64,000 nucleotides of DNA from Minisyncoccota bacterium (lineage in GTDB: Bacteria; Patescibacteriota; Minisyncoccia; Minisyncoccales; CG1-02-41-26). The DNA lies in contig JAQULB010000003.1 in NCBI GenBank assembly GCA_028718785.1, forward strand, positions 8,788 to 72,787. The letters are read 5' to 3'. The position numbers and the translations under genes were made by a program. Shown here piece after piece: positions 1 to 64,000 of the stretch (within the stretch, counting starts at the first letter, position 1; every line of letters begins with the position of its first letter). The notes beneath the pieces are model-generated. The model was not told where the DNA came from and made no database searches. It was given only the letters and a program-made list of their open reading frames with translations.

Positions 1-73
1 AAAAATATCGGCAATATCAAAGGCAGGGACGGAACAGGAAACCAAATGACGGTAGAGCTAAACTATCAGCTTT
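1..73 (+). CDS. C-terminal end of an upstream gene (partial, runs off window start)
   Basis: Open frame from base 1 ending at TAA 71-73 (...NIGNIKGRDGTGNQMTVELNYQL*). No recognisable motifs. Confidence 0.25.
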
Positions 74-297
74 AAACTTTATTGGGGTTTTCATAGAGAT
101 AGAACAACTTTCGTCGTTTTATAGTTTCCGTTTTTGCGAATGTAAATTGTTGACTCATGAGTTTATCTTTGATATCATTGAGATATAAGGATCATGGATA
201 GTTTACTTATCGAAAAATCTTCTTTTTTACACTTTTCCTTGCCGGACTCCTAACCGCATTGTGGCTGAACCATTTGTGGCTGATTTAGCATAGATTT

Positions 298-3200
298 TTG
301 GCTATCCCACGCGATATGAAACCAAAACCTTCCTCAAACTCAAAAATTACTTCTTCATTTCTAACCATCTTTTTGATAACTTTATTAACAGTATGTATTT
401 TTTGGTTTCTTTTGGGACAGGAAAATGTTTTGGCTGCTGGTGCTTATTCTCTTAATTTTGATGGTACGAATGATTATGTTGATATGGGTGCTGGTAGTGC
501 TACTCTGTCTCTTCCCAGTTTTACAATTGAGGCGTGGGTTAAGGCAGATGTTACTTCTTCTACAAGAGGCGTCATTGATAAATTTAGTCTTAGTCAAGCC
601 AAAGGATTTTCTATATACATTCAAAGTGGTAAGCTTTATTTTTTGACTGGTTCTGGGGGTGGATCTTATGATTGGTTAAAGGATAATACGCGGAGCGCTT
701 GTTCAGCAAATACTTGGTATCATGTGGCTGCAGTTTACGATGGCACAACTAAATATCTTTACGTTAATGGTTCTTTAGCAGCCAAAAAGACAGTGGCATA
801 TAGCACAAGCAGCGTTAATCTTGTTGTGGGTGTTGCTTACTCAAGTCCTAAAACTTATTTCTTTGATGGCCTTATCGATGAGGTTCGTATTTGGAATACA
901 GCTCGCACTTCAGACCAAATAAATAGCTATAAAGACACTGAACTTACAGGAAGTGAGTCCGGTTTAGTTGGTTACTGGAATCTTAATGAAGGAACAGGCA
1001 CAACAACAACGGATTTGAGTCCTTCAGGAAACAATGGCACCTTAAGCCCAACTTATCCATCAGATTCTCCAGCATGGTCCGAAAGCTCAATAATGTCAAC
1101 ATCCTACGCCCCACCAGATAATATAACATCCACAGTACTTTCTTCTTCTCAGATAAAATTAGATTGGGATGCTAAATCGGGCGCGATTGGCTATAGAATC
1201 TTTAGAGATGGTTTTTGGCTAAAGGATTTCTATGCTATTTCAGGACTGCTGGAACCTGTATGCGATTCTAACAGTCCCACGTGGTCAACCACAACAGCTC
1301 TTGGCGCATATTCTTTGTATTTTGACGGCACAGATGATTATGTATTAAATCTTGACGATGCTGATTTAGACTTTTCACTAGATCAGGATTTCACAATAGA
1401 GACTTGGATTCAGAATAGCAGCAGTAGTTATAATGGTGGAATTATTAGTAATTTTAATTTAGTCGCTGGTGCCTATAAAGGATATGTTATTAACTATTCA
1501 ACAAATGGTAAGTTTGGTTTCGTCATAGGCGACGGGACCAATTTTACGGAAATCTACAGCAACAGCGCTTACACAGATTATAATTGGCACCATATTGCTG
1601 CTAAATACCAAAACGGTACCATGTATCTTTATATTGATGGCGTTCAACAAAATCAGACTGCTACAGTGGATTTTTCCCCTAACACTGTTTCTAATTTAGT
1701 GATTGGTGGTGAGTATGATAATGCATCCAGCTACCGTTTTAAAGGCTTTATTGACGATGTCCGTATCTGGAATGTTGCTCGTACTTCCGGCGAGATAAAC
1801 ACCTATAAAGATTCTGAACTTACGGGGAATGAGACAGGTTTGGCTAGGTATTTGAGGTTTAACGAAGGAAGCGGATGCTATATTAACTCTACCCCGCCGC
1901 TAACAGGGTTAACTACTTTAACTGAAACTGGCTTATACCCCAATTCTTCATATGAATACCGGATCAGCACGATTTTTAATGATGCTGATTCTGCTCGCAA
2001 GAGCGATGCAATTAACTTAACCACAAATAGCGGCTCTCCAAACCCTGTTGTCTCTTCTTCTAAAAGTGCTTACCAAAAGCTTATGACAGAAGGCGACTCT
2101 ATTACGTATGGAATTGGAGCTGACAGTCTTTCAACCGCTTGGCCTCATAAATTAAAGGATTACTTGGATTCCCGCAATGGCGGCAGTCTTACATCCTCTA
2201 TTACTAATTATGGACTAAGTGGTTCTGTGTCTTCTAATGTACTCGGAAGAATTGCTAATGAGGTGACCACAGCAACCCCGGATCTAGTTACTATCGATAT
2301 TGGATTGAATGATTTACGAAGAGGGGATTTGAGAAGTAAGGGGACAGTAAGCATAGATACTTACAGAAGTAATCTAAGACAAATTATTGATGCGGTAAGC
2401 CCTGGGAACAGCAGAAGTTTGCTTTTGGGCAATATCCCTTTTATGACCAATTGGACATATACTGGTTTTGATTGGGCGGCAGGCAATGAGGCAAAAAGGG
2501 CGGTTTGGAACAAGGTTGTGAGAGATGTGGCAAATGAAAAAGGAGTCATTTTAATTGATGTTTCCACTGCAATGAATGCGAGCACATCCTTACTAGCAGA
2601 TGGCATTCACCCGAATCAAGCAGGACACGATCTTATCGGAACTACTTTTGGCAATAAGCTGATTTTAGGTAGCAGTTTGGGCATCTATTTGAATGCCACA
2701 AATACTGTATATTCAGATGGTTATTATAGCTATTCTTCCTACCCCACCCCTGGGGTTAATCTGGTGAATAATTTGTCAGTTACCCCTTCAACGAGTTCAG
2801 TTGATGTGGTAGTTGATACCTGGAACACCACCAGCACTTATTATAAAAAATGGACTGAATCAGCCACAACCTCAAATATTACCACAAACCATACCATTGG
2901 CGATTTGAGAGCTAATCAGTATTACCAAGTAAAAGTGGGTGGTACAGTTTTGCAAACCCTACAAGCCAATGCTTCAGGAACAATCAGCTTTACATACTCT
3001 GGCGGTTATTCAACAAAAACGTTTGAGGTAGAAGAGCTTCCTACTGCTCCAACCATTGGCACACCAACCGCTTTATCTTCAACTGCCATTCGCTGGAACT
3101 TCACAGACAACGCCGACAATGAAACTGGCTTCCGTGTCTATACCAATGCCGATGCCATAGCCACCAGTTCAGCCACAGCCAATCTAACCTACCTTGATGA

Positions 3201-4077
3201 AACAGGATTATCCGAAAATACTCAATACACAAGATATGTAAAGGCATACAACAGCTATGGTGAAAGCGCTTCCTCTTCAGCAACTTCAACCTACACATCA
3301 GCCAACACTCCCACTGGTTTAACGACTATCAATACTGCTGATCAATCCATTACAGTGTCAGTAGATACTTTCCCTAATGCCACTTCCGCTTCTTCTGGAT
3401 ATTACTTTTCACAAGGTAGCCACAATTCAGGCTGGATACAAACCAATTCTTGGCAAGATACTGGACTTGCTTGCGGAACTAACTATACTTACAGCGTTAA
3501 ATATCGAAACGGAAACGGAGTAGAAACATCCGCTGTTTCCCAAACTTTCAGAACCCCAAACTGCGCTGGGGCTGTGATAATAACTCCTCAAATTAATCAG
3601 CAAACAACTCCTCAAGAAACCATCATCCCAACGGTCAGCTTTGACAAGCCCATTAGTCAAATGAGCCAAGAGGAAATAAAAGCAAAGATTGAGGAAATAA
3701 AAGCAAAGATTACAGAAATCACACAAGACATTACTCAATTGCAATCTCAACAACCAACTCAATCAACACCTAATCCAATTTCAACCATACCAACTACCTT
3801 TTCATTCCAGACTAATTTCAAGCAAGGTAAAGCAGGCTTATCGGTGAAATACTTACAAATTATCCTTAACCAAGACCCAGACACCCAATTAGCCAAAGCA
3901 GGAGTCGGGTCTCCCGGCAAAGAAACAAACTATTTTGGTCCATTAACAGAAAAAGCAGTCATCAAGTTTCAGGAGAAATACAGAGATGCTGTCCTAAAGC
4001 CCTGGGGCTTCACCGAAGGCACAGGTATTGTTGGTAAAACCACCAAAGCTAAACTGAATCAGTTACTTGGCAAATAA
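298..4077 (+). CDS. Large secreted multidomain surface protein: N-terminal TM/signal, two LamG (concanavalin-A-like) domains, SGNH/GDSL hydrolase domain, FN3-like repeats, coiled coil, C-terminal peptidoglycan-binding domain
   Basis: 1259-aa ORF. Hydrophobic N-terminus (FLTIFLITLLTVCIFWFLL). Two LamG-like blocks (FTIEAWVKAD...WYHVAAVYDG...DEVRIWNTARTSDQI, repeated around 1320-1800). GDSL-type block MTEGDSITYG...DGIHPNQAGHDL. C-terminal PG_binding-like LQIILNQDP...GKETNYFGPLTEKAVIKFQEKY. A more likely start is the ATG at 316. Confidence 0.8.
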   Translation: MAIPRDMKPKPSSNSKITSSFLTIFLITLLTVCIFWFLLGQENVLAAGAYSLNFDGTNDYVDMGAGSATLSLPSFTIEAWVKADVTSSTRGVIDKFSLSQAKGFSIYIQSGKLYFLTGSGGGSYDWLKDNTRSACSANTWYHVAAVYDGTTKYLYVNGSLAAKKTVAYSTSSVNLVVGVAYSSPKTYFFDGLIDEVRIWNTARTSDQINSYKDTELTGSESGLVGYWNLNEGTGTTTTDLSPSGNNGTLSPTYPSDSPAWSESSIMSTSYAPPDNITSTVLSSSQIKLDWDAKSGAIGYRIFRDGFWLKDFYAISGLLEPVCDSNSPTWSTTTALGAYSLYFDGTDDYVLNLDDADLDFSLDQDFTIETWIQNSSSSYNGGIISNFNLVAGAYKGYVINYSTNGKFGFVIGDGTNFTEIYSNSAYTDYNWHHIAAKYQNGTMYLYIDGVQQNQTATVDFSPNTVSNLVIGGEYDNASSYRFKGFIDDVRIWNVARTSGEINTYKDSELTGNETGLARYLRFNEGSGCYINSTPPLTGLTTLTETGLYPNSSYEYRISTIFNDADSARKSDAINLTTNSGSPNPVVSSSKSAYQKLMTEGDSITYGIGADSLSTAWPHKLKDYLDSRNGGSLTSSITNYGLSGSVSSNVLGRIANEVTTATPDLVTIDIGLNDLRRGDLRSKGTVSIDTYRSNLRQIIDAVSPGNSRSLLLGNIPFMTNWTYTGFDWAAGNEAKRAVWNKVVRDVANEKGVILIDVSTAMNASTSLLADGIHPNQAGHDLIGTTFGNKLILGSSLGIYLNATNTVYSDGYYSYSSYPTPGVNLVNNLSVTPSTSSVDVVVDTWNTTSTYYKKWTESATTSNITTNHTIGDLRANQYYQVKVGGTVLQTLQANASGTISFTYSGGYSTKTFEVEELPTAPTIGTPTALSSTAIRWNFTDNADNETGFRVYTNADAIATSSATANLTYLDETGLSENTQYTRYVKAYNSYGESASSSATSTYTSANTPTGLTTINTADQSITVSVDTFPNATSASSGYYFSQGSHNSGWIQTNSWQDTGLACGTNYTYSVKYRNGNGVETSAVSQTFRTPNCAGAVIITPQINQQTTPQETIIPTVSFDKPISQMSQEEIKAKIEEIKAKITEITQDITQLQSQQPTQSTPNPISTIPTTFSFQTNFKQGKAGLSVKYLQIILNQDPDTQLAKAGVGSPGKETNYFGPLTEKAVIKFQEKYRDAVLKPWGFTEGTGIVGKTTKAKLNQLLGK

Positions 4078-4110
4078 GTCAGGTTTTTTCTAAACTTAAT
4101 TCGAATTATG

Positions 4111-4138
4111 ACTCAGCAAGCAATTGCTGAGTTTTTAG
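4111..4138 (+). terminator. Rho-independent terminator after the large surface-protein gene
   Basis: Hairpin actcagcaa-gcaa-ttgctgagt followed by TTTTT. Confidence 0.6.
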
Positions 4139-4175
4139 TTGGATTAGTTTGATGCTGTAAAAAGTGTTGTTTTTT

Positions 4176-4547
4176 CTATTTACTTTCTTTTTTCTTTCGC
4201 CATTTTCGATACCAAGGCTCTTTTGCGGATTCCAACATTTTTTGCGTTTGCTCCATCTGTCTTGTCATTTGCATAACAATGGTATCGTGACGTTCTGACA
4301 TTTCTTGCACTTGCGTTTGAAGCAAGTTTATTTGCTTATCTTTCTCTTCAAGTTGTACTTTAAGTACGCTAATAACATCAGCAGTTTGTGAAAAATCCTT
4401 TTCACTTCCTAGTGATTCATCATTAACCAACCACCTGCCACCATCACGCTTTGCTTCAAGCTTTCTCTGGCTTATTAAATAGCGAATATTGGCTTGCGTA
4501 CATTTGCGAATTTTTGCGGCTTCTTTTACGCTTATCCAGTTTGGCAT
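4176..4547 (-). CDS. Excisionase-family (HTH_17/MerR-like) DNA-binding protein with a C-terminal coiled coil
   Basis: MPNWISVKEAAKIRKCTQANIRYLISQRKLEAKRDGGRWLV matches the Xis/HTH_17 pattern. Start reassigned to the ATG at 4547, which has a GGGAGG RBS 7 nt upstream; the track ORF extends to 4577. Confidence 0.6.
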   Translation of the reverse strand: MPNWISVKEAAKIRKCTQANIRYLISQRKLEAKRDGGRWLVNDESLGSEKDFSQTADVISVLKVQLEEKDKQINLLQTQVQEMSERHDTIVMQMTRQMEQTQKMLESAKEPWYRKWRKKKESK

Positions 4548-4757
4548 TTGAAAATTCCTCCCGCAAAAGAATAACAAATTTTATTTACTTAAATCAATGG
4601 AAAAATATGGAGATGGGCAATAAAATTGATTTTTGTTTTTACGTAAATCGAAAATAAAGAGTAGAAACCCTGATGTTTTTGCTTTCAATATTTTCTGTTG
4701 ACTATTTCCATATACAACATTTATACTATGTCAGTATGCTAAAGCTTACGATATTTT

Positions 4758-4850
4758 AATATAGTTATTTGACAACAGTAAAAAGGCGTATAATATAGTT
4801 ATTTGACAACAGTAATATAGTTATTTGACAACAGTAATATAGTTATTTGA
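4758..4850. repeat. Iteron array: 3.5 direct copies of AATATAGTTATTTGACAACAGTA, the last three at 22-bp periodicity, upstream of the rep gene
   Basis: Copies at 4758-4780, 4792-4814, 4815-4836 and a partial copy at 4837-4850. A further AT-rich direct repeat ATATTTAAAACA occurs twice at 4931-4962. Confidence 0.7.
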
Positions 4851-5055
4851 ACTCAATTTTTAAAACTTATCCACAAATGCAACATCGCTAGATTATTTAT
4901 TCATAAGGCTTTATAGCAAATTAAGAGATCGCAGATTTTTCGTGTAACATATTTAAAACATATTTAAAACAACATAGGTAAAAATTAAAGTTAAAAACAT
5001 CGTTAGCATACAAGCTTTTGTTGTTGTTTTTTTATTAAAAAAGGAAAACCAATCC

Positions 5056-6486
5056 GTGAGAAAAGGCAATAGTAAACAGCAAATTCAGATTATTACATCC
5101 AAGGATGAAATGAATCTCGTTGAATTCCCGTTTATTCTTTTGTCTAAAAGAAATGAAAATCAAAAAACCATTGAATTCACTGATTGGACAACGGCTAATG
5201 GTAAAACTGCGAAAAGAGAATGGGTCGTTACCGGATCAGATAAATACGGACTCCCAACTGCTAGTGACGAAGAGCTATATATTGCCTTGATGAAAGTCTC
5301 AAAAGACATGAATTTTCAAAGCAGAAGGGTCTCAATTGTTAGATACCAGCTTGCCAAACTCATGGGTTGGAGATTAGATGGCAAAAGCTACGAAAGGATT
5401 GAGCAAGGGCTGGACAGGTTAAGCGGGGTTAGGATTAAAGCTAAAAATGCTTTTTGGGATAATGAAAAGAAAAAATACGTTACCGTGAATTTCGGTATCA
5501 TTGACGATTATTATTTATATGATGAGAAACCGGGCAAAAAACGTGATATAGCCCAAGAGGAACTTTCCATTAGTAACTTTTCTTGGAACGAAGTGCTATT
5601 CAACAGTTTTAAAGCAGGGAATATCAAAACCATTGACGCTGAGTTCTATTTCACCCTAAAAAGCCCCATTACAAAGAGGCTATACAGATTTCTAGACAAA
5701 AAGAAATACGGTGGAAAGCCTAAATTTGAAATCGGAATCAGAAAACTAGCTTCGTTGCTTCCATTGAAGGATGACTACCCCTCTCATATTAAGGTGTTAT
5801 TGGGGAAAGCCCATGACGAATTAATGGAAAACGGTTTTATAAGCAGCGTGGATTACGAAAAAGCCAAAGGCGGAGAAGAGAAGATTGTTTATAGATTTCA
5901 CGGAAAGTTATCTGCTAAAGGCAAAACTGAAGAACCAGAAAAAGAGTTATTTCCACGAGGCAAAGGAAATGACCCTGTACTTCAATGTTTAGAGGAAAGG
6001 GGAATTACAAAAAGAGTAGCTAATACTCTAATTCGTAACTGTTCAATCGATCAAATACAAACTCAAATAGGAGTGTTTGACTGGTTAAAGAGAAATAAAA
6101 GCCCATTGGTGAGTAAGAATCCTGCTGGTTTTTTGCGTAAGGCGATTGAAGAAAACTATCAACCTCCCAAAGAATATCTCGATCAGCAAAATAAAAAAGA
6201 CGAAGAACAAAGAAAGGAAGATCGTCAAGAACGTTGGCTCAAACATAGAAAGGAATTAATAAAGCAAGATATTATTGATTGGCACCATGTCCCATTAGAA
6301 AAAAGAATAGAAGGGCGACTTGGGTTCTGGATAACTGGAGAGACACTGAATAGTAGAATACCAACGCCAGAACAGATAGAGCTTAAAAAACAAGAATTGA
6401 TAGATTCTTTGCCGAAAACCGATGACGAAAAATGGGAATACTTAGCACAAAATTATTCGGAGAACCCCCCAAATGATTTTGAATAG
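5056..6486 (+). CDS. Putative plasmid-type replication initiator (RepA_N-like)
   Basis: 476-aa ORF directly downstream of the iteron array and an AT-rich region, GTG start with an AAAGGAAAA RBS-like stretch. The N-terminal region (MNLVEFPFILLSKRNENQKTIEF...GLPTASDEELYIALMKV) resembles firmicute RepA_N initiators. Assignment rests mainly on context. Confidence 0.5.
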   Translation: MRKGNSKQQIQIITSKDEMNLVEFPFILLSKRNENQKTIEFTDWTTANGKTAKREWVVTGSDKYGLPTASDEELYIALMKVSKDMNFQSRRVSIVRYQLAKLMGWRLDGKSYERIEQGLDRLSGVRIKAKNAFWDNEKKKYVTVNFGIIDDYYLYDEKPGKKRDIAQEELSISNFSWNEVLFNSFKAGNIKTIDAEFYFTLKSPITKRLYRFLDKKKYGGKPKFEIGIRKLASLLPLKDDYPSHIKVLLGKAHDELMENGFISSVDYEKAKGGEEKIVYRFHGKLSAKGKTEEPEKELFPRGKGNDPVLQCLEERGITKRVANTLIRNCSIDQIQTQIGVFDWLKRNKSPLVSKNPAGFLRKAIEENYQPPKEYLDQQNKKDEEQRKEDRQERWLKHRKELIKQDIIDWHHVPLEKRIEGRLGFWITGETLNSRIPTPEQIELKKQELIDSLPKTDDEKWEYLAQNYSENPPNDFE

Positions 6487-6614
6487 AAGCAAACAAAAGA
6501 CTAAATTTATGGGTTAGTGAGATACATTATGGTTATACATAGTCATATACATATATGTTTGTATAGGCAAAAATAATCACTTTTGGTTATATAACTCAAA
6601 TAATACAAGGGAAA

Positions 6615-6866
6615 AGGCAGGTTATTGAACGTCGGTTGGTGTCTAATTCACCTCCCGACCCAATCCCTTTTTCGCACCACATCTCACTCATAACTGAGTT
6701 TCGTTGCTGGATGCGACTCCGCCCTTCTGAGGGGCTTCGGGTTCGCTTAAAGCATCACCAAAAGGGATTGGGTCGGGAGCTCGATTTCTCAAACCAATCA
6801 GGCTTCGTCTTTGCTAAGACTCGCCTTCTTGGGAGAAATCGGCACCCCGACGTTCAACAACCTGCC
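6615..6866 (+). other. GC-rich structured element with nested long-range inverted repeats: candidate ncRNA, or replication/transfer origin
   Basis: Outer inverted repeat AGGCAGGTTATTGAACGTCGG (6615-6635) pairs with CCGACGTTCAACAACCTGCCT (6846-6866). Inner inverted repeat ACCTCCCGACCCAATCCCTTTT (6648-6670) pairs with AAAAGGGATTGGGTCGGGAGCT (6759-6780). CGATTTCTC and GAGAAATCG form a third pair. Several C(UUCG)G-type loops (gcttcggg, gcttcgtc). The 91-aa track ORF here is probably spurious. Confidence 0.4.
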
Positions 6867-6920
6867 TTGGGTACAAAAATACATAATAATTTATGGATTC
6901 AAAACATTTAGGGTTAAGCA

Positions 6921-7808
6921 GTGGGAAAAGCACCTCGTTTTGAAAAAAAACCAAAAGTGATTGGAAATATCGTAATCCAGAAAAGAGATGTAGAGATCAT
7001 AAAACTCTTATGGGAATACCGGTTTCTGAGTTCAGAGCAGATTCAAAAGCTAGCTGAAGGTTCAGATCAGGTCAAGTTGAGACGACTCCAAAAGCTTTAT
7101 CACCATGGATACATTGACAGACCGATCAGCCAGATCATATTCTCAAATCCATTGTTCGGTCCGCAGAAGATGGTTTACGGATTAGGAGATAAAGGAGCCG
7201 ATCTTCTGGCTGAAACTTATGGTATAGACAGAGGCAAGATAGTCTGGAGCGAAAAGAACAAAGAAGTTCGAGAACAATACATCCAGCATACCTTAATGGT
7301 ATCCGATTTCAGAGCGTGTTTGACCCTATCTTTGAAAGATAATCCTGAAACGGAGCTTCACTGGTTAATGGGCGGTGATTTAGAGATAAAGCAGGAAGTT
7401 CGTTTCAGAGAAGAAGGTAAAGAAAAAAGGATACCCATCATTCCTGATGGGTATTTTGATATAGAGGATCCTCGCGGCAAAGCATATTTTTTCCTTGAAG
7501 CTGATCGTTCAACCATGACCAATACCCGGTATTTTAATAAAATGCGTGCCTATTGGCTGTGGTGGCAAAGAGGCGGACAGAAAGATCTGGGTATAGAAAA
7601 TTTCCGGGTTTTAACTATAACCAAGACCAAAGAAAGGCTGGAAAATCTCATTGAGGTGACAAAGCGTGTCAATAACAGCCAAGCAAGCTCTTATATGTTT
7701 TGGTTTGCCGATATTTCGGCTTTTAGTATTAAAAGGCCTTCATCAATCCTTGATAATATCTGGGCGACTGACAACAGGAATGGAGGCTTACATTCTTTGC
7801 AGGAGTGA
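6921..7808 (+). CDS. Replication-relaxation family-like protein (N-terminal wHTH)
   Basis: GTG start. N-terminal VIQKRDVEIIKLLWEYRFLSSEQIQKLAE looks like a winged HTH, and the overall architecture resembles the replication-relaxation family of plasmids and ICEs. Confidence 0.45.
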   Translation: MGKAPRFEKKPKVIGNIVIQKRDVEIIKLLWEYRFLSSEQIQKLAEGSDQVKLRRLQKLYHHGYIDRPISQIIFSNPLFGPQKMVYGLGDKGADLLAETYGIDRGKIVWSEKNKEVREQYIQHTLMVSDFRACLTLSLKDNPETELHWLMGGDLEIKQEVRFREEGKEKRIPIIPDGYFDIEDPRGKAYFFLEADRSTMTNTRYFNKMRAYWLWWQRGGQKDLGIENFRVLTITKTKERLENLIEVTKRVNNSQASSYMFWFADISAFSIKRPSSILDNIWATDNRNGGLHSLQE

Positions 7809-7811
7809 AAA

Positions 7812-8330
7812 GTGACAATACGAATTAGATGGCTGTATATTCTAACTGCTTTGATTTGTATAATCCCTTGCGTTCTTCTCTGCATTCATTGGCTGCATAA
7901 AGGCTTTAACGATAATCTAAAATCCGCAACAAACTTTTTTGCTAGACATATTTCTAATATATGGGACAAGAAAGACCCTAACTCTAACGAAACTCTAACA
8001 AAGGTATTTCACGTAACGTTTATTTTGGTATTTATTTTAGGACCGGAAATGCTTCTTGTGGATCTCGTAATTATGCTTTTGTATCCTGTTTTCGTTTTTC
8101 TCGTGGCAGGTTTTGTGGGAATATTTTATTTGTTTTTCGCTTTGTTATTTGTTTCTGAGAAAGTGTTTATTCTCACTGCGTTACTTGGTATTCTTATCGG
8201 TTTAGGACTTAATCGCCTTACCGTGTATACTATTGCATACCATATTTTAATTGCAGTCGGTTCTATATGGGTGCAAAAAGTAGCTTTCACAATAAACATA
8301 GGAGGCAGTAATGTTCAAAAAGAAAGATAA
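7812..8330 (+). CDS. Polytopic membrane protein (4-5 TM), unknown function
   Basis: GTG start with an AGGAG RBS 7 nt upstream. Strongly hydrophobic segments throughout. Confidence 0.5.
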   Translation: MTIRIRWLYILTALICIIPCVLLCIHWLHKGFNDNLKSATNFFARHISNIWDKKDPNSNETLTKVFHVTFILVFILGPEMLLVDLVIMLLYPVFVFLVAGFVGIFYLFFALLFVSEKVFILTALLGILIGLGLNRLTVYTIAYHILIAVGSIWVQKVAFTINIGGSNVQKER

Positions 8331-8919
8331 AGACAAAGATGACGATAACCAAAAGAAGGTTCTGCTACCACAAATCATAAACGATGAAGACGCCATAAAA
8401 TTCGTTGAGTATCAGCCTAAGGTCAAAGATGGGATAAGGAGACGACTGGCAAATTATTCAATTGAACATTCAATAAGATCAGACACCAACGTTATCGAAG
8501 CCCAAACCGAGCAATACAAAAAAATAGCTGAATACTACGATGCTCTACATGGTGCTAAATCATCAAAGGATAGGGCGGAGCATTTTACAGACCAGAGAGA
8601 TAATAGAAAAAGATCGGAAGATCTGGATTTTCAAAAAGAAGAACTCGATCTGGAAATAAAAAAACTAGACTACGAGAGAGCAAAAATCGCTGTTGATAGA
8701 GAAAGAGCAAAGCTGGAAAGAGAAAAAGAGTCAATTGATAGAGAAGAGAAGGACCCGATAGAAACCCTTATCCAGAAAGTAAAATCACAAGCAATAAGCA
8801 TTATCCGGGCTAAAGAAGAAATACAAAAATCGTTTGGTGATAACCCTGAGCTTGTTGACGCTATGCTGGACCGCTTTGAACAAGAACTCGCAGAAAGAGG
8901 CATTTCAGGAGGAGACTAA
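8311..8919 (+). CDS. Charged coiled-coil protein (K/D/E-rich), unknown function
   Basis: 202-aa ORF with heptad-like charged repeats (LDFQKEELDLEIKKLDYERAKIAVDRERAKLEREKE). Overlaps the previous gene's stop. Confidence 0.45.
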   Translation: MFKKKDKDKDDDNQKKVLLPQIINDEDAIKFVEYQPKVKDGIRRRLANYSIEHSIRSDTNVIEAQTEQYKKIAEYYDALHGAKSSKDRAEHFTDQRDNRKRSEDLDFQKEELDLEIKKLDYERAKIAVDRERAKLEREKESIDREEKDPIETLIQKVKSQAISIIRAKEEIQKSFGDNPELVDAMLDRFEQELAERGISGGD

Positions 8920-8920
8920 A

Positions 8921-10636
8921 ATGGATATTTTGCTTGGTGAAAATGCTCTAAACGGTAAAGACGTATTCCTGAAGCAAAAAGGCAAACAGGTCCATACACA
9001 TATTATCGGGTCCTCAGGAGCGGGTAAAAGCAAATTCCTCGAGCATTTAATGCGTGAGGATATAAAAGCAGGCAGGGGCTTTTGTTTGGTGGACCCACAT
9101 GGTGATCTATATCAAAATATATTGAAGTATATAGTCAGACGGCGTATGGAAAAGAAAGTGATATTAATCGATCCCAATGATGAGGAATGGTCTGTCGGGC
9201 TTAATTATCTCGAATACAACAAAGATATTATGAGTTCTGCCTCACACGCCTCTTCGGTGATGGCAGGGATAGCAAAGGTATTCGGTGGAGAGGATACGGA
9301 CATAGCTCCCCGGTTGCAAAGATGGGAAAGAAATACACTCGTGCCTTTAATAGAAAGAGAGTTGACTCTTATTGAGATGACAGGCTTTGTTAATCCGCAA
9401 AGCCCTGAATTGAGAGCAGTAGTATTAAGGGAAGTCCAAAACGAAGCGATACTGCAAGAATGGGACATTTTTGATAAAGCCACTGCCAGAGACAGGACGA
9501 CCTATATTGAGGCAGTCTTAAATAGAGCTAATAAGTTTGCAGCAAGCCCGGTGATAAGGCGTATATTCGGGCAAGCAAAGTCGACTATTGATTTCAGGCA
9601 AGCTATGGATGAAGGCAAGATTATCCTCTGTAATTTAGCTTGCACTAAAATGTCAGACGAAGAGCAAAGGCTTCTGGGGATCGTAATTTTAGACAAGCTG
9701 GTGCAGGCGGGAAAATCAAGAACCAATATCCCTGAAGCAAAGAGAAAACCTTACTACGCCTATCTCGATGAGTTCGGCTTGTTCGTCTCAAAAGATATTG
9801 CTAAAGCCTTACAGGAGTTAAGAAAATTCAGAGTTTTCTTTATTCTTGCCCATCAGGAGCTAGAACAGCTAAAAGAAGATGATAAGAAGGTTTACAGCGC
9901 TGTCATGTCAGAACCACAGATCCGGGTTTCATTCAGGATAAGTCGGGAAGATGCCGAGATCATGGCAAAGGAAATGTTCACTGGCAAGATAAAACCTTAT
10001 GAGAAAAGACGCATAGAACAAACTAAGTTCAGGCCCGTTGAAACTACGAGAACCATTACGAGTAGCTCATATAGCTCTTCCGAAAGTGAAAGCTATGGCC
10101 AAAGCGATAGCTCAGGAGAAAGCGAAACTCGAGTGCCGCCAGACCTTAGTTTCTTTGATATCCCGCTTGGCGATGACAATGACATAATTTATATGGGAGC
10201 TTCATCGTCATCTGCTGTTTCTTCGAGCAGATCAAGCTCAAGTGGAAGCTCTTATGGCGAATCGGTAGTTCCTTTTTACGAGTTTCACGAGTTTAAAGAG
10301 GTTTCCAGCATTCAGGATTTCTCAATAGAAGAATTAATAGAAAAATTTATATCGTGGATAAAGACCCAGCCTGACAGGCATGCGCAGTTGAAGATAAAGC
10401 AAAATTCGCCAATCCCCATAATAACTCCATGGGTGGACGATTTGCCTGTGAGAGAAAAGGATATTAAAAAGCTTAAAGAAGCTATTTACTCAGTGTATGC
10501 TTTGCCTGCTCATGAAGCAGACCAGATGATAGACCAGAGGAAAACACTGATTTTAGATGAAGCAGAATCTATGGGTATGATTTCCTCGACAAAGGAGCAA
10601 CCCGTGCTTACTCCCGAAAGTATGCGGCATAAATAG
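8921..10636 (+). CDS. TraD/VirD4/DUF87-like P-loop ATPase (type IV coupling-protein-like), with a Ser/Glu-rich low-complexity C-terminal region
   Basis: Walker A HTHIIGSSGAGKSKFL followed by LVDPHGDLY, and a hhhhDE Walker B (AYLDEFGLF). ATG at 8921 with a CAGGAGGAG RBS. No N-terminal TM. Confidence 0.55.
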   Translation: MDILLGENALNGKDVFLKQKGKQVHTHIIGSSGAGKSKFLEHLMREDIKAGRGFCLVDPHGDLYQNILKYIVRRRMEKKVILIDPNDEEWSVGLNYLEYNKDIMSSASHASSVMAGIAKVFGGEDTDIAPRLQRWERNTLVPLIERELTLIEMTGFVNPQSPELRAVVLREVQNEAILQEWDIFDKATARDRTTYIEAVLNRANKFAASPVIRRIFGQAKSTIDFRQAMDEGKIILCNLACTKMSDEEQRLLGIVILDKLVQAGKSRTNIPEAKRKPYYAYLDEFGLFVSKDIAKALQELRKFRVFFILAHQELEQLKEDDKKVYSAVMSEPQIRVSFRISREDAEIMAKEMFTGKIKPYEKRRIEQTKFRPVETTRTITSSSYSSSESESYGQSDSSGESETRVPPDLSFFDIPLGDDNDIIYMGASSSSAVSSSRSSSSGSSYGESVVPFYEFHEFKEVSSIQDFSIEELIEKFISWIKTQPDRHAQLKIKQNSPIPIITPWVDDLPVREKDIKKLKEAIYSVYALPAHEADQMIDQRKTLILDEAESMGMISSTKEQPVLTPESMRHK

Positions 10637-10703
10637 AGCTATTAAAGGGCAGATGATACTCTGCCCCCTCAACCAAAAAAATTCTCACTTCCCTCTTCTC
10701 ACT

Positions 10704-10799
10704 TTATTAATTATAGCCAGCACCCTAATTAATCAAGGTCATTCCAGTTAATCAATCGCTCCAAAGGGTTCAACTCGTTCCACCTTGACAAATCAGGTG
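10704..10799. repeat. Intergenic cassette: ATTATAGCcAGCACCCTAATTAATCAAGGTC plus GTTCCACCTTGACAAATCAGGTG (copy 1 of a recurring motif)
   Basis: The same two modules recur at 12410-12450, 11206-11220 and 14843-14920. The second module contains the hexamer TTGACA. Confidence 0.6.
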
Positions 10800-10873
10800 A
10801 ACCCGCTGGCTCTTCTCGTTTCGATGAGAATTAAACATAAAGGTCGCCTCATCAGAAATAAAAATACAAAATT

Positions 10874-11074
10874 ATGAACTACTTAGATAAAACCGTAGCT
10901 GAAATGAGGGAACAGATCCTCGTTGCGCTTGGTTCTTACTTTGCTGAGGACGTCAAGCAGATCGATGCTGATGTCGTTGAAGATATTGATAAGATTTTGA
11001 TAGAAAATCTAAAAACTTCATTCAAGAATGGACTTGACGCGGCAAAGAAACCAAGAAAGAATTTCAGCAAGTAA
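10874..11074 (+). CDS. Small hypothetical protein (66 aa)
   Basis: ORF followed by a strong terminator. No motifs. Confidence 0.35.
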   Translation: MNYLDKTVAEMREQILVALGSYFAEDVKQIDADVVEDIDKILIENLKTSFKNGLDAAKKPRKNFSK

Positions 11075-11086
11075 AAGTGAGAAATA

Positions 11087-11118
11087 GAGGGAGTCCTTCG
11101 GGACTTCCTCTTTTTTTT
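11087..11118 (+). terminator. Rho-independent terminator
   Basis: gagggagtcc-ttcg-ggacttcctc hairpin followed by TTTTTTTT. Confidence 0.65.
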
Positions 11119-11321
11119 AGTTTCCCCAACCACCTTTGACTTTACAAGCCATTTCCTCCTTCCCCAAGCCCCAATGAGGAAACAATCGAGCGTTCCATTT
11201 TGGTCGTTCCACCTTGACTAAATAAAAACGCTGGTTTAATGAAGGTTAGTTCTTTTAGGGGCCCACTATGATCCATTATAACCAGCTTATATTATATTTC
11301 GTCAAGGTCGAGTAGCCATTA

Positions 11322-11339
11322 AGATTGACAAGTTGCTAT
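11322..11339 (+). promoter_or_regulatory. Candidate promoter with an extended -10 (TGcTATAAT), adjacent to a TTGACA
   Basis: gattgacaagttgcTATAATgg. The TTGACA-to-TATAAT spacing is only 6 nt, so the TGn extended -10 is the likelier functional element. About 100 bp upstream of the 11445 ORF. Confidence 0.3.
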
Positions 11340-11444
11340 AATGGTGGTATGCAGGATTTAGGACAATAACAATCAGGCGGATGTCGTGAAAGCAAAATTT
11401 CATTTATCTGCCTATTTTTTTGCTATTTTACAATCTAATCAGGA

Positions 11445-11744
11445 TTGGAAGGGTGTGTGATTATGCTACAGGCAGAAACTTGTGATTCAATAGTGGCTGT
11501 GTTAAGAGTTCAGGAGTTAGCTGAGAAAGCGGCGGATCAAAGAGTGCAGGAGTGGCAGGAGCAAATAAAGGAAGGAAATCACTTTAAGCGAATAACACCA
11601 GATGGCTTGGAAATATTCGGTGAAGTGCTTGGCCCTGGGTTGAGCAGGAACTGGAGAAGGTGCCGATGCTATTCCATGTCTTGTCCGGAAGGCGAAACAG
11701 GCTCCGTTCACGTATCGCAGATGGACATCCTAATAGACAAATGA
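11445..11744 (+). CDS. Small hypothetical protein (99 aa)
   Basis: ORF only. Followed by a hairpin plus T-run at 11861-11895. Confidence 0.3.
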   Translation: MEGCVIMLQAETCDSIVAVLRVQELAEKAADQRVQEWQEQIKEGNHFKRITPDGLEIFGEVLGPGLSRNWRRCRCYSMSCPEGETGSVHVSQMDILIDK

Positions 11745-11860
11745 ACTTTTGAATCAGTAAAGAATAAGCTAGAAAAAGCGTATAAGCTTGCTATCCAGAG
11801 AATAAGGAATCAAGAGTTTTCCTTTGTTTAGTTTCGGCACTTATTCGTGCTAAAGGTATA

Positions 11861-11895
11861 AGCGTCAGTATATAAAACTGACGCTTTTCGTTTAT
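11861..11895 (+). terminator. Rho-independent terminator
   Basis: agcgtcagt-atataaa-actgacgct followed by tttcgttt. Confidence 0.45.
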
Positions 11896-11917
11896 AGTTT
11901 TATCCACCAGGCGATGC

Positions 11918-12382
11918 GTGGGGCGTTCCACCTATGACAATTCAGGGCAGCCCGCTTGCTTTTCACGAGTTGACGAGAATTATATAAAAGTCGACTCGTC
12001 AGAAATAAAAGCGAGAAATATGAAATCTATGGGTCAATATTTCAAGGCTGTCAATCTCACCAAGAACGAATACGTCTGTCCGTGGGAGATCGGCGGGGTA
12101 GCGAAGCTGTGGGAGTGGTGTGTCAATTCTCAAGCTGGCATATTCCCGTTTCTGTTGCGAAAGAGCGATGATTACGGCGGCGGTGACATTCAGAAAGAGT
12201 ATGAGACAGCCGGCAGATGGGCGGGCGATAGGATCGTTCTGATCGGAGATTACGATTCCAGCAATCTCTGGAATAAATTAGAACACGGCGGCTGGACTGA
12301 TATCAGTGAACAGTTGGTAAAGGATTATAACGATTTCATTGGAGATGATCGAGATAAGCTGGAATATAAGAAGGAGGGCTAA
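11918..12382 (+). CDS. Hypothetical protein (154 aa)
   Basis: ORF preceded by the recurring operator-like motif and followed by a terminator. A possible internal start is MKSMGQYF. No recognisable motifs. Confidence 0.4.
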   Translation: MGRSTYDNSGQPACFSRVDENYIKVDSSEIKARNMKSMGQYFKAVNLTKNEYVCPWEIGGVAKLWEWCVNSQAGIFPFLLRKSDDYGGGDIQKEYETAGRWAGDRIVLIGDYDSSNLWNKLEHGGWTDISEQLVKDYNDFIGDDRDKLEYKKEG

Positions 12383-12401
12383 CAACCCTCCTCTTTTTTT
12401 T
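12373..12401 (+). terminator. Rho-independent terminator
   Basis: ggagggct-aaca-accctcc followed by TCTTTTTTTT. Confidence 0.65.
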
Positions 12402-12409
12402 CTCGTTTT

Positions 12410-12450
12410 CTTAATTATAGCAAGCACCCTAAATTGTCAAGGTCGGGCTC
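12410..12450. repeat. Copy of the intergenic cassette CTTAATTATAGCAAGCACCCTAAATTGTCAAGGTCGGGCTC
   Basis: Near-identical to 10704-10740 and 14886-14920. Confidence 0.6.
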
Positions 12451-12641
12451 AATAATACAGATTTGACGGTTTTGTTCCCGCTGTTTTTACAAATAAAAAC
12501 CGCCAGAACCATGCTTTATTAGATCTGGCGGATTATCTCTATGATAATCCATAACGTTTTTTAGTCAAGAGTACCCCCACAATTTTCTATATTCAGTCGT
12601 AGCGTCCAGCAGGAAAAGCCATTCTCGCTTCGCTCAATGAT

Positions 12642-13766
12642 ATGAATAAAATAAAATGTTATCAATGTGGCAAACTTTATCCAGAGGACAAGCTAACGTT
12701 CTTTGATACAGGGATGTGGTGCGGGGAATGCCTTGATGAATACACAACGCTCTGTGATGATTGTGGCGAGAGGATTTACACCGATGACGCTCATTATACT
12801 ACTGATGATTACCCTGTATGCGACAGGTGCTATGACGAACATTATTTTTACTGCGACAGGTGTGAGAGGATTTACAGCAACGAATACTGGACTAATGGCG
12901 TGTGCGAGCGGTGCAGTGAGGATGAGGGAGCGCCAGAGGCGATACCAAACGACAGACGCTACTACTTCAAAAGCCGAAAGGACTTGCCAATAGGTGTAGA
13001 AATAGAGGCGGAGGGCGGGGATTATATGGATGTCTACGATGAGCTAACGCCAAAAGGGTTCGGGGTTTCAAAAGACGGGAGCTTACAGGACGGCATAGAG
13101 GTTCAGGTCCCTGCTTCCAATGGTGGCAATACCGAAAAGCTGATAAAACAGGCATGTGAAAGCTTAAAGAGAAATGGCTTTGGGATTTCAAGCCGATGCG
13201 GTTTGCATGTCCACATAGAGTTTCCGAGCCGAAAGAAAACGATCAAGCGATTATTGCTGATGGTCTATGCCTGTGAGCCGATACTTTTCGCAGTTAATCC
13301 CAAAAGCAGAAAGAATAACAATTTTTGTAAATCGCTTGCCCCTGCCTTCAAGGTCGGTGAAATTCTGTCCACCGAGACAGCCAGAATAGACAAGCTCTTT
13401 TACTCCAAAGGCAATGGACGAACCACGCAAAACGCCATTAAGCTCTACAAGATGAGCAAGTGGAACGAATGCCGATACTTTGGCTTTAACCTGCATTCGC
13501 TTTTTTTCAGGAATACGATCGAGTTTAGATACCACGCTGGAACGATCGAGCCACAAAAGATAATCTCCTGGGTATGGCTTTTAAGGTCAATTCTGCTGTA
13601 TGTGCGCTATGGCTATGACAAGCCCGAAGTCCTTGGGCTTATCGAACAGCCAACGATCCTTGGCAAGTTCAGGTATTTGAGCAATATGCTCAAACTCAAC
13701 GAAGGGCATATTTCTTACTTCCTTAATCGGTATATGAGATTTAATAAAAAACTATGTGTGGCATAA
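12642..13766 (+). CDS. Multi-zinc-ribbon N-terminal region fused to a putative amidoligase (GCS2/glutamine-synthetase-like, Amidoligase_2-like) domain
   Basis: At least six CxxC pairs in the first 95 aa. The C-terminal region carries GVEIEAEGG, CGLHVHIEF and TIEFRYHAGT, typical of carboxylate-amine ligases of the GCS2/amidoligase class. Confidence 0.5.
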   Translation: MNKIKCYQCGKLYPEDKLTFFDTGMWCGECLDEYTTLCDDCGERIYTDDAHYTTDDYPVCDRCYDEHYFYCDRCERIYSNEYWTNGVCERCSEDEGAPEAIPNDRRYYFKSRKDLPIGVEIEAEGGDYMDVYDELTPKGFGVSKDGSLQDGIEVQVPASNGGNTEKLIKQACESLKRNGFGISSRCGLHVHIEFPSRKKTIKRLLLMVYACEPILFAVNPKSRKNNNFCKSLAPAFKVGEILSTETARIDKLFYSKGNGRTTQNAIKLYKMSKWNECRYFGFNLHSLFFRNTIEFRYHAGTIEPQKIISWVWLLRSILLYVRYGYDKPEVLGLIEQPTILGKFRYLSNMLKLNEGHISYFLNRYMRFNKKLCVA

Positions 13767-14632
13767 TATACGCAAAAAATCTGGCTGGAAACGAGCCAGT
13801 CAATAACTTGATCAAGGTGCTTTACCAGAACCAGAAAGGCAGGGGGCAACAGGGCTTTGGCTTCGTGGGTATGAGCGCAAAGAGTGTATGCACTTATCGG
13901 GCCATTAACGAGAAATGGATAATGAGATACCTAAACGAAAACCAGTATGACGAGATACTTTTTCATCACCGAAACCCTACCTCAACACCGAACACGCTGA
14001 AAAGCACGCACCCGTTCGTAATACGATTAAACGGCAAGAGCTACTATTTCGTCCACAATGGGATAATTCAGAATGACGAGGAGTTGCAGAAGGATCACTA
14101 CCAGAGGAATATCACCTACCAGAGCCACGAGGAATTTCTTTTTAACGATAGCGAGGCGTTAGCGTGGGATTTCTGTCTGTGGCTCAATGGTGAGCAGGAT
14201 AAGATGAGAGCGAGGGGCGCTGTCGCCTTCGTATGCCTTGAAACCGATGAGAATAACAGGGCTGTTAAGCTGTATTTCTACCGAAACAACGAGGCGCCTT
14301 TAAGGATATACAGGGATAAAACCTTGCTTGTAATATCGTCAGAGGGGAGCTACCCGCTTGTAAGGGAAAACTGCCTGTATTGCTGGGATTATCCGAGCGG
14401 GGAGGTCTTGAAAATGAATGATCTCCAAATCGCTTGCCCGAATGTTTATGATGTCAGTATGGGCGATGATGTGCGTAATTACGAGATTATGTTGCGTGAT
14501 GAGTTGAGGGCATTAGAGCAGGAGAAAGATTACCTCATAAGTGTGGGAAATTATGAAGAAGCGGATTATATTGATGACGAGATAATGGATTTAGCGGATC
14601 AACTAAAAGGTCGAACTTTGACACAATTTTAG
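13754..14632 (+). CDS. Class II (Ntn) glutamine amidotransferase-like protein
   Basis: Begins MCGIIYAK (Cys2 nucleophile, as in GlmS, PurF and AsnB). Overlaps the stop of the amidoligase gene, which suggests translational coupling. Confidence 0.6.
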   Translation: MCGIIYAKNLAGNEPVNNLIKVLYQNQKGRGQQGFGFVGMSAKSVCTYRAINEKWIMRYLNENQYDEILFHHRNPTSTPNTLKSTHPFVIRLNGKSYYFVHNGIIQNDEELQKDHYQRNITYQSHEEFLFNDSEALAWDFCLWLNGEQDKMRARGAVAFVCLETDENNRAVKLYFYRNNEAPLRIYRDKTLLVISSEGSYPLVRENCLYCWDYPSGEVLKMNDLQIACPNVYDVSMGDDVRNYEIMLRDELRALEQEKDYLISVGNYEEADYIDDEIMDLADQLKGRTLTQF

Positions 14633-14651
14633 TGTTTGTGTAAGATATATT

Positions 14652-14682
14652 AAGACGCTTTCATGCTTGTGCGTCTTATTAT
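14652..14682 (+). terminator. Putative terminator
   Basis: aagacgc-tttcatgcttgt-gcgtctt hairpin followed by a U-rich tail. Confidence 0.4.
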
Positions 14683-14842
14683 CAGTCGGAGGACAAGCAT
14701 GCCTGCGACTTTTTAATTTAACTTTGGTCAAGCTTTAAGAAAGCTTGGTCGCTCAATGGCTTTTCCTGCTGGACGCTCACGACTTTTTATAAATTGCCAA
14801 AAATAATGTGGGATAAGCATTATATTCCACCAAACGATTGCG

Positions 14843-14920
14843 TGTTACGTTCCACCTTGACAAATCAGGTTTGCCTGCCTTTCTCATTGTAGCAAGCGCC
14901 CTGATTTGTCAAGGTCGGAG
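14843..14920. repeat. Perfect 15-bp inverted repeat CCTTGACAAATCAGG / CCTGATTTGTCAAGG separated by 30 bp (copy of the recurring operator-like motif)
   Basis: 14855-14869 and 14900-14914 are exact reverse complements. The flanks match the motif copies at 10704-10799 and 12410-12450. Confidence 0.65.
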
Positions 14921-14937
14921 AATAAAGCCACGTATCA

Positions 14938-15558
14938 TCACTTTTTCCATAACGCTGACGTTAGAGTAGCTGTGTTGCTCAACGCTACGTACTTCACTGC
15001 CTTATCGTAGGGAGGAGAAAAGAAACCGGAGCATTCCTGCTTATTGTTGCACTCAAATACCGTCTGGCTTTTTTCAGCACTCCAGACCTGAGTATTTAAG
15101 ACCGCTACGGCTTTCTTGTCCACACGATAAAGGCTTACGAGCCGGCTGATTACGAAGTACCTGACGCCGAGAGCTTCGGCAAGTTTCCCGGCGACGACCG
15201 TGTTGAGGATCCCTGTTTTTTGATAATCTTCCGTCAGTTTGGAGTAGTCAGGAACGAGGTTCTCATTATTGAGGATAACGCTGACGTCCGCTGGCGACAG
15301 TATTTTGATGACTGGCTGTCGCTCCTTGATACGGGCAGTCATCTCTTCGCCAGCATCACGGCAATAGGACTCGATGCCGCCAGCGATTATTACGCTCTGT
15401 CCCAGGATGACTGGAAAGACAGCGATACCTCCCGCTGTGACTTTTTCTCCTGTTAGCCATGGGTCAGCGAAGAACCTGGGGGAGAAAAATGAGCATCCGC
15501 TGATAAAAGTTAATAGAGCAACCATAAAGAGTGTTGAAAAGACACATTTTTTGACCAT
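14938..15558 (-). CDS. Lipoprotein (signal peptide plus lipobox ISGCS)
   Basis: Start reassigned to the ATG at 15558 (MVKKCVFSTLFMVALLTFISGCS), which has an AGGGAG RBS. The track ORF starts at 15645. Confidence 0.55.
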   Translation of the reverse strand: MVKKCVFSTLFMVALLTFISGCSFFSPRFFADPWLTGEKVTAGGIAVFPVILGQSVIIAGGIESYCRDAGEEMTARIKERQPVIKILSPADVSVILNNENLVPDYSKLTEDYQKTGILNTVVAGKLAEALGVRYFVISRLVSLYRVDKKAVAVLNTQVWSAEKSQTVFECNNKQECSGFFSPPYDKAVKYVALSNTATLTSALWKK

Positions 15559-15586
15559 GACGATTCTCCCTTTTATTAATACCTGA

Positions 15587-16120
15587 TTAAAAGTCTTCTT
15601 TGTCGCTGCTGCTGACCCTGTATGAGTGACCGTTATCATCCTCAATGGAAATGGTCGCTTTGAGGGTGTGCCACCGGGTGAAAAAGTCCGTGCTGAACTT
15701 CGTTCCGCTTAAAGCGCTTCCGTTCCACGAATCGTATAAAAACTCGATGTATATAGTAGCTTCCTCAAGCGGAGCGATTTCCGATGGCATTTTCACTTTT
15801 TCAAAGTACGAGCGAACATTGCCTGCGTCTATCGTAAGGTCGTCGTCTATCTGGAATTTCCAGTCTGACGTGACGCTTGCCCGGACGTTGCTTTTGTTTT
15901 TCAGGACGCACCCGATCCAGACGCCATATTGAACCAGCACTTCTGACCCGTATGCCTGTCTTTCTTTGTAATGCCCTCCGATCAAACCTGTGATTACAAC
16001 GTCACTCCTCTCCCCCTTTTTATCGAGGAAATCGCATCCAGAGGCTATCAGAGCCAGAGCTATAACACAAAAGGCTAAAAGCCACTTTAATTTGCCTAAC
16101 TTCTTAATTTCCTTCATTTT
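15587..16120 (-). CDS. Lipoprotein (lipobox IASGCD)
   Basis: Start reassigned to the ATG at 16120 (MKMKEIKKLGKLKWLLAFCVIALALIASGC), which has an AGGGAGAG RBS. Confidence 0.55.
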   Translation of the reverse strand, partial: KMKEIKKLGKLKWLLAFCVIALALIASGCDFLDKKGERSDVVITGLIGGHYKERQAYGSEVLVQYGVWIGCVLKNKSNVRASVTSDWKFQIDDDLTIDAGNVRSYFEKVKMPSEIAPLEEATIYIEFLYDSWNGSALSGTKFSTDFFTRWHTLKATISIEDDNGHSYRVSSSDKEDF

Positions 16121-16185
16121 CATATCTCTCCCTGTAAAAAATACTGCCCGCATTTTCGTATTCTCATCAAAATCGTGTTTGAGAG

Positions 16186-17016
16186 TCACCTGCTTTTTAT
16201 ATCACCCCACGTGACACTCAGTTTTCCTTTTCGCTGGACTGACTGCTCAAAGGGCAAAATCCGATACTCAAACAGATCATTCGCCTTCTGATCTCCCGTT
16301 ACTATCCTGACAGCGCCGATCTGAGGAACCAAAAAAATGATGAATAGCTCTTTGAGGTCTTGATCATCGCCAAACGGTCCTCCTATACTCCACGAGTATG
16401 AATAACGGAGTTCGTAAGCCTGGAACACCTCCGGTCCGTCTTTCGTCATTATCGTCACCGGCGTTAGAGGGCCAAGACTGCCATCTATTTCACGGATTTC
16501 TAATATGTCCTCTAATCCCAGACCCTCGAGGTCCACTATCGTCCTGGTCCGCATAACCGTCCACGTGCCGTTCGGTCCGGCGTTACCATCCAGTAGGACC
16601 CACTCTTTGTACAGAGAAGACACCAGTATCTGTCCTTCGCCTATCAGACCGAGACATGATTCGATCATAACATCAACGATAGAATTCTTTAGCTTCTCGT
16701 TCATGCCCTCCCCGTAGCTCACGATATGGTTCTTCCCATCTTCCCTGAAAGTCAGGAAAGGATCGATGATGGTGTCGTCTCCGCCGCCTGCCAGCGTGGA
16801 GGTTTCCTTTACGACCCTGTATCTTATGCCATCGAGGACCACTGTATCTTCGGCAGTATCCTCTATTGTAGAGCCAGCGGGGGTCGTGTATACCCACGAA
16901 GACCCGGTTCCGCCGGGATACCATAGCTCAGCGGCGGAAAGGGCGTGAGTTGAATTGACTATGCACAATTGCCCGATGAGAGCGTATGCGACCAATATGA
17001 CCACGTAATTCTTCAT
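16186..17016 (-). CDS. Secreted protein with an N-terminal signal peptide, unknown function
   Basis: MKNYVVILVAYALIGQLCIVNSTHA signal-like N-terminus. Confidence 0.5.
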   Translation of the reverse strand: MKNYVVILVAYALIGQLCIVNSTHALSAAELWYPGGTGSSWVYTTPAGSTIEDTAEDTVVLDGIRYRVVKETSTLAGGGDDTIIDPFLTFREDGKNHIVSYGEGMNEKLKNSIVDVMIESCLGLIGEGQILVSSLYKEWVLLDGNAGPNGTWTVMRTRTIVDLEGLGLEDILEIREIDGSLGPLTPVTIMTKDGPEVFQAYELRYSYSWSIGGPFGDDQDLKELFIIFLVPQIGAVRIVTGDQKANDLFEYRILPFEQSVQRKGKLSVTWGDIKSR

Positions 17017-17060
17017 TGTCTAACTATCCTCCTGATGTAATGAGTTGAATCCACGAGAAG

Positions 17061-17744
17061 CTACACTTCCGCTATCCTGGCGCTTTGCTCTATCCGCCTG
17101 AATGTCTCTTCCCGTCTGCTGTTGGTTATCTGTGCGTAGATCATGGTGTTCTGGATATTGGTGTGACCGAGGTGGTCCTTGACGAACTCTATGCCCTCCC
17201 CGGCATCCAGCAGATGAGTGGCTATGGAGTGCCTGAGACAGTGGACGGAGTATTTGGGGGCGATCCCTGCTTTCTGTGCGTATCGCTTGAAAAGCTGATG
17301 CGCTCTCTGCCTGCTGATATTGCCCTGTCTGCCTGTGAATAGGGCATCACCGGTGTCCAGTCTCTTTTTGAGATACTTCCTGATGAGCTTTTCGGCGGTC
17401 AAAAAAAGCGGTCGTTCTCCACCGATCCCGCCTTTCAGCCTATGGATGAGTATCCTTTTGTTTTCAAGGTCGACGTGGGAGAGTTTGAGCGAAAGAGCTT
17501 CTGATATTCTGAGTCCGTAAAGATAGGTGAGTCCGAATAACGCCTTGTCTCTGTTGCTTTTAATGCACAAAAAAAGCCTCTCGACTTCTTCTTTTGAGAG
17601 GTATTTTATGGCTGACGGAGTGCAGTTGTATATTTTAATCAAAATGTCTAACTCACAACATAGCAAATTTATCCTCCTTTCCCTTGTGTAAAGCCATTTC
17701 ACAGCATTTCTCATCCGCATAACTTTGACAACAAAATACGTCAT
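17061..17744 (-). CDS. Tyrosine recombinase / phage-integrase-family protein (catalytic domain only)
   Basis: GLRISEALSLKLSHVDL...HCLRHSIATHLLDAGEGIEFVKDHLGHTNIQNTMIYAQI supplies the R, HxxR and Y catalytic residues. Only about 227 aa, with no obvious N-terminal core-binding domain. Confidence 0.75.
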   Translation of the reverse strand: MTYFVVKVMRMRNAVKWLYTRERRINLLCCELDILIKIYNCTPSAIKYLSKEEVERLFLCIKSNRDKALFGLTYLYGLRISEALSLKLSHVDLENKRILIHRLKGGIGGERPLFLTAEKLIRKYLKKRLDTGDALFTGRQGNISRQRAHQLFKRYAQKAGIAPKYSVHCLRHSIATHLLDAGEGIEFVKDHLGHTNIQNTMIYAQITNSRREETFRRIEQSARIAEV

Positions 17745-17749
17745 TTTTC

Positions 17750-18350
17750 ACCTGTCCTGTACTCACCCGGATCGCACCTAACCCTTACACCACCTTATGT
17801 TTTTCCACCACCACCAGTTTAACACTTTGATTAAAATGTCTAACTGAAGATATTTTATCATAAATTGATGAAAAAGGAAAGCAAAAATTGCTGAAATAAT
17901 CCTTAAATCTAATAGCAGATATTGCTTTCATAACAATGTGGTTGATGATTTTGACCTTAGAATGCCTTATTCTAGTATTAAGTCTTTATTGATTTTCGAT
18001 TTAAATATTAATCTTGTATTGTCATACTTTTAACTGTATACTTATACACATAAAAATCAAAGCATGCAAGAGTGGAAATCTTTTGGTAATACAGAAAATA
18101 TGGCAGGTTATATCCATGTAATTATTCGTTATAACAGCAAATATAATCATAAAATTGTGGATAAACTTAGGCATTAGCAAAAAACTCGTTGGCCAATTTA
18201 ATGGTTTTTTTTGTGACGAAAAGGATTTTTACTGAACAACTTAATTTTTCTCTTGACTCCACCTGATAGATGGGTGTATAATACATCTTGTATATGGTGT
18301 ATATATAATACATGTGACTTATCTTTAACATACAATATGGATTGGTGAGG
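17750..18350. other. 600-bp AT-rich non-coding region adjacent to the recombinase: candidate att or junction region
   Basis: Direct repeats AAAATGTCTAACT at about 17640 and 17836. Palindromes GTATACTTATACAC (about 18036) and TGTATATGGTGTATATATAATACA (about 18288). No ORFs. Confidence 0.35.
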
Positions 18351-18354
18351 TCTT

Positions 18355-18552
18355 ATGGAGAGAAAAATAAGGAACATAAATATCGGAGTATATGAAGATC
18401 AATTAGAAATCTTAGAGGGAATACGGAAAAAGAGTAATCGGAGTTATGTGCCAAGTCGGTCGGAGTTAGTAAGGGAAGCTATCGATAATTTTATTGAACT
18501 TTGTTCACAGCCTAATTTAATTTCTTCAGGGGCTAAATTGGTCAAAGAGTAA
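18355..18552 (+). CDS. Ribbon-helix-helix (CopG-like) small DNA-binding protein
   Basis: 65 aa. INIGVYEDQLEILEG as the beta strand, followed by ...SRSELVREAIDNFIEL, matches the RHH pattern. Confidence 0.45.
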   Translation: MERKIRNINIGVYEDQLEILEGIRKKSNRSYVPSRSELVREAIDNFIELCSQPNLISSGAKLVKE

Positions 18553-18594
18553 GGGTGTCAAAAATTAAAATTTAATTTATTAGAGGAATATAAT

Positions 18595-19683
18595 ATGAGT
18601 ATTATAGATACTTATTCAAAAGCTGGGGTTGATACGGAACAAGAAGAAAGTTCTATGTCTGGTTTGATTAATCACGTGAAAAGGACATGGCCTTTTTCAG
18701 GTGACATCGCAAAAGTGAAGTTAGATATAGGTTTTTTTGCCAATGTTTTAGATATTGGCAATGGTATTGGTCTTGCTATATCAGCCGATGGGGTAGGAAC
18801 AAAAATACTTGTAGCCCAAATGATGGATAAGTATGACACTGTAGGTATAGATTGTATTGCTATGAATGTTAACGACATTCTTTGCGTTGGGGCAAGGCCT
18901 ATTACAATGGTTGATTATATAGCTGTGCAAAATGCTGATCCTTGGTTACTTAACGAAATCGGAAAGGGGCTTTATGAAGGCGCAAAAATAGCGAATGTAA
19001 ACATACCTGGTGGAGAGTTAGCACAAGTGAAAGATATGATAAGGGGACCAAGAGAAGGCTTCGGATTTGATCTTGTAGGTATGTCTGCCGGAATAGTACC
19101 CATTGATAAACTTATTGTCGGAGAAGATTTAAAAGACGGGGATGTTATTATTGGTATAAAAAGTAATGGGATACATAGCAATGGCCTAACATTAGCTCGC
19201 AAGGTTCTTTTGGAGGAGGCAGGTTTTTCGGTAGGCAAATATATAGACGACCTAGGAACTACTCTTGGAGAAGAGCTTCTTAAACCAACCCACATTTATG
19301 TTAAAGAGGTCCTAGAGATAATCGAGTGTTGCAAAAATGTAAAATCGCTAATTCATATTACAAGTGATGGCTTTCTGAATTTGCCAAGAGTTAAGTCTAA
19401 TGTGAGCTATATTATAGATAACCTTCCCGATATACCTCCGATCTTTAACCTTATTCAAAATTTAGGTGAGGTCCCTGATGAAGAAATGTTCACTGTTTAT
19501 AATATGGGAATAGGTTTTTGCGTAATTGTAGCGCCAAATGATGTGGATCAAGTTTTTTCAATACTTAAGAATAATAATCGGCAGGCGTACAAAATAGGCT
19601 ATATTGTTGGTGACGGAAAAAGCCAAGTGACAATTAATCCCAGGGGGTTAATAGGTAGTGGAAAACGATTTCACAAATTTTAG
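18595..19683 (+). CDS. PurM-like protein (AIR synthetase family)
   Basis: ISADGVGTKILVAQMMDKYDTVGIDCIAMNVNDILCVGARPI closely follows the PurM signature DGVGTK...GIDLVAMCVNDL. The size (362 aa) fits. No other purine-pathway genes are nearby. Confidence 0.7.
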   Translation: MSIIDTYSKAGVDTEQEESSMSGLINHVKRTWPFSGDIAKVKLDIGFFANVLDIGNGIGLAISADGVGTKILVAQMMDKYDTVGIDCIAMNVNDILCVGARPITMVDYIAVQNADPWLLNEIGKGLYEGAKIANVNIPGGELAQVKDMIRGPREGFGFDLVGMSAGIVPIDKLIVGEDLKDGDVIIGIKSNGIHSNGLTLARKVLLEEAGFSVGKYIDDLGTTLGEELLKPTHIYVKEVLEIIECCKNVKSLIHITSDGFLNLPRVKSNVSYIIDNLPDIPPIFNLIQNLGEVPDEEMFTVYNMGIGFCVIVAPNDVDQVFSILKNNNRQAYKIGYIVGDGKSQVTINPRGLIGSGKRFHKF

Positions 19684-19699
19684 AAGAGCTCTGATATAG

Positions 19700-20080
19700 A
19701 TGGATGATAACGAGGTCATAGAGCAGTTAAATAAATTGAAAGAATGGGCTTATCAACTCGCATCTGACCACAGTCTTAGTGAGGACTTTGGGCTCTGGTA
19801 TAAACAAGTGGTGGACGCTATTCAGAATATTTTTGGAGCCGATTCAGAAGAGATGAAGAAATTTAATCAAATCAATTTTAGAATCGATTCTAACATTATT
19901 CAGGATATAAAGCATAAAGCCGAAACACTTACCCATCAACTCGAAGCCGTATCACAAAAAGATACCAAAATTCAACATTTTGATTCCTCATCGGGTCATT
20001 ACTATCGTGAAAGATTATATGATGCTGCCGAAACGATAATGGCAATGATAATAGAACTGAGATCTCATAATAAAGAATAA
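19700..20080 (+). CDS. Hypothetical protein (126 aa)
   Basis: ORF only. Confidence 0.35.
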   Translation: MDDNEVIEQLNKLKEWAYQLASDHSLSEDFGLWYKQVVDAIQNIFGADSEEMKKFNQINFRIDSNIIQDIKHKAETLTHQLEAVSQKDTKIQHFDSSSGHYYRERLYDAAETIMAMIIELRSHNKE

Positions 20081-20172
20081 TAGCCGTTGTTGTTTTTATC
20101 GTCTTCGTAAATACGAAAAAGTTCATTTTTACCCTAACTAAAAAGCTTAAAATTCCTGGATTCCTAACTTAA

Positions 20173-20197
20173 AAGGCATCATCTTGATGCCTTTTTT
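20173..20197 (+). terminator. Rho-independent terminator
   Basis: aaggcatca-tctt-gatgcctt followed by TTTTT. Confidence 0.55.
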
Positions 20198-20334
20198 ACT
20201 TTTTTTACTTTTGTTGACAAATACCAAAAAGTTTTTTATACTGGGTAGAAATTATGAGGTAAACTATTGTTGAGTGCATTGAATGTTAAAGTTAAATATT
20301 CTGCAACTACTTTGACAGGAAAAAAGGAGAGATA

Positions 20335-20925
20335 ATGGGCTATTTGAGCATAAGCAATCTCGAAATTTTATCCAAGTGTTTAGCTGTAATCGCAATAATT
20401 GCCGCCGGGGTTTGGTCCTTATTTCTCTTTTTTAAGTCTCAGCAGATCCAAAAAGCACAGTTATATAAAGACCTAGAGCTCAAAGCGATAGACTTATTTC
20501 TTGAAGCAATGAAGAATTCTGAGCTCAACAAAATTTATGACTCACAATTCGAAATTCCAAAGACAGATATTGATTCTAGTGAATCTATGCAATGGTCTGA
20601 CTCAATAGCGTCTATGGCCAACTATGCGTATAGTATTCTTAATCTTTTTGAGTTAGTATTTAATCTTCAGAAAAGACGCTTGATAACGGAAGAGATATTC
20701 ATGACTTGGGTAGCTTGGTACTGGGATTTCTCTCGAGGTGTTTTTACTCAATGGCTTTGGAGAAACGCGAAGTGGAATTATTCCACAGAATTTATGGAAG
20801 TGATGGACAAGTTCTTTCAAATAAAAGATGATAGTTGGGCGGATGCCTACACAATTCTCGATAATAAAGGAGTCTTACGATATGATCTCAAAAAATGGCT
20901 CGAAGCACGTGGTGGCAGAAGCTGA
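20335..20925 (+). CDS. Membrane-anchored hypothetical protein (N-terminal TM)
   Basis: AAGGAG RBS upstream of the ATG at 20335. N-terminal TM segment AVIAIIAAGVWSLFLFF. Confidence 0.45.
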   Translation: MGYLSISNLEILSKCLAVIAIIAAGVWSLFLFFKSQQIQKAQLYKDLELKAIDLFLEAMKNSELNKIYDSQFEIPKTDIDSSESMQWSDSIASMANYAYSILNLFELVFNLQKRRLITEEIFMTWVAWYWDFSRGVFTQWLWRNAKWNYSTEFMEVMDKFFQIKDDSWADAYTILDNKGVLRYDLKKWLEARGGRS

Positions 20926-21457
20926 TAATTTGGTAATTCGGTGTGCATCCCCCAACGAAATTGACCGTATCGTAGAAATTTACCTTCATGTTGTACAGGG
21001 GGAGTACATATCTCACGGTGAAGTATTAGACGGAATAACTCGGGATTTTCATTCTCAAGCCCCTGATTTGTGTAAGCAGAAGACAGAGGAGTTCTGTTCA
21101 ATCATTAGTGGACAAGAGACAGAAAAGTCCATTTTGGTAGCTCTTGAAAAAAGTGAAGTGATCGGTTTTTTGTTTGGAGGGATTGAGCGAAATACGCGAG
21201 AAGGAGCTCCTCTTGTTGCATCTATCTACGATCTTGGGGTCATGGAATCTTATAGGGGTCATGGAATTGGAAGAAAGCTTATGGAAGCGTTTATCCGCTG
21301 GGCTCGGGAAAAAGGTGCTATTTGGGTCTTCTTTGAATCCGGGGTGAATAATAAAAATGCTCATCGCCTTTTTCACAAGCTCGGTTTCACTCTGACAAGC
21401 CATGTATTTATGATGCCTCTTGATGAATCACTAGCAATGCCCGATAAATTAGAGTGA
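20882..21457 (+). CDS. GNAT-family N-acetyltransferase
   Basis: LGVMESYRGHGIGRKLMEAFIRWAREKG is the acetyl-CoA binding motif (Q/R-x-x-G-x-G/A). Start reassigned to the ATG at 20882, which has an AAAGGAG RBS. Overlaps the upstream ORF. Confidence 0.65.
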   Translation: MISKNGSKHVVAEADNLVIRCASPNEIDRIVEIYLHVVQGEYISHGEVLDGITRDFHSQAPDLCKQKTEEFCSIISGQETEKSILVALEKSEVIGFLFGGIERNTREGAPLVASIYDLGVMESYRGHGIGRKLMEAFIRWAREKGAIWVFFESGVNNKNAHRLFHKLGFTLTSHVFMMPLDESLAMPDKLE

Positions 21458-21481
21458 TATTTAATAATAAAAAATTGAGAT

Positions 21482-21509
21482 AGGCGTCAAAATGACGCCT
21501 TTTATTTTT
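21482..21509. terminator. Bidirectional terminator between convergent genes
   Basis: aggcgtca-aaa-tgacgcct hairpin with an A-run upstream and a T-run downstream. Confidence 0.55.
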
Positions 21510-21536
21510 GGTTGATTTTACCATTTGAAGATGTCT

Positions 21537-22901
21537 CTAAAAAGGTAGAGAATCAAATAGTGTATTTGTTTTCTTCGTCTCCGTTGTTTTAGGAAATTTC
21601 TGATCATAAGCCCTATATGGAGAATAAGATTTTAGAAGAAGCTCGTTTTCCACTTCCTTCCGTGGTCTTGAATATTTTTCTCTGCATAGCTTTGTGATCT
21701 CTTTTTCATAAGATTTAACCTTTTCAGGCGGTGGCAAAGTTATTGCGTTGAAAGGCTGAGATGTGGCTCCATCAACCATAAGCTTCAGGTAAATATGATG
21801 ATTGGGCAGATTGATTAAGTCGTTCATGTTAAATACAGGATAAAATTCCTTACCCAGTAGTTCTGCATCTTCGATGCTTACTCTGAAAGAGATAACTGTT
21901 CCAATATTGCCAAATATTGCTCCCCTTATTTTTTCGTCAAGCTGGTTAGTGTATTGGTGAGCAAGGGTCATGTGTAGACCGTATTTTCTGGCTTCAGACA
22001 GAACATCAGCAAATGATAAAGTCAGAAAGTTTTGGACTTCATCAACGTATAAATAAAATGATCGCCTCTTTCCTTCTGGTAAATTAGCTCTACTCAAAGC
22101 TGAAAGCCATATCTTGGTTACTATCATTGAACCAAGAAGCGAGCAATTATCCTCACCAATCTTACCTTTAGCTAGGTTGACTATCAGGATTTTGCCTTCG
22201 TCCATGACTTTTCTTAGATCAAAGGTGTTTTCCTTTTGCCCAACGATATTTCTGAGTGGAAAACTCGTTAGGAACTGTCCCATCTTATTTAGGATAGGGG
22301 ATACAGCTTCTGTTTTGAGATAAGCTGAGTATTTCTCGAACTCAGAGAACCAGAACTCTCTTACTTGCTGGTTCTTCACCTTCCCTATAATCTCCCATCG
22401 AAACTCTTTATCAGTCAACAGTTTTGGTATATCCAAGATTGTGCTATTTGGTCGTTCCAGAAGCGTTAAGATAGAGTTTCTTAAGATATGTTCCAGTCTT
22501 GGACCCCAAAACTCAGACCATATCTTTTTGAATACAGAGATTAATCCCGACGCTATGAGGTGATGTTGGTCAGGATGAGGGCTTTCCAAAGGGTTAAAAG
22601 CGATGGGATACTCAACATCTCCGGGGTTGAAATAAATGACATCTTTTATCCTTTTCTTTGGCACGAAATCCAAAACAGCTTCAGTCAGATCGCCATGGGG
22701 GTCAATCAGTGCTAATCCACTACCATCGTTCACGTCAGAAATGACCATGTTTTCAATAAGCGTTGATTTTCCAGTTCCAGTTTTCCCTACGATATAAATA
22801 TGTCCTCTGCGATTCTTTTCCCTGATCCCAAACCTCTTTCTTATATCACGATAGTTGGTGACAGCAAAGAATGTGATTGGATTTTTGTCGTTTCCATTCA
22901 T
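21537..22901 (-). CDS. TraD/VirD4/DUF87-like P-loop ATPase (second copy, divergent from 8921-10636)
   Basis: Walker A HIYIVGKTGTGKSTLI followed by LIDPHGDL, and a Walker B YLYVDEVQNF. Confidence 0.55.
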   Translation of the reverse strand: MNGNDKNPITFFAVTNYRDIRKRFGIREKNRRGHIYIVGKTGTGKSTLIENMVISDVNDGSGLALIDPHGDLTEAVLDFVPKKRIKDVIYFNPGDVEYPIAFNPLESPHPDQHHLIASGLISVFKKIWSEFWGPRLEHILRNSILTLLERPNSTILDIPKLLTDKEFRWEIIGKVKNQQVREFWFSEFEKYSAYLKTEAVSPILNKMGQFLTSFPLRNIVGQKENTFDLRKVMDEGKILIVNLAKGKIGEDNCSLLGSMIVTKIWLSALSRANLPEGKRRSFYLYVDEVQNFLTLSFADVLSEARKYGLHMTLAHQYTNQLDEKIRGAIFGNIGTVISFRVSIEDAELLGKEFYPVFNMNDLINLPNHHIYLKLMVDGATSQPFNAITLPPPEKVKSYEKEITKLCREKYSRPRKEVENELLLKSYSPYRAYDQKFPKTTETKKTNTLFDSLPF

Positions 22902-23074
22902 GCTTTAATGGTAGCTTTCTTATTAGACAAAAAAAGTAAGGGGAAAGAGCCAGTTTGAGCATAAAATCGCCACACTAGACAAAATCAGATTTTTATTGAC
23001 CAATCAACAAAAACGTCTTATACTAACAGTGAACAGATAGTTCGTCAATCAACTATTAAAATTTTTATTACTTA

Positions 23075-24631
23075 ATGGGAATTATTATGTCAAAAGAAAA
23101 CAATAAAACTGAAGGCTTCGAGAGAACACTTTTTAAGGCGGCGGATAAACTCCGAAAAAATATGGATGCCGCCGAATATAAGCATATCGTGCTTGGGCTT
23201 ATCTTTCTTAAATACATCTCAGATTCGTTTGAGGACTTATACAAAAAATTAAAAACCGGTGAAGGCGACTATCAAGGCGCTGATCCAGAAGACCCCGATG
23301 AATACAAAGCGGAAAATATCTTTTTCGTTCCACACATAGCCCGCTGGTCTTATCTTCATTCCCACGCAAAACTCCCATCAATCGGCAATGACGTTGATAA
23401 TGCGATGGAAGCCATAGAAAAAGAGAACCCATCGCTCAAGGGAATCTTACCGAGAGTATATGCACGACCTAATCTTGATAAAGCCGCTCTTGGTGGACTT
23501 ATTGACTTAGTCGGGAATATTGCGATTGGTGATGAGGCAGCTAAAAGCAAAGACGTTCTCGGTAGGGTATATGAATACTTTCTCGGTGAATTTGCCAATG
23601 CTGAGGGCAAAAAGGGCGGACAATTCTATACGCCAAAGTCAATCGTTCGCATTATGGTAGAGATGATAGAGCCTTACAGTGGTCGTGTATATGATCCATG
23701 CTGTGGCTCTGGCGGCATGTTTATTATGAGTGAGCGATTCGTTGAAAGCCATCAGGGAAAAATTAACGATATTTCTATTTATGGGCAGGAGAGCAACCAG
23801 ACTACTTATCGTCTGTGCCGAATGAATCTTGCTATCCGTGGGATTGATGGATCACAAGTGAAATGGAATACGGAAGGCTCTTTCCTTAATGATACTCATA
23901 AGGACTTAAAAGCAGATTTTATTTTGGCTAATCCGCCGTTTAACGATAGCGATTGGTCGGGAGAACTTCTGCAAAAAGACCCTAGATGGCAATATGGCAT
24001 ACCTCCGGCGGGAAGTGCCAATTTTGCTTGGCTTCAGCACATGATCTATCATCTGTCGCCAAAAGGCGTGATGGCTTGCGTGTTAGCTAACGGTTCGCTT
24101 TCATCTCAGACTAATAACGAAGGGGAGATACGCAGACAGTTTGTTGATAACGATCTAGTGGATTGTATCGTCATGCTCCCAAAACAGCTTTTCTATAATA
24201 CTGGTATACCTGCTTGTATCTGGTTTATCTCCCGCAAGCGCGCAGGCAATGGCGACAGAAAGCGCACTGGTGAAATTCTGTTTATTAATGCCGATGAAGT
24301 TGGTTCTATGGAAGACCGAACCCATAAATTGTTTAATGATGAAGATATACAGAAAGTCGCTGGTACTTATCACGAGTGGAGAACTAAAAATGGGAAGTAT
24401 GAGGATATAAAGGGATTTTGTAAGTCCGTTAAGCTTGAAGAAATACAGAAGCATAATTACATTCTTACTCCGGGGCGATATGTCGGTATAATGGACGAAG
24501 AAGACGATGGCATACCCTTTGAGGAGAAAATAACGGAATTAACCGGGAAACTTAAAGTGCAAGTAACGGAAGAAAAGAGACTAAACGAGAAAATAAAAGA
24601 GAGTCTGGAAAGTATAGGATTTGAGCTTTGA
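23075..24631 (+). CDS. hsdM: Type I restriction-modification system methyltransferase subunit
   Basis: NPPF motif (ILANPPFNDSDW). SAM-binding FYTPKSIVRIMVEMIEP...YDPCCGSGGMF. Size 518 aa. Confidence 0.85.
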   Translation: MGIIMSKENNKTEGFERTLFKAADKLRKNMDAAEYKHIVLGLIFLKYISDSFEDLYKKLKTGEGDYQGADPEDPDEYKAENIFFVPHIARWSYLHSHAKLPSIGNDVDNAMEAIEKENPSLKGILPRVYARPNLDKAALGGLIDLVGNIAIGDEAAKSKDVLGRVYEYFLGEFANAEGKKGGQFYTPKSIVRIMVEMIEPYSGRVYDPCCGSGGMFIMSERFVESHQGKINDISIYGQESNQTTYRLCRMNLAIRGIDGSQVKWNTEGSFLNDTHKDLKADFILANPPFNDSDWSGELLQKDPRWQYGIPPAGSANFAWLQHMIYHLSPKGVMACVLANGSLSSQTNNEGEIRRQFVDNDLVDCIVMLPKQLFYNTGIPACIWFISRKRAGNGDRKRTGEILFINADEVGSMEDRTHKLFNDEDIQKVAGTYHEWRTKNGKYEDIKGFCKSVKLEEIQKHNYILTPGRYVGIMDEEDDGIPFEEKITELTGKLKVQVTEEKRLNEKIKESLESIGFEL

Positions 24632-24668
24632 TTTTGTGGCAAATTTTATTTTGAGGAGTTGAGCGATT

Positions 24669-25016
24669 GTGTTAACTAAAACGAAAAATTCAAAACAAAT
24701 AGAGCATTTGGCATTTAGGCTATCAAGTATATTGATTGAAAAAAGTGAAAACCAACTGGAAGATTACGACTTTTCTTGGCTAGACGTTTTTACCAAAAAA
24801 GGTAAAGAGGACTTCAAAAGCCAGCTATATCAAGCCATATCAAAATCAATAGATACTGGTGATTGGTCTTTTGTGGAAGAGATAATAGATTCTTGGTATG
24901 AAACTGCCGAGATTAAATCAAACAAAAGCCTAATGAGAAGGATCAAAAAAGGTAGCGAAGAAGCAAGGCGAGGAGAATCTAAAAGTTGGGAAGAATTTCA
25001 AAAAGAACTAGAATAG
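24669..25016 (+). CDS. Putative antitoxin partner of the downstream RelE/ParE-like toxin
   Basis: Small acidic ORF overlapping the toxin ORF by 31 bp. No clear DNA-binding motif recognised. Confidence 0.3.
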   Translation: MLTKTKNSKQIEHLAFRLSSILIEKSENQLEDYDFSWLDVFTKKGKEDFKSQLYQAISKSIDTGDWSFVEEIIDSWYETAEIKSNKSLMRRIKKGSEEARRGESKSWEEFQKELE

Positions 25017-25285
25017 AGTTTTCATCTCAAGCACAAAGGGATTGGAAAAAGCTGAAAAAGAAGATCGGGAAAGATGCAGAATCAGACTTTAACAAGTCTA
25101 TTGAGGCTATAGCAAATAATCCGTTAAGCGGAAAACCGCTACAAGAAAACTTATCAGGTCATTATGGGTTCAGATTTGGCGGGCATTATAGGATCGTGTA
25201 TGAAATTCTAGAGGATGATAAAGGAAAATTCGTTTCTATATGTGCGGTTGATGACAGGAAAAACATATACAGGAAGCGTTTATAA
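24986..25285 (+). CDS. RelE/ParE-family type II toxin
   Basis: IEFSSQAQRDWKKLKKKIGK...LSGKPLQENLSGHYGFRFGGHYRIVYEI matches the RelE/ParE consensus (kpL.g.l.g.yrlRvGdYRiiY). The exact start is uncertain. Confidence 0.6.
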   Translation: MGRISKRTRIEFSSQAQRDWKKLKKKIGKDAESDFNKSIEAIANNPLSGKPLQENLSGHYGFRFGGHYRIVYEILEDDKGKFVSICAVDDRKNIYRKRL

Positions 25286-25303
25286 AATTGGGCAAAAATA
25301 ACT

Positions 25304-26563
25304 ATGACATCTAAAAATACACAGCAGATACTGACTGGATGGGAAGAAGCCACTTTGGGGGATTATATTTCTATTAAGCATGGCTTTGCATTTAAGGGAG
25401 AATATTTCTCCGAACAGGAAAATGAAAATGTATTATTAACGCCGGGAAATTTTAATATTGGAGGAGGATTTAAAGCTGATAAATTGAAGTATTATATAGG
25501 CTTGTTTCCAGAAGAATACATTTTGCATGCCGGCGATTTAATAGTTACAATGACTGATCTAAGTAAAGATGGTGATACTCTAGGTTATCCTGCAAAAGTC
25601 CCGCATTATGAAAATAAAAACTTTTTACATAATCAACGAATAGGGCTTGTTCAATTCAAACGCAAGGATCTTGATAGAGACTTTTTATACTATCTGATGT
25701 GTACAAGAAATTACCAAAAAAATATTGTAAATTCTGCATCAGGAAGCACTGTACGGCATACGTCACCCGATAGGATTAAAGAATATAAGTCTTTATTTCC
25801 ATCTTTTCCCGAACAACGAGCTATTGCGTCCGTGCTTTCTGCTTTTGATGATAAGATTGAACTTTTACGGGAGCAGAATAAGACGTTGGAAAGTATCGCC
25901 CAAGCACTATTCAAGCGATGGTTTGTGGATTTTGAGTTCCCTAATGAGCAAGGCAAGCCCTATAAATCAAGCGGTGGCAAAATGATTGACTCTGAATTGG
26001 GAGAAATCCCAGATGGGTGGAAAGTAGGGGGATTGAGGGATATTATAAATATTTATGATTCTAGGCGTATACCATTATCAAGCGAGCAGAGAGCAAAAAG
26101 AAAAGGAAAATATCCATACTATGGGGCTACTGAGGTTATAGATTATATTGATGATTATTTATTTGAAGGCATTTATCTTTTACTTGCCGAAGATGGCTCT
26201 GTTATAGATGAAGAAGGATTTCCTGTTCTGCAATATGTTTTTGGACAGTTTTGGGTCAGTAACCATGCTCATGTTATACAAGGTAAGCAAGACATATCAA
26301 CTGAATATCTTTATCTTCTTTTTAAGCAAACCCCGGTTTCTGGGATTATTACAGGCGCGGTACAATTAAAAATAAACCAAGAAAATCTATTATCACTAGA
26401 AGTTATCATACCAGAAAAGCAAACCTTAAAAGTATTCAATAGTCTTATGGATTCTATTTTCTCTAAGGTTAGAGCTAATATTCTTCAAATTCAGACTCTT
26501 TTTCAACTCCGAGATACTTTATTACCAAAGCTTATGCGTGGTGAAGTGAGAGTGAAGCATTAA
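25304..26563 (+). CDS. hsdS: Type I restriction-modification system specificity subunit (two target-recognition domains)
   Basis: Position between hsdM and hsdR. Repeated conserved spacer-like segments (…LFKRWFVDFEFPNEQG… and …LPKLMRGEV…). Size 419 aa. Confidence 0.75.
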   Translation: MTSKNTQQILTGWEEATLGDYISIKHGFAFKGEYFSEQENENVLLTPGNFNIGGGFKADKLKYYIGLFPEEYILHAGDLIVTMTDLSKDGDTLGYPAKVPHYENKNFLHNQRIGLVQFKRKDLDRDFLYYLMCTRNYQKNIVNSASGSTVRHTSPDRIKEYKSLFPSFPEQRAIASVLSAFDDKIELLREQNKTLESIAQALFKRWFVDFEFPNEQGKPYKSSGGKMIDSELGEIPDGWKVGGLRDIINIYDSRRIPLSSEQRAKRKGKYPYYGATEVIDYIDDYLFEGIYLLLAEDGSVIDEEGFPVLQYVFGQFWVSNHAHVIQGKQDISTEYLYLLFKQTPVSGIITGAVQLKINQENLLSLEVIIPEKQTLKVFNSLMDSIFSKVRANILQIQTLFQLRDTLLPKLMRGEVRVKH

Positions 26564-26573
26564 GGTTTGAATC

Positions 26574-27419
26574 ATGGCAAATATGTCAAATAATGATAAA
26601 ACAAAGCTTGAGGCTCTGTTCGGAATGCGCAGCGGGTATGTCTTGGATTTTTCAGGCAACACTTTCCAAGATTTTATCCATGACAGCACTGGTTTAGATA
26701 TTTTTGATTCGAAGTATAATCATTTTAGTGGTTCTAAGGCAAATAGGCTTCGTGCTTTTTGGCAAAAGGAATCAGATAACATAGTTGGGAAATTAATTGC
26801 AGACCTATTAGAATATTGGAAAACACAAAAGGAAGTAAAAGGTAATGAAATAGAGGAAATTGAGCAAAAGCTTTATGGCGATTGCATAAATATTTCAAAA
26901 AGATTACTCGGTGAAAGACAAGAGTATATCGATCAGCAAAATGTTACCGAAGATGATTTTCTCAATAAGGAATTCCAAGAAATATCTTTAGAGAAACTCG
27001 GTTTAGAAAGTGTATTTACTAATGTATTGAATCAGAGAATGGATGAAATAAAGAGGTGTCTGGGTGCAAAAGCATCTTTGGCTGCGATTTTCCTATGTGG
27101 AAGTATACTTGAAGGTATATTACTGGGTTTTGTGATAAAGAAACCAGAAGAATTCAATCGAGCAATCCTTAGTCCTAAAGATAAAAATGGCAAAGTGTTA
27201 CAATTTCATGAATGGAAGCTAAGTAGTCTTATAGATGTTTCCCATGAAGTAGGTTTACTTGGGGATGATGTAAAGAAGTTTAGTCATGCCCTACGCGAAT
27301 TTAGGAATTATATCCATCCATACCAACAAGCTAGTTCAGGGTTCAATCCTGATGGGCATACTGCCAAAATATGTTGGCAAGTACTCAAGGCTGCGATTAG
27401 CGATTTATCTAAGGTATAA
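26574..27419 (+). CDS. HEPN-like (Abi-type RNase-like) protein embedded between hsdS and hsdR
   Basis: C-terminal HALREFRNYIHPYQQ resembles the HEPN R-x-x-R-N-x-x-x-H motif of Abi_2-like proteins. It sits in the position that anticodon nucleases occupy in prr-type loci. Confidence 0.35.
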   Translation: MANMSNNDKTKLEALFGMRSGYVLDFSGNTFQDFIHDSTGLDIFDSKYNHFSGSKANRLRAFWQKESDNIVGKLIADLLEYWKTQKEVKGNEIEEIEQKLYGDCINISKRLLGERQEYIDQQNVTEDDFLNKEFQEISLEKLGLESVFTNVLNQRMDEIKRCLGAKASLAAIFLCGSILEGILLGFVIKKPEEFNRAILSPKDKNGKVLQFHEWKLSSLIDVSHEVGLLGDDVKKFSHALREFRNYIHPYQQASSGFNPDGHTAKICWQVLKAAISDLSKV

Positions 27420-27425
27420 TCATTT

Positions 27426-30400
27426 ATGACCAAAATATTTGAATCTGACATCGAAAAATTGGTATGCGAACTCCTCGGAGAACAGGGCTACACTTACCTT
27501 TCTCCAGAAGCCCAAGAAGCCGAACGCCAAAGTCTAGGTGATGTTTTGCTATTGAATCGCCTCAAAAATGCTATTGATAACATAAATCCCAAAATACCAC
27601 AAGAAGCGAAAGAACAAGCCCTCCGACAAGTCCGCAATCTCACAACTCAAAACTTGATAGACAATAATGAGTCCTTCCATCGAATGTTCACCGAAGGGGT
27701 AGAGGTTGAGTATATGGGCGAATATGGCATAAAAGGCGATAAAGTTTGGCTGATTGATTATGATAATACTGAGAATAATGAGTTTTTGGTCTGCAATCAG
27801 TTTACAGTCATGGAGAACAACATTACCAAACGCCCTGATGTTGTTTTGTTTATTAATGGTTTGCCACTTGTGGTTATTGAACTAAAGAATCCCGCCGATG
27901 AGAACGCAACCGTACATAAAGCATTTACTCAGCTTCAAAATTATAAAAACGCCATCCCGAGCCTTTTTCATTACAATAGCATTTTAGTTGCTTCTGACGG
28001 CTTTGACGCTACCGCAGGCACGATCTCATCTGATTTCTCAAGGTTCTTGGCTTGGAAATCAAGCGATGGCTCAAAAGAGGACAGCATGACCATTCCACAA
28101 ATTGAAACGCTCATCAAAGGGATGCTGAAAAAAGAGACGTTGCTTGACCTGATCCGTCAATTTATCGTGTTTGAAAAATCCAGAAAAGAGGATCTAGAGA
28201 CAGGGCTAACTTCGGTTGTCTCCATCAAGAAAGTTTCCGCTTATCATCAATATTTCGCAGTTAATAAAGCTGTTAGCTCAACTATCCAATCCACAAGTGA
28301 ATATGGTGACAGAAAAGCAGGTGTAGTCTGGCACACACAGGGAAGCGGAAAATCGCTTTCCATGGTGTTTTATACTGGAAAGGTAGTTTTGGCGCTTAAT
28401 AATCCGACTATCGTTGTAATAACCGACAGGAACGACCTTGATGACCAGCTTTTTGATACTTTTGCCAACTGCAAACAGCTATTAAGGCAGGACCCGGTTC
28501 AGGCGGAAAATAGAGAACACCTGAAAAGCTTATTGAAAGTTGCCGGCGGAGGGATCGTGTTTACCACGATTCAGAAATTCTTTCCTGAGGATGGTTCTAG
28601 TAGTTATGATCTCTTATCAGAAAGAAAGAACATTGTGGTTATCGCCGATGAGGCGCACCGAAGCCAATATGGCTTTGGCGCAAAAACGATCTATGACAAA
28701 AATAATGGTGTAAGGACGACTTATGGATTCGCTAAATACTTGAGAGATGCCCTGCCGAAAGCCTCTTTTATTGGTTTTACAGGCACACCTATCGAGAAAG
28801 AGGACGCTTCCACACCGGCGGTATTTGGCAATTACATTGATATTTACGATGTAGCTAGGGCAGTAGAAGATGGGGCGACTGTTCGCATTTACTATGAATC
28901 AAGGCTTGCTAAAGTCCACCTAAAGCCAGAGGAGAAAGCGAAGCTTGATGAAGAGGTAGAATCTATCACTGAAGGTGAGGAAAGCACAGCTAAAGAGAAA
29001 GCAAAGGCAAAATGGGCGCAACTTGAAGCTATTGTTGGACATAAAGACAGGTTGCGTATTGTTGCTGGTGACATTATAGACCATTTTGAGAAACGACAGG
29101 AAGCCTTTGATGGAAAAGGCATGATCGTCTGTATGAGCCGAAGGATTGCAGTTGAACTGTATCAGGAAATCATCAAGCTAAGACCAGATTGGCACGACAA
29201 GGACAAGAAAAAGGGAGCGATTAAGGTGGTAATGACTTCCGCTTCTTCCGACCCCGAAAGTTGGCAGATGCACAATACTACCAAGCAGGATAGAAAAGAG
29301 ATCGGCGAACGGTTTAAAGACCCTAACGATCCTCTGAAGCTCGTTATTGTCCGTGATATGTGGCTGACTGGATTTGATGTGCCTTGCTTACATACGATGT
29401 ATGTTGATAAGCCCATGCGTGGACACAATTTAATGCAGGCTATCGCTAGGGTTAATCGTGTTTTCAAGGATAAACCGGGCGGACTTGTAGTTGACTATAT
29501 AGGGATTGCGTCAGATTTGAAGATGGCTTTGGCAACTTATGCCGCAAGTGGAGGACAAGGCTCACCGACCCTTGACCAAGAAGAAGCTGTGGCAACAATG
29601 CTTGAGAAATACGAGATTGTCGTTCAGATGTTCGATCAGTTTGATTATACAAAGTATTTTTCAGCGACGACTCAACAGAAGCTCACTATCATTTTAGAAG
29701 CACAGGAATATATTTTAAGCTTAGAAGATGGCAAAAATAGGTTCATAAAGCAGGTCAATCTATTATCCAAAGCATTTGCCCTTTCCGTTCCACATCATAA
29801 AGCGATGGATATTAAAGATGAAATAGGGTTCTTCCAAGCGATAAAAGCCCGATTAATAAAATTTGAAACGACCGGAACTGGCAAATCCGACCAAGATATT
29901 GAAACAGCTATAAGGCAGATTGTGGATAGAGCAGTTGTAACCGAGGGGATCGTTGACATATTTGATGCGGCAGGTATTAAAAAGCCTGATATTTCCATAC
30001 TTTCTGATGAATTTTTGGCAGAGATTAAGGACATGAAGCGAAAGAACATTGCCTTGGAACTTCTGAAAAAGATTCTCAATGATGAGATTAGACTGCGAAT
30101 GAGAAAGAACTTTATCCAAAGTAAAAAGCTTTCAGAAATGCTCGAAAATGCCATAAAAAGGTACCAAAATAATCTTTTAACGACCGCTCAGGTGATCGAA
30201 GAGCTTATAAAGCTGGCTAAGGAAATAAGGGAATCGGACATGCGTTTGCATGAATTGAACCTTTCCGAAGACGAGATCGCATTTTATGACGCTTTATCTA
30301 ATAACGACAGCGCCAAAAAGGTTTTAGGCGATGACGCACTTCGGGATTTAGCAAGGCTTTTGGTCCAAAAAGTGAAGGCGAACACTTCAATAGATTGGAC

Positions 30401-30545
30401 TATAAAAGAAAGCATTCAAGCGAAGCTTCGGGTCATTGTCCGCCGAACACTACGCCAATACGGTTATCCACCGGATCAACAGTTATTAGCTACTGAGAAT
30501 GTGTTGAAACAGGCAGAACTTTTCGCGGATGATTGGAGTGATTAG
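27426..30545 (+). CDS. hsdR: Type I restriction enzyme R subunit (helicase-nuclease)
   Basis: 1039 aa. SF2 motifs HTQGSGKS (Walker A) and [12 protein letters not shown] (DEAH). N-terminal nuclease region. Confidence 0.85.
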
Positions 30546-30664
30546 CTAAAACCTTTTTGTTCTAATAATAACGTCGGATTGATAATACAAATTCATCAGA
30601 AAATAATGGTTGAAAGATTTATCTTAGTATAATCACATTCTTAATAATTAAGGATTGATATAAC

Positions 30665-31819
30665 ATGCATAATAATTCACAGACTATAAAGCCTCGAGTT
30701 TTTGTGAGTTCTGTTCTAGAGGGTTTTAAAGAATACCGAGAGGTAGCCCGTCAGTCTATAATTAATATTGGAGGAGAGCCGATACTTGTTAATGAGGACT
30801 TTCCATCGTTAATAAGTTCATCAAGGAATGTTTGCTTGGATGCAGTTGATAGCGCAGATGCTCTTGTTGTGATTGTTGGTGAACGCGGTGGATGGAAAAC
30901 CCCATCAGGAAGATTAGTTATTGAAGAAGAATACGATCGAGCACGTTATAAAAAACTGCCCATACTTGTTTTCATTCAAGATATAAAACGTGAGCCAGAG
31001 GCACAGAGATTTACGAATGAAATATCTGATTACATTGATGGGTTATTCCGGGTTACTTTTCGATCACCAGTAGAACTTAAGGCTGAAATAGAAAAGGCTC
31101 TAAAATCATTATTCCCCGTCTTAAAGGTGAAAGCTATGGATGATCATTTATTGATACAATTTTTAAAAAATCCTTATTCTGTCGCAAATGAAGCAAGCGT
31201 GCGTTTTATTATTGCTCCGGAACGAGATGAAGAGGTTATCGATCCTGTTGTTCTTGGGTCAGAAGATTTTGTCGAAACAATACTTGAGTTAGGGCATTCA
31301 AAGAAAGTCAGAATTTTTGATTATTTAAGACCAAAAAAGCATTGGATTGATGGGCAATCGCTATTTATTCATCAATTTGACCCATCAGGATTAAGAAAAG
31401 AAACTGTTAACGAAGTACGTCTGGAAATCTTAGAATCAGGTTTAATGATCATTGATTCAAATGTTACCTGTCGCGTGATTAGAGGGCAACTACATTCTTT
31501 GTTAGACTCTTGTGTTGTTGCAGAGGAAGATATTAGAGCAGTATTAAATACTTGCTTTCAATTTACAGGTGCTTTGTTTGATTCTATCGATCAGTTTAAA
31601 AGACATAATCGCTTTATGTATAATGCTGCATTAGTGAATATAGGAACTCGTGTATTAGTCAAGGAACCCAAAGAGCAAAATTCCTATTCTCTCAACATGC
31701 CAGGTCATAATCAACCCATTATTGCATTTGATAGTCCACGTTTATTGATACGATCTGATCTTATGCTTCCTAAAAATGAGATAGAAAGAGCGATTGTTAT
31801 TTTTTCACGCAAAATCTAA
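30665..31819 (+). CDS. DUF4062-like N-terminal domain protein (defence-island-type), with a C-terminal domain of unknown function
   Basis: N-terminal RVFVSSVLEGFKEYREVARQSIINIGGEPILVNEDFPS...DALVVIVGERGGWKTPSG fits the DUF4062 pattern (kVFiSSt...Re...i...gh.pv..e.f.a...cD..v.iig.rYG). Confidence 0.4.
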   Translation: MHNNSQTIKPRVFVSSVLEGFKEYREVARQSIINIGGEPILVNEDFPSLISSSRNVCLDAVDSADALVVIVGERGGWKTPSGRLVIEEEYDRARYKKLPILVFIQDIKREPEAQRFTNEISDYIDGLFRVTFRSPVELKAEIEKALKSLFPVLKVKAMDDHLLIQFLKNPYSVANEASVRFIIAPERDEEVIDPVVLGSEDFVETILELGHSKKVRIFDYLRPKKHWIDGQSLFIHQFDPSGLRKETVNEVRLEILESGLMIIDSNVTCRVIRGQLHSLLDSCVVAEEDIRAVLNTCFQFTGALFDSIDQFKRHNRFMYNAALVNIGTRVLVKEPKEQNSYSLNMPGHNQPIIAFDSPRLLIRSDLMLPKNEIERAIVIFSRKI

Positions 31820-31864
31820 GAATCCCATCTGTTTTGAGAACAACCCGGAGGTTATTGAGTCATT

Positions 31865-32572
31865 ATGATGATTAAAGATATTTATCCACCAATTGAAACA
31901 GCTATGGAATTAGAGCCAGAAGAATTGGCTCCTTTTGTGTTAAAAGATTTAGCAGATCAAAGGAGACTTAATCGGCATAATTTTACTTTAGGAAATAGTC
32001 CTGATTTTATCGAATATGCTGGTAATTATCGGGAGGAATTTTGTAAAAGACTTATGGAAGCTTGGATTTGGCTTGAAAAGGAAATGTTTATTGCACCAAT
32101 GCCGGGCGGTGGTGGCACGGATGAATTCTTTATTACTCGCAAAGGTAAAAAGATTCTTGATGAGCAGAATTTTGAATCATATAAAAAAGCGTCATTACTG
32201 CCATCAGAGAATCTTGACCCAATTTTAGTAAGAAAAGTAAAACCATTGTTTATAAGAGGAGACTATGACACCGCAATATTTCAAGCCTTCAAAGAAGTTG
32301 AAATAAGGGTTAGAGATAAAGCAGGATACACAGATAATGAAATAGGCGTTGCTCTTATGAGAAAGGCTTTTAAGCCAGATAATGGACCTCTTGCAGACCA
32401 GTCTTTAGAAGCTAGTGAAAAGGAAGCGATAGTTGCTCTTTTTGCGGGATCTATAGGCAAGTTTAAGAATCCATCAAGTCATAGAGATGTAGAATATACT
32501 GATCCGGGTGAGGTTGTCGATATAATTCATATAGCGAACCAGTTATTACGAATTTGTGATCGCTGTAGATAA
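31865..32572 (+). CDS. Hypothetical protein, possibly HEPN-like (TIGR02391/Ymh-like) at the C-terminus
   Basis: C-terminal ...FAGSIGKFKNPSSHRDVEY is weakly reminiscent of the HEPN RN..H motif (K replaces R). Low certainty. Confidence 0.3.
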   Translation: MMIKDIYPPIETAMELEPEELAPFVLKDLADQRRLNRHNFTLGNSPDFIEYAGNYREEFCKRLMEAWIWLEKEMFIAPMPGGGGTDEFFITRKGKKILDEQNFESYKKASLLPSENLDPILVRKVKPLFIRGDYDTAIFQAFKEVEIRVRDKAGYTDNEIGVALMRKAFKPDNGPLADQSLEASEKEAIVALFAGSIGKFKNPSSHRDVEYTDPGEVVDIIHIANQLLRICDRCR

Positions 32573-32652
32573 AATTTATGAAATGTTTTTGGAGAGCTTT
32601 CAAAAGAAATAACAGTATCAAATATTTATTTTATAGTTAGGTTTTAAGGAAA

Positions 32653-34788
32653 ATGCGGAAATCCGAAAAAATGTGTACTAATGAGATAATCAATGCTATT
32701 GAAGATTTGGCGAAGGAACCAGGATTTATATATTCCTTGGCAATAATATTGCAGCGAGACCAATTTTTAGACCCCGAAGAAGTAGCTGATATCAACTGGC
32801 ATGAACGGCTAATTTTCCAAGAGTTATCTTTTTTGGTTGGTCTAATGGTTAAAAATAAAATAGATTATTCTGTAATACCAACAGAAAACACTTTAACTAA
32901 TCAAATCAATAGGACTTATGAATTATTTCAGAAGTTGCATGAAAATCATTTGGCAATATTTGCGGATAAGCTTTCGAAGAAATATAAACAAAGTGTAGAG
33001 GATCAGAATGCTGAGGATAATTATAAAGATTTCATGGGAAACGGGGAATTAATGGCAGAGCCAATTTTTTATGGTGATTCTGGTGCCTATGATTTTCAAT
33101 ATTTGGAATTTGCACAGAAGAAATATAAAAATGACGAAACATGGATATATAAAAATAAAGGTATTACACTATCCATAGTGTCCAATATATATGCAACGTT
33201 AAAGAAACTTAGCGAAGAGAGGTGGCAGAATTTCCAAATACCGGAAAAATTTGAGGAACTCTGCAAGTCATCTCTATCAGTTTTTTGCTTTAACCAAAAA
33301 GATTTGGAATATTTTGATGTTGATGCTGTTAAAAATTTCATCAAAGCTTTTTCGGTAATTCCTGGTACTGTTAATCAAAATCTGAATTCTGTTGGGATGT
33401 ATAATGCTATTGATTCTCATCCTATAGTTACTCTTGCAGAGAATCTTTATTTTTTACCTGTGGGATTCAATTTTTCGCGATCCATCTACGAAAGTCCTTT
33501 TTACTGGATGAGTGACGATGATCTATATAGAGACACTGCTTTTAATAATAGAGGCGAGTCAGCTGAAAATATTGTCTATGAAATTTTGGAAGATATCTTT
33601 GGGAAGGAAAATGTCTACAAAGAAGTAAAGGTTTGTAGAAACAGGCAAGATTTAACAGATATTGACGTATTGGCCATAGCTGGCAATAAAGCCGTTATTG
33701 TGCAGGCGAAATCAAAAAAGCTTACGGAGCTATCTAAAAAGGGAGATGAGGCAAGGTTAAGAGCAGACTTCAAAGAAGCTGTTCAAAAGGCTTATAATCA
33801 AGGTTTGATCTGTCGTTCAGCAATTATAGACAAGAAAAATGATTTAGTAACAGAAGATGGTAAGAAACTTTATCTCAGTGAATTTATTGACGATGCCTAT
33901 ATTATCTGTATAACACTGGATCACTACCCAGCAATAACTCATCAATCGGATATTTATCTAGAGAAACAGCCACAGGATCCATACCCTTTAGCAATGAGTA
34001 TTTTTGATTTAGACATTATTGCTTTTTACTTAAAAGATCCTTTTGATTTTTTATACTATATAAGGCAAAGAGTTGCGTTAAGCTCTTATTATGAAGCGAA
34101 TTCGGAATTAGTGTTGTTAGGGAGTCATCTCAGACAAAAGCTATTTCCAAATCCTGATGTAGATAGGGAAGCTTTGGACGATGGATTTGCTCAACTAATA
34201 GATGCAAATTTTCCAGCTATGCGTGGTTATCAGCCAAAAACAAGTGCGGTAGAGAAATTACATCATCAATGGAAGAATGAGAAGTTTGAAAAACTTATTA
34301 ACCAGATAAAGGCAATAAAACAGCCGGGTCTTACAGATGCCCTGTTTTTCTTATATGATTTGGCTGGTAAGGGAGCTGATGATCTTATCTCCTGGATCGA
34401 AAAAACCATAGATAAAACCATACAAGATGGACGAATGCATTCTTTATCTATGGGTTTTGAAAACGGGAAAAGTGGAGTTTCTTTTATCTGTTTGCCAAAT
34501 TTTTCGGAAAAAATAAAAACACAGTTGGTGAGTTTTGCTTTAGCTAAAAAATATAAAACAAAGGCTGATATGTGGCTTGGTCTATGCTCTATTGCAGGGA
34601 GTTCTAATATTGTCGATGCTGTAACTTTTAACAATCAACCATGGGTAGAGGATAGCAACCTAGAAGAAATTTCTAAAATTGCTCTAAAAGCTGGTGTAAG
34701 AGCTGATTTGGATATTAAAAAAATCGGCAGAAATGATCCATGTATTTGTGGAAGCGGAAAAAAATTCAAGAAATGTTGCGGTAGATGA
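32653..34788 (+). CDS. Large protein with a PD-(D/E)xK / NERD-like nuclease motif and a C-terminal SEC-C zinc-binding motif
   Basis: ESAENIVYEILEDIF...LTDIDVLAIAGNKAVIVQAKSKK carries an E...D...QxK nuclease-like signature. C-terminal NDPCICGSGKKFKKCCGR matches the SEC-C motif. Confidence 0.45.
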   Translation: MRKSEKMCTNEIINAIEDLAKEPGFIYSLAIILQRDQFLDPEEVADINWHERLIFQELSFLVGLMVKNKIDYSVIPTENTLTNQINRTYELFQKLHENHLAIFADKLSKKYKQSVEDQNAEDNYKDFMGNGELMAEPIFYGDSGAYDFQYLEFAQKKYKNDETWIYKNKGITLSIVSNIYATLKKLSEERWQNFQIPEKFEELCKSSLSVFCFNQKDLEYFDVDAVKNFIKAFSVIPGTVNQNLNSVGMYNAIDSHPIVTLAENLYFLPVGFNFSRSIYESPFYWMSDDDLYRDTAFNNRGESAENIVYEILEDIFGKENVYKEVKVCRNRQDLTDIDVLAIAGNKAVIVQAKSKKLTELSKKGDEARLRADFKEAVQKAYNQGLICRSAIIDKKNDLVTEDGKKLYLSEFIDDAYIICITLDHYPAITHQSDIYLEKQPQDPYPLAMSIFDLDIIAFYLKDPFDFLYYIRQRVALSSYYEANSELVLLGSHLRQKLFPNPDVDREALDDGFAQLIDANFPAMRGYQPKTSAVEKLHHQWKNEKFEKLINQIKAIKQPGLTDALFFLYDLAGKGADDLISWIEKTIDKTIQDGRMHSLSMGFENGKSGVSFICLPNFSEKIKTQLVSFALAKKYKTKADMWLGLCSIAGSSNIVDAVTFNNQPWVEDSNLEEISKIALKAGVRADLDIKKIGRNDPCICGSGKKFKKCCGR

Positions 34789-34889
34789 GATACACATTTG
34801 ATAGACACTATCTAGCTAATATCTGATATTGGGGTCCTTTGCATAAAACCCCAGATAGTGATTTTGTCATAGCTTGTTTTTGATGAGTT

Positions 34890-35170
34890 CATCAAGGAGC
34901 TACGAGACAGGACAGTAGTATCGATGGATAACTCGACATTCCATAACAGTGAAAGCATTTGAGATGAAGATACCAGAATGGCAAAGTAAAGGACTGGAGA
35001 TATTTTATCTGCCGAAATATTCACCTCAACTAAATCTCATAGAGATTCTGTAGCGTTTCATGAAATATGAGTGGATAGAGTGTTGGGCATACAAGGGATG
35101 GTCATATCTTGTGGAATACGTCGAAATGGTTATTCGCGGATACGGAACTGAATATGAAATTAATTTTGGC
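34890..35170 (+). pseudogene. Remnant of an IS630/Tc1-mariner-family transposase (C-terminal DDE region only, with an internal stop)
   Basis: Translates to ...DNSTFHNSESI*...LEIFYLPKYSPQLNLIEIL*RFMKYEWIE, which matches the IS630 consensus DNasiH...LPpYSPdLNPIE. There is no upstream N-terminal part. Confidence 0.55.
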
Positions 35171-35501
35171 TAGGTACTTATAATTTAGAGGACTAATTTT
35201 ATAAAAAAGGTAAAATATATTTTGGAAGTATACGTGCCAGGTAGTGCCGATGATGTTTGGGTTACTTTCGAAACGTCAGAGCCGATATTAGGAATTAGTA
35301 AAGGAGATATATTAAATCCTGGGATTTGGGAAAATACACAATCTCCTATGAAAGTGCTAAAGGTGGTGAATTTAGAGCATTTAATTTGGGATGTCAAAGC
35401 TGAAAATTGTGTCAAACATAAACTAATGATTTTTACCAAAGAAGTCGAAGGAACTAGAAAATTGAGAATAGATGAATGACTATTCCTAAAAGGAAATTGG
35501 G

Positions 35502-35853
35502 ATGACTAAAAAAGAGACTAGAGAATCTGCGATGGATTTTGTAGAAGAACATGAGAGGAAGCGAGGTACGTTTATACGAAGGGTGGATAAAGATAAGGCA
35601 GAAGTTGGGATAGATATTTTATCTTCGGACAGGAGGATCGAGGTTAAGGGAAGAACAGGTACTGATAACTTTGTTCAGATGAATGATAAAAATGTGGAAT
35701 CCTGAAAACAACATGATAATTTTTGGTTATATATAGTTCATTTTGACAAATATGGTAATCCTAAATTAGCGACTTTGTCAAAAGAGCAGGTCTTGCAAAG
35801 ATGTAAGCCTCTTGAATGGTGGGAAATTCCTTTCAGAAAAGCCGATTTTAAGT
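35502..35853 (+). pseudogene. DUF3883-like (PD-(D/E)xK) domain gene interrupted by an in-frame TGA
   Basis: ...DRRIEVKGRTGTDNFVQMNDKNVES*KQHDNFWLYIVHFDKYGNP... The frame continues 49 codons past the TGA to the TAA at 35853. TGA is used as a stop elsewhere (hsdM, 36128 ORF), so recoding is unlikely. Confidence 0.35.
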
Positions 35854-36127
35854 AAGAAGTATTTTATGTAATAGGCAAAAACTCCATCATTCAAGGGAAA
35901 AAATAAATAGTATAACTTTTTGCTTGACGTTTGTAAATAAACGTGGTAGAAGATTGAGTATCTATATTATTGGAATGTCATATTGATCTCTGTGGCGATA
36001 TTTTAGCTTTCTTTGAAGAGAAAAACAATGATAAATACATGGGTTCTTTTCTTATATCTCGCTTAAAAACTATTTGGTTATATCACACTGTCCGTCTTTT
36101 ATGCATTTAGGGGAAGCCTAATAAACA

Positions 36128-37330
36128 ATGACTACAAACGTAAACAATCCCTTTTCTGCGAGTGCTTCGGTACTTGGTTATATGTATCAAATTCGGTATG
36201 CCTTACTGGAAAGTTTAAAACGATTACGAAAGAGTGAGGAATTCACCGTTTCTATTGAGACGTTAGACGATGTCGCTTTCGAGCCAGAAGGGGAACCAAT
36301 CGAATTATTGCAAACGAAACATCATATTAATCAATCCGCTGACTTAACGGACGCATCCCTAGACTTGTGGAAGACAATTAGGATATGGTGTGAAGGCATA
36401 ATTAATAATACTATTCCAAACGATGCCTTGTTTTTTCTGATCACCACAGCACAAGCGGCTGGAGGCAGTGCTGCTTTCTACCTCAAAACAGGTGAACCAC
36501 AGGACGCAGATAAAGCTCTTGAGCGATTAGTATCCACTGCTGAATCATCGACAAGTTATTCTTTACATCCTGCCTTTACCGCGTTTAAAAGATTAAATTA
36601 TGAGCAAAGAAAACAACTGGTTCAAAATGTGATTTTGGTTGATTGTGCCCCAACAATCACAGACCTTGATGTTGCGCTCAAAGAAGCGGTGTTTGGCTTT
36701 ACTGACAAACAATTCCTTGATTCATTTCTTCAGAGATTTGAGGGTTGGTGGTATCGTCGGTCAATAAAGCATTTAGCTGATGATCAAACTCAGCCAATAC
36801 TCAGCGAAGAATTAGAAGCCGAGGGGTCCCGCCTGCGAGAACAGTTCAAATTGGATTCCTTACCTATTGACGATGACATCATGTCTGCCAGCGTAGACGC
36901 TTCTGGATATGAAAATAAGGTATTTGTTCAACAGCTACGCCTTATTGAAATTGGCAACCCACGTATCCTACATGCAATTCGGAATTACTTCAGAGCCTTT
37001 GAGCAAAGATCACGATGGATACGAGAAGACCTTATTCTCGTTGGGGAACTTGATCGCTACGAAGACAAATTGGTGGAGGAATGGGAAATCTACTTTGAGC
37101 AAATGCGAGATGAAATTGGAGACGACGCAACAGAGCAGACCAAGAAAGAAGCAGCCCAAGCTCTATATAAATGGGTGGAGACCGGTTGCCATCATACAAT
37201 CCGACAAGGCGTTACAGAGGCGGCTATTTCACGCGGTTCTTATCAGATACTTTCTGACTGTCAAAAAGTCGGTTGGCATCTCAACTTTGCTGAACGCATA
37301 CGGCAGATTTTAGAGAGTAAGGAGACCTGA
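36128..37330 (+). CDS. Lamassu/ABC-3C effector-like protein (LmuA/DdmA-like, possible Cap4-type nuclease domain)
   Basis: First gene of a tightly coupled trio. N-terminal GYMYQIRYALLESL and ETLDDVAFEPEGEPIELLQTKHH are reminiscent of DUF4297/Cap4-type nuclease N-termini. Its stop TGA is 3 bp before the next ATG. Confidence 0.45.
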   Translation: MTTNVNNPFSASASVLGYMYQIRYALLESLKRLRKSEEFTVSIETLDDVAFEPEGEPIELLQTKHHINQSADLTDASLDLWKTIRIWCEGIINNTIPNDALFFLITTAQAAGGSAAFYLKTGEPQDADKALERLVSTAESSTSYSLHPAFTAFKRLNYEQRKQLVQNVILVDCAPTITDLDVALKEAVFGFTDKQFLDSFLQRFEGWWYRRSIKHLADDQTQPILSEELEAEGSRLREQFKLDSLPIDDDIMSASVDASGYENKVFVQQLRLIEIGNPRILHAIRNYFRAFEQRSRWIREDLILVGELDRYEDKLVEEWEIYFEQMRDEIGDDATEQTKKEAAQALYKWVETGCHHTIRQGVTEAAISRGSYQILSDCQKVGWHLNFAERIRQILESKET

Positions 37331-37333
37331 TTT

Positions 37334-37831
37334 ATGAAGCCTTGGTCCGAACGTTCCATTGAGGAAGCCAACCTTTTGAATCCAGCCTTCTGTTGCGCAG
37401 CTCTGGCAATGTCAATTGCTGGATATTCCGGTGTTAATGATGCAGGTATGCCATATCCATTGACCTTTATGGTTTTGCCAATCGTTCTTCACAAACAAAC
37501 ACGAGAAAGTCTTCCGCCATCTACGAGGACATCGCTTGCGGTTTGGATGCAAAATAACGCCGATGCCAAGGTTCTTTATGCGGAAAGATTGTTGTCACTA
37601 AAACCTTATACTCGAGAAGCAATCCAATTCGGACTGCTTTATGATTGGATTGCGCTACGTCATGGTTGGTTAGTGCAAACTACCTTTGAGGAGTCTATAT
37701 CAGCTCGAATACTTCAAAATCTCGATAATGAAGCAAAGGATTGTGTGTCTCGTGCAAAGCTTGTCGGGAAATGGTTTGCTTTGGCAGGATCGGCTCAAAC
37801 TGTAATGAATTTGTGGGGAATCCGTATATGA
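37334..37831 (+). CDS. Small middle component (LmuC/DdmB-like) of the trio
   Basis: 165-aa ORF wedged between the effector and ATPase genes. Its stop overlaps the next start (ATGA). Confidence 0.4.
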   Translation: MKPWSERSIEEANLLNPAFCCAALAMSIAGYSGVNDAGMPYPLTFMVLPIVLHKQTRESLPPSTRTSLAVWMQNNADAKVLYAERLLSLKPYTREAIQFGLLYDWIALRHGWLVQTTFEESISARILQNLDNEAKDCVSRAKLVGKWFALAGSAQTVMNLWGIRI

Positions 37832-39783
37832 GTTTTCAAATATCGGATATTATTCTTTACGGCTTTAATGGACAGAAACGCGTAATCACTCTCCGTACCG
37901 GACAGTTGAATATCATCACAGGTGCATCTAAAACTGGCAAAACGGCACTTATTGAGATCATTGACTACTGTCTTGGTAGCGATGAATGTAGAATCCCCGC
38001 GGGAATTATTCGCAAAGCTGTTGAGTGGGTTGGTGTACGTCTCCAGATAGAAGCAGGTCAGGCATTTGTTGCACGGCGTTTGCCAGGTCCTGGTCGGAAT
38101 GCCTCTTCCGATATTTTCTATGATGTTCGTAACTTCATTGAAATACCTGAGCGAGTTGAATTAAGGCAAACAATTAATGATGTAGCATTAAGAGCTATTC
38201 TCTCTCAATATGCAGGAATAGGAGAAAACATTCATTATCCACCGGAAGGAAATAATAGACGTTCGTTGACAGCCAATATCCGTCATGCACTTTACTTTGC
38301 ATTCCAGCAACAAGCCGAGGTATTAAACAATCGCCTCTTGTTTCATAATCAGGGCGAACCATTTATCCCACAGGCTATCAAGGATATACTTCCGTATTTT
38401 CTTGGAGCTGTTGACGACGACTATGTTGCTAAGGTGACTAAACTACGAGACCTTCGATATAAACTCAGGGGATTGGAACGTAGGCTTTCTGAGTATGAAG
38501 CAGTCCGGGGGGAAGGAGTATCTCTTGCGCAATCTCTGCTTGTCGAGGCAATGGACATCGGGTTGCCTGGAGCGGAAATGCCCGTTGAAGATTGGAATGA
38601 ATGCATTGAGATATTGAAACGTATTCAAAGCCAACCTCCGGAACCAGAAGACGAACTCGCATCTGAAAACAATGCCTACAACCAGTTACGAAGGACAAAG
38701 TTGGAATTGGAAAGCGAGTTGCAACGAGTCAAATCTCAGATGCAGGCAGCAGAAGCATTGAACTCAGAAGGACAAGGATATTCTCATGAAGCACAAGCCC
38801 AATTGCATAGACTTCGGAGTATTGAACTTTTTGAAGAATCTGAACAAGGCGTTCCAAGATGCCCATTATGTGAATCTGAACTTTCTAATGTTTCGTTACC
38901 AGGATTAGAGCAAATGCGCCAGTCTGCCCAATGTTTAGATTCGCAGATTCGGACAATTGAAGATCGTTCTCCGCAAATGAATGAAGTAGTGAGAAAGTTA
39001 CGTGGACGATTCGATGATGTAAAACGGCGTTTACACGAAAACCGTGAAGAAATGGATGCAATCCAAGCTTCGGATCGTCGCCTTCAAGGCATGCGTGACC
39101 GTTCATCTCGACGTGCTCATATTCTTGGTCGAATCAGCCTTTACCTTGAAAGCCTTCCTCATATTGAGGATACAAGTGAACTAAAGCTGGAAATCGCGGC
39201 ATTGCAGAGCAAAATCAGTGGGCTTGAAAAAGAATTAAGCGATGCCACTGTGCAAGAACGGTTAGATTCAATCTTGTCAATCTTAAGCCGTGATATGAGT
39301 CAATGGGCATGTGAGTTGCAGTTAGAACACTCAAAATTCCCATTGCGACTCGATTTAAGGAAACTAACAGTGGTCGCTGATACAGCAGATGGTCCCATCC
39401 CCATGAATCAAATGGGAAGTGGAGAAAATTGGGTTGGCTATCACTTGATCGCGCATTTTGCCTTACATAAATGGTTTGTGAAGAGAGGTCGACCACTGCC
39501 CCGCTTTATTTTTATTGACCAACCATCCGAAGTGTATTTCCCTGCGGATCAAGAAGTGAATGGTGGCAGAATAGACGGTGAGAATGAAGACAGGAAAGCT
39601 GTTGCACGTATGTATAAATTAGCACTAGACGTTGTAAATAATCTGTCTCCAGAATTCCAAATCATAATGACAGACCATGCCGACCTCGCTGAAAAATGGT
39701 TTCAAGATTGTATTATAGAGCGTTGGAGGGACGGAATTAAATTGGTACCTGAATCATGGATACCAGGAGATACCAAAATTTGA
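37828..39783 (+). CDS. SMC/RecF-like ABC ATPase with a long coiled-coil insert (LmuB/DdmC-like, DUF3732-type)
   Basis: N-terminal Walker A ITGASKTGKTALIEI. About 300 aa of coiled coil (...LESELQRVKSQMQAAEAL...EIAALQSKISGLEKELSD). C-terminal Walker B/D-loop RFIFIDQPSEVYFP. Start reassigned to the ATG at 37828, which overlaps the upstream stop. Confidence 0.6.
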   Translation: MSFQISDIILYGFNGQKRVITLRTGQLNIITGASKTGKTALIEIIDYCLGSDECRIPAGIIRKAVEWVGVRLQIEAGQAFVARRLPGPGRNASSDIFYDVRNFIEIPERVELRQTINDVALRAILSQYAGIGENIHYPPEGNNRRSLTANIRHALYFAFQQQAEVLNNRLLFHNQGEPFIPQAIKDILPYFLGAVDDDYVAKVTKLRDLRYKLRGLERRLSEYEAVRGEGVSLAQSLLVEAMDIGLPGAEMPVEDWNECIEILKRIQSQPPEPEDELASENNAYNQLRRTKLELESELQRVKSQMQAAEALNSEGQGYSHEAQAQLHRLRSIELFEESEQGVPRCPLCESELSNVSLPGLEQMRQSAQCLDSQIRTIEDRSPQMNEVVRKLRGRFDDVKRRLHENREEMDAIQASDRRLQGMRDRSSRRAHILGRISLYLESLPHIEDTSELKLEIAALQSKISGLEKELSDATVQERLDSILSILSRDMSQWACELQLEHSKFPLRLDLRKLTVVADTADGPIPMNQMGSGENWVGYHLIAHFALHKWFVKRGRPLPRFIFIDQPSEVYFPADQEVNGGRIDGENEDRKAVARMYKLALDVVNNLSPEFQIIMTDHADLAEKWFQDCIIERWRDGIKLVPESWIPGDTKI

Positions 39784-40019
39784 AAATTATCATCATTTGT
39801 GTTTTTGTTTTTGAAAAAATGGCTTATTTAAAAATCCACTAAAAGTATATACTTTGGAGATATGTTCTCACCTGATGCTACTTATGTGACATTATAAGAC
39901 TGAGCGAAATGGCCCATTTTTTGCTTTACAAGGATGGCAATTTATGTTACAATACGCCATAATATGAATATGAACGTTCAAATAGCGTTCTAATAGCATT
40001 CTATGAACGCTTTTTATTT

Positions 40020-40520
40020 TTGGGAGATTATATATCAATGAGCCATTTTGGTCCATTGACTAGACATCAAGCTGAAACTTTAGCAGCCATAGTTAGGTAT
40101 TCTAAAAACAATGGAGACCGGGTACCCAAACCAAAAGATTTGGCTCCAATTCTTGGAATTACGGAGATTGCTGCAAAAGGACGCATTTCAAGACTTAAAA
40201 AGTATTTTGTCGAGGGAGTTACTCCCTTAAGAGTCAATGTCGAGCAATTATGCACAATAAGCACATCTGCTTTATTTTTTCTTGCAGTTCGATCTATGAG
40301 TCTTGAAGACAAAAAAGATGGAAGGGTTTTTAAATCCAGCCTTTTTGAAAAACTAACTTGCCAACATAAAGACATCTTCAATAATGACCTACTTGAAAAT
40401 CTCTGGAAAAAGGGTATAGAAGCGGGATATATTATCAACGATCCATATGAATCCGAAGCCATAAGACCTGGCGAATTATTGACAGATCAACTCGAATATC
40501 TGAAATTGATTGCAAGTTGA
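40020..40520 (+). CDS. Hypothetical protein with a possible wHTH
   Basis: ORF. LAPILGITEIAAKGRISRLKKY is HTH-like. Confidence 0.3.
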   Translation: MGDYISMSHFGPLTRHQAETLAAIVRYSKNNGDRVPKPKDLAPILGITEIAAKGRISRLKKYFVEGVTPLRVNVEQLCTISTSALFFLAVRSMSLEDKKDGRVFKSSLFEKLTCQHKDIFNNDLLENLWKKGIEAGYIINDPYESEAIRPGELLTDQLEYLKLIAS

Positions 40521-40796
40521 TATTTACTTATTTATGATTAAGAAAAATGAGAAATAAACCGAAGGTGTTTGATGGTTTTAATTTTTATTACAGGATACGT
40601 TTCTGACTATTATCTGTAATCTAACCAGATATAACAGGCGTTTTTATGTCAGTGTCTCTGAGATTAACTTCTTGATAAAGCAATTTTAATATTTTATAAT
40701 TTATCTAGAACGTCAAAATTGAAAATGTCATTATAAACATTTGATTGTTTGTGTTAGAACTTGTTTGTTGTAGGGAGATAAGGAGGGAAAGGGAAA

Positions 40797-41198
40797 ATGG
40801 CAGAAGTATCAATACGGGAAAGTATATTTAGCTCACCAAACATAGGTTTCTCAACGACGTGCGAGTGGATTCTCGTCAAAATTATTAGTTCATTTAGATA
40901 TGGTGCTACAGCCGATCAAGTTTGGGATTGTGTTGAAACGCTGTTAGATGTGTTGCGTAAAATGGGGAAACCTTTTTTCTTTTGGCTAGGTCCGGGGATA
41001 AATGTAAAGGGTGTTTTAGCCCGAATGGAAAGTCAGGGTATTTTGATCAATCATAATCCCCAAAATTTATATATTATGGCTAGAGACGGAGAGGAATCTC
41101 TTAAAGATTGGATTGATGATATGGTTAAAATATTAAATTTACCCGATGTTGCGGAGTTAGATCGAATAATACTTTCATGCGTTAGTGATAAAGAATAG
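40797..41198 (+). CDS. Hypothetical protein (133 aa)
   Basis: GGAGGGAAAGGGAAAATG RBS context. No motifs. Confidence 0.35.
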   Translation: MAEVSIRESIFSSPNIGFSTTCEWILVKIISSFRYGATADQVWDCVETLLDVLRKMGKPFFFWLGPGINVKGVLARMESQGILINHNPQNLYIMARDGEESLKDWIDDMVKILNLPDVAELDRIILSCVSDKE

Positions 41199-41324
41199 GA
41201 AAATGACTTTTTCGAGTTTTTATAAAGGGCTGACAAATATGGTTAGCCCTTTATTTTTTTATATTTTGCAAGAGTTTTTACAAACAGGACTTATCCTATG
41301 AATTAGATAATGGAGGCACAATAA

Positions 41325-43406
41325 GTGAGAGTTATCAGAGACCCTATTCATAAATACATTTCGTTAAGTGATTTGGAACTTGAAATTATTGAAACACCTT
41401 ATTTTCAGCGTCTGCGTTATATCAAACAAAATGCAACTGCTTATCTTACTTATCCTACTGCTGTTACTAGCCGATTCGATCATAGTTTAGGCGTAATGCA
41501 TATTGCAGGTAGGATGATTAGTTCCGCTCTGGAATTGAGTGCTCCAAAAGATATTAAAAATTTCTTTATTAAATGCAAGGGTGATTTTGGCAAAGAATAT
41601 AGCAAATTAAAAGATGAGCAACTTAAATATATAATTATTTCTTTAGTTCGCTTACTTGGATTATTGCATGATATTGGTCATCTGCCTTTTTCCCATACGG
41701 GTGAAGATGCGATAGATTTTCCTGATTTTTTAAGGTTGATATATAGAGAAGATGAGCATAAGGAAATAATATATTTGCATAACCAATATGGATTGCATTT
41801 GCATGAATATAATACCCTCAAAATTATTGAGAGCGAGTCTATGCGTGGAAAATTTCAATCCGTTAAAGAAGACTTGTTAGGAAAGAAATTCAAGGACAAA
41901 TGTTATATATATGATTTAATACTAATGACTTTAGACCCAAGAAAAAGGAGAAAATTTAGTGTATTTGAGACATTAGTACAAATTGTTAGTTCCAATCTGG
42001 ATGCTGATCGTGCTGATTTTTTGCTTCGTGATGGAACCATCAGTGGAGCTGGTTTCGGTGCATATGACATAGATCGTTTTATAACAACACTTAGGTTATT
42101 CAATCGCAAGGAAACAAAGGAATTCCTAATACGCCCATTATTTACTGGAATCAGTGCTATAGAGACGATGCTAATTGAACGCTATAAACTATATAAGTGG
42201 CTATATTTTCACCACTATGTTGTTTTTACTGATATGGCTGTAGAAAAACTGATTAAATCAATGCTTAAAGCAGTAGTGATAGATTCAGATTTTGCTGAAA
42301 GATTGGATATTGATATTAAACGGTTTCATTATGCTAATTTTGTTAAAGATGGTATATTTCTTGATGATACTTATATTTGGCATAAATTCAACAAATTCCT
42401 ATATTTGTTAGAAAACGAGCGAAAAATAGCAAGAGAAAATTCCAATGATTTGTCCAAAGGACTTTCATTATTCACTATAAATTTAGATGTGCAAAACATT
42501 ATAAATGAGTTAAATTCTGGGCAATTAAAAAGCCTACGGGAGCAATTTAAAGATGGAGATATTTTATCTTCCAATAGTATAAAAGTCTATACTCCTATAG
42601 AATTAAAAGAAACATGGTTGGTAATTCATGAAAGTGATGAGGAAACAGAATACAAAGTTTTGTGTGTAATCAAAAAAGAAGAGGATAAGTTATGCGTTTA
42701 CGATCCAAGATACAAACTGATCCCTCTCGAAAAGCGAGATAAAGATATAGCAGTAAGTCTTCTCCGTATCGTTTTACACAGGCGTAAGTTGGGTAGTGCA
42801 TTGTGGAAGGACACCCAGCAATATAAAGAGGTTAATAGAGATATAAAAAGTGTGATTAGGGATGCTTTCGAAAAGAAATACTGCAAAAAATATCCTAGTC
42901 AATCAGAAACAAGCTTTGATGATGAGTTTGAGGAAAGGATTAAAGAAGGTACATTTATACTTAACTATTTTGCGGAATTTTTTCCTTCCGACAAGAAGGA
43001 ATTGATTAATGATGTTGAAGAAAACTGGCTTAATAAAACTAACCAAGACTGCCACTTATCCATTCAAATTAAGCGATTCAAACCATACGGGGATTATGAA
43101 ATTATAACAAGAAAAAACGATTTAACTACGCTTAATGAGTGTTCTGAAATCGTGCAAGGGTTGGATGATGCTTGGAGTAAAGATGTTCATATGTATTTAT
43201 TTTTATTCTTTTTCGACAATTTTACTAGAGTGGCAACTGGAATAAAGATGGGGCAAATAAAGAAAGCTATGATAAAGACTTTCGCTAAATCGCTAGGTAG
43301 CTGGTACAAAGATGCCAAAGCAATGAAAAACGTTTTGTGGAAAACAGACATGTTACCTAAAGAAACAAATACCCAAATTAAGGATAAAGCAAAAATTGAA
43401 GATTAA
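41325..43406 (+). CDS. HD-domain dNTP/dGTP triphosphohydrolase-like protein with a long C-terminal extension
   Basis: RFDHSLGVMHIAGRM ... LLHDIGHLPFSHTGE is the dGTPase-type HD signature. At 693 aa it is much longer than housekeeping Dgt. Confidence 0.6.
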   Translation: MRVIRDPIHKYISLSDLELEIIETPYFQRLRYIKQNATAYLTYPTAVTSRFDHSLGVMHIAGRMISSALELSAPKDIKNFFIKCKGDFGKEYSKLKDEQLKYIIISLVRLLGLLHDIGHLPFSHTGEDAIDFPDFLRLIYREDEHKEIIYLHNQYGLHLHEYNTLKIIESESMRGKFQSVKEDLLGKKFKDKCYIYDLILMTLDPRKRRKFSVFETLVQIVSSNLDADRADFLLRDGTISGAGFGAYDIDRFITTLRLFNRKETKEFLIRPLFTGISAIETMLIERYKLYKWLYFHHYVVFTDMAVEKLIKSMLKAVVIDSDFAERLDIDIKRFHYANFVKDGIFLDDTYIWHKFNKFLYLLENERKIARENSNDLSKGLSLFTINLDVQNIINELNSGQLKSLREQFKDGDILSSNSIKVYTPIELKETWLVIHESDEETEYKVLCVIKKEEDKLCVYDPRYKLIPLEKRDKDIAVSLLRIVLHRRKLGSALWKDTQQYKEVNRDIKSVIRDAFEKKYCKKYPSQSETSFDDEFEERIKEGTFILNYFAEFFPSDKKELINDVEENWLNKTNQDCHLSIQIKRFKPYGDYEIITRKNDLTTLNECSEIVQGLDDAWSKDVHMYLFLFFFDNFTRVATGIKMGQIKKAMIKTFAKSLGSWYKDAKAMKNVLWKTDMLPKETNTQIKDKAKIED

Positions 43407-43472
43407 ATAAATCCATTTGAACTTTTATAGGAGTGGAGTGACCCCATTTTTCACCTGATTCTTTCTACTAAT

Positions 43473-44180
43473 TCAAATTTGAATATTGTACTGTGCCCAC
43501 GGGTATAGCATATTATGGCCTCCAGCTATGGCAATTTCCATGCCTCGCTTGGCATGGCTTTGACCCTGTATCCAGTGCCACTGAATTTCAAAGTTATTAT
43601 TTATTTGAAAATCGTTTGTTTCTGTTTCAAAGGGTTTTATATCAACCCGGCCATCAAGGTAAGATAAGGTTTGTTGAAGATTTTCAACTGGAATAATTTT
43701 TATTTTATTTTGAGGGCTCAACAAGTTGGCAACCGAGGCCTCTTTGGCGTTTTGAGCGGGTAAAATAATTTCTTCAAAGTTATTTTCTTTAGCTAATAAA
43801 GCAAAAGAAAAAGCTCCTTTTATGGGCTTTAGTTCTGCGTTTAACGCTAACTCTCCAAGAATTAATTTTTTATTGGGAACAAATTTTGTTTGTTGAGTGG
43901 CCAATAGATAGGCCAAGGCAATTGATAGATCAAAATGGCTGCCTTCTTTTTTTAAATCCGCTGGGGATAAATTAACAACCACTTTTTTTGTTTGAGAAGT
44001 GGGGGAAGAGAGACAAATATTTTTTATGGCTGAGGCCACTCTTTCTTTGGCTTCTGCGATTGATTTATCAGCCAATCCCACAATAATAAAATTTCTCAGA
44101 CCTTGATTAACCGAAACTTCCACTTCAATAAGGGTTGCGTTTATTCCCCACAAAACGGCTGAAAAAGTTTTAGCAAACAT
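43473..44180 (-). pseudogene. comM: comM/yifB (Mg-chelatase-like competence ATPase) N-terminal fragment, truncated just where the AAA+ domain begins
   Basis: MFAKTFSAVLWGINATLIEVEVSVNQGLRNFIIVGLADKSIAEAKERV is a YifB N-terminal Lon-like domain. The ORF ends ...IQGQSHAKRGMEIAIAGGHNMLYPWAQYNIQI*, immediately after the GGHN that normally precedes the Walker A. The composition shifts at this point. Confidence 0.6.
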
Positions 44181-44185
44181 GTTAG

Positions 44186-44325
44186 AAGTCGTTAATGAAT
44201 GAGTCCGCCTCAGGCGGGCGAGTGAATTTATGAATTCTTACACCTTGTGAAGTAGAAATTTGTTCTACAAATTTCTGTTTCAAATTTTTTACTAAAAATT
44301 TGAAACTACTTCACGGGGTAAATTT
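44186..44325 (+). repeat. Nested-palindromic repeat family, copy 1 (short variant, inner hairpins in swapped order)
   Basis: CGTTAATGAATGAG-[ccgcctcaggcggg]-CGAGTGAATTTATGAATTCTTACACCTTGTGAAGTAG...CTACTTCACGGGGTAA, with compensatory GTGAAGTA/TACTTCAC pairs. Confidence 0.7.
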
Positions 44326-44348
44326 GTTGATTTAATAATACTCTAAAA

Positions 44349-45599
44349 TTACTCTTGAGGTTTTTGTTTTTGGTCTTCTGGTTCGGTTTCTGTCTCAGCA
44401 TCTGCCCCCAACTCTTCAATATCTGCTGTTTGTTCTTTGGGAATTTCGTTAGCGTTTAATTGACTAACGCTACGCACATCAATTTTCCAGCCAGTGAGCT
44501 TGGCGGCCAACCGCACATTTTGTCCTTCTTTGCCAATAGCTAATGAAAGCTGGTCGTCTGGAATAATGGCTTGAGCTTTATTTTTTGGCAAGATTTTAAC
44601 TTCTAAAACCTTGGCTGGTGATAAGGCATTGGCAATAAATTTTTCTGGAAGTTCGTCCCAAATAATAACATCAATTTTTTCTCCGCCAAGTTCGTTGGTA
44701 ACAGCAATAATTCTTGTGCCTCGTTGCCCCACCAAAGAACCGATTGGGTCAATGCCATCTTCCAAGGCCTCAACAGCCACTTTTGACCTAAACCCAGCTT
44801 CTCTGGCAATAGCTCGAATAGCCACTTGATTGGCGCCAATTTCTGGCACTTCAAGCTCAAAAAGCTTGGAGATAAGCTTGGGATAAATTCTGGATAAAAC
44901 AATTTGAGCGCCTTTGGGCGTGTTTTCAGTTTTTAAAACAAAAAGTTTCATTCTTTGTCCGGGCTTGTAATATTCGTTGGGAGCTTGCTCTTTTTTGGGC
45001 AAAATGCCAGAAGTTCGGCCAATGTCAAAAAATACAGCCATTGGCTCAACTCGTTGCACAATACCCGAAACCACCTCTCCTTCTTTGTCTTTAAATTCTT
45101 TAAAGGTTTCTTCTTTTTCAATTTCTTTTATTTTTTGCAAAATAACTTGTTTGGCTGTTTGAGCGGCAATTCGGCCAAAATCATCTTTGGCCTCTAATGG
45201 CAAGCTAACCTCATCGCCCACCTTGGCGTTTTCGTCAATTTCTTTGGCTTCGTTTAACATAATATGCCTTTCGGGATTAAATCTGATTTTTCCACCCTCT
45301 TCATCTTCGAATTCTTCATTTGGGTTAATTTCTCCGGTTTCTCTTTTTTGTTTTATTTCTTCAATTTCTTCTTCTGATAAAATAATGGATTCATCAACTA
45401 CTTCTTTTTCTTGCCAAAAATCAAGACGCCCGGATTTTAAATCCAGCTTGGCTTTTATTTTTTGCTTTTTTTTGCCGTATTCTTTTTTGTAGGCACTGGC
45501 AATGGCCTCGGTGATAACATCAATTATTTTGTTTTCGGGAATACCCCGCTCTTCAGCGATTTCTAAAATAGCTGAGCCCAAATTTTTTAAATCTAACAT
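44349..45599 (-). CDS. nusA: Transcription termination/antitermination factor NusA, with an acidic C-terminal tail
   Basis: [39 protein letters not shown]; S1 and KH-like regions (...[18 protein letters not shown]...). Confidence 0.85.
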
Positions 45600-45600
45600 A

Positions 45601-45790
45601 TTAGTAGTTGTTAATGAGCGAGCAATTTTATTGCGAGTGAGTTTACGAATACTTACACCCTGTGGAGTAATTTTAAATTTTTTGCTAAAAATTTAAAATA
45701 GAAATTTGTCCTGCAAATTTCTACTCTACGGGGTAAAATACCCGTAAAACTCAAACTTCGCTAATCGCTCGTTTTCGTTAACGGTTATTT
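45601..45790 (+). repeat. Nested-palindromic repeat family, copy 2
   Basis: GTTAATGAGCGA-[gcaattttattgc]-GAGTGAGTTTACGAATACTTACACCCTGTGGAGTA...CTACTCTACGGGGTAAAATACCCGTAAAACTCAAACTTCGC...TCGTTTTCGTTAACGG. Confidence 0.7.
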
Positions 45791-45964
45791 TAAGAAAATC
45801 GCCCCGTTCTTAATCAGAACCGAGCTTATCTATACTTTATCAAATAAAATAATCTTTGTCAAATTTGTATGGACTGGGTTCAAAAAAAGCGTATCAATCT
45901 GTGCCGACTCGCCTTGCTGGAGCCTTCGGCGTAGCGCAGGTTGGCCAACTTTGACACACTTTAT

Positions 45965-46405
45965 TTAATAATCTCCAATAGCGTTTTTAGTGTGGCGGAC
46001 AATATAATCACTGAGGGTGTTAAAGATAATTGCCACAACATCAATTTGTTGGTCAATATCTAATGGCAGTTTTTTAAAAGATAGGTAAATTTGGGCCATT
46101 TTTTGCAATTGCTTGGTTTTGTGAAAAGTTATTTCATCCTCTGGTAAAAATTCAGATTTTGCGAAGGGCCTGCCCTGAGCAGTTCGGCGTAGCTCACTGC
46201 GAAGGGTTTTTACTTCCACAAAAATAAGCACTCCTTTCTTTTTTGCAATAATATCCAGCTCGCCCCATTTTGTTTTAAAGTTTCTCTCTAAAATTTGATA
46301 ACCCTCTTTTTTTAAATAATTCGTGGCAATATCCTCTCCAACTTGCCCAATTTTTTGCCTCTGGTTTTGCATATTTTGAATTGGTGGACCTGGGCGGAAT
46401 TTCAC
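45965..46405 (-). CDS. yraN: YraN/UPF0102-family endonuclease-like protein
   Basis: ...WGELDIIAKKKGVLIFVEVKTLR... is the YraN signature. Confidence 0.6.
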   Translation of the reverse strand: MKFRPGPPIQNMQNQRQKIGQVGEDIATNYLKKEGYQILERNFKTKWGELDIIAKKKGVLIFVEVKTLRSELRRTAQGRPFAKSEFLPEDEITFHKTKQLQKMAQIYLSFKKLPLDIDQQIDVVAIIFNTLSDYIVRHTKNAIGDY

Positions 46406-46487
46406 CCTGTTAAATAAAATTTGTGCTCAAATTTTAATTTTAAATTAGCAAATTTAAAATTATTTAACGGGGCGGGCCGCCATCTTT

Positions 46488-46558
46488 TGGACCTAGTGAG
46501 AATCGAACTCACGTTTCCGCAATGCGAATGCGGCGCGCTACCACTGTGCTATAGGCCC
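46488..46558 (-). tRNA. tRNA-Ala (anticodon CGC)
   Basis: Reverse complement GGGCCTATAGCACAGTGGTAGCGCGCCGCATTCGCATTGCGGAAACGTGAGTTCGATTCTCACTAGGTCCA. G3:U70 identity pair, anticodon loop UUCGCAU, T-loop GTTCGATTC. No encoded CCA. One D-stem mismatch. Confidence 0.7.
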
Positions 46559-46564
46559 TGATTA

Positions 46565-46771
46565 TTATTTTTTGTCTTCCATTAATTTTAAGGCAACCAA
46601 TAAGGCAATAAAGGCAATTGAAATCATCCCAGAGGTTAGTATAAGTTTGCCAATAATTGTGTTATCAAGATTCGTTTGAAATCTTGTGCTCCACACATTC
46701 AAGAGCATCATGGCTGTGAAAAATGCGCCGAATGCCACGGCAATTAGAGCAATAATTCTTTTTATTTTCAT
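46565..46771 (-). CDS. Small membrane protein (two TM, 68 aa)
   Basis: MKIKRIIALIAVAFGAFFTAMMLLNVW...ISIAFIALLVALKLM. Confidence 0.4.
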   Translation of the reverse strand: MKIKRIIALIAVAFGAFFTAMMLLNVWSTRFQTNLDNTIIGKLILTSGMISIAFIALLVALKLMEDKK

Positions 46772-46772
46772 G

Positions 46773-49457
<2,685 letters not shown>

Positions 49458-49463
49458 ATTTTG

Positions 49464-49536
49464 TGAGCAGGGAGGGAATCGAACACCTCGTCTTCCATTA
49501 TGTAATAATGGCGCTCTGCTACTGAGCTACCCGCTC
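49464..49536 (-). tRNA. tRNA-Val (anticodon UAC), with a one-nucleotide bulge in the T-stem
   Basis: Reverse complement GAGCGGGTAGCTCAGTAGCAGAGCGCCATTATTACATAATGGAAGACGAGGTGTTCGATTCCCTCCCTGCTCA. The acceptor, D and anticodon stems pair. The T-stem GAGG(T)G/CCCTC needs a bulged T. Confidence 0.55.
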
Positions 49537-49637
49537 AATTTATTAAATTATTTGTTTGTCGGGCCGTGGAGATTTGCACTCCAGCTAAATCTTCCCGAAA
49601 GACTCGTGCTACTGTTAACACTACGGCCCGTTTTACG

Positions 49638-51152
49638 TTAGCTCACCCAGTATTTGGCTTTGGTCATTTGGTCTTGTTTGGTTTCCACTTGTTCAACTTC
49701 GGTTTTGGCTTTTTGGGCTAATTTAGCAAGTTCCTGATCGCTTAAAGCGCCAAGCCGAGTTATTTCTGTTGTCAAAAACTCGGAAGTGTTTTTAGTTGGG
49801 TCGGACAGGACATAGGACAAAACAATAGACAAAATTTGTCCTACTTTTGGCCCGGGTTTTATTTGCAGGGTTTCCATTATGGTTTGGCCATTAACCTTGA
49901 GCATTTTGGGAGAAATTGGATCTTTGGCCACTTTTTCAAGCAAATACTTTAGATGTCTTAACTTATATGGCTCGGCTTTGGGCACGCCCGAGCCAATGCG
50001 GTCGGATTGCCTCACTTGCATTAATTCTTCAATGTTTTCTTGGCCAACATTTCGCAATAATCGCCTTACCGAAGATTCGCCAACTTCATCAACATTGTAA
50101 TAAAACAAATGATATCTAACTAATTTGGTAATTTTTTCCCCTTCTTTTTTGGGAAATTTTAGGTTTTCTAAAATTTTTTTTGTCATTTTAGCCCCAACAA
50201 TTTCATGGTTGTGAAATGAAGCGTTTTCGCCTTCGCCGTTTTTGGTTCTGGGCTTGGCAATATCGTGCAATAAAGAAGCCAAGCGAACTTCAAAAGAGAA
50301 TCCTTTTTTGCAAGCATAATCTAAGCTCAAGAGATTATGTTGGTAAACTTCATAAGTGTGGTGCTTGTTTTGGTCAATTCCAAGCCCCTCTAAAAGTTCG
50401 GGGATTATGTGTTGCAAAAGCTCAAGTTCGCGTAAAAGATCAATTCCCTTTGCGCCATTCTTGCTCATTATAATTTTTGTTAGTTCGTCTTTTATTCTTT
50501 CTTTGGCGATTTCTTTAAGTAAGTTTGCATTTTTTTTAATGGCTTGATAGGTTTTTTCTTCTATTGTCCAGGGTTTTTCATCTAAGCAAACAGCAAACCG
50601 AACAGCTCGCATCATTCGCAAAGCATCTTCGTTGAACCTTTCGTCTGGTTCCCCAACCGCTTTTATTATTTTATTTTCTATATCTTTCTTTCCGCCAAAT
50701 AAATCAATTATTTTAATTCCTAATTCTTGATTCCTAATTCTTAATTCTTGGCTTATTGCCATTGCATTAATGGTAAAGTCCCTTCTGGCTAAATCTTGGT
50801 CAATTGTGTCCACAAATTTTACATTGTCTGGATGGCGTTTGTCAGAGTATTTAGTTTCGGTTCTAAAGGGGGTTATTTCTATTTCTTCTTCGCATTTTTG
50901 ATTTTTAATCCTTGATTTTTGATTTATCACCGTGACCGTGCCAAAAGAATTTTCGTAAAATGTTTTAAAGCCAGCCAAATTAAAAACCTCCTGAATTTCT
51001 TCGGGCTTGGCATTGGTGGTTAAATCCCAATCATTGGGCTGGACATTGCGCAATAAATCCCGCACGCATCCACCAACTATGTAGGCCTCGTATCCTGATT
51101 TTTGAAGGATTTCTAAGGCTTTTTTGATTTTTGGAGGAATATTCATAAACAC
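49638..51152 (-). CDS. cca: CCA-adding tRNA nucleotidyltransferase / poly(A) polymerase family protein with an HD domain
   Basis: N-terminal EAYIVGGCVRDLLRNVQPNDWDLTT (class II NTase GG and D.D motifs). C-terminal HD region ...HHTYEVYQHNLLSL...LLHDIAKP. Confidence 0.8.
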   Translation of the reverse strand: MFMNIPPKIKKALEILQKSGYEAYIVGGCVRDLLRNVQPNDWDLTTNAKPEEIQEVFNLAGFKTFYENSFGTVTVINQKSRIKNQKCEEEIEITPFRTETKYSDKRHPDNVKFVDTIDQDLARRDFTINAMAISQELRIRNQELGIKIIDLFGGKKDIENKIIKAVGEPDERFNEDALRMMRAVRFAVCLDEKPWTIEEKTYQAIKKNANLLKEIAKERIKDELTKIIMSKNGAKGIDLLRELELLQHIIPELLEGLGIDQNKHHTYEVYQHNLLSLDYACKKGFSFEVRLASLLHDIAKPRTKNGEGENASFHNHEIVGAKMTKKILENLKFPKKEGEKITKLVRYHLFYYNVDEVGESSVRRLLRNVGQENIEELMQVRQSDRIGSGVPKAEPYKLRHLKYLLEKVAKDPISPKMLKVNGQTIMETLQIKPGPKVGQILSIVLSYVLSDPTKNTSEFLTTEITRLGALSDQELAKLAQKAKTEVEQVETKQDQMTKAKYWVS

Positions 51153-51360
51153 AAAATTTCTAAACCATAATTTCTAATGTCAAATAAAATGTCAAATGAT
51201 TTAAAATTTTTAATAGCTACCATTTTATTAGAAATTTGTTATTTATTAGTAGTCATTTTTTTATAGTATGGCCTAAAAATGGATTTTTTTCAATTCTGTC
51301 ACAAAAAATAAATCCTTATCTTTGAAGAATAAGGATTTAATAAATAGGTTAACAGAAATA

Positions 51361-51534
51361 TCAAAATGGGCATGGAGCGCCGTTTTTTACAACAAATACG
51401 TACCATTCTTTTTCTTGTTCTGTCACCTTTGGATTATTTTTTTCTAAAAAACTTAAAAACTGCTCAACATCTTCTTTTGAGGAGGAGATGTTTTTTTGAC
51501 GATGTTGTTCCATTTCTTCGTCAGTAGTTTCCAT
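51361..51534 (-). CDS. Small acidic protein (57 aa), absent from the ORF track
   Basis: Reverse strand reads GGAGGTTTATTGATT-ATG, then METTDEEMEQHRQKNISSSKEDVEQFLSFLEKNNPKVTEQEKEWYVFVVKNGAPCPF*. Good RBS. Confidence 0.4.
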   Translation of the reverse strand: METTDEEMEQHRQKNISSSKEDVEQFLSFLEKNNPKVTEQEKEWYVFVVKNGAPCPF

Positions 51535-51705
51535 AATCAATAAACCTCCAATTTTTGTGTTTTTGTGATGATTTTAAGAAATTAGAACCATTATTTTAAT
51601 AAAACACCAAATAATTGTTTTTGTCAATGGCTTTTATTGGTTTATATAGCAAATAGAGTGTATGTGTCTTGTTGTTGGCTGAATTATCTGCTAAATTTAT
51701 TTAAT

Positions 51706-51777
51706 GCTTCCGTGGTGAAATGGATATCACGAATCGCTTCGGACGATTTGTTGGGGGTTCGAATCCCTCCGGAAGCA
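51706..51777 (+). tRNA. tRNA-Arg (anticodon UCG)
   Basis: GCTTCCGTGGTGAAATGGATATCACGAATCGCTTCGGACGATTTGTTGGGGGTTCGAATCCCTCCGGAAGCA. All stems pair; short variable loop. The overlapping track ORF 51637-51861 is spurious. Confidence 0.75.
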
Positions 51778-51867
51778 CAAGAGCGAGGTTGCCTTTTTGG
51801 GTTTATTGTGGTAAAAATTTATTATCTTAATAGTTTGAGGTTTTATTTTTTTATTGTATAATAAGTA

Positions 51868-51950
51868 ATCCGTTAGCGAAGGTGAGGCGGTAGCCAAACT
51901 AAAGCTTACGGAGGACTTACCCCGTGAAGTAATTTTAAATTAACGAATTC
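51868..51950 (-). repeat. Nested-palindromic repeat family, copy 4 (partial, inverted orientation)
   Basis: TAATCCGTTAGCGAAGGTGAGGCGG...AAGCTTACGGAGGACTTACCCCGTGAAGTAATTTTAAATT matches the 3-prime half of the family. Confidence 0.6.
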
Positions 51951-51957
51951 TAACAAA

Positions 51958-52617
51958 ATGAAATCTTCAAAACTTTTTGTTCTTTTTAGTTTATTTTTTA
52001 TTGCAATGTTTTTATTGCCAAAATTTGTAATGGCTGATGGTGAGTACCAGATACAGCTTTTTGAAGACGCAAATCAAAATGGTATTTTTGATCCCAGCAC
52101 CACGAAAAATCCCAGAGAAAATGAAGGAGCTGGAACTCAGAAAGTTTGTTATGACGGGCTTGTGCCTTGTGGAAAAGTTTTATGTAATGGCCTTGATACT
52201 ACAAAAGATAGTCCCACAGAGGGAAAATGCAAAAACAAAATTGGACAGTGTATAAATGCATTTCCAGATCCGCAAAAACCAGTTCAATGCCAGCTTTGCC
52301 ATGGCTTTATAATGGTGGATAAAGCGGTTGATTATATTGTGATAAAACTGGTGCCCTTGTTGGCAGTGTTGATGTTGGTGATTGGGGGGGTAATGTTTTA
52401 TTTTGGCGGGTTTAATCCCGGGCTGTTAAGCCGAGCCAAAACATTGATAAAAGGAGTGGTTGTTGGGCTTGTTCTTATTTACAGCGCCTATATGATTGTG
52501 AATATCTTTTTAATGGTTTTGGGGGCGTCTGAAATAAACTCAATCAAAGATGTTTTTTCCAATGGGGTTTTTTCAATAAAATGTCCGGTTTATATGCCAA
52601 GCGGATTTTTTAAGTGA
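51958..52617 (+). CDS. Secreted Cys-rich protein with a C-terminal pair of TM helices (VirB2/TrbC-pilin-like topology)
   Basis: Signal peptide MKSSKLFVLFSLFFIAMFLLPKFVMA. Cys cluster CYDGLVPCGKVLCNG...CQLCHG. C-terminal LVPLLAVLMLVIGGVMFYFGGFNPGLLSRAKTLIKGVVVGLVLIYSAYMIV is two hydrophobic helices split by a short charged loop. Confidence 0.45.
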   Translation: MKSSKLFVLFSLFFIAMFLLPKFVMADGEYQIQLFEDANQNGIFDPSTTKNPRENEGAGTQKVCYDGLVPCGKVLCNGLDTTKDSPTEGKCKNKIGQCINAFPDPQKPVQCQLCHGFIMVDKAVDYIVIKLVPLLAVLMLVIGGVMFYFGGFNPGLLSRAKTLIKGVVVGLVLIYSAYMIVNIFLMVLGASEINSIKDVFSNGVFSIKCPVYMPSGFFK

Positions 52618-52719
52618 TGCAGTTTATTGTGTGAGAGGGGAATTAATTCCGCGCGACTCATGGGGTTTTATGTCAAAAGCATTTAATTAAAGCTCCACGA
52701 AAGGCACAATATGCCTTTT

Positions 52720-52792
52720 GCCCCCATAGCTCAATTGGTAGAGCAGAACTCTCTTAAAGTTAAGGTTACAGGTTCGAGCCCTGTTGGGGGCA
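52720..52792 (+). tRNA. tRNA-Lys (anticodon CUU)
   Basis: GCCCCCATAGCTCAATTGGTAGAGCAGAACTCTCTTAAAGTTAAGGTTACAGGTTCGAGCCCTGTTGGGGGCA. One G-A mismatch at the top of the anticodon stem. The overlapping track ORF 52687-52884 is spurious. Confidence 0.7.
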
Positions 52793-52831
52793 CAAGGATA
52801 ACTTAAAGACAAAAAGTTAAAAATCAAAAAT

Positions 52832-53110
52832 ATGTTAACAACACAAGAAAAAGAAAAAATTATAGGCGATTTCAAAATAAACAAAACCGATAGCGGTTCA
52901 GCAGATGTGCAAATAGCTATTTTATCTCAAGAAATAACTCGGCTTTTAGAGCATTTAAAAGCAAACCACAACGATAACCATTCCAGAAGAGGGCTTTTGA
53001 AAATGATTATTAAAAGAAAAAAGCTTTTAAAGTATTTAGAGCGAGAGGATAAAAAAAGGTTTAATTCGGTGGTTAAAAAGCTGGGTTTGAAAGAACATGC
53101 AACAAAATAA
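52832..53110 (+). CDS. rpsO: 30S ribosomal protein S15
   Basis: ...DSGSADVQIAILSQEITRLLEHLKANHNDNHSRRGLLKMIIKRKKLLKYL... is the S15 signature. Confidence 0.85.
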   Translation: MLTTQEKEKIIGDFKINKTDSGSADVQIAILSQEITRLLEHLKANHNDNHSRRGLLKMIIKRKKLLKYLEREDKKRFNSVVKKLGLKEHATK

Positions 53111-53609
53111 GCCAAAAGAACAAAGAGTTGAGGTTTTGATAGATGTGCAAAACCTTTATCATTCAGCCCGCAACTTGCACCAATCTCGGGTAAACTTTAA
53201 CGAGATTTTAAAAACAGCTATTGCCGGACGCAAGTTTATTAGAGCTTTTGCTTACGTGGTTAAAACAAAAACAGGCGAAGAGAAACCTTTTTTTGAGGCC
53301 TTAAGCAATTTGGGTATTGAAATGAGAGTTAAGGATTTGCAAGAATTTTACGATGGCCAAAAAAAAGCGGATTGGGATGTGGGTATTGTTGTTGACGCCA
53401 TTAGAACAGCTCCGGGGGTGGATGTGGTGGTTTTGTGCTCTGGAGACGGGGATTTTATTCCCTTGGTGGAGTATTTAAAAAATCAAGGCAAAAGAGTGGA
53501 GGTTGTGGCCTTTGGAAAAACAACTTCTTCTGGACTTAGAGAAACAGCTGATGAATTGATTGATATTGGCCAAGACCCAAGAAAATATTTAATAAAAATG
53601 AAACAATAA
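53097..53609 (+). CDS. NYN-domain (LabA/PIN-like) protein inserted between rpsO and pnp
   Basis: VEVLIDVQNLYHSAR...VVLCSGDGDFIPLVEYLKNQGKRVEVVAFG is the NYN/DUF88 pattern. Its start overlaps the rpsO stop. Confidence 0.7.
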   Translation: MQQNKPKEQRVEVLIDVQNLYHSARNLHQSRVNFNEILKTAIAGRKFIRAFAYVVKTKTGEEKPFFEALSNLGIEMRVKDLQEFYDGQKKADWDVGIVVDAIRTAPGVDVVVLCSGDGDFIPLVEYLKNQGKRVEVVAFGKTTSSGLRETADELIDIGQDPRKYLIKMKQ

Positions 53610-53714
53610 AAAAATAATCGGATTATGGGTTTGGGGTTATGAATTTGGAATTGTGGCTTAACTACGATTCCCTTTTCATAATTCTTAACTCACAAACCAT
53701 AGTTCAAAAATTTT

Positions 53715-55910
53715 ATGCAAGAGAAAAAAATGTTTGAGTTTCAGCTTGGCGACCCTTCGGCGGGGGCTTCGACTGAGCTTGGCCGAATGTCCTCAGGGCA
53801 AGATAGAAAGCTGACAGTTAAAGTGGGCGGGTTGGCTGAGCAGGCCAGCGGTTGTTGTTTAATTAGGTATGGGGACACTTCAATTTTGTGCACATCCCAA
53901 TTGGGGAAAAGCAATCCAGGAATGGGATTTTTTCCTTTAACTTGCGACTATGAAGAAAGATTTTACGCGGCTGGGAAAATACTGGGCTCTCGGTTTATAA
54001 GGCGAGAAGGACGACCATCAACCGAGGCGGTTTTGACTTCGCGTTTAATTGACAGGGCGGTTAGGCCGTTGTTTCCAAAAGAATTAACAAGCGAGGTGCA
54101 AGTTATTGCCACCTGTTTATCGTGGGACGCAGAAAATGATCCTTCAACCTTGGGGCTTTTGGGCGCTTCTTTGGCTTTGGGAATGTCGGAAATTCCTTGG
54201 AACGGACCAGTGGCGGTGGTGAGGATTGGCTATGTGGAAAATAAATTTATTTTAAACCCCACCTACGAACAAAGAGCAAATGGCAATTTGGATTTGGTTT
54301 TAGCTGGTATTGAAAAAGAGGGCGAACTTTTAATTAATATGATTGAATCAGGCGCTCAAGAAGTTTTAGAAGAGGAAATGTTGGGGGCTTATGATTTTGC
54401 CAAACCGTTTTTGCAAGAAATTTTAAAATTTCAAAATAATGTTTTAAAAGAAATCGCCAAGCCAAAAGCAGTTGTTGCTCAAAATGAGCTTGACCATTTA
54501 ATAGTTGAAAAAATTAAAAATTACTTAAACGATAAATTAGAAAACGCTTTATACGAAACAGACAAGCAAAAAAGAAGCATGGCCTTAGAGGCCTTGCAAG
54601 AACAAATGTTATTGGATTTAGCTGGGGAAATTGGAGAATCAAACCAAGAGCTTGCAAAAATATTTTTTGAAGAGCAAATAGAAAAAGCATTTAAAGAAAA
54701 TATTTTGCAAAAAGACAAAAGGCCAGATGGCAGAAAGCTTGATGAAATAAGGCCGCTTTCTTGCGAAATTGATATCTTGCCCAGAACTCATGGCTCTTCC
54801 ATTTTTACGCGAGGAGAAACAAAAATTTTATCAATTTTAACTCTCGGCTCGCATGGCGATGAGCTTATGATGGACAATATGGAAGTTTCAGGCAAAAAAA
54901 GATTTTTACATCATTATAACTTTCCTCCATACTCTGTGGGAGAGGTAAAAAGAATGGGAAGTCCTGGAAGAAGAGAAATTGGGCATGGTATGTTAGCTGA
55001 AAAGGCCTTGTTGCCCTTGATTCCAAGCTCGGAAGATTTTCCCTACACAATAAGGTTGGTTTCTGAGGCAATTAGCTCAAATGGCTCAACCAGCATGGCT
55101 TCGGTTTGCGCTTCAACTTTGTCTTTAATGCAGGCAGGGGTTCCAATAAAAAGACCGGTGGCTGGCATTTCAGTTGGCTTAGTGATGGGAAAAAATTTAA
55201 AAGAGTACAAGCTTTTAACAGACATTCAAGGCCCAGAAGATCATTATGGAGAAATGGATTTTAAAGTAGCTGGCACTTCCAATGGAATAACCGCCATTCA
55301 AATGGATGTTAAAACAGACGGCATAACAAGAGAAATTTTTACTGAGGCGTTAAACAGAGCTAAAACAGCAAGAGAATATATTTTATCTAAAATTAAAGAA
55401 ACAATTGCAGAACCAAATAAATCGCTTTCACCCTACGCGCCCAAAGTAAAGATTATTCAAATTAATCCTGACAAAATTGGCATGGTTATTGGCACGGGCG
55501 GAAAAGTTATTAACGAAATTATTGATACTTGCGAGGTGGCCATTGATATTGATGATGACGGAAAAGTTTTTATTACCGGGCAAACAGAAGAGGCAATGGA
55601 AAAAGCCATTGCCTGGATAAAAGAAATAACTCATGAATTTGAAATTGGAGAAACATTTACAGGCAAAGTAAAACGGATTTTTAATTTTGGAGCAATGGTG
55701 GAGATAAGTCCAAAGCAAGACGGATTAGTGCACATTTCAGAATTAGCTCCATTTAGAGTGAATAGCGTGGAAGATGTGGTAAAAATTGGCGATGTTATTC
55801 CGGTTAAAATTATTAAAATTGATGAACAAGGCAGAGTTGACCTGTCAGCCAAGCAGGCAGGATTTTCCCCAGAAAACAAGTCCTCAACCAAAGACACAAA
55901 ACGCAGATAA
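53715..55910 (+). CDS. pnp: Polynucleotide phosphorylase
   Basis: Two RNase PH domains (...FTRGETKILSILTLG...; ...FPPYSVGEVKRMGSPGRREIGHG...), a KH domain (IGMVIGTGGKVINEI) and an S1 domain (GETFTGKVKRIFNFGAMVEI). Confidence 0.9.
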   Translation: MQEKKMFEFQLGDPSAGASTELGRMSSGQDRKLTVKVGGLAEQASGCCLIRYGDTSILCTSQLGKSNPGMGFFPLTCDYEERFYAAGKILGSRFIRREGRPSTEAVLTSRLIDRAVRPLFPKELTSEVQVIATCLSWDAENDPSTLGLLGASLALGMSEIPWNGPVAVVRIGYVENKFILNPTYEQRANGNLDLVLAGIEKEGELLINMIESGAQEVLEEEMLGAYDFAKPFLQEILKFQNNVLKEIAKPKAVVAQNELDHLIVEKIKNYLNDKLENALYETDKQKRSMALEALQEQMLLDLAGEIGESNQELAKIFFEEQIEKAFKENILQKDKRPDGRKLDEIRPLSCEIDILPRTHGSSIFTRGETKILSILTLGSHGDELMMDNMEVSGKKRFLHHYNFPPYSVGEVKRMGSPGRREIGHGMLAEKALLPLIPSSEDFPYTIRLVSEAISSNGSTSMASVCASTLSLMQAGVPIKRPVAGISVGLVMGKNLKEYKLLTDIQGPEDHYGEMDFKVAGTSNGITAIQMDVKTDGITREIFTEALNRAKTAREYILSKIKETIAEPNKSLSPYAPKVKIIQINPDKIGMVIGTGGKVINEIIDTCEVAIDIDDDGKVFITGQTEEAMEKAIAWIKEITHEFEIGETFTGKVKRIFNFGAMVEISPKQDGLVHISELAPFRVNSVEDVVKIGDVIPVKIIKIDEQGRVDLSAKQAGFSPENKSSTKDTKRR

Positions 55911-55966
55911 AAATCCCCCCTTTTTTCTTTTTAGGCATCGTTTAAACAGGCATTTCAAAAAGGCAA

Positions 55967-58861
55967 ATGCCAGATAAAAATAATAAAAAATCAAATGGCG
56001 AGAACCTTGCGGTTTTAAAACAAGAAGGCAAGGGTTTTTCTAATAGGTTAAGCCAAGAAAGAGCTTATCAAATTTTATCTCAAGGAGTTATTTTTACAAT
56101 GGAAGATGATTTGAAAGAGGCCTTAAAGCGCCAAAAAATGAAAGCTGATTTAATTCCGGGCCGGATAAAAAAAGAAAATAAAACGCAAGAAATTTTTGCG
56201 GACAATCCTTTTTTTGATCCTTTTCCAAAACTAGAAGAAACTAAAGAGAAATTGCCCAAAAAAATAAATCCCGAAGCTTTAACAGATCTAAATAATTTTG
56301 AGAAAAAAGAAATAAAATCACCCCCTAAACCAGAAATTTCTGAAAAAAATGTAGCAAAAGATCAACTGCCTCAAGAAAAAATTGTTGCAATTTCTCAATC
56401 GCCAAAAGATTTTCCGTTGCAAGAGAAAGGAGAAAAAGAAAATATCACAAAAGAGAAAGCGCTTCCTGAAAAATTAGAAAAAAAGCCCGAAGAATCTTAT
56501 AAAGAGGCGCAAAAACCAGCTATATTAAAAGAAATAATTGGAGAAAATATTGAAAAAATCAAACATAATTTGGGTCAAAAAATCGTTGATATTTCATCAA
56601 AATTGAAAGATATCAACAATCAAGAAGAACCTCTTTTACAAAGAAGAAAAGCAATTTTGGAGAAAATAACGCTTCAAAAAAAGGCCTTAGAAAATTTTTT
56701 TCAAATAACCGAATCTGCCAAACTCGAGCAATTTGAATTAGAAAAAAAAGAACAAGAAGCAATAGACAGCCAAATAAAACACAATATTGAAGAGCAAAGG
56801 TGGCAAGCAGAAGAAAAACTTAAAAAAGCTCAGGACTTGCAATGGGCCCAAGAAGAAGAGCTTGAAAAAGCGCAAATGGCTTTGTCTAAAGTTGATAACG
56901 ATTTAAAGAGTTTTTTGAAGCAAAAAACTCAGCTTGGAAAAGAAAAAATAGAGATTCAAAAATTTTTGGACAATATTGGTTTTTTAATTCAAAAAGAAGA
57001 ATTTTTAAATAAAAATCAAAACTTCTTAAACCAAAAGGCCAAACTTGAAATGTTTTACAAGCAAGCGCTTTTGCAAAAAAACAAACAAGAGCAAGATCTT
57101 TTTCTTATAACGCAAGAAGAGCAAAAAATTGAACAAGACCTAAGGGTTTTTGAAGAAAAAGTTCAAAAAGCAACTGACTATCAAGAAAGACGGAAACTAG
57201 AGCAGGAAAGAAGGGAATTGGCGCAAAAAAGGCAATTTCAAGAAAAAAAGCGATGGGAGCTTGAAAAAAATAAGGAAATAACAAATAACAATTTCAACCT
57301 TGCAAAAGAAAAACTTTTTAAAGCAAAACAAGAAGAAGAAAATTTTAATCAAAAAATAGCTGAAATAGAAGCCAGGATTGATAAAGGAATTTTTTTGCCA
57401 GAAGCAGAAAAATATTTAAAATCAAAACTTCAAACCAAAGCGTTAGAGGGGGACCATTCTCAAGAGCTATCAAAAGAAAGCCAAGAAAATCAAGTAGTTG
57501 AAAAAGAAGAAAAGGAGAGAGTAAATTCTCCCCTAACAGTTCCACAGCCAGTAGCTATTGACAGGCCAGCTCCCGCAAAGGAAGTTTTTTTAAACAAAGA
57601 GGAGCAGGAAACCGTTGAAAAAATTCGCTTAATGGCAAAAGAAAAAGAACAAGAACTAATCCAAAAGCAAGTTGTTCAAAAACAGGTGCTTGAAGGAGAA
57701 AAAGAAGCGCATGAGGAGATTAAGCAAAGGCAAGAAGAAGAAAATCGTATCAAGGCAATTGCAAAATTAAAACAGATAGCCGAACAAGAACAAAAAAAGG
57801 CCTTTGAGGGGAGATTAAGGGGTCCGCTTTTAAAGGAAGAGATATTGAAAAAGCTAACAAAAATTTCTGCGCAGGAAGAAGGACAAAGAAAAGAGTTTTT
57901 ATCAAGGATTAATAAAAAAATAAACTCCCTACCCAAAAGAAAGCAAAAGGGATTTGAAGAAGCGGTTGTTTTTCATCCAATGATAAAAAAAACCTCTTTA
58001 TTTGAAAAAATTATTATTCGTTTTTTAGTTATTTTTTTAATTATTGCTGTTGGCTGTGGAATTTACCTTGGAATTTTGGAGTTAAATAAAAAGAGAAATA
58101 ATATTCCACCATTAAACAATAATATAGAAACGCCATTAAATCCAACAAGCGACTGGCCGGATCTTTATCCTGAGGGTTCAACAACAGCTTCAAGCACAGC
58201 TCCATCTGTAACAAGCACAACAACACCCCAAGCCACCACTACTCCTTCAACAAACCCAGAGCAAATTCAACCGACCACTACTCCTGCTATTGCCATTCCT
58301 CCAGTTTCTTTAATTTTAGTTTCAAAGAATAATATTTTTTATTATCAGGGCGACCCTGTTGCTTTGATATCATCAATAGGAGAAATCATCAGCAATAAAA
58401 TAACATACAGCGCCTTTGAACAAGTATCTGTTTTAAACGATAATGAAGGCGTTTTCTTCACAGCTCCTCAGTTTTTTCAGATATTGGGAACTTCTTTTCC
58501 TCAAGAAATTTTTAATAATAGCGATGACAATGAAATATCAACAACATTGATATATTCTTCAAAATACGGCAATCGCTTAGGATTTGTTTTAGCAACTAAT
58601 AGCACCAGCTCTCTGTTTACTGCTTTTAAGAATTGGGAAAGTCAAGCTGAGTTAAATACAGCTGATATTTTTAATTTAATGGGCAAGAAATCTCCAGCTA
58701 TAAGTAAAATATTCAAGAATACAATATATAAATCAGTTCCCATAAGATATCAAACCTTTGCTTTAACTGATCTTGGAATTTGTTATGCTGTTTATAAAGA
58801 TTATTTTATTTGGACAAGCTCTTTGGAGCAAATGCAAAAGATAGTGGACAAATTGCCTTAG
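55967..58861 (+). CDS. Giant Lys/Glu/Gln-rich coiled-coil protein with a single TM segment and a C-terminal globular domain
   Basis: 964 aa. About 650 aa of charged coiled coil, then TM IIIRFLVIFLIIAVGCGIYLGIL, a Thr/Pro-rich linker and a C-terminal region of about 200 aa. Confidence 0.6.
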   Translation: MPDKNNKKSNGENLAVLKQEGKGFSNRLSQERAYQILSQGVIFTMEDDLKEALKRQKMKADLIPGRIKKENKTQEIFADNPFFDPFPKLEETKEKLPKKINPEALTDLNNFEKKEIKSPPKPEISEKNVAKDQLPQEKIVAISQSPKDFPLQEKGEKENITKEKALPEKLEKKPEESYKEAQKPAILKEIIGENIEKIKHNLGQKIVDISSKLKDINNQEEPLLQRRKAILEKITLQKKALENFFQITESAKLEQFELEKKEQEAIDSQIKHNIEEQRWQAEEKLKKAQDLQWAQEEELEKAQMALSKVDNDLKSFLKQKTQLGKEKIEIQKFLDNIGFLIQKEEFLNKNQNFLNQKAKLEMFYKQALLQKNKQEQDLFLITQEEQKIEQDLRVFEEKVQKATDYQERRKLEQERRELAQKRQFQEKKRWELEKNKEITNNNFNLAKEKLFKAKQEEENFNQKIAEIEARIDKGIFLPEAEKYLKSKLQTKALEGDHSQELSKESQENQVVEKEEKERVNSPLTVPQPVAIDRPAPAKEVFLNKEEQETVEKIRLMAKEKEQELIQKQVVQKQVLEGEKEAHEEIKQRQEEENRIKAIAKLKQIAEQEQKKAFEGRLRGPLLKEEILKKLTKISAQEEGQRKEFLSRINKKINSLPKRKQKGFEEAVVFHPMIKKTSLFEKIIIRFLVIFLIIAVGCGIYLGILELNKKRNNIPPLNNNIETPLNPTSDWPDLYPEGSTTASSTAPSVTSTTTPQATTTPSTNPEQIQPTTTPAIAIPPVSLILVSKNNIFYYQGDPVALISSIGEIISNKITYSAFEQVSVLNDNEGVFFTAPQFFQILGTSFPQEIFNNSDDNEISTTLIYSSKYGNRLGFVLATNSTSSLFTAFKNWESQAELNTADIFNLMGKKSPAISKIFKNTIYKSVPIRYQTFALTDLGICYAVYKDYFIWTSSLEQMQKIVDKLP

Positions 58862-58905
58862 AAATAATATAATGTTAATCTGTTAGTTGAATACTTAAAA
58901 AATAT

Positions 58906-59271
58906 ATGGTTAAACAGAATAAAAAATTTATAGAAGAGCAAAAAGAAATTCTTTTGCAAGAAAAGAATAAAATTGAGGATCGACTTGGTTCTTTTGCTAA
59001 GGAGTCCCAAGAGCATAAAGGCGAGTGGACTTCTAATATGCCAGATTTTGATAAAAGTTCCAGTTTAGAGGAAGAAGCAGATGAGGTTGAAGAATTTGGA
59101 ATGAGGTTGGCATTAGAGCATTCAATGGAAGAGCAATTAAAAGCCGTTGATTTAGCTTTGGAAAAAATTAAAAAAGGCACTTATGGCATTTGCGATAAAT
59201 GCGAGAAAGAAATTCCCCAAGGCCGATTAAAGGCCTATCCTCAGGCCAGTTATTGCCAGAGATGTCAATGA
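58906..59271 (+). CDS. DksA/TraR-family C4 zinc-finger protein
   Basis: C-terminal CDKCEKEIPQGRLKAYPQASYCQRCQ preceded by a coiled coil. Confidence 0.7.
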   Translation: MVKQNKKFIEEQKEILLQEKNKIEDRLGSFAKESQEHKGEWTSNMPDFDKSSSLEEEADEVEEFGMRLALEHSMEEQLKAVDLALEKIKKGTYGICDKCEKEIPQGRLKAYPQASYCQRCQ

Positions 59272-59414
59272 GCATCTAAATTTTCAAGGCGATGAGCCGC
59301 AGAAAATTTAGCAATGCGAATTGATCCCGTTAGATAAAATTTGTAATCAGATTTTATCTAACGGGGCCAACAAGATAAATTTTAAATTTTATTTATCAGA
59401 GTTTATATATAAAT

Positions 59415-60356
59415 ATGCCCACAAAGTCGCCAACAATTATTATTGGCCACAAAAATCCCGACACGGACTCAGTCGCTTCTGTTTTAGCTTATTCAAATTT
59501 AAAAGCTAAGTTGGGTGAAAGCGTTGAACCAGCTGTTGCTGGCCCTCTTAACAATGAAACAAAATTCGTGTTGTCTTATTTAAACATTGAACCGCCAAAG
59601 CTTATTGAAAATTTAGAGCAAAAACAAGTTATCTTGCTTGATCATGGCGATCTTTCCCAAATAGCCACAGGAATTGATGCTGCTGAAATAATGGAAATTA
59701 TTGACCACCATAAAATTGGTGATATTCAAACCGAATCCCCAATTTTATATAGAGCAGAACCAGTGGGTAGTACCTGCACTATTTTAGCTAAATTGTTTAA
59801 GGAGGAGAGGCAAAGCATAGAAAAAAAGATAGCAGGACTTCTTTTAGCTGGAATTATCTCTGACACCTTATTCCTTAGCTCTCCAGCTACAACGGAATTA
59901 GACAAGAAAACCCTTCAAGAGCTTGCTGAAATTGCTGAAATTGAACCAAAAGAATTTGCCCAGAAAATGTTTGAGGCAAAATCAGATATTAGCTCTTTAA
60001 GTGTTAGAGACATTATTGGCGGTGATTACAAGGAATTTGAATGTCATGGCATTAAGTTTGGCGTTGGAGTTTTTGAAACCCTGTGCCCAGAAAAAGTAAG
60101 AGAGTTTGATAGCGAAATTTTTAAAGAATTATTGGAACTTAAAAAGGAAAACGCCATGGGGCTTATATTTTTTTTGCTTGTTGATATTCTTAAACAGGAA
60201 TCTTTTATGTACCTTGTAACAGATGAGGAAGCAGATTTATGTAAACAAAGTTTTTCTGGAGAAATAAAAAACAAGGTAATGTTTTTGCCAGGCGTGGTTT
60301 CAAGGAAAAAGCAAGTAATTCCTGTTTTAACCAACGCTTTAGCAAGAAGGTCTTAG
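59415..60356 (+). CDS. ppaC: DHH/DHHA2 phosphoesterase: family II (Mn-dependent) inorganic pyrophosphatase-like
   Basis: N-terminal IIIGHKNPDTDSVASVLAY. DHH motif MEIIDHHKIGD. LLLAGIISDTLFLSSPATTELDKKTLQELAEIA resembles PpaC [21 protein letters not shown]...ELAEIA. Size 313 aa. Confidence 0.65.
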   Translation: MPTKSPTIIIGHKNPDTDSVASVLAYSNLKAKLGESVEPAVAGPLNNETKFVLSYLNIEPPKLIENLEQKQVILLDHGDLSQIATGIDAAEIMEIIDHHKIGDIQTESPILYRAEPVGSTCTILAKLFKEERQSIEKKIAGLLLAGIISDTLFLSSPATTELDKKTLQELAEIAEIEPKEFAQKMFEAKSDISSLSVRDIIGGDYKEFECHGIKFGVGVFETLCPEKVREFDSEIFKELLELKKENAMGLIFFLLVDILKQESFMYLVTDEEADLCKQSFSGEIKNKVMFLPGVVSRKKQVIPVLTNALARRS

Positions 60357-60365
60357 AATTGAATT

Positions 60366-61150
60366 AAAGTTACACCGGTCTTACCGGTGTAACTTTGAGA
60401 ATTATGATTTTACGACAAGAACCATTTACTAACGAAGAAATTTACCATATTATTAATCGGGGAATTGACGACAATTTAATTTTTAAAGATACAAACGATT
60501 ATTACAGGGGGATTTTTTCTATTTATGAGTTTAACACTATTGATTTGATTAAGATCAGAGAACGTCGTCGGCAAAGAGAGGTTTTTAAAAAAGCTTGCAC
60601 TGGTAAGACCGGTGAAATTATTATTGAACCAGATAAAAGAAATAAGTTAGTAGAAGTATTGGCTTTTTGCTTGATGCCCAACCATTTTCACTTATTATTG
60701 AGGCAACTGAAAGATAATGGAGTAACTGATTTTATGAGAAAGGTTGGCACGGGATACAGCGGTTATTTTAATAGGAAATATGAAAGAAAGGGTCATGTTT
60801 TTCAAAATAAATTTATTGATGTACGAATTAAGGGTGACGACCAATTAAAAAATATTTTTGTTTATGTTCATACAAATCCGATAGCCATTATTGAGTCAAG
60901 CTGGAAAGAAGGAGGCATTGAAAACCTATCAAAAGCTAAAAATTTTGTTGAAAATTATAAGTGGTCAAGTTATCCAGATTATTTGGGGAATGGGAATTTT
61001 CCATCAGTGACGCAGAGAGACTTTATTTTAGAAGTTATGGGAGGTAGGGATGGCTGTAAAAATTTTGTTGATAATTGGGTGGAGCATAAAGCTGAAATTT
61101 TAGCGTAAAACCTACATACACTGGTAAGACCGGTGTAAACCGGTGTAAAT
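60366..61150 (+). mobile_element. IS200/IS605-like (or RAYT-like) element: Y1 HUH transposase gene flanked on both sides by the same ~19-bp hairpin
   Basis: Left AAAGTTACACCGGTCTTACCGGTGTAACTTT (60366-60396). Right ACACTGGTAAGACCGGTGT (61118-61136) followed by the tandem AAACCGGTGTAAAT. Confidence 0.6.
60404..61108 (+). CDS. IS200-like Y1 (HUH) tyrosine transposase
   Basis: CLMPNHFHLLLRQ (HUH motif) and GYSGYFNRKYERKGHVFQNKFIDVRI (catalytic Tyr region). ATG at 60404 preferred over the track TTG at 60395. Confidence 0.7.
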   Translation: MILRQEPFTNEEIYHIINRGIDDNLIFKDTNDYYRGIFSIYEFNTIDLIKIRERRRQREVFKKACTGKTGEIIIEPDKRNKLVEVLAFCLMPNHFHLLLRQLKDNGVTDFMRKVGTGYSGYFNRKYERKGHVFQNKFIDVRIKGDDQLKNIFVYVHTNPIAIIESSWKEGGIENLSKAKNFVENYKWSSYPDYLGNGNFPSVTQRDFILEVMGGRDGCKNFVDNWVEHKAEILA

Positions 61151-61153
61151 AAT

Positions 61154-62410
61154 ATGAAAATAGGGATTAAAAAACAATCAAAGACAAAAGTGGAAATTGA
61201 TTTTGAATTAAGCTGGGAGGAGTTTGAGGTATATTATCAAAAAGCTATCAATAAAATAAGCCAGGGAGTTTCTTTGGACGGTTTTAGGCAAGGCAAAGCG
61301 CCAAAAGATATTGTGGAACAAAAAGTGGGCGATTTTAAAATTTTAGAACAAGCCGGGGAAATTGCCTTGCAAGAAAACTATTTAAAGATTGTTAAAGAAA
61401 ATAATTTAGAAGTTATTGGTCCCCCTCAAATTGAAATTAAAAAATTAGCTAAAGATAATGAGTTTCAGGCGAAAATAAAATTAAGTATTTTGTCAGAGGT
61501 TGATTTGCCAGATTACCAAAAAATCGTTTCCAAAATTGAAAAGAAAAAATCAAAAGTTGAGGACCAAGAGATTGAAGAAACAATTAAGTGGATTCAAAAA
61601 TCTAGAGCCAATATGCAGGAAGTAGAAAAGGGGGCTGTTAATGGTAATTGGGTGGAAATTGAATATCAATCTCCGCAAATAGAAAATAACAAACTTCTTG
61701 AAGATAGTTTTATTTTAGGAGAGGCAAAATTAATTCCTGGTTTTGAACAAGCCATTGAGGGAATGAAAAAGGGGGAGGAAAAGGAGTTTTCCGCTGTATT
61801 TCCCAAAGATTATTACCACAAGGAGCTTTCAGAGAAAAAAGCAGATTTTAAATTAAAAATTAAAGCGGTAAAAACAATGGATTTGCCAGAGCTAAACGAC
61901 GATTTTGCTAAAACGCTTGGTAATTTTGAAAGCTTTGAAAAGTTAAAAGAAAATATAAAAGAGGGCTTGGGGCTTGAAAAAGAAAATCAAAGTAAAGAAA
62001 TTTGGAAAGACGATGTTTTAAAAGCAATTTCTGATGAAATAAAAGTGGAAATGCCTGAAATTTTAGTGTTGTCAGAAAAAGAAAGGATTATGCATCACCT
62101 TGAACACGAGGCCGAGCATTTAAAAATAAGTTTTGAAGATTATTTAAAAAGAATTCAAAAAACAAAAGAGCAAGTGGAAAACGAGGCAATGGAAAGGGCT
62201 ATTCAAGGGGTAAAAAATTATTTAATTTTAAAAGAAATTGGAAAGAAAGAATCTATAGAGGTTTTAGAAAAAGATATAGAGGAAGAAATTAACAAGATAT
62301 TAGCAAGTTATCCACAGACCAATTTCAAAGAAATTGATAAAGAAAGCGTAAAAAGTGTATTATATAATAATAAGGTGTTTTCAGCTTTGGAAAAATTTTG
62401 TGATAAGTAA
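61154..62410 (+). CDS. tig: Trigger factor
   Basis: 418 aa. N-terminal ribosome-binding region, central FKBP-like region ([49 protein letters not shown]) and C-terminal arm. Confidence 0.85.
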
Positions 62411-62414
62411 ATTT

Positions 62415-62996
62415 ATGCCGTTAATTCCAACAATAATTGAAAAATCTTCAAGGGGTGAAAGAGTCACCGACATATTTTCACGATTACTTGAAGAACGGAT
62501 TATATTTTTAGCTGGTCCAATTGATGATTATGTGGCCAATTTGATAATTGCGGAAATTTTGCTTTTAGCTTCAAAAGATTCTCAAAAAGATATTAAGTTA
62601 TATATTAATTCGCCAGGGGGTTCGGTAACAGCTGGTTTGGCAATTTATGACACAATGCAGTATATTTCTTGCGATGTTTCCACAATCTGTGTGGGCATGG
62701 CCGCTAGTATGGCTGCTGTGTTGTTGGCTGCTGGAGCTAAAGGAAAAAGATTTGTTTTGCCAAACTCTGAAATCTTGTTGCACCAGCCAATGGGAGGCAT
62801 TACAGGCCAGGCCTCGGAAATTGAAATTGGGGCAAAACAAATTTTAAAAATAAAAGCCAAGCTAAATCAAATTTTAGCCAACCATACAGGAAAGCCATTA
62901 AAAAATATAGAGAGCGACACTGACAGAGATTTTTATTTGTCAGCTGAAGAAGCAAAAAAATACGGAGTAGTTGACGAAGTTATTAACGGGAAGTAA
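62415..62996 (+). CDS. clpP: ATP-dependent Clp protease proteolytic subunit
   Basis: [26 protein letters not shown]...[16 protein letters not shown]...LLHQPMGG gives the Ser/His/Asp triad context. Start at the ATG at 62415. Confidence 0.9.
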
Positions 62997-63000
62997 ATAA

Positions 63001-63190
63001 TCCGTTATTGAAAGCGAGCCGAAAGGCGAAGCTTGAAATTTAAGGAGGACTTACCCCGTGGAGTATAAATTTGCTCTGCAAATTTATATTTTAAATTTTT
63101 TACTAAAAATTTAAAATTACTCCACAGGGTGTAAGAACTCGTAAATTCACTCGCGACTAATCGTCGCTCATTCACTAACGATTTCTAACA
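63001..63190 (-). repeat. Nested-palindromic repeat family, copy 5 (full-length, inverted orientation)
   Basis: Reverse complement of the family: TCCGTTATTGAAAGCGAGCCG...GGCGAAGCTTGAAATTTAAGGAGGACTTACCCCGTGGAGTA...TACTCCACAGGGTGTAAGAACTCGTAAATTCACTCGCGACTAATCGTCGCTCATTCACTAACGATTTC. Confidence 0.75.
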
Positions 63191-64000
63191 TGAATTTTTT
63201 TAAAAAATTTAAGCCGCTAATTTTGATAGTGGGTGTTTTTGTTATTTGTTATTCAATTATTTGTTATGTTGCGGCTTTTTCTGACGCGCCTTCTGGCACT
63301 CCTCCGGCTTGCACGCCTGGTTATCCGGGGTGTGACGCGCCTTTGAATGTTGGCTTAACTGCGCAAACAAAAGCAGGCGACTTAACAGTTGGCAACTTTA
63401 CTGTTAGCGCTGGGAAAACCGCTTATTTGTCTACCACTAATGTTTATGGACCCTTAACCATTGATGTTACTAGCGGTAGTTTGTGTCTTGGTGGCGTTTG
63501 TAAAACATCTTGGGATCAAGTTGGTGGTTACTGGCAAGACGGGGGCAGTGGTAAAATTTATTACAATGGTGGCAATGTGGGCATTGGCACAGTAGCAGCG
63601 CCAGTTGCTAAATTAGAAGTTAATGGAGATATTAAAAGTAATTTATCTTATATAAAAAAATATACCTTACCAGTTGATGGTAATTGGTATAAGGTCGCCT
63701 CTGTGGGTGGAAGGTTCGGCAGGATTAAATATATGTATGATAATGCTTCAGCTAACAATCCAGCTATTTCAAGTGGCGAGATAGTTTTTATTAACGACAA
63801 ATATACTTTATACCAAAATCATTTTTCAGGTTTTTATAACGCTAACAATAATTTACAATTTGCCAGAAGCGGTAATTTTTCAGAAGCTGGAATAGTTTGG
63901 GTGAAAGCGAGCGGCACAAGCGCTGGCACTTTTTATATCACTGAAAATGAAAATGCAACAATAGCTCTTGATGGCACAAGTTTGGCTGATGTTCCCGCAG
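63190..64000 (+). CDS. Secreted or membrane-anchored protein (partial, runs off window end)
   Basis: ATG at 63190. MNFFKKFKPLILIVGVFVICYSIICYVAAF is a signal/TM segment, then a Gly/Thr-rich, beta-rich sequence. No stop before the window end. Confidence 0.5.
   Translation, partial: MNFFKKFKPLILIVGVFVICYSIICYVAAFSDAPSGTPPACTPGYPGCDAPLNVGLTAQTKAGDLTVGNFTVSAGKTAYLSTTNVYGPLTIDVTSGSLCLGGVCKTSWDQVGGYWQDGGSGKIYYNGGNVGIGTVAAPVAKLEVNGDIKSNLSYIKKYTLPVDGNWYKVASVGGRFGRIKYMYDNASANNPAISSGEIVFINDKYTLYQNHFSGFYNANNNLQFARSGNFSEAGIVWVKASGTSAGTFYITENENATIALDGTSLADVPA

Follow-up and report, generated by a model that had tools for sequence, protein, structure and literature searches.

Three co-directional genes at positions 36128-39783 (+ strand) of the window, i.e., the 64,000-nucleotide stretch of DNA that we analyzed, very probably make up an intact short, type II Lamassu (ABC-3C) operon with a Cap4-type nuclease effector, for which defence function and mechanism are predicted from homologues. 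The membership of all three proteins in the family, the intact nuclease, ATPase and zinc-hook motifs, the conserved operon and the purifying selection were observed directly. Lamassu (DdmABC-like) systems, which act against phages and plasmids, are a well-studied family whose structures have been solved and whose mechanism is known in homologues, and this operon is an ordinary case. [quoted passage not shown] 2025, PMC12663957). The sole mildly unusual point is the host setting, a defence island inserted into comM in an ultra-small CPR genome.

According to the open reading frame list of the window, the genes lie in the order lmuA-lmuC-lmuB on the + strand, each with an ATG start: lmuA (36128..37330, 400 aa) encodes the effector; lmuC (37334..37831, 165 aa) encodes the middle component, MC3, which bears the NCBI name DUF6521; and lmuB (37828..39783, 651 aa, with the in-frame ATG at 37828) encodes an SMC/Rad50-like ABC ATPase of the short Lamassu type. 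The initial annotation had listed three proteins of about 400, 165 and 650 aa, with ATGA and TGA-N3-ATG couplings between their genes, and both the sizes and the couplings are borne out: the lmuA-lmuC junction reads TGA TTT ATG (37328-37336) and includes a 3-nt spacer, and the lmuC-lmuB junction is ATGA (37828-37831), a 4-nt overlap. Compared to homologues, none of the three ORFs is truncated. A 134-aa ORF that lies within lmuA in another frame (36909-37313) was taken as spurious. The A-C-B order recurs in related loci of many phyla on every contig of sufficient length, and the 4-nt lmuC/lmuB overlap is found in 72 of the 75 scorable loci; thus, the three-gene arrangement is not due to chance. 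A 4-nt overlap of lmuA and lmuC is present in 66 of 75 relatives, whereas the present copy has the 3-nt spacer instead.

A second copy of exactly positions 35913-39786 was detected in another locus (L084), in an unrelated island, with 95.7% nucleotide identity and unrelated flanks. With its 215-bp leader, the cassette forms a self-contained module. This conserved non-coding leader (35913..36127, + strand) lies 5' of lmuA, and position 35913 is where the nucleotide identity with the L084 copy starts. The leader presumably holds the promoter, the 5' UTR and the RBS of the cassette, the presumed RBS being GGGGAAG approximately 12 nt 5' of the lmuA ATG. No promoter or terminator signals above chance were found at the cassette, with promoter matches compared to the shuffle expectation; the promoter role of the leader is therefore one that we infer. 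In the comparison to the 95.7% identical copy, dN/dS was 0.24 for lmuA, 0.49 for lmuC and 0.30 for lmuB, indicative of purifying selection on all three genes.

LmuA consists of an N-terminal Cap4/DUF4297-type PD-(D/E)xK nuclease domain (aa ~14-243, + strand), followed at the C-terminus by an ABC-3C domain of the CTD7 type, predicted to serve sequestration and tetramerisation (aa 266-390, + strand); Pfam CTD7 matched with E = 1.1e-43 (148.8 bits, cutoff 27.6). The PADLOC LmuA model matched the protein with E = 1.3e-66, the single sequence matched PDB chain 9hqu_C with E = 4.6e-12, and the profile of LmuA homologues matched the solved LmuA 9nxx_A over the full length with E = 5.9e-27; the match to Pfam Cap4_nuclease is sub-threshold (E = 2.7e-4, 21.6 bits, cutoff 26.2). 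In the AlphaFold model, pLDDT is ~77-93 for the N-terminal domain and the CTD7 part has low confidence. The best Foldseek matches of this model were LmuA structures (E = 1e-11), followed by Cap4 (6wam, 6vm5; E = 4e-4), with further matches to HamA, the Avs3 nuclease and DUF4297; the identity to characterised systems is ~17-19% in structural alignments. The predicted active-site residues E44, D47, D48, Q62 and K64 (motif IETLDDV...LQTKHH, 36257..36319, + strand) are at least 97% conserved among 74 sequences and are invariant in two other LmuA alignments (A2, A4). Residue K64 aligns with SalEnt K68, which was changed to Ala in 9hqx and is reported as the catalytic lysine of SalEnt LmuA (Li et al., doi 10.1101/2025.03.14.643221). 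A Cap4/DUF4297-type nuclease had been suggested, as uncertain, from the segment GYMYQIRYAL, i.e., LmuA residues 17-26; the profile match to 9nxx_A, the AlphaFold/Foldseek comparison and the conserved catalytic residues uphold this guess. The N-terminal domain is accordingly modelled with a Cap4/DUF4297 nuclease fold, in which the predicted active site is intact, and the possibility raised earlier that the first gene might lack any effector fold does not apply.

The presence of LmuC is the defining trait of type II Lamassu, and the protein is encoded here between lmuA and lmuB. It matched Pfam MC3 over the full length (E = 4.8e-45, 153 bits, cutoff 23.2), the PADLOC LmuC model (E = 9.2e-17) and, as a single sequence, PDB chain 9hqu_D (E = 6.4e-7). 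Using the LmuC profile (A3), the LmuC chains of both solved systems (9hqu_D, 9ny5_C) were matched over the full length with E ~1e-11 (2e-11 was also recorded).

For LmuB, the PADLOC LmuB model gave a full-length match with E = 2.2e-143 (478 bits), and the DUF3732 profile of Pfam, which had been proposed as a check on the ATPase, matched the C-terminal head half with E = 6.3e-54 (182.8 bits, cutoff 25). The single sequence matched PDB chains 9hqu_A (E = 1.7e-69, 238 bits) and 9ny5_D (E = 1.5e-62), both over the full length, as did the LmuB profile (A1) for 9hqu_A (E = 8e-94), and the coiled-coil region aligns throughout with the solved LmuB structures. Together with the matches for LmuA and LmuC in Pfam, PADLOC and PDB, these results bear out the Lamassu/DdmABC-like LmuA-LmuC-LmuB organisation of the initial annotation. 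The length of 651 aa fits the short clade (~600-650 aa, central coiled coil). A LmuB of this type is expected to have the Walker A pattern Gx4GK[S/T] (PMC12663957) and a CxxC zinc hook in 0, 1 or 2 copies; residue conservation was scored in alignment A1, which contains 25 sequences. All of the following motifs are on the + strand. The Walker A motif GASKTGKT (aa 32-39, 37921..37944) has invariant G32, G37 and K38; K38 is the predicted ATP-binding lysine and aligns with K40 of SalEnt and Vibrio LmuB. The zinc-hook motif CPLC (C345, C348; 38860..38871), at the apex of the coiled coil, is the only CxxC copy, aligns with "CPMC" of 9hqu_A and has invariant C345, P346 and C348; the zinc hook is required for defence in SalEnt (Li et al., doi 10.1101/2025.03.14.643221). 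The ABC signature motif MGSGENW (aa 529-535, 39412..39432) has an invariant GSGEN, and its S531 is equivalent to SalEnt S536 in the 9hqu_A alignment. The deviant Walker B, FIFIDQ (aa 560-565, 39505..39522), is followed by PSEVYFP and has invariant F560, F562, D564, Q565 and S567; it fits the short-Lamassu consensus hhhhD[Q/S/T/E] (PMC12663957). The H-loop D616-H617 (39673..39678) is invariant as well. Thus, the N-terminal Walker A and the C-terminal Walker B that had been noticed in the ATPase are both in place.

In PDB, LmuB and LmuC matched best to SalEnt LmuACB, which has the same gene order lmuA-lmuC-lmuB, and so did LmuA as a single sequence; when the profile of LmuA homologues was used, 9nxx_A, the LmuA chain of Vibrio, scored slightly above SalEnt. 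One CxxC zinc hook and the D-Q Walker B are common to SalEnt and the present LmuB, and the SalEnt residues K68 of LmuA (K64 here), K40 of LmuB (K38) and S536 of LmuB (S531) are all kept. However, the sequences are distant (238 bits for LmuB; ~19% identity for LmuA in the structural alignment), and the hosts are an enterobacterium and a member of CPR, respectively. Vibrio DdmABC has the same three components with a Cap4 effector; all three proteins align with it over the full length, both LmuB proteins are short with the Walker B hhhhD[Q/S/T/E], Vibrio LmuA K57 corresponds to K64, and an arginine is kept at the position of Vibrio LmuB R152, which contacts the 5'-phosphate. The two systems are only distantly related, with 215 bits for LmuB and E = 4e-7 for the single LmuA sequence, and a zinc hook is missing from Vibrio LmuB (PMC12663957), whereas CPxC is invariant in the present LmuB; therefore, a strict DdmABC orthologue was rejected, and the present copy is DdmABC-like. 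In the 5'-phosphate pocket of Vibrio LmuB (K55, R152, K174, H180), a pairwise HMMER alignment showed identity at R152 only, with K55, K174 and H180 aligned with E53, N174 and I180; at position 174, the clade consensus is K and the present copy has N. Because three of the four pocket residues differ, the chemistry of DNA-end recognition may differ from that of Vibrio.

The LmuA N-terminal domain has the PD-(D/E)xK fold and the D...QxK pattern of the CBASS Cap4 and DUF4297 nucleases (PDB 6VM5, 6WAM, 7YIB; HerA-DUF4297 8ZIR). Cap4 is activated by cyclic oligonucleotides via its SAVED domain, whereas the LmuA nuclease is fused to CTD7 and would be controlled by sequestration on an SMC-like complex. 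By analogy with the solved complexes (9HQU, 9HR5, 9NY5, 9NXX), a pair of LmuB protomers, connected through the zinc hook, would fold back, and the CTD7 of one LmuA would be held by this pair and LmuC, leaving the nuclease monomeric and inactive; the stoichiometry would be LmuA1B2C1. The LmuB heads and LmuC may recognise free dsDNA ends or aberrant phage or plasmid replication structures, with slow ATP turnover. Once freed, LmuA would form a tetramer via CTD7, and the paired Cap4 domains would cut DNA with little sequence specificity; the infected cell would then die or arrest (abortive infection), or the plasmid would be eliminated (PMC12663957; doi 10.1101/2025.03.14.643221; doi 10.1101/2025.06.23.660979). 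As context, the neighbouring defence genes and the purifying selection are in keeping with such a predicted protective role.

The host is an ultra-small member of Candidatus Pacebacteria (CPR): the PNPase encoded in the window has 100% identity with a protein from a Candidatus Pacebacteria MAG, which supports the earlier impression of a reduced-genome host. The cassette has a type I R-M system, DUF4062/Ymh and an HD protein as neighbours, and the defence island to which it belongs interrupts comM. The right-hand island junction is marked by a truncated comM outside the system (43473..44180, - strand), the homology of which to intact ComM ends at approximately 43506-43512; it contains Pfam ChlI and the start of Mg_chelatase only, and E. 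coli YifB is matched at aa 13-214 only. A relative (L086) has an intact 511-aa ComM adjoining nusA, of which only aa 1-224 match the window, and the island with the cassette is absent from the close relative, where comM is intact; the mobile-element setting noted initially is supported by this comparison. A 67-aa NOV_C fragment at 35502-35705 is gene debris in the surrounding island. DdmABC resides on the Vibrio VPI-2 island, unlike the present copy in the comM-inserted island of a Pacebacteria genome. The GC3 of the cassette genes (0.34-0.38) is near the 0.31-0.36 of the host core genes, suggesting that the cassette has long resided in low-GC genomes.

Several other explanations were weighed against the Lamassu assignment. 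An SMC-like housekeeping ATPase for DNA repair, of the SbcC/Rad50/RecN type and with unrelated neighbours, has a negligible probability. LmuB does share with SbcCD and Rad50-Mre11 an ABC ATPase head, an antiparallel coiled coil and a CxxC zinc hook, and, by analogy, DNA-end recognition; Lamassu has been proposed to derive from SbcCD (PMC12663957), and some homologues are annotated at JGI as "SbcCD ATPase subunit" or "RecN". Matches of LmuB to Rad50, SMC and RecN in NCBIfam are weak (E = 8e-4 to 0.08) and confined to coiled-coil residues ~220-487, with scores of 12-17 bits for the repair families versus cutoffs of 400-1000 (16-17 bits versus 700-1000 for Rad50; E = 0.076 for recN), compared to 478 bits for the LmuB-specific model. 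No Rad50, SbcC or RecN chain was matched in PDB at E <= 0.01, even with the LmuB profile. The coiled coil is much shorter than in SbcCD or Rad50-Mre11, the Walker B reads D-Q in place of D-E, and no Mre11/SbcD gene adjoins the cassette. Furthermore, related loci consistently encode LmuB in one operon with CTD7 and MC3 partners, and lmuB lies here within the inserted island that the close relative is missing. A repair ATPase, i.e., the RecN/SbcC classification that had been named as the outcome contradicting the Lamassu reading, is effectively refuted by the lack of a significant family match and of an Mre11/SbcD neighbour.

Another SMC/ABC-ATPase defence system resembling Lamassu (Wadjet/JetABCD, Gabija, PARIS/AriAB or Septu) is just as improbable: the PADLOC matches to JetC, GajA, AriA and AbiLi (E = 1e-5 to 1e-2) are local, in the Walker A region or the coiled coil, and reach 13-23 bits versus 478 bits for LmuB; JetA, JetB, JetD, GajB and AriB partners are all absent, and the MC3 and CTD7 partners are specific to ABC-3C/Lamassu. 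Wadjet in particular was rejected, given the JetC matches of 13-15 bits to the local coiled coil and the missing partner genes. A cassette that is Lamassu by descent and has become a decaying or silent passenger, non-functional in the CPR host, is somewhat less remote and still very unlikely. The debris in the island (the NOV_C fragment and the truncated comM), N174 in place of the clade-consensus K at the equivalent of a Vibrio DNA-end contact, the spacer that replaces the usual lmuA/lmuC overlap and the lack of a recognisable promoter at the cassette are all compatible with decay. Conversely, the ORFs are all full length, every tested catalytic or structural motif is intact, the dN/dS values relative to the close copy indicate purifying selection, GC3 is close to that of the host core genes, and independent assemblies of two sequencing runs yielded the same sequence.

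These results point to an intact type II Lamassu operon in an ultra-small host. A broader reading, to which we assign a low probability, is that this Lamassu is carried by a large integrative, conjugation-related element that disrupts comM, and that it serves mainly the element itself, by excluding rival plasmids, ICEs and incoming DNA, with a DNA-end pocket unlike that of Vibrio. In that reading, the element contains an integrase, a relaxase, coupling proteins and RepA with iterons. Given E53, N174 and I180 in the pocket, compared to K55, K174 and H180 of Vibrio, the trigger specificity might differ as well. If true, this would mean exclusion of incoming DNA in an ultra-small episymbiotic lineage that is thought to depend on DNA uptake.

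The three co-directional open reading frames at 36128-37330 (400 aa), 37334-37831 (165 aa) and 37828-39783 (651 aa, from an in-frame ATG at 37828), all on the plus strand, are a genuine and intact Lamassu operon, and the Lamassu/DdmABC-like identity proposed in the initial annotation is correct: all three proteins match Lamassu families in Pfam, PADLOC and the PDB. The first protein matches Pfam CTD7 (E = 1e-43) and PADLOC LmuA (E = 1e-66), and in the PDB 9hqu_C with the single sequence (E = 4.6e-12) and 9nxx_A with a homologue profile (E = 6e-27). The corresponding values for the second are E = 5e-45 for Pfam MC3, E = 9e-17 for PADLOC LmuC, and E = 6.4e-7 and 2e-11 for 9hqu_D, and for the third E = 6e-54 for Pfam DUF3732, E = 2e-143 for PADLOC LmuB, and E = 1.7e-69 and 8e-94 for 9hqu_A. 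The PDB matches are solved Lamassu complexes of Salmonella enterica (9HQU, 9HQX, 9HR5) and Vibrio cholerae (9NXX, 9NY1, 9NY5, 9NYG, 9UXH-9UXL), and the profile matches span the full length of each protein. The two couplings previously read from the sequence were recovered, TGA-TTT-ATG at 37328-37336 between lmuA and lmuC and ATGA at 37828-37831 between lmuC and lmuB, as were the motifs: the Walker A GASKTGKT is LmuB residues 32-39, the Walker B/D-loop FIFIDQPSEVYFP begins at LmuB residue 560, and GYMYQIRYAL is LmuA residues 17-26. Promoter and terminator scans yielded nothing beyond shuffle expectation.

Against this reading the initial annotation had set the possibility that the ATPase is a RecN- or SbcC-type repair protein. 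The LmuB homologue profile matched no RecN, SbcC or Rad50 chain in the PDB at E <= 0.01, and the NCBIfam Rad50, SMC and RecN matches reach 12-17 bits in the coiled coil only; the refutation therefore fails, and a RecN/SbcC/Rad50 identity is rejected. Wadjet, Gabija and PARIS were considered as well, and were rejected with PADLOC. Among 25 diverse relatives, the ATPase elements of LmuB are invariant: the Walker A G32...G37-K38, the zinc hook C345-P-x-C348, the signature motif M529-G-S-G-E-N-W, the deviant Walker B F-x-F-x-D564-Q565-P-S and the H-loop D616-H617. With 651 aa and hhhhDQ, LmuB belongs to the "short" type of Haudiquet et al. (PMC12663957). It carries one zinc hook, like Salmonella LmuB, in which the hook is required for defence (Li et al., doi 10.1101/2025.03.14.643221), and unlike the Vibrio LmuB, which lacks it (PMC12663957). 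Of the four residues of the Vibrio 5'-phosphate pocket, only R152 has an identical counterpart in the window; opposite K55, K174 and H180 the alignment places E53, N174 and I180, with N174 departing from a clade consensus of K. The chemistry of end recognition may thus differ, but we do not count these mismatches against sensing of DNA ends.

The effector had been guessed to be a Cap4/DUF4297-type nuclease. Because the Pfam Cap4_nuclease match alone is below threshold (21.6 bits against a cutoff of 26.2), the fold of LmuA was tested directly by AlphaFold2 modelling from 41 homologues. The N-terminal domain is modelled confidently (pLDDT of about 77-93 over residues 14-243), and the C-terminal domain (CTD) is poorly defined. 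In a Foldseek search of the PDB, LmuA chains ranked highest (E = 1e-11 to 1e-6), followed by CBASS Cap4 (6WAM, 6VM5, 6VM6; E of about 4e-4) and then by Hachiman HamA, the Avs3 nuclease and DUF4297. The residues E44, D47, D48, Q62 and K64 are at least 97% conserved in 74 genome-derived relatives and invariant in two curated alignments, and the alignment pairs K64 with K68 of the Salmonella protein, its catalytic lysine, which is mutated in 9HQX (Li et al., doi 10.1101/2025.03.14.643221). The structural ranking, the profile match to 9nxx_A and the conserved active site thus bear out the guess.

Lamassu is a thoroughly characterised kind of system, to which the present copy adds a member. Scanning GTDB with a single genome for each species, we found 217 relatives, the best 80 of which come from Thermodesulfobacteriota, Planctomycetota, Nitrospirota, Latescibacterota, Pseudomonadota, methanogenic archaea and others; no genome of the candidate phyla radiation (CPR) is among these 80. 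The order lmuA-lmuC-lmuB is kept in all listed loci with sufficient flank. A 4-nt overlap joins lmuC and lmuB in 72 of the 75 scorable loci, and lmuA and lmuC in 66 of 75, whereas the window has a 3-nt spacer at the latter junction. The family is abundant: among the candidates scored in the protein database there are more than 1,400 LmuB and more than 1,500 LmuA relatives.

Three independent structural studies back one model of Lamassu action (PMC12663957; doi 10.1101/2025.03.14.643221; doi 10.1101/2025.06.23.660979), which we extend to the window operon by homology to the solved systems. Two folded-back LmuB protomers and one LmuC would sequester the CTD of a single LmuA, and the complex would bind dsDNA ends, with a slow, DNA-stimulated ATPase. 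Upon activation, LmuA would be released and would form a tetramer through its CTD, whose paired Cap4 domains would cleave DNA with no more than a degenerate preference and produce 1-nt 3' overhangs; the outcome would be abortive infection or plasmid loss. All residue classes that the structural papers describe as essential are kept: the lysine of the LmuA nuclease and, in LmuB, the lysine of Walker A, the serine of the signature motif and the zinc hook.

A copy of the operon with 95.7% nucleotide identity is present on two other metagenomic contigs (L084, 7091-10962; L085, 1-3795). The similarity covers exactly window positions 35913-39786, beginning 215 bp 5' of lmuA and ending 3 bp beyond the stop codon of lmuB, with sharp boundaries and unrelated flanks; the second copy has an Eco57I-like methyltransferase upstream and an N6_N4 methyltransferase/DpnII-type restriction-modification system downstream. 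This shows that the operon and its 215-bp leader transfer together, as one self-contained unit, between defence islands that are not related to each other. The dN/dS values between the two copies (0.24 for lmuA, 0.49 for lmuC and 0.30 for lmuB) are indicative of purifying selection. The overall GC content is 0.43-0.44 in the operon versus 0.37-0.40 in core genes, although its GC3 (0.34-0.38) is close to that of the host core genes; thus, composition by itself gives no sign of recent acquisition, and a recent foreign origin is not shown on that basis. Mobility is supported instead by the second copy in another island and by the interruption of comM.

To the right of the operon lie an HD-domain protein, a truncated comM (43473-44180, minus strand; 235 aa) and the core genes nusA, yraN, tgt, cca and pnp. 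The PNPase has a 100% identical counterpart in a "Candidatus Pacebacteria bacterium" MAG, to which the Lamassu proteins MDD5738689.1 to MDD5738691.1 also belong, and the relatives of this PNPase are Patescibacteria, in agreement with the earlier remark on a reduced-genome host. The suggestion of a mobile element also holds: in a relative (GCA_964948515.1, contig L086), comM is intact (511 aa) and directly adjoins nusA, whereas in the window homology to intact ComM ends at about 43506-43512 (codon ~224), with the truncation placed after about codon 224-235. In tblastn searches with E. coli YifB and the ComM of the relative, only codons 1-224 were found in the window and the 3' half was absent, as were the next two genes of the relative, LysM/M23 and KsgA. 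The end of homology and the missing sequences point to 43.5 kb or more of DNA, the operon included, inserted within comM, or to an insertion followed by a deletion. A direct-repeat search revealed no convincing att pair. The operon is joined to the truncated comM in two independent Logan assemblies, one of which extends to the start of nusA, and this is evidence against a chimeric contig.

The insertion region also carries a plasmid- or ICE-like module at 4757-10636 (plus strand), in which four 22-nt-spaced iterons (TAATATAGTTATTTGACAACAGTAA; 4757-4859) precede RepA (5056-6486, +); a relaxase of the Replic_Relax family (6921-7808, +) follows, and then a coupling protein of the TrwB/VirD4 type (8834-10636, +). 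The minus strand encodes a tyrosine integrase (17061-17744) and another coupling protein (21537-22901). The amidoligase_2 and class-II glutamine amidotransferase pair at 12642-14632 (+) is clearly foreign DNA, with a GC3 of 0.53-0.56 versus about 0.33 in the host; the nearby integrase has 0.59. A strong hairpin at 14851-14918 (19-bp stem; DNA fold -21.9 kcal/mol, z = -6.8), located between convergent genes, may act as a terminator or may be a repeat resembling a recombination site; its arms partly recur at the cassette-like gene boundaries 10710-10798 and 12414-12446. The interval from the integrase to the second coupling protein contains a purM equivalog (18595-19683, +; TIGR00878, 350 bits) with host-like GC3. 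This gene is unexpected in a CPR genome, and its presence raises doubt whether the whole 43 kb is one element.

A complete type I restriction-modification system occupies 23075-30545 (+), with hsdM (23075-24631), hsdS (25304-26563), an unassigned 281-aa ORF (26574-27419) and hsdR (27426-30545), all on the plus strand. Directly 3' of hsdR, at 30665-32572 (+), two genes may form an uncharacterised defence pair: the first encodes a 384-aa DUF4062 protein and the second a 235-aa Hypoth_Ymh/TIGR02391 protein, which in PADLOC weakly resembles PD-Lambda-3_B and a HEPN model. The 711-aa protein at 32653-34788 (+) has a C-terminal SEC-C zinc motif as its sole family match and a central stretch, DIDVLAIAGNKAVIVQAKSKK, resembling a PD-(D/E)xK motif, making it a candidate novel defence nuclease of the island. 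A 67-aa ORF at 35502-35705 (+), just 5' of the Lamassu leader (35913-36127), matches the NOV_C (NO VEIN C-terminal, restriction-endonuclease-like) domain over just a portion of its length and is probably a gene fragment. The HD-domain protein (41325-43406, +; 693 aa) has weak, N-terminal-only similarity to dGTPases, including the models for anti-phage dGTPases (scores far under the cutoffs; E = 1e-7 to 6e-5), and its extended C-terminal part has no family assignment. Between tgt and cca, an AlaRS-like 414-aa ORF (48213-49630, minus strand; weak tRNA-synt_2c match), tRNA-Val and tRNA-Pro are present, none of which occurs at the syntenic position in the relative with intact comM.

The operon raises no new mechanistic question, and its main value is for annotation: MDD5738689.1 to MDD5738691.1, named in GenBank as "hypothetical", "DUF6521 family" and "DUF3732 domain-containing", can be relabelled LmuA, LmuC and LmuB. 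The CPR host and the island inserted in comM provide a modestly interesting context. The defence repertoires of CPR genomes, which have few defence systems at high density, have already been surveyed (PMC12259885), and Lamassu in a streamlined CPR genome fits these surveys. Our literature searches found no dedicated report of Lamassu in Patescibacteria/CPR, and the main text of the aquifer defensome paper covering CPR (PMC12259885) does not mention it. The present operon adds a documented case of an SMC-based system of the abortive-infection type in such a CPR host.

Follow-up and report, generated by a model that had tools for sequence, protein, structure and literature searches.

In Wolbachia, the large serine recombinase (LSR) of prophage WO sr1WO integrates into a magnesium chelatase/yifB gene (PMC9203015). 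The AbaR/AbGRI islands of Acinetobacter baumannii, Tn7-like elements of the Tn6019/Tn6022 family, sit in comM (PMC11472951, PMC11441513), and the targeting of comM is thought to shield mobile elements from removal by transformation (PMC4774983, PMC11472951). In archaeal integrases of the SSV type, attP lies within the gene and integration alters the product (PMC7253208).

We analysed a 64,000-nucleotide stretch of metagenome-assembled DNA (the window) in which a comM/yifB gene breaks off. This break very probably marks one end of a large plasmid-like element integrated by an LSR, with the crossover at 43507-43508. Events of this type are known, and the locus, from an uncultured CPR (Pacebacteria) bacterium, adds a clean case to them. 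As in WO sr1WO, an LSR has entered a gene of this family and left a fragment of it on either side, and the att sites could be rebuilt by concatenating the flanks. However, identity between the two recombinases is just 27-30%, the host belongs to the CPR and not, like that of WO, to the alphaproteobacteria, and the element is plasmid-like (RepA, relaxase-like, coupling and defence proteins), with no phage genes in the part seen. The AbaR/AbGRI islands resemble it in being accessory islands in the Mg-chelatase/AAA+ part of comM with defence or resistance cargo, and the same benefit, reduced curing by transformation, can be proposed: we infer that the element gains from the loss of ComM because transformation would then remove it less often. 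Those islands, however, arise by DDE transposition with target-site duplication, whereas serine recombination here would be conservative, with no duplication and no Tns genes. The locus would add a third mechanism and phylum to the recurrent targeting of comM by mobile elements.

Gene-splitting LSR elements are also reportedly found in Firmicutes (SPbeta SprA in spsM, skin SpoIVCA in sigK and A118 in comK). The element described here shares with them an LSR at one end, insertion in a coding gene and, as a prediction, restoration of that gene upon excision. It differs in host phylum and target and in being plasmid-like instead of a prophage, and we saw no sign of developmentally programmed excision. 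In Myxococcus Mx8 IntP and in mycobacteriophage integration-dependent immunity, attP is likewise said to lie within a gene whose product is altered. As in these cases and in the SSV-type integrases, the recombinase ORF spans attP. However, those systems involve tyrosine recombinases or repressors, whereas the enzyme here is a serine recombinase and the loss is confined to its last 18 residues.

The comM fragment and its chromosomal flank

The minus-strand ORF 43473-44180 contains the entire ChlI/Lon-like N-domain (PF13541, 5e-39; Pfam), in agreement with the first-pass annotation, which had described an intact YifB/ComM N-domain in an ORF that ends soon after GGHN. By contrast, the AAA+ Mg_chelatase model is matched at positions 4-26 of 207 only, and the ORF covers positions 2-216 of 499 in the YifB model TIGR00368, scoring 173 bits against a cutoff of 362 (NCBIfam). 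ComM/YifB is defined as an N-domain, AAA+ Mg_chelatase and Mg_chelatase_C in one polypeptide of ~500 aa; the ORF has the N-domain only and is a fragment. Its mechanical reading frame extends past the comM codons to 43473, through element DNA. The ORF is 83% identical to relatives across its first 96% and departs from their ComM two codons past GGHN. Homology with four relatives, by tblastx and at the DNA level, ends at 43506-43511. The gene order yraN-nusA-comM, kept in L002, L003, L004 and L010, breaks off at the same point, which places the right boundary of the inserted DNA inside comM, as proposed. A tblastn search with a full-length relative as query found no comM 3' part in the window. 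The earlier reading that the other fragment is not at the window start, and that the inserted DNA exceeds 43.5 kb, stands.

To the right of the junction are nusA, yraN, five tRNAs, TGT, the CCA-adding enzyme, PNPase and trigger factor, and the core also carries a T4SS pilin gene at 51958-52617. Gene content thus confirmed the described division into mobile and defence genes on the left and housekeeping genes on the right (Table 1). A switch in composition at this point, also claimed, held in part. The tetranucleotide signature changes at the junction: its correlation with a 50-64 kb reference is 0.58-0.91 in every 3-kb segment wholly to the left and 0.95-0.96 from the junction-spanning segment 42001-45000 rightwards. 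The sign of the skew also reverses there. A lack of any compositional discontinuity, named in the first-pass annotation as an outcome that would speak against its reading, thus did not occur. However, there is no GC step. Mean GC is 39.1% to the left and 36.0% to the right, but beside the junction the element side is the lower one (33% versus 37-38% over 1-3.5 kb). The step at the junction ranks at the 82nd percentile (2 kb) or the 42nd (5 kb), and the biggest GC step of the window is at ~17.5 kb.

Table 1. Features of the window, with positions, strand and basis of assignment
Feature	Position	Strand	Basis or remark
Part of integrated plasmid-like element	1..43506	.	No homology to DNA downstream of intact comM in L002
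Plasmid-like module (HTH, RepA, Replic_Relax, ATPase)	4176..10636	.	Pfam, NCBIfam
Excisionase-type HTH	4176-4547	-	Pfam; NCBIfam excisionase domain
RepA	5056-6486	.	Pfam; partly common to L021
Replic_Relax relaxase-like protein	6921-7808	.	Pfam
Second coupling-protein-like ATPase	8834-10636	.	Pfam
Short Xer-like tyrosine recombinase, 227 aa	17061..17744	-	Pfam Phage_integrase and NCBIfam XerA/XerD-like, below cutoff
Type IV coupling protein (VirD4/TraD-like), element-family backbone	21537..22901	-	Pfam, NCBIfam
Type I restriction-modification: HsdM, HsdS, unannotated ORF, HsdR	23075..30545	+	Pfam
Lamassu / ABC-3C defence operon (LmuA, LmuC, LmuB)	36128..39783	+	PADLOC, Pfam
HD-domain dGTPase-like protein, 693 aa, element's last gene before the junction	41325..43406	+	Pfam HD
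Element-side attP arm with half-site GTGGGCA (+ strand TGCCCAC, 43494-43500)	43451..43507	-	83% nucleotide identity to L014 attP arm
14-bp palindrome ATTCAAATTTGAAT	43471..43484	.	Inside recombinase-tail remnant
Crossover (central) dinucleotide CT (AG on + strand)	43507..43508	-	Junction/attP comparison; in-frame rejoining
comM/yifB 5' fragment, codons 1-224, Lon/ChlI-like N-domain to ..AGGHNM	43509..44180	-	Pfam and NCBIfam
Conserved chromosomal flank nusA and yraN	44349..46405	-	Pfam, gene order
nusA	44349-45599	-	Pfam; conserved chromosomal flank
yraN/UPF0102	45965-46405	-	Pfam; conserved chromosomal flank

The other junction and the attachment sites

The 3' part of comM, for which the first-pass annotation had suggested looking further upstream, was found outside the window. 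This fragment, P0121 (280 aa), carries PF01078 and PF13335 and is undecayed. Both P0121 and a recombinase, P0243, are recorded on a 160,049-bp Pacebacteria contig, and the contig with the window's ORF is likewise 160,049 bp long. In Logan contigs L012 and L013, which represent the same strain, the order is an HTH_17 gene, the LSR gene encoding P0243, and then, directly adjoining it, comM 3' DNA whose translation is P0121. The two contigs agree completely (100% identity), and L013 shares its run with the Logan contig that covers the window junction (L001). The complementary junction was assembled identically from two runs. Neither they nor L011 have homology to the window, and the recombinase is therefore not encoded in it.

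P0243 is an LSR of 561 aa with Resolvase (PF00239), Recombinase (PF07508) and Zn_ribbon_recom (PF13408) domains. It has the catalytic motif YCRVS, and direct reading of the N-termini of both P0243 and P0241 showed MRCAIYCRVSTEEQ, with the predicted catalytic serine. Among solved structures, P0243 can be aligned with SPbeta SprA (9dxh), over residues 45-507, and with the catalytic domain of the TP901-1 integrase. With this domain set and motif P0243 classifies as an LSR and is the predicted catalyst. Its start is overlapped by the gene for an 82-aa HTH_17 excisionase-type protein, which is a candidate recombination directionality factor; such factors share no common signature.

Unrecombined attP is carried by eight related metagenome loci (L014, L015, L017, L019, L020, L021, L022 and L024), which represent seven distinct contigs, L014 and L016 being one and the same. 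It consists of the recombinase-side arm and the window-side arm joined at CT, and this dinucleotide is the only identity overlap among attP (L014/L015), the window junction and the recombinase-side junction (L012/L013). The attP used for comparison is that of related elements, whose LSR is about 86-91% identical and whose arm is 83% identical. The window junction reads ..AATATG-CT-ATACCCGTGGGCA, the L012 junction ..CACAACACC-CT-TTTACAAGG and the L014 attP ..ACGACACC-CT-ATACCCGTGGGCA. In L002 and L010 attB reads ..AACTTG-CT-(T/A)TTACA... The reconstructed sites are ..GGCCATAATATG-CT-TTTACAAGGACC.. for attB and ..TGCCCACAACACC-CT-ATACCCGTGGGCAC.. for attP. The attP sequence, ..TGCCCAC-AACACC-CT-ATACCC-GTGGGCA.., is symmetrical about CT, with the dyad TGCCCAC-N6-CT-N6-GTGGGCA. 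An inverted repeat of 11 bp occurs in some relatives, and in L019 and L024 the site has the form ATTGTGCCCAC-N14-GTGGGCACAAT.

The palindrome ATTCAAATTTGAAT, which had been placed at the junction at about 43464, does not hold this position. It lies 23 bp within the element, perfect palindromes of at least 14 bp occur in the window at chance level (5 observed versus 6.2 +/- 2.8 expected), and it is missing from seven related attP arms, which have TTTCGGTTTGAATT and similar sequences instead. Judged from these comparisons, the palindrome is irrelevant and the real dyad is the one that is split between the two junctions.

The attB site falls at the Leu codon two residues past GGHN, shortly before the sequence for the Walker A motif (GPPGTGKT). 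Rejoining the comM halves at CT yields an in-frame ComM of 515 aa, which is 82% identical to the intact 512-aa ComM of L002 with 0 gaps over 510 aligned residues. The rejoined protein would again combine all three ComM/YifB domains. The attP/attB/attL/attR quartet is consistent with a conservative 2-bp exchange without target duplication. No empty attB or excised circle of the exact same strain was present in the databases searched. Two further comM loci were set aside: L005, which starts at query residue 113, overlaps the contig of P0003 and reflects a contig break and not a proven insertion, and the disruption in JAUSHZ01 is an unrelated IS481-like insertion at another codon.

Our model draws directly on both junctions, on attP in related elements, on intact attB in relatives, on the in-frame reconstruction and on the LSR domains. 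The attP of the plasmid-like element would recombine with attB inside comM in an LSR-catalysed exchange that neither gains nor loses bases. One product would be the window junction (comM 5' half and element) and the other, past the window start, the HTH_17-LSR end joined to the comM 3' half. Since no base is gained or lost, excision by the LSR, presumably with a directionality factor, would restore the intact 515-aa comM. We infer that P0243 is the actual catalyst and that the element is still able to excise. The locus provides all four att sites of a CPR mobile element at base resolution; few integrative elements have been described in these bacteria, and none of this family was found in the literature searched. 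The recombinase and its ~50-bp sites are defined well enough to make the pair a candidate genetic tool for use in CPR bacteria, or a candidate new orthogonal integrase.

Content of the element and alternative explanations

Beyond the window start the element would extend as far as the HTH_17 gene and the recombinase, next to the comM 3' fragment; its size exceeds 43.5 kb and is at most about 139 kb, bounds that, like its continuity, rest on the shared 160,049-bp figure. Its DNA differs from the core in tetranucleotide signature. The attP-form contigs L020 and L021 have the coupling protein, the Xer-like recombinase and RepA in common with window 5-23 kb. In both, a gene with 83-89% amino-acid identity to the window's coupling protein lies 1-2.5 kb from attP, and the L020 counterpart of the Xer-like recombinase is 82% identical. 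Metagenome contigs of 42-50 kb in attP form, with RepA and coupling protein, are thereby linked to a chromosomally integrated form. The defence genes carried beside the attachment site (type I R-M, Lamassu, HD/dGTPase-like) span some 20 kb. In the Lamassu operon PADLOC identified LmuA (1e-66), LmuC (9e-17) and LmuB (3e-143), and Pfam CTD7, MC3 and DUF3732; the dGTPase matches of the HD protein are weak (PADLOC, NCBIfam). The 43.5 kb of the element inside the window encode the relaxase-like protein, two coupling-protein-like ATPases and RepA, but neither VirB4 nor any other mating-pair component was detected there. The element may be mobilizable via the type IV secretion system of its host (PMC12102498), of which the pilin gene in the core would be a part.

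An element in comM with defence cargo recalls a Tn7-like transposon of the AbaR type: in Acinetobacter, Tn7-like elements classically insert into comM (PMC11472951), and some of these insertions carry such genes. However, no TnsA, TnsB, TnsC, rve or other DDE transposase domain was detected in the scanned island ORFs of at least 110 aa, a scan that left out six short ORFs overlapping or adjoining longer ones, one of which was later scanned with NCBIfam only. The window lacks terminal inverted repeats; the element's right end recurs in it, in direct or inverted orientation, only as chance 13-mers. The comM halves join without gain or loss, and hence there is no target-site duplication. With an LSR adjoining the other junction and an unrecombined attP in existence, the chance that such a transposon made this insertion is practically negligible. 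Integration by the tyrosine recombinase of the element is highly improbable. It is the sole recombinase inside the window and is conserved in the related element L020, but it lies 26 kb from the junction and is short, Xer-like and devoid of an N-terminal arm-binding region. Tyrosine recombinases need an identical overlap of 6-8 bp, whereas attP and attB are identical over only 2 bp at the crossover, and it is the LSR gene that reads straight across attP. The Xer-like recombinase belongs to the backbone of the element and probably resolves multimers, rather than having served as the integrase in this insertion. Another alternative is a temperate phage akin to Wolbachia phage WO (sr1WO), with the same enzyme class and target gene family (PMC9203015) and recombinases that are the best phage matches to P0243 (27-30% identity). 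We regard this as very unlikely. In the 43.5 kb inside the window, Pfam gave no match to capsid, terminase, portal or tail domains, although the remainder of the element could still hold phage genes. Moreover, 10 unannotated ORFs had zero PHROG matches, the LSR has no relatives in IMG/VR, and the backbone consists of RepA, a relaxase-like protein and coupling proteins.

It is also conceivable that nothing was reversibly inserted: comM could have lost its 3' part through a deletion or rearrangement, or the ORF could be a paralogue that is short by nature. The 3' fragment is indeed missing from the window, and comM of a relative is broken by an unrelated IS, which indicates that its loss is tolerated. 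However, the 3' fragment is present, undecayed, on the same contig, the halves meet at one dinucleotide and restore a gap-free ORF, and the non-comM sides of the two junctions together form a known attP. A deletion is therefore extremely improbable, and the short paralogue that the first-pass annotation had named as a possible counter-explanation has given way to a comM fragment whose halves rejoin without gaps. An assembly or binning chimera has to be considered for a metagenome-assembled contig, and mobile elements are a frequent cause of misjoins. Here its probability is just as minute: the independently assembled Logan contig L001 is 100% identical to window 33473-44408, across the junction, the complementary junction is identical from two runs, and the att logic is internally consistent. 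As far as sequence comparison can tell, the event is a conservative LSR integration and not a transposition, a deletion or a misassembly.

The recombinase tail and the target codon

The LSR ORF runs across attP, so that the free and the integrated form of the gene end differently. Window 43451-43507 encodes, on the minus strand, the last 18 codons and the stop of the recombinase as it would be in the excised form (YTRGHSTIFKFELVERIR, then the stop), indicating that integration swaps the tail of the recombinase. The C-terminal end of P0241 reads ..PYTRGHNTTFRFELVERIR. This tail is conserved in seven attP loci, where variable sites number 2/2/9 by codon position in its distal part. We tentatively suggest, with more doubt than confidence, that the LSR of the free element, with its conserved 18-residue tail YTRGHNTTFRFELVERIR, and that of the integrated element, with an arbitrary out-of-frame tail from comM, could sense the integration state, and that the same Leu codon after GGHNM may be a pan-bacterial LSR landing site. 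If true, the tail swap might favour integration when the element is free and quiescence or excision when it is integrated; together with the restoration of comM on excision, it would let the element switch recombination competence reversibly in its CPR hosts.

An apparent 'SHN' at the ends of the WOVitA2 record, considered as a sign that phage WO uses the same codon, belongs to the tail of the WO recombinase itself. The Leu codon after GGHNM apparently also serves as the target of very distant LSRs from other phyla (L029, and the truncated fragments P0023, P0045, P0048, P0079, P0086 and P0099). This shared use points to a putative pan-bacterial LSR landing site set by the conserved DNA upstream of Walker A.

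The two halves of comM and the crossover between them

We found that the minus-strand ORF at 43473-44180 (235 aa) encodes a complete ChlI/Lon-like N-domain (PF13541, E = 5e-39), as the first-pass annotation had claimed for YifB/ComM, followed by just positions 4-26 of the 207 in the AAA+ Mg_chelatase model. The YifB model TIGR00368 is matched over positions 2-216 of 499, at 173 bits, far under the full-length cutoff. The same annotation had the ORF breaking off shortly after GGHN into unrelated sequence, and this proved correct: where relatives read ..AGGHNLLLQGPPGTGKT.., the window ORF reads ..AGGHNMLYPWAQYNIQI*, and both tblastx and DNA alignment placed the loss of homology to four comM-bearing relatives (L002, L003, L004, L009) at 43506-43511. 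To the right of this junction, the gene order yraN-nusA-comM is conserved in relatives. Logan contig L001, assembled independently, is 100% identical to window 33473-44408 and thus across the junction, indicating that the break is not one assembler's artefact. A protein identical to the window ORF is on record from a metagenome-assembled genome of Candidatus Pacebacteria; its contig is 160,049 bp long.

A search with a full-length relative detected no 3' part of comM within the window, in agreement with the earlier statement that the other fragment is not at the window start. The search for the 3' fragment proposed in the first-pass annotation, for which the ComM C-terminus of a relative served as query, led to P0121, a comM 3' fragment (280 aa, 84% identical) recorded on a 160,049-bp contig, the same length as that of the window ORF. 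In the related strain L011, a 555-aa large serine recombinase (LSR) lies immediately upstream of a comM 3' fragment, and a search with this LSR identified P0243 (561 aa, 86% identical), whose contig likewise measures 160,049 bp. Two mutually 100% identical Logan contigs, L012 and L013, carry in order an 82-aa HTH_17 protein, P0243 and comM 3' DNA translating to P0121, and L013 derives from the same sequencing run as L001. L012/L013 thereby show the second junction of the window strain itself. Neither comM half contains stops or frameshifts.

Alignment to uninterrupted comM, also proposed earlier, yielded the intact target site (attB) of relatives. Read in the direction of comM, the window junction is ..GGAGGCCATAATATG-CT-ATACCCGTGGGCACAGTACAAT.., the junction on the recombinase side is ..ATATTATGCCCACAACACC-CT-TTTACAAGGACCCCCGGGAACAGG.. 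and intact attB is ..CA(C/T)AACTTG-CT-(T/A)TTACA(G/A)GG... The unrecombined element site (attP), known from related elements and not from the window element, was present at eight related loci on seven distinct contigs (L014, L015, L017, L019, L020, L021, L022, L024; L014 and L016 are one contig). It consists of the recombinase-side arm plus the window-side arm, for example ..ATATTATGCCTACGACACC-CT-ATACCCGTGGGCACAATACAAC... The attP, L012 junction and window junction agree three ways only at the CT dinucleotide (window 43507-43508), which is the centre of the attP dyad TGCCCAC-N6-CT-N6-GTGGGCA; the attP of some relatives has an 11-bp inverted repeat. Core variants exist, with TT replacing CT in some relatives and in L011. 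Joining the window and L012 halves of comM at CT yields a 515-aa protein, of which 510 residues align to the intact 512-aa ComM of L002 with 82% identity and 0 gaps. This gap-free product shows that the exchange was conservative, without target duplication, and would in principle be reversible. For the window strain, databases list no empty site and no excised circle.

The palindrome reported on the junction at about 43464 exists (ATTCAAATTTGAAT) but is located at 43471-43484, 23 bp inside the element. It is absent from seven related attP arms, and the window has five perfect palindromes of at least 14 bp compared to 6.2 +/- 2.8 expected in Markov-1 simulations. This palindrome is a chance feature.

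The serine recombinase and its C-terminal tail

P0243 combines Resolvase, Recombinase and Zn_ribbon_recom domains with an N-terminal YCRVS motif. Its residues 45-507 align to the solved SPbeta SprA integrase, with a further alignment to the TP901-1 catalytic domain, and its best matches in a phage collection are Wolbachia phage WO recombinases (27-30% identity). The LSR ORF reads across attP (window 43451-43507, minus strand; L012 2062-2148; L014 10748-10831). In elements carrying attP, the LSR ends in ..DCDI(M/V)PT(T/V)P-Y(T/A/S/K)(R/H)GHNT(T/A)FRFELVE(R/M/K)IR*. The 18-aa tail (YTRGHNTTFRFELVERIR) is conserved, and what remains of it in the window is encoded at 43451-43507 (minus strand), which reads YTRGHSTIFKFELVERIR*. 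Among eight sequences, variable sites in the distal 30 nt of the tail fall 2/2/9 by codon position, mostly at third positions, a pattern that fits selection on the tail peptide rather than on a DNA-binding site alone. In the integrated state, comM codons read out of frame take the place of this tail, giving FYKDPREQEKPCWQKPLFQ* in P0243 and another, shorter ending in L011. Mx8 is a tyrosine-recombinase precedent for a tail change on integration. SSV-type integrases, also tyrosine recombinases, provide a second case of an integration-altered product (PMC7253208); no serine-recombinase case of such a tail swap was found in the literature searched.

comM as an integration target

The claim that comM is an integration target of mobile elements in other bacteria is well documented: Acinetobacter comM hosts Tn7-like AbaR islands and other defence-carrying elements (PMC11472951), and integrase-bearing elements occupy comM in Aggregatibacter, Mannheimia, Francisella and Pseudomonas (PMC4774983). 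Wolbachia phage WO sr1 enters the Mg-chelatase/yifB gene by means of an LSR (PMC9203015). The kind of event is therefore known; the window element resembles WO sr1 in its LSR and target gene family but lies in a new phylum and has a plasmid-like backbone. In the usual interpretation, loss of ComM would reduce recombination of heterologous transforming DNA and so shield the element from deletion.

ComM fragments ending just after GGHNML occur on long contigs from unrelated lineages (P0023, P0045, P0048, P0079, P0086, P0099). On contig L029 (10001-12508), a 616-aa LSR just 22% identical to P0243 abuts the comM break, and on L028 (10001-10760) a defence-like island follows it. Both junctions read CAYAATATGCTA|, as in the window; thus, LSRs that are only very distantly related seem to use the same dinucleotide, pointing to a landing site in comM that many LSRs share.

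In JAUSHZ01, an 83%-identical close relative, an IS481-like element disrupts comM at another codon (DVLE|SLRQ). Its terminal inverted repeats are imperfect and ~27 bp long, and the target duplication is GGAA; the two comM halves lie at the ends of two contigs (L010 11000-11112, L007 1-150). In another Paceibacterota genome (JAQURU01), position 1 of SPAdes contig L005 is the att core position inside comM, and L005 overlaps the neighbouring contig (protein P0003) by ~127 nt, an assembly-graph branch exactly at the core that may mean that occupied and empty sites coexist in the sample.

Gene content and composition of the inserted DNA

All of window 1-43506 appears to be element DNA and the comM 3' half lies beyond the window start, bearing out the claim that the insertion exceeds 43.5 kb; its upper bound is ~139 kb.

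Features of the element within the window
Feature	Position
Excisionase-type HTH, RepA, Replic_Relax protein, coupling-protein-like ATPase	4.2-10.6 kb
Amidoligase and amidotransferase	within 1-43506
Short Xer-like tyrosine recombinase	17061-17744
VirD4/TraD-like coupling protein	21537-22901
Type I R-M system	23.1-30.5 kb
DUF4062, Ymh and SEC-C proteins	within defence block 23075-43406
Lamassu LmuA/C/B operon	36.1-39.8 kb
HD/dGTPase-like protein, 693 aa	41325-43406

The window part of the element had no phage structural domains or VirB4, 10 unannotated ORFs had no PHROG matches, and the LSR had no relatives in IMG/VR. Judged on the window part, the most fitting description is that of an integrative, plasmid-like and possibly mobilizable element, which the stretch from the window start to the LSR could alter. 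Two attP-form contigs, L020 (42 kb) and L021 (50 kb), have counterparts of the element's coupling protein (83-89% identical in amino acids), of its Xer-like recombinase (82%) and of a portion of its RepA. Because the coupling protein lies 1-2.5 kb from attP in these contigs versus 20.6 kb from the junction in the window, the ~20-kb defence block is cargo inserted beside the attachment site.

Cargo next to the LSR varies among free-form relatives: a group II intron reverse transcriptase and LamG proteins in L020 (7905-9806); Rad52, a PD-(D/E)XK nuclease and RuvC upstream of the LSR in L021; and a Y-family polymerase upstream of the LSR in L014, where enolase and a P-type ATPase lie beyond attP. 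The core flank encodes an IS200-like Y1 transposase (60395-61108) and a T4SS-pilin-domain protein (51958-52617); the latter fits reports that Patescibacteria have type IV secretion systems encoded on the chromosome, by which the element could be mobilised.

Domain content agrees with the described division into mobile and defence genes on the left and housekeeping genes on the right, where all five tRNA genes, TGT, the CCA-adding enzyme, PNPase and trigger factor lie. The compositional switch proposed for the junction, for which a k-mer or GC profile had been suggested, holds for tetranucleotides and not for local GC. Relative to window 50-64 kb, chosen as an independent reference, tetranucleotide correlation is 0.58-0.91 in every 3-kb window wholly left of the junction and 0.95-0.96 from the junction-spanning window (42001-45000) rightwards, equal to the leave-one-out values inside the reference. 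GC skew and AT skew both flip sign at the junction. Mean GC is 39.1% on the left versus 36.0% on the right, but within 1-3.5 kb of the junction the element side is lower (33% versus 37-38%), and the GC step there does not stand out (82nd percentile at a scale of 2 kb, 42nd at 5 kb). GC is highest in the block 11500-18000 (45%, up to 49%), which ends at the gene for the Xer-like recombinase, and the largest GC step of the window, at ~17.5 kb, lies there too. Tetranucleotide correlation to the core is lowest in this block, three ORFs within it (14938-17016) had no family matches, and it may be a separately acquired module.

Follow-up and report, generated by a model that had tools for sequence, protein, structure and literature searches.

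The repeats in the window (the whole 64,000-nucleotide stretch of Minisyncoccota contig JAQULB010000003.1 that was analyzed) are probably non-autonomous, ORF-less derivatives of a tiny hairpin-flanked GIY-YIG nuclease cassette, with an insertion mechanism that we infer below. Comparison of the copies with their relatives establishes that they belong to one family and form a deletion series, that their orientation and TAA-n-ATG position are constant, that an empty site has a single TAA, and that the arms are conserved between species. The first-pass annotation had suggested a MITE-like or REP-like element, or a family of structured RNAs, under selection for structure. The MITE-like assignment stands, based on ORF-bearing relatives with the same ends, intermediates of deletion, and orthologous sites that lack the element; selection on RNA structure is not implied by the compensatory changes.

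The family was verified as five copies, all found within a few bases of the coordinates first reported, and one core-only copy. All lie between 44.1 and 63.2 kb, and profile searches found no copy in the first 44 kb of the window. Measured copy lengths are 86 to 215 bp rather than the ~230 bp originally given. Repeat searches of the window matched 45635–45761 to 46809–46935 with 87% identity, and 46767–46937 to 63024–63194 with 84% complementarity across 171 nt. In motif counts, TTACCCCGTGGAGTA with at most three mismatches had 8 matches vs 0.61 expected, and a conserved-arm 30-mer had 4 matches vs 0.00 expected. A full copy comprises three adjoining hairpins (L arm, core, and R arm), and none of the window copies carries an intact nuclease ORF. 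The copies and their flanks are as follows.

62997..63185, + strand: copy 5, a complete ORF-less element recognized by sequence, repeats, and tail and arm profile matches; L hairpin 62997–63052, core 63053–63130 (outer stem ACCCCGTGGAGTA/TACTCCACAGGGT enclosing hairpin B, then A), R hairpin 63131–63185; 5′ TAA 62994–62996 is the stop codon of the upstream gene, clpP (ClpP Pfam match); 3′ TAA 63186–63188, C, ATG 63190.
46776..46990, − strand: copy 3, a complete ORF-less element recognized by sequence, ORFs, and profile matches; additional 26-nt hairpin in the L arm; 5′ TAA 46991–46993 is the tgt stop codon (TGT Pfam match); 3′ TAA 46773–46775, C, ATG 46769–46771 of a 68-aa ORF.
45604..45789, − strand: copy 2, a complete ORF-less element in the nusA leader, with a sigma-70-like promoter upstream (45862–45834); flanked by TAA 45790–45792 and by TAA 45601–45603, T, ATG 45597–45599.
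44185..44325, − strand: copy 1, 5′-truncated, with core (hairpins A, then B) and R hairpin and without L hairpin, starting ~30 nt past the nusA stop; 3′ TAA 44182–44184, C, ATG 44178–44180 of a ChlI/ComM-like gene.
51865..51950, + strand: copy 4, an internally deleted element whose 5′ part (L hairpin, 5′ outer-stem arm, half of hairpin A) runs straight into the final 14 nt of the R arm (TTAACGAATTC); flanked by TAA 51862–51864 and by TAA 51951–51953, CAAA, ATG 51958.
46391..46487, − strand: core-only sixth copy recognized by sequence and inverted-repeat pairs, without L or R arms; two AT-rich hairpins inside outer stem CCCCGTTAAATAA/TTATTTAACAGGG, bracketed by the 7-nt direct repeat AGGTCCA; neighbors are tRNA-Ala (46488–46558) and a UPF0102 gene (ATG 46370–46372).

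The outer stem with its two AT-rich hairpins is present as first described, as are the paired substitutions and swapped inner-hairpin order of copy 1 and the variable, self-complementary hairpin (ccgcc/ggcgg, gcaat/attgc, cccag/ctggg, and gcgac/gtcgc). The segments formerly read as a terminal inverted repeat pair locally, within the separate L and R hairpins, and not with each other. In a model that pairs the 5′ arm with the 3′ tail over a long range, compensatory changes were nearly absent and broken cells numerous, and three local hairpins were therefore preferred. The ends are inverted repeats: the element begins with GTAATCCGTTA, and the reverse complement of its 3′ end is GAAATCGTTA, GTAATCGTTA, or GTAGTCGTTA. 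Covariation was analyzed across 23 distinct copies, drawn from the window and from genomes related to it, in which 96.2% of cells were pairing. Changes on both sides occurred in 20 of 41 pairs, compared with 8.4 ± 1.7 in shuffles (0/500 reached 20), and the covariation score was 0.236, vs at most 0.061 when partners were slid. The proposal that compensatory changes preserve the hairpins is thus statistically confirmed, with double substitutions far above both the shuffled and the slid controls. The covariation lies within the three local hairpins, not in arm-to-tail pairing.

These compensatory changes do not imply selection on RNA, because G-U intermediates are few, both strands are about equally stable, and some changes occurred at the DNA level. 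Pair changes are almost all from one Watson-Crick pair to another. Mean fold energy is −82.6 for the sense strand and −84.7 for the antisense strand, and G-U pairs number 42 in sense folds vs 79 in antisense folds (single mismatches, 3 vs 16); a few transition mismatches favor the antisense strand, and the bias is small. Hairpin order and loop orientation flip among copies, including between orthologous copies, and such flips are a DNA-level event. The elements are located outside coding and RNA genes, and a promoter sought within the R arm was not found. Only tRNAs reached the Rfam gathering threshold in the window, and permissive Rfam scans of the copies and of a full-length relative (L004) gave nothing credible or near threshold; the element is therefore no known RNA, ribozyme, or intron. 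A group I or group II intron with a homing endonuclease was likewise rejected, with no intron model matching L004 or the window copies.

Relatives of the window copies reveal what the core once held. Intact 89-residue GIY-YIG ORFs occur inside otherwise identical elements (L004, L006, L039/L052, L031, and L045), with a match to Pfam PF01541 (E = 4e-17) covering residues 3–72 of 89 aa. In full-length relatives, a TAA is followed by the L hairpin, the 5′ arm of a 13-bp stem, the nuclease ORF, and the R hairpin; a second TAA and a single base then lead to the ATG of the next gene. The final codons of the ORF (YxTGCKNS*) double as the 3′ stem arm and the beginning of the R hairpin, and translation across the 3′ stem arm of every short copy still gives ..Y(S/F)TGCKNS*. 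The orthologue of copy 5 at the clpP locus (L002) retains the 3′ two thirds of the ORF. Two intermediates (L007 and L010) contain hairpin A and AAGATTTGAGG...CCTCAAATCTT, an ORF-internal stem that becomes hairpin B. These intermediates show that the two AT-rich hairpins of the window copies are the remnant of nuclease gene deletion. Given the ORF-bearing relatives and the deletion intermediates, the window copies are therefore best read as ORF-less, MITE-like derivatives. Core content varies at orthologous loci, being a full ORF, a remnant, or an unrelated hairpin. The stem variant of the core-only copy also surrounds intact GIY-YIG ORFs in other Patescibacteria.

The whole cassette measures 0.34–0.45 kb, and its sole protein is a single-domain GIY-YIG nuclease of 84–89 residues. 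This domain was the only ORF in the parent element, with no recognized transposase, and NCBIfam has no specific model for the nuclease. An Azospirillum protein is 36% identical to it (pairwise E = 5e-13); the pairwise score of 45.8 bits exceeds the 26.7 bits obtained against UPF0213 structures in a PDB search. The Azospirillum gene sits between sufB and sufC, with canonical Ssn NTS/SRM hairpins on both sides. Homologs across Patescibacteria are co-oriented within operons and have the same enclosing stem and an upstream hairpin.

In total, ~55 non-redundant relatives were found in Candidatus Gribaldobacteria genomes and groundwater metagenomes, with at least 17 copies in the metagenome-assembled genome (MAG) JAUSHZ01. 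The genomes nearest to the window are this MAG and one Ca. Gribaldobacteria MAG. Matches to the search pattern in an Agrobacterium genome and in two metagenome sequences (L038 and L044) were discarded as chance, the remainder of the element being absent. Viral contigs gave 0 matches to the element, and a viral origin is unsupported.

Position relative to genes is nearly invariant. A same-strand ORF follows every copy (55/55 non-redundant), and 53 of 55 end in TAA, 1–5 nt, and ATG, the spacing being exactly 1 nt in 43. This co-orientation and spacing had been overlooked in the first-pass annotation, as had the origin of the core from a nuclease ORF. TAA also adjoins the 5′ end in 20 of 22 type-I copies, nine times as the stop codon of a co-directional upstream ORF. 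Empty sites are consistent with duplication of this TAA: one reads TAC TAA T ATG (L008), vs TAT TAA [element] TAA T ATG in its filled orthologue (L040), and at rplK (L032 vs L047) TAA C ATG is kept in the empty and filled states. Although TAA is present at both ends in most copies, it is frequent in AT-rich DNA, and the empty-site pairs are two, both between species. The site orthologous to copy 1 is also empty in MAG JAUSHZ01 (L013 2740–2868). Duplication of a 2-nt AT or of ATG at the ends was inconsistent across copies and was rejected.

We weighed several other explanations. The L and R hairpins might be a host cis-acting leader, that is, a 5′ UTR or intercistronic RNA acting in processing, stability, or termination-reinitiation, with the GIY-YIG gene a recurrent homing-type parasite that decays in the apical stem. 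The sense orientation of all copies and their ending at a start codon fit such a leader, and Shine-Dalgarno sequences are absent from the genes of this genomic region. Several copies begin at a TGnTAnAAT-like −10 box, and transcription would therefore start at the first bases of the element. The variation in core content at orthologous loci would be expected from cycles of gain and loss. Arms and tails are 93–94% identical between species, vs 58–70% at third codon positions of nusA and clpP; at the orthologue of copy 2 (L013), 64 of 69 tail positions are identical and nusA third positions are 70% identical. Conservation of the arms equals that of first and second codon positions, and conservation this strong at orthologous loci is at least as compatible with a host function as with a selfish one. 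However, the sense strand shows neither a G-U bias nor greater fold stability, no Rfam family matched, and the R hairpin would bury the 20 nt preceding the ATG. Many copies, with copies 1 and 4 among them, lack the L arm or have one that is truncated or of an unrelated type, and without mobility the presence of the hairpins before dozens of unrelated genes is unexplained. We regard a host leader as unlikely, though worth serious consideration. A related suggestion, that the elements are antisense small RNAs transcribed away from the gene start, would account for a conserved sense C·A mismatch that is a G·U pair on the antisense strand and for the slightly more stable antisense folds. That bias comes mostly from one inherited position, however, antisense promoters are not outstanding, Rfam again gave no match, and the ORF-bearing relatives make an antisense gene implausible; this appears extremely improbable.

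Mobility of another kind is conceivable. The short copies could be REPIN-like and moved in trans by a Y1 (HUH, IS200/RAYT-like) transposase, with the GIY-YIG gene a passenger. HUH transposases act on single-stranded hairpins, and the window contains a Y1_Tnp gene at 60404–61108 (Pfam E = 3e-10) that is flanked by perfect hairpins TTACACCGGT/ACCGGTGTAA and ends just before the tig ATG; TTACACC/GGTGTAA is common to this hairpin and the base of the element's outer stem. That similarity spans only about 7 nt, however, and the Y1_Tnp hairpin otherwise differs from the element and was found only at that locus in the window. IS200/IS605-type insertion produces no target duplication, and the GIY-YIG ORF is built into the element itself, with the stem formed by its C-terminus, an arrangement seen in many genomes and throughout Patescibacteria. 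A Y1-driven origin is thus very unlikely. Another view is that the repeats do not move and are REP-like or terminator-like palindromes serving to end the upstream transcript or to protect its 3′ end, which we judge highly improbable. Many copies do start at the stop codon of the upstream gene, and some hairpins scored as terminator-like in a scan, but the constant distance is to the downstream ATG and not to the upstream stop, as copy 1 illustrates. In addition, many copies come after a promoter rather than a gene, the R hairpin has no following T-run, and copies occur within ribosomal-protein operons, in which termination would be detrimental.

The closest known system to the cassette is Ssn/NTS (Neisseria SsnA). 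Ssn is a ~90-residue single-domain GIY-YIG ssDNA nuclease whose gene is flanked by hairpins on both sides, and its NTS/SRM repeats are also scattered over the genome, mainly at extragenic positions (Chenal et al. 2025, PMC11893778). Nucleases of this type were characterized only in 2025, and their link to the repeats was called IS-like, evidence of movement being absent (PMC11893778). Both systems combine a ~90-residue GIY-YIG protein, hairpins on both sides, and dispersed extragenic repeats; in Gribaldobacteria the hairpins on either side of the ORF are L and R, and other Patescibacteria have an upstream hairpin and the enclosing stem. The SRM motif HGTCWYN(0-2)YYVSBRHN(0-5)WNVSBRGN(0-2)RNCYNB matched neither the elements (0 in 12.4 kb) nor the window (0), and had 4 matches around the Azospirillum gene. 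Unlike Ssn, the cassette has hairpin modules of 55–60 nt and an extra stem that encloses the ORF and overlaps its C-terminus, and its copies are strictly gene-start-adjacent and co-oriented, most being ORF-less derivatives of the whole cassette and not solo hairpins.

As in MITEs, the copies are short, non-coding, and multicopy, with inverted-repeat ends, a short A/T-rich flanking direct repeat, and internal deletion from a coding relative, and they would often be co-transcribed with neighbors. Known MITEs include the Correia elements of Neisseria and Tourist-type elements, which have a 3-bp TAA/TTA duplication. Unlike MITE parents, the coding relative has only a GIY-YIG nuclease and no DDE, HUH, serine, or tyrosine transposase, and element orientation and start-codon distance are fixed. 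Resemblance to REP/REPIN-RAYT systems lies in intergenic palindromes linked to a single small nuclease-type gene, which the repeats also flank, in hairpins maintained by compensatory changes, and in the apparent domestication of some copies, but the enzyme class differs, there is no GTAG-type REP head, and REPINs are not bound to start codons. T4-like phages carry the free-standing homing endonuclease genes seg and mob. GIY-YIG-encoding insertions that are not intron-like occur in rRNA genes of the candidate phyla radiation (CPR) (PMC11270868). The cassette shares with both a small nuclease gene placed precisely between or in essential genes and co-transcribed with them, and full, degenerate, and empty states at one locus across related genomes. 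Classical homing enzymes carry a DNA-binding domain and recognize a single target site, whereas the cassette has the catalytic domain only and occupies dozens of loci per genome. Integron attC sites were rejected on reading the sequence, as the ends are not RYYYAAC...GTTRRRY in the right order; the neighbors are housekeeping operons.

For the favored GIY-YIG cassette, sequence context suggests that it would enter at the TAA directly before a start codon, often the stop codon of the preceding gene; both flanking genes would therefore remain intact and the cassette would be co-transcribed. A 3-nt TAA target alone leaves the absence of copies from many other intergenic TAAs unexplained. By analogy with Ssn/NTS, the hairpins may be the ssDNA substrate of the nuclease, and ORF-less copies would therefore still be targets in trans. 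To our knowledge, a hydrolytic GIY-YIG nuclease is unable to join strands alone; insertion is therefore assumed to involve host repair or a copying step. In copies that become fixed, the R arm would turn into the leader of an essential gene and be kept by purifying selection. We tentatively entertain a broader possibility: that this 0.34–0.45 kb cassette with its 84–89-residue nuclease represents a new class of self-propagating insertion element, possibly the smallest autonomous bacterial mobile element, which targets and duplicates the pre-start TAA and gives rise to MITE-like copies, now employed by Patescibacteria as stop-to-start spacers and essential-gene leaders.

Loci in the full, decaying, and empty state occur here alongside an apparent TAA duplication, an invariant orientation, and a set distance of 1–5 nt to the start codon, and two questions therefore become directly testable: whether a repeat family can proliferate through the action of a lone GIY-YIG domain, and how elements in ribosomal-protein and other essential operons are tolerated, or exploited, by ultra-small CPR genomes. 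The defined hairpin/nuclease pairs are also candidates for new ssDNA-cutting specificities.

All five copies of the repeat reported in the first-pass annotation are present in the window. Repeat finding in the window aligned copies 2 and 3 with 87% identity over 127 nt and copies 3 and 5 with 84% complementarity over 171 nt, and two conserved motifs had 8 and 4 occurrences, where 0.61 and 0.00 were expected. A sixth copy consists of the core only.

Element copies and a second nuclease-plus-hairpin unit in the window
44185–44325, minus strand, copy 1
45604–45789, minus strand, copy 2
46391–46487, minus strand, core-only sixth copy, adjoining tRNA-Ala
46776–46990, minus strand, copy 3
51865–51950, plus strand, copy 4
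62997–63185, plus strand, copy 5
60404–61108, gene for a Y1 (IS200-like/RAYT-like) transposase of 234 aa, in a unit at 60359–61153 with perfect hairpins on both sides

Profiles built from all relatives located four L arms and four R arms (the hairpins on either side of the core), all within 44.1–63.2 kb of the window, and the same searches found neither type of arm before 44 kb. The first two thirds of the window, which hold zero element copies, may be an island or a foreign segment, judging from composition and gene starts. G+C content rises to 0.44–0.46 at 12–18 kb, and GGAGG-type sites are found at many of the genes before 43 kb; after ~43 kb, genes have A/T-rich leaders without a Shine-Dalgarno sequence, and TAA is often near ATG. 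At ~51000–52000, GC skew changes from negative to positive and gene orientation from minus to plus; tRNA genes lie to either side, and the orientation of the element copies matches that of the genes on either side of this switch. Two repeats in the window are unrelated to the element: a 33-nt repeat (ATTATAGCAAGCACCCTAAATTGTCAAGGTCGG; three copies, 1.7–2.5 kb apart, 10710–14918) and a 25-nt unit (TAATATAGTTATTTGACAACAGTAA; three copies, near tandem, 4757–4837). The core-only copy lies between 7-nt direct repeats AGGTCCA (region 46381–46494), one of which is the 3' acceptor end of tRNA-Ala, without an encoded CCA, and the other of which has a CCA after it (AGGTCCACCA). The insertion seems to have split the original tRNA-Ala 3' end.

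Read toward the next gene, as all copies were, the element comprises, in order, TAA, an L hairpin of ~56 nt (GTAATCCGTTATTGAAAGCGAGCC..GGCGAAGCTTGAAATTTACGGAGGACTT), a core in which the stem ACCCCGTGGAGTA/TACTCCACAGGGT encloses two AT-rich hairpins (A and B), an R hairpin of ~55 nt (GTAAGAACTCGTAAATTCACTCG, a variable GC hairpin, and CTCATTCATTAACGATTTC), a second TAA, 1–5 nt, and ATG. The variable GC hairpin, outer stem, and two AT-rich hairpins described in the first-pass annotation are borne out by the window sequence, as are the paired substitutions and swapped hairpin order of copy 1. RNAalifold, run on 23 distinct copies from which the core interior had been cut out, predicted three local hairpins, which were paired in 96.2% of cells. 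Changes on both sides were seen at 20 of the 41 pairs, compared with 8.4 ± 1.7 in shuffles (0 of 500 as high), and the covariation score was 0.236, compared with at most 0.061 with slid partners, so the proposed compensatory changes that preserve the hairpins are confirmed. Pairing of the 5' arm with the 3' tail was rejected, since it gave helices with almost no double changes and many broken cells where the L arm varies. The "terminal inverted repeat" proposed earlier is thus not one pairing; its L and R segments are two homologous modules, each of which folds separately. A GC-rich palindrome of ~60 nt (CCCGAGGGCAGACCTCCCCATGCTGGGAGCCCA..GGAGGTCTGCCCTCAGG) is nested in hairpin A at five related loci from different samples (L005, 2240–2330; L009; L018; L029; and L037), and may be a second small mobile palindrome.

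The most striking regularity, absent from the first-pass annotation, is the placement of the element immediately before a start codon. A profile search over all collected sequences yielded 55 non-redundant copies, each followed by a same-strand ORF, and the 3' end read TAA, 1–5 nt, and ATG in 53 of them. The spacer was C (36 copies), T (5), G (2), CAT (6), GAT (2), CATTT (1), or CAC (1), and the two exceptions each differed by a point change. Because the search pattern stopped 35 nt short of the ATG, the regularity is not due to ascertainment. Downstream genes included nusA, dnaK, ftsA, fpg, and those for ribosomal proteins S7, L11, and L18; nusA, clpP, tgt, and tig were confirmed with Pfam, and the ribosomal proteins, dnaK, ftsA, and fpg were identified from their N-termini. 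The 5' end directly followed a TAA in 20 of 22 type-I copies. In nine of the 20, this TAA ended an upstream ORF that runs in the same direction (in the window, it is the clpP stop codon at copy 5 and the tgt stop codon at copy 3), and the remaining ones mostly overlapped a TAnAAT-like −10 box. At three related loci (L017, L018, and L046), a run of ~9 tandem TAACTAA heptamers fills the spacer before the TTG start of an fpg-like gene, and in another genome (L043) the element occupies the spot of this run.

Empty and filled versions of the same junction were compared. Between two orthologous genes, the empty locus L008 reads ..TTC TAC TAA T ATG GAA.. and the filled locus L040 reads ..TAT TAT TAA [272-bp element] TAA T ATG GAA.. 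The filled site thus equals the empty site plus the element and one TAA; the lone spacer base belongs to the host. Similarly, TAA C ATG GCA AAG is kept at rplK in both the empty (L032) and the filled (L047) site, and the MAG JAUSHZ01 has the site of copy 1 without the element. Taken together, the sites carry what appears to be the mark of an insertion that duplicated a 3-bp TAA, as read from few pairs, all between species. Some "empty" spacers resemble collapsed elements (AATAAGAACTTACTAAC in L032 and ATAAATAGAAATCCCGGTTAAC.. in L040).

Scanning of species-representative genomes detected the element in two Patescibacteria MAGs, JAUSHZ01 (ten pattern matches on several contigs) and a Candidatus Gribaldobacteria MAG from Crystal Geyser (two pattern matches). 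A metagenome scan added 40 loci from groundwater-type samples, and a scan of viral contigs gave no match. At several loci (L004, L006, L039/L052, L031, and L045), an intact 89-codon ORF lies inside the outer stem. It encodes a GIY-YIG catalytic domain (PF01541, E = 4e-17) that, as read from the sequence, has every motif residue (tyrosines, arginine, histidine, and glutamate). The ORF is built into the hairpins: it starts in the 3' half of hairpin A, its internal segments AAGATTTGAGG (encoding LRFEE) and CCTCAAATCTT (encoding RLKS) pair in a stem that persists as hairpin B, and its last codons, TAC TTC ACA GGG TGT AAG AAC TCG TAA, are the outer-stem 3' arm and the first R-hairpin bases. Intermediate states were also found. 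L002, orthologous to the copy 5 locus (clpP upstream, the same membrane-protein gene downstream, flanks 81% identical), is missing just the first third of the ORF; in L007 and L010, hairpin A is left together with ~90 nt of ORF remnants. The 3' arm of every short copy, including those in the window, translates as ..Y(S/F)TGCKNS*. Evolution thus proceeded from the ORF-bearing cassette to the short element.

Whether the hairpins act as RNA or DNA was considered from their folds. Sense and antisense RNA folds were equally stable (mean −82.6 and −84.7 kcal/mol, respectively), G-U pairs were fewer in sense than in antisense folds (42 versus 79), and one-sided G-U states were rare compared with full double changes. 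Single transition mismatches were pairable in 3 sense and 16 antisense cases, counts that come mostly from one inherited C·A of the outer stem. Inversions of hairpin order and of loops are DNA events. An RNA role may exist, but nothing in the fold, G-U, covariation, and inversion data speaks positively for RNA structure on the sense strand; such a pattern would be expected of hairpins recognized as DNA or of palindromes that templated repair maintains. We infer the nuclease substrate, the insertion chemistry, and any RNA-level role.

Arms and core differ in conservation. At two orthologous loci, arms and tails were 93–94% identical (64/69, 67/72, and 66/70), compared with 70% (nusA) and 57.5% (clpP) at third codon positions and 91–95% at first and second codon positions of these genes. 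Gene conversion from other copies was ruled out as the reason for this identity, since the nusA-locus copies have private variants common to both species. The arms are under purifying selection, conserved like coding sequence, and the core is not. Hairpin order differs between orthologous copies (B,A in copy 2 and A,B in L013, the JAUSHZ01 locus), loop orientation is inverted between copies (AGTA/TACT and CAGAG/CTCTG), and the core elsewhere is, by locus, a full ORF, debris, a nested GC-rich palindrome, or an unrelated hairpin.

Members of the nuclease family occur widely among Patescibacteria (279 clusters at E ≤ 1e-5), with 67–90% identity among the 120 matches listed. In seven further contexts, the nuclease gene lies in an operon, co-oriented with its neighbors and 2–55 nt upstream of the next gene; these include a T4SS-like cluster and positions before rpsS, before a CBS gene, between yidD and yidC, before an NYN gene, and after a Mur ligase. 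The pair ACCCTGTTAAATAA/TTATTTAACAGGGT, or a version with one base changed, surrounds the gene in most of these contexts, with a hairpin upstream that comes after a TAA. Minimal versions (L065 and L070) have TAA on both flanks, and in L070 the nuclease stop codon is 2 nt from the next ATG. Four loci (L078–L081) share an identical 88-aa GIY-YIG gene and downstream flank but carry one or the other of two different upstream hairpins, with compensating differences between their arms; the variation may be a polymorphism among strains, of use for probing the role of the hairpin. The Y1 transposase gene is a separate, second nuclease-plus-hairpin unit within the same 20 kb as the element copies. It is preceded by TTACACCGGT ctt ACCGGTGTAA, is followed by ACACTGGTaagACCGGTGT and a second ACCGGTGTAA, and ends 5 nt before the tig ATG; TTACACC/GGTGTAA is common to its hairpin and the base of the element's outer stem.

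Among characterized systems, Ssn comes nearest: its 94-aa GIY-YIG nucleases, each of a single domain, cleave single-stranded DNA beside NTS/SRM hairpins, which flank the ssn gene and occur as hundreds of dispersed copies; its authors termed the architecture IS-like, and movement was not demonstrated there (PMC11893778). An Azospirillum plasmid gene between sufB and sufC, with four canonical NTS-like motifs on its flanks, encodes a protein that shares 36% identity with the cassette nuclease. The published SRM motif had zero matches in the elements described here, which were therefore treated as Ssn-like but with a different hairpin, outside the SRM set. GIY-YIG ORFs have also been described within non-intron insertions in CPR rRNA genes (PMC11270868), and these may be the same cassette. 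We rate the system as an Ssn-like nuclease with MITE/REPIN-like repeats. The repeat family is real and of greater interest than a plain MITE. Its relationship, position, covariation, and conservation are established by the data above. The repeats are best explained as ORF-less relics of a hairpin-flanked GIY-YIG cassette, set with single-base regularity between a TAA and the start codon that follows.
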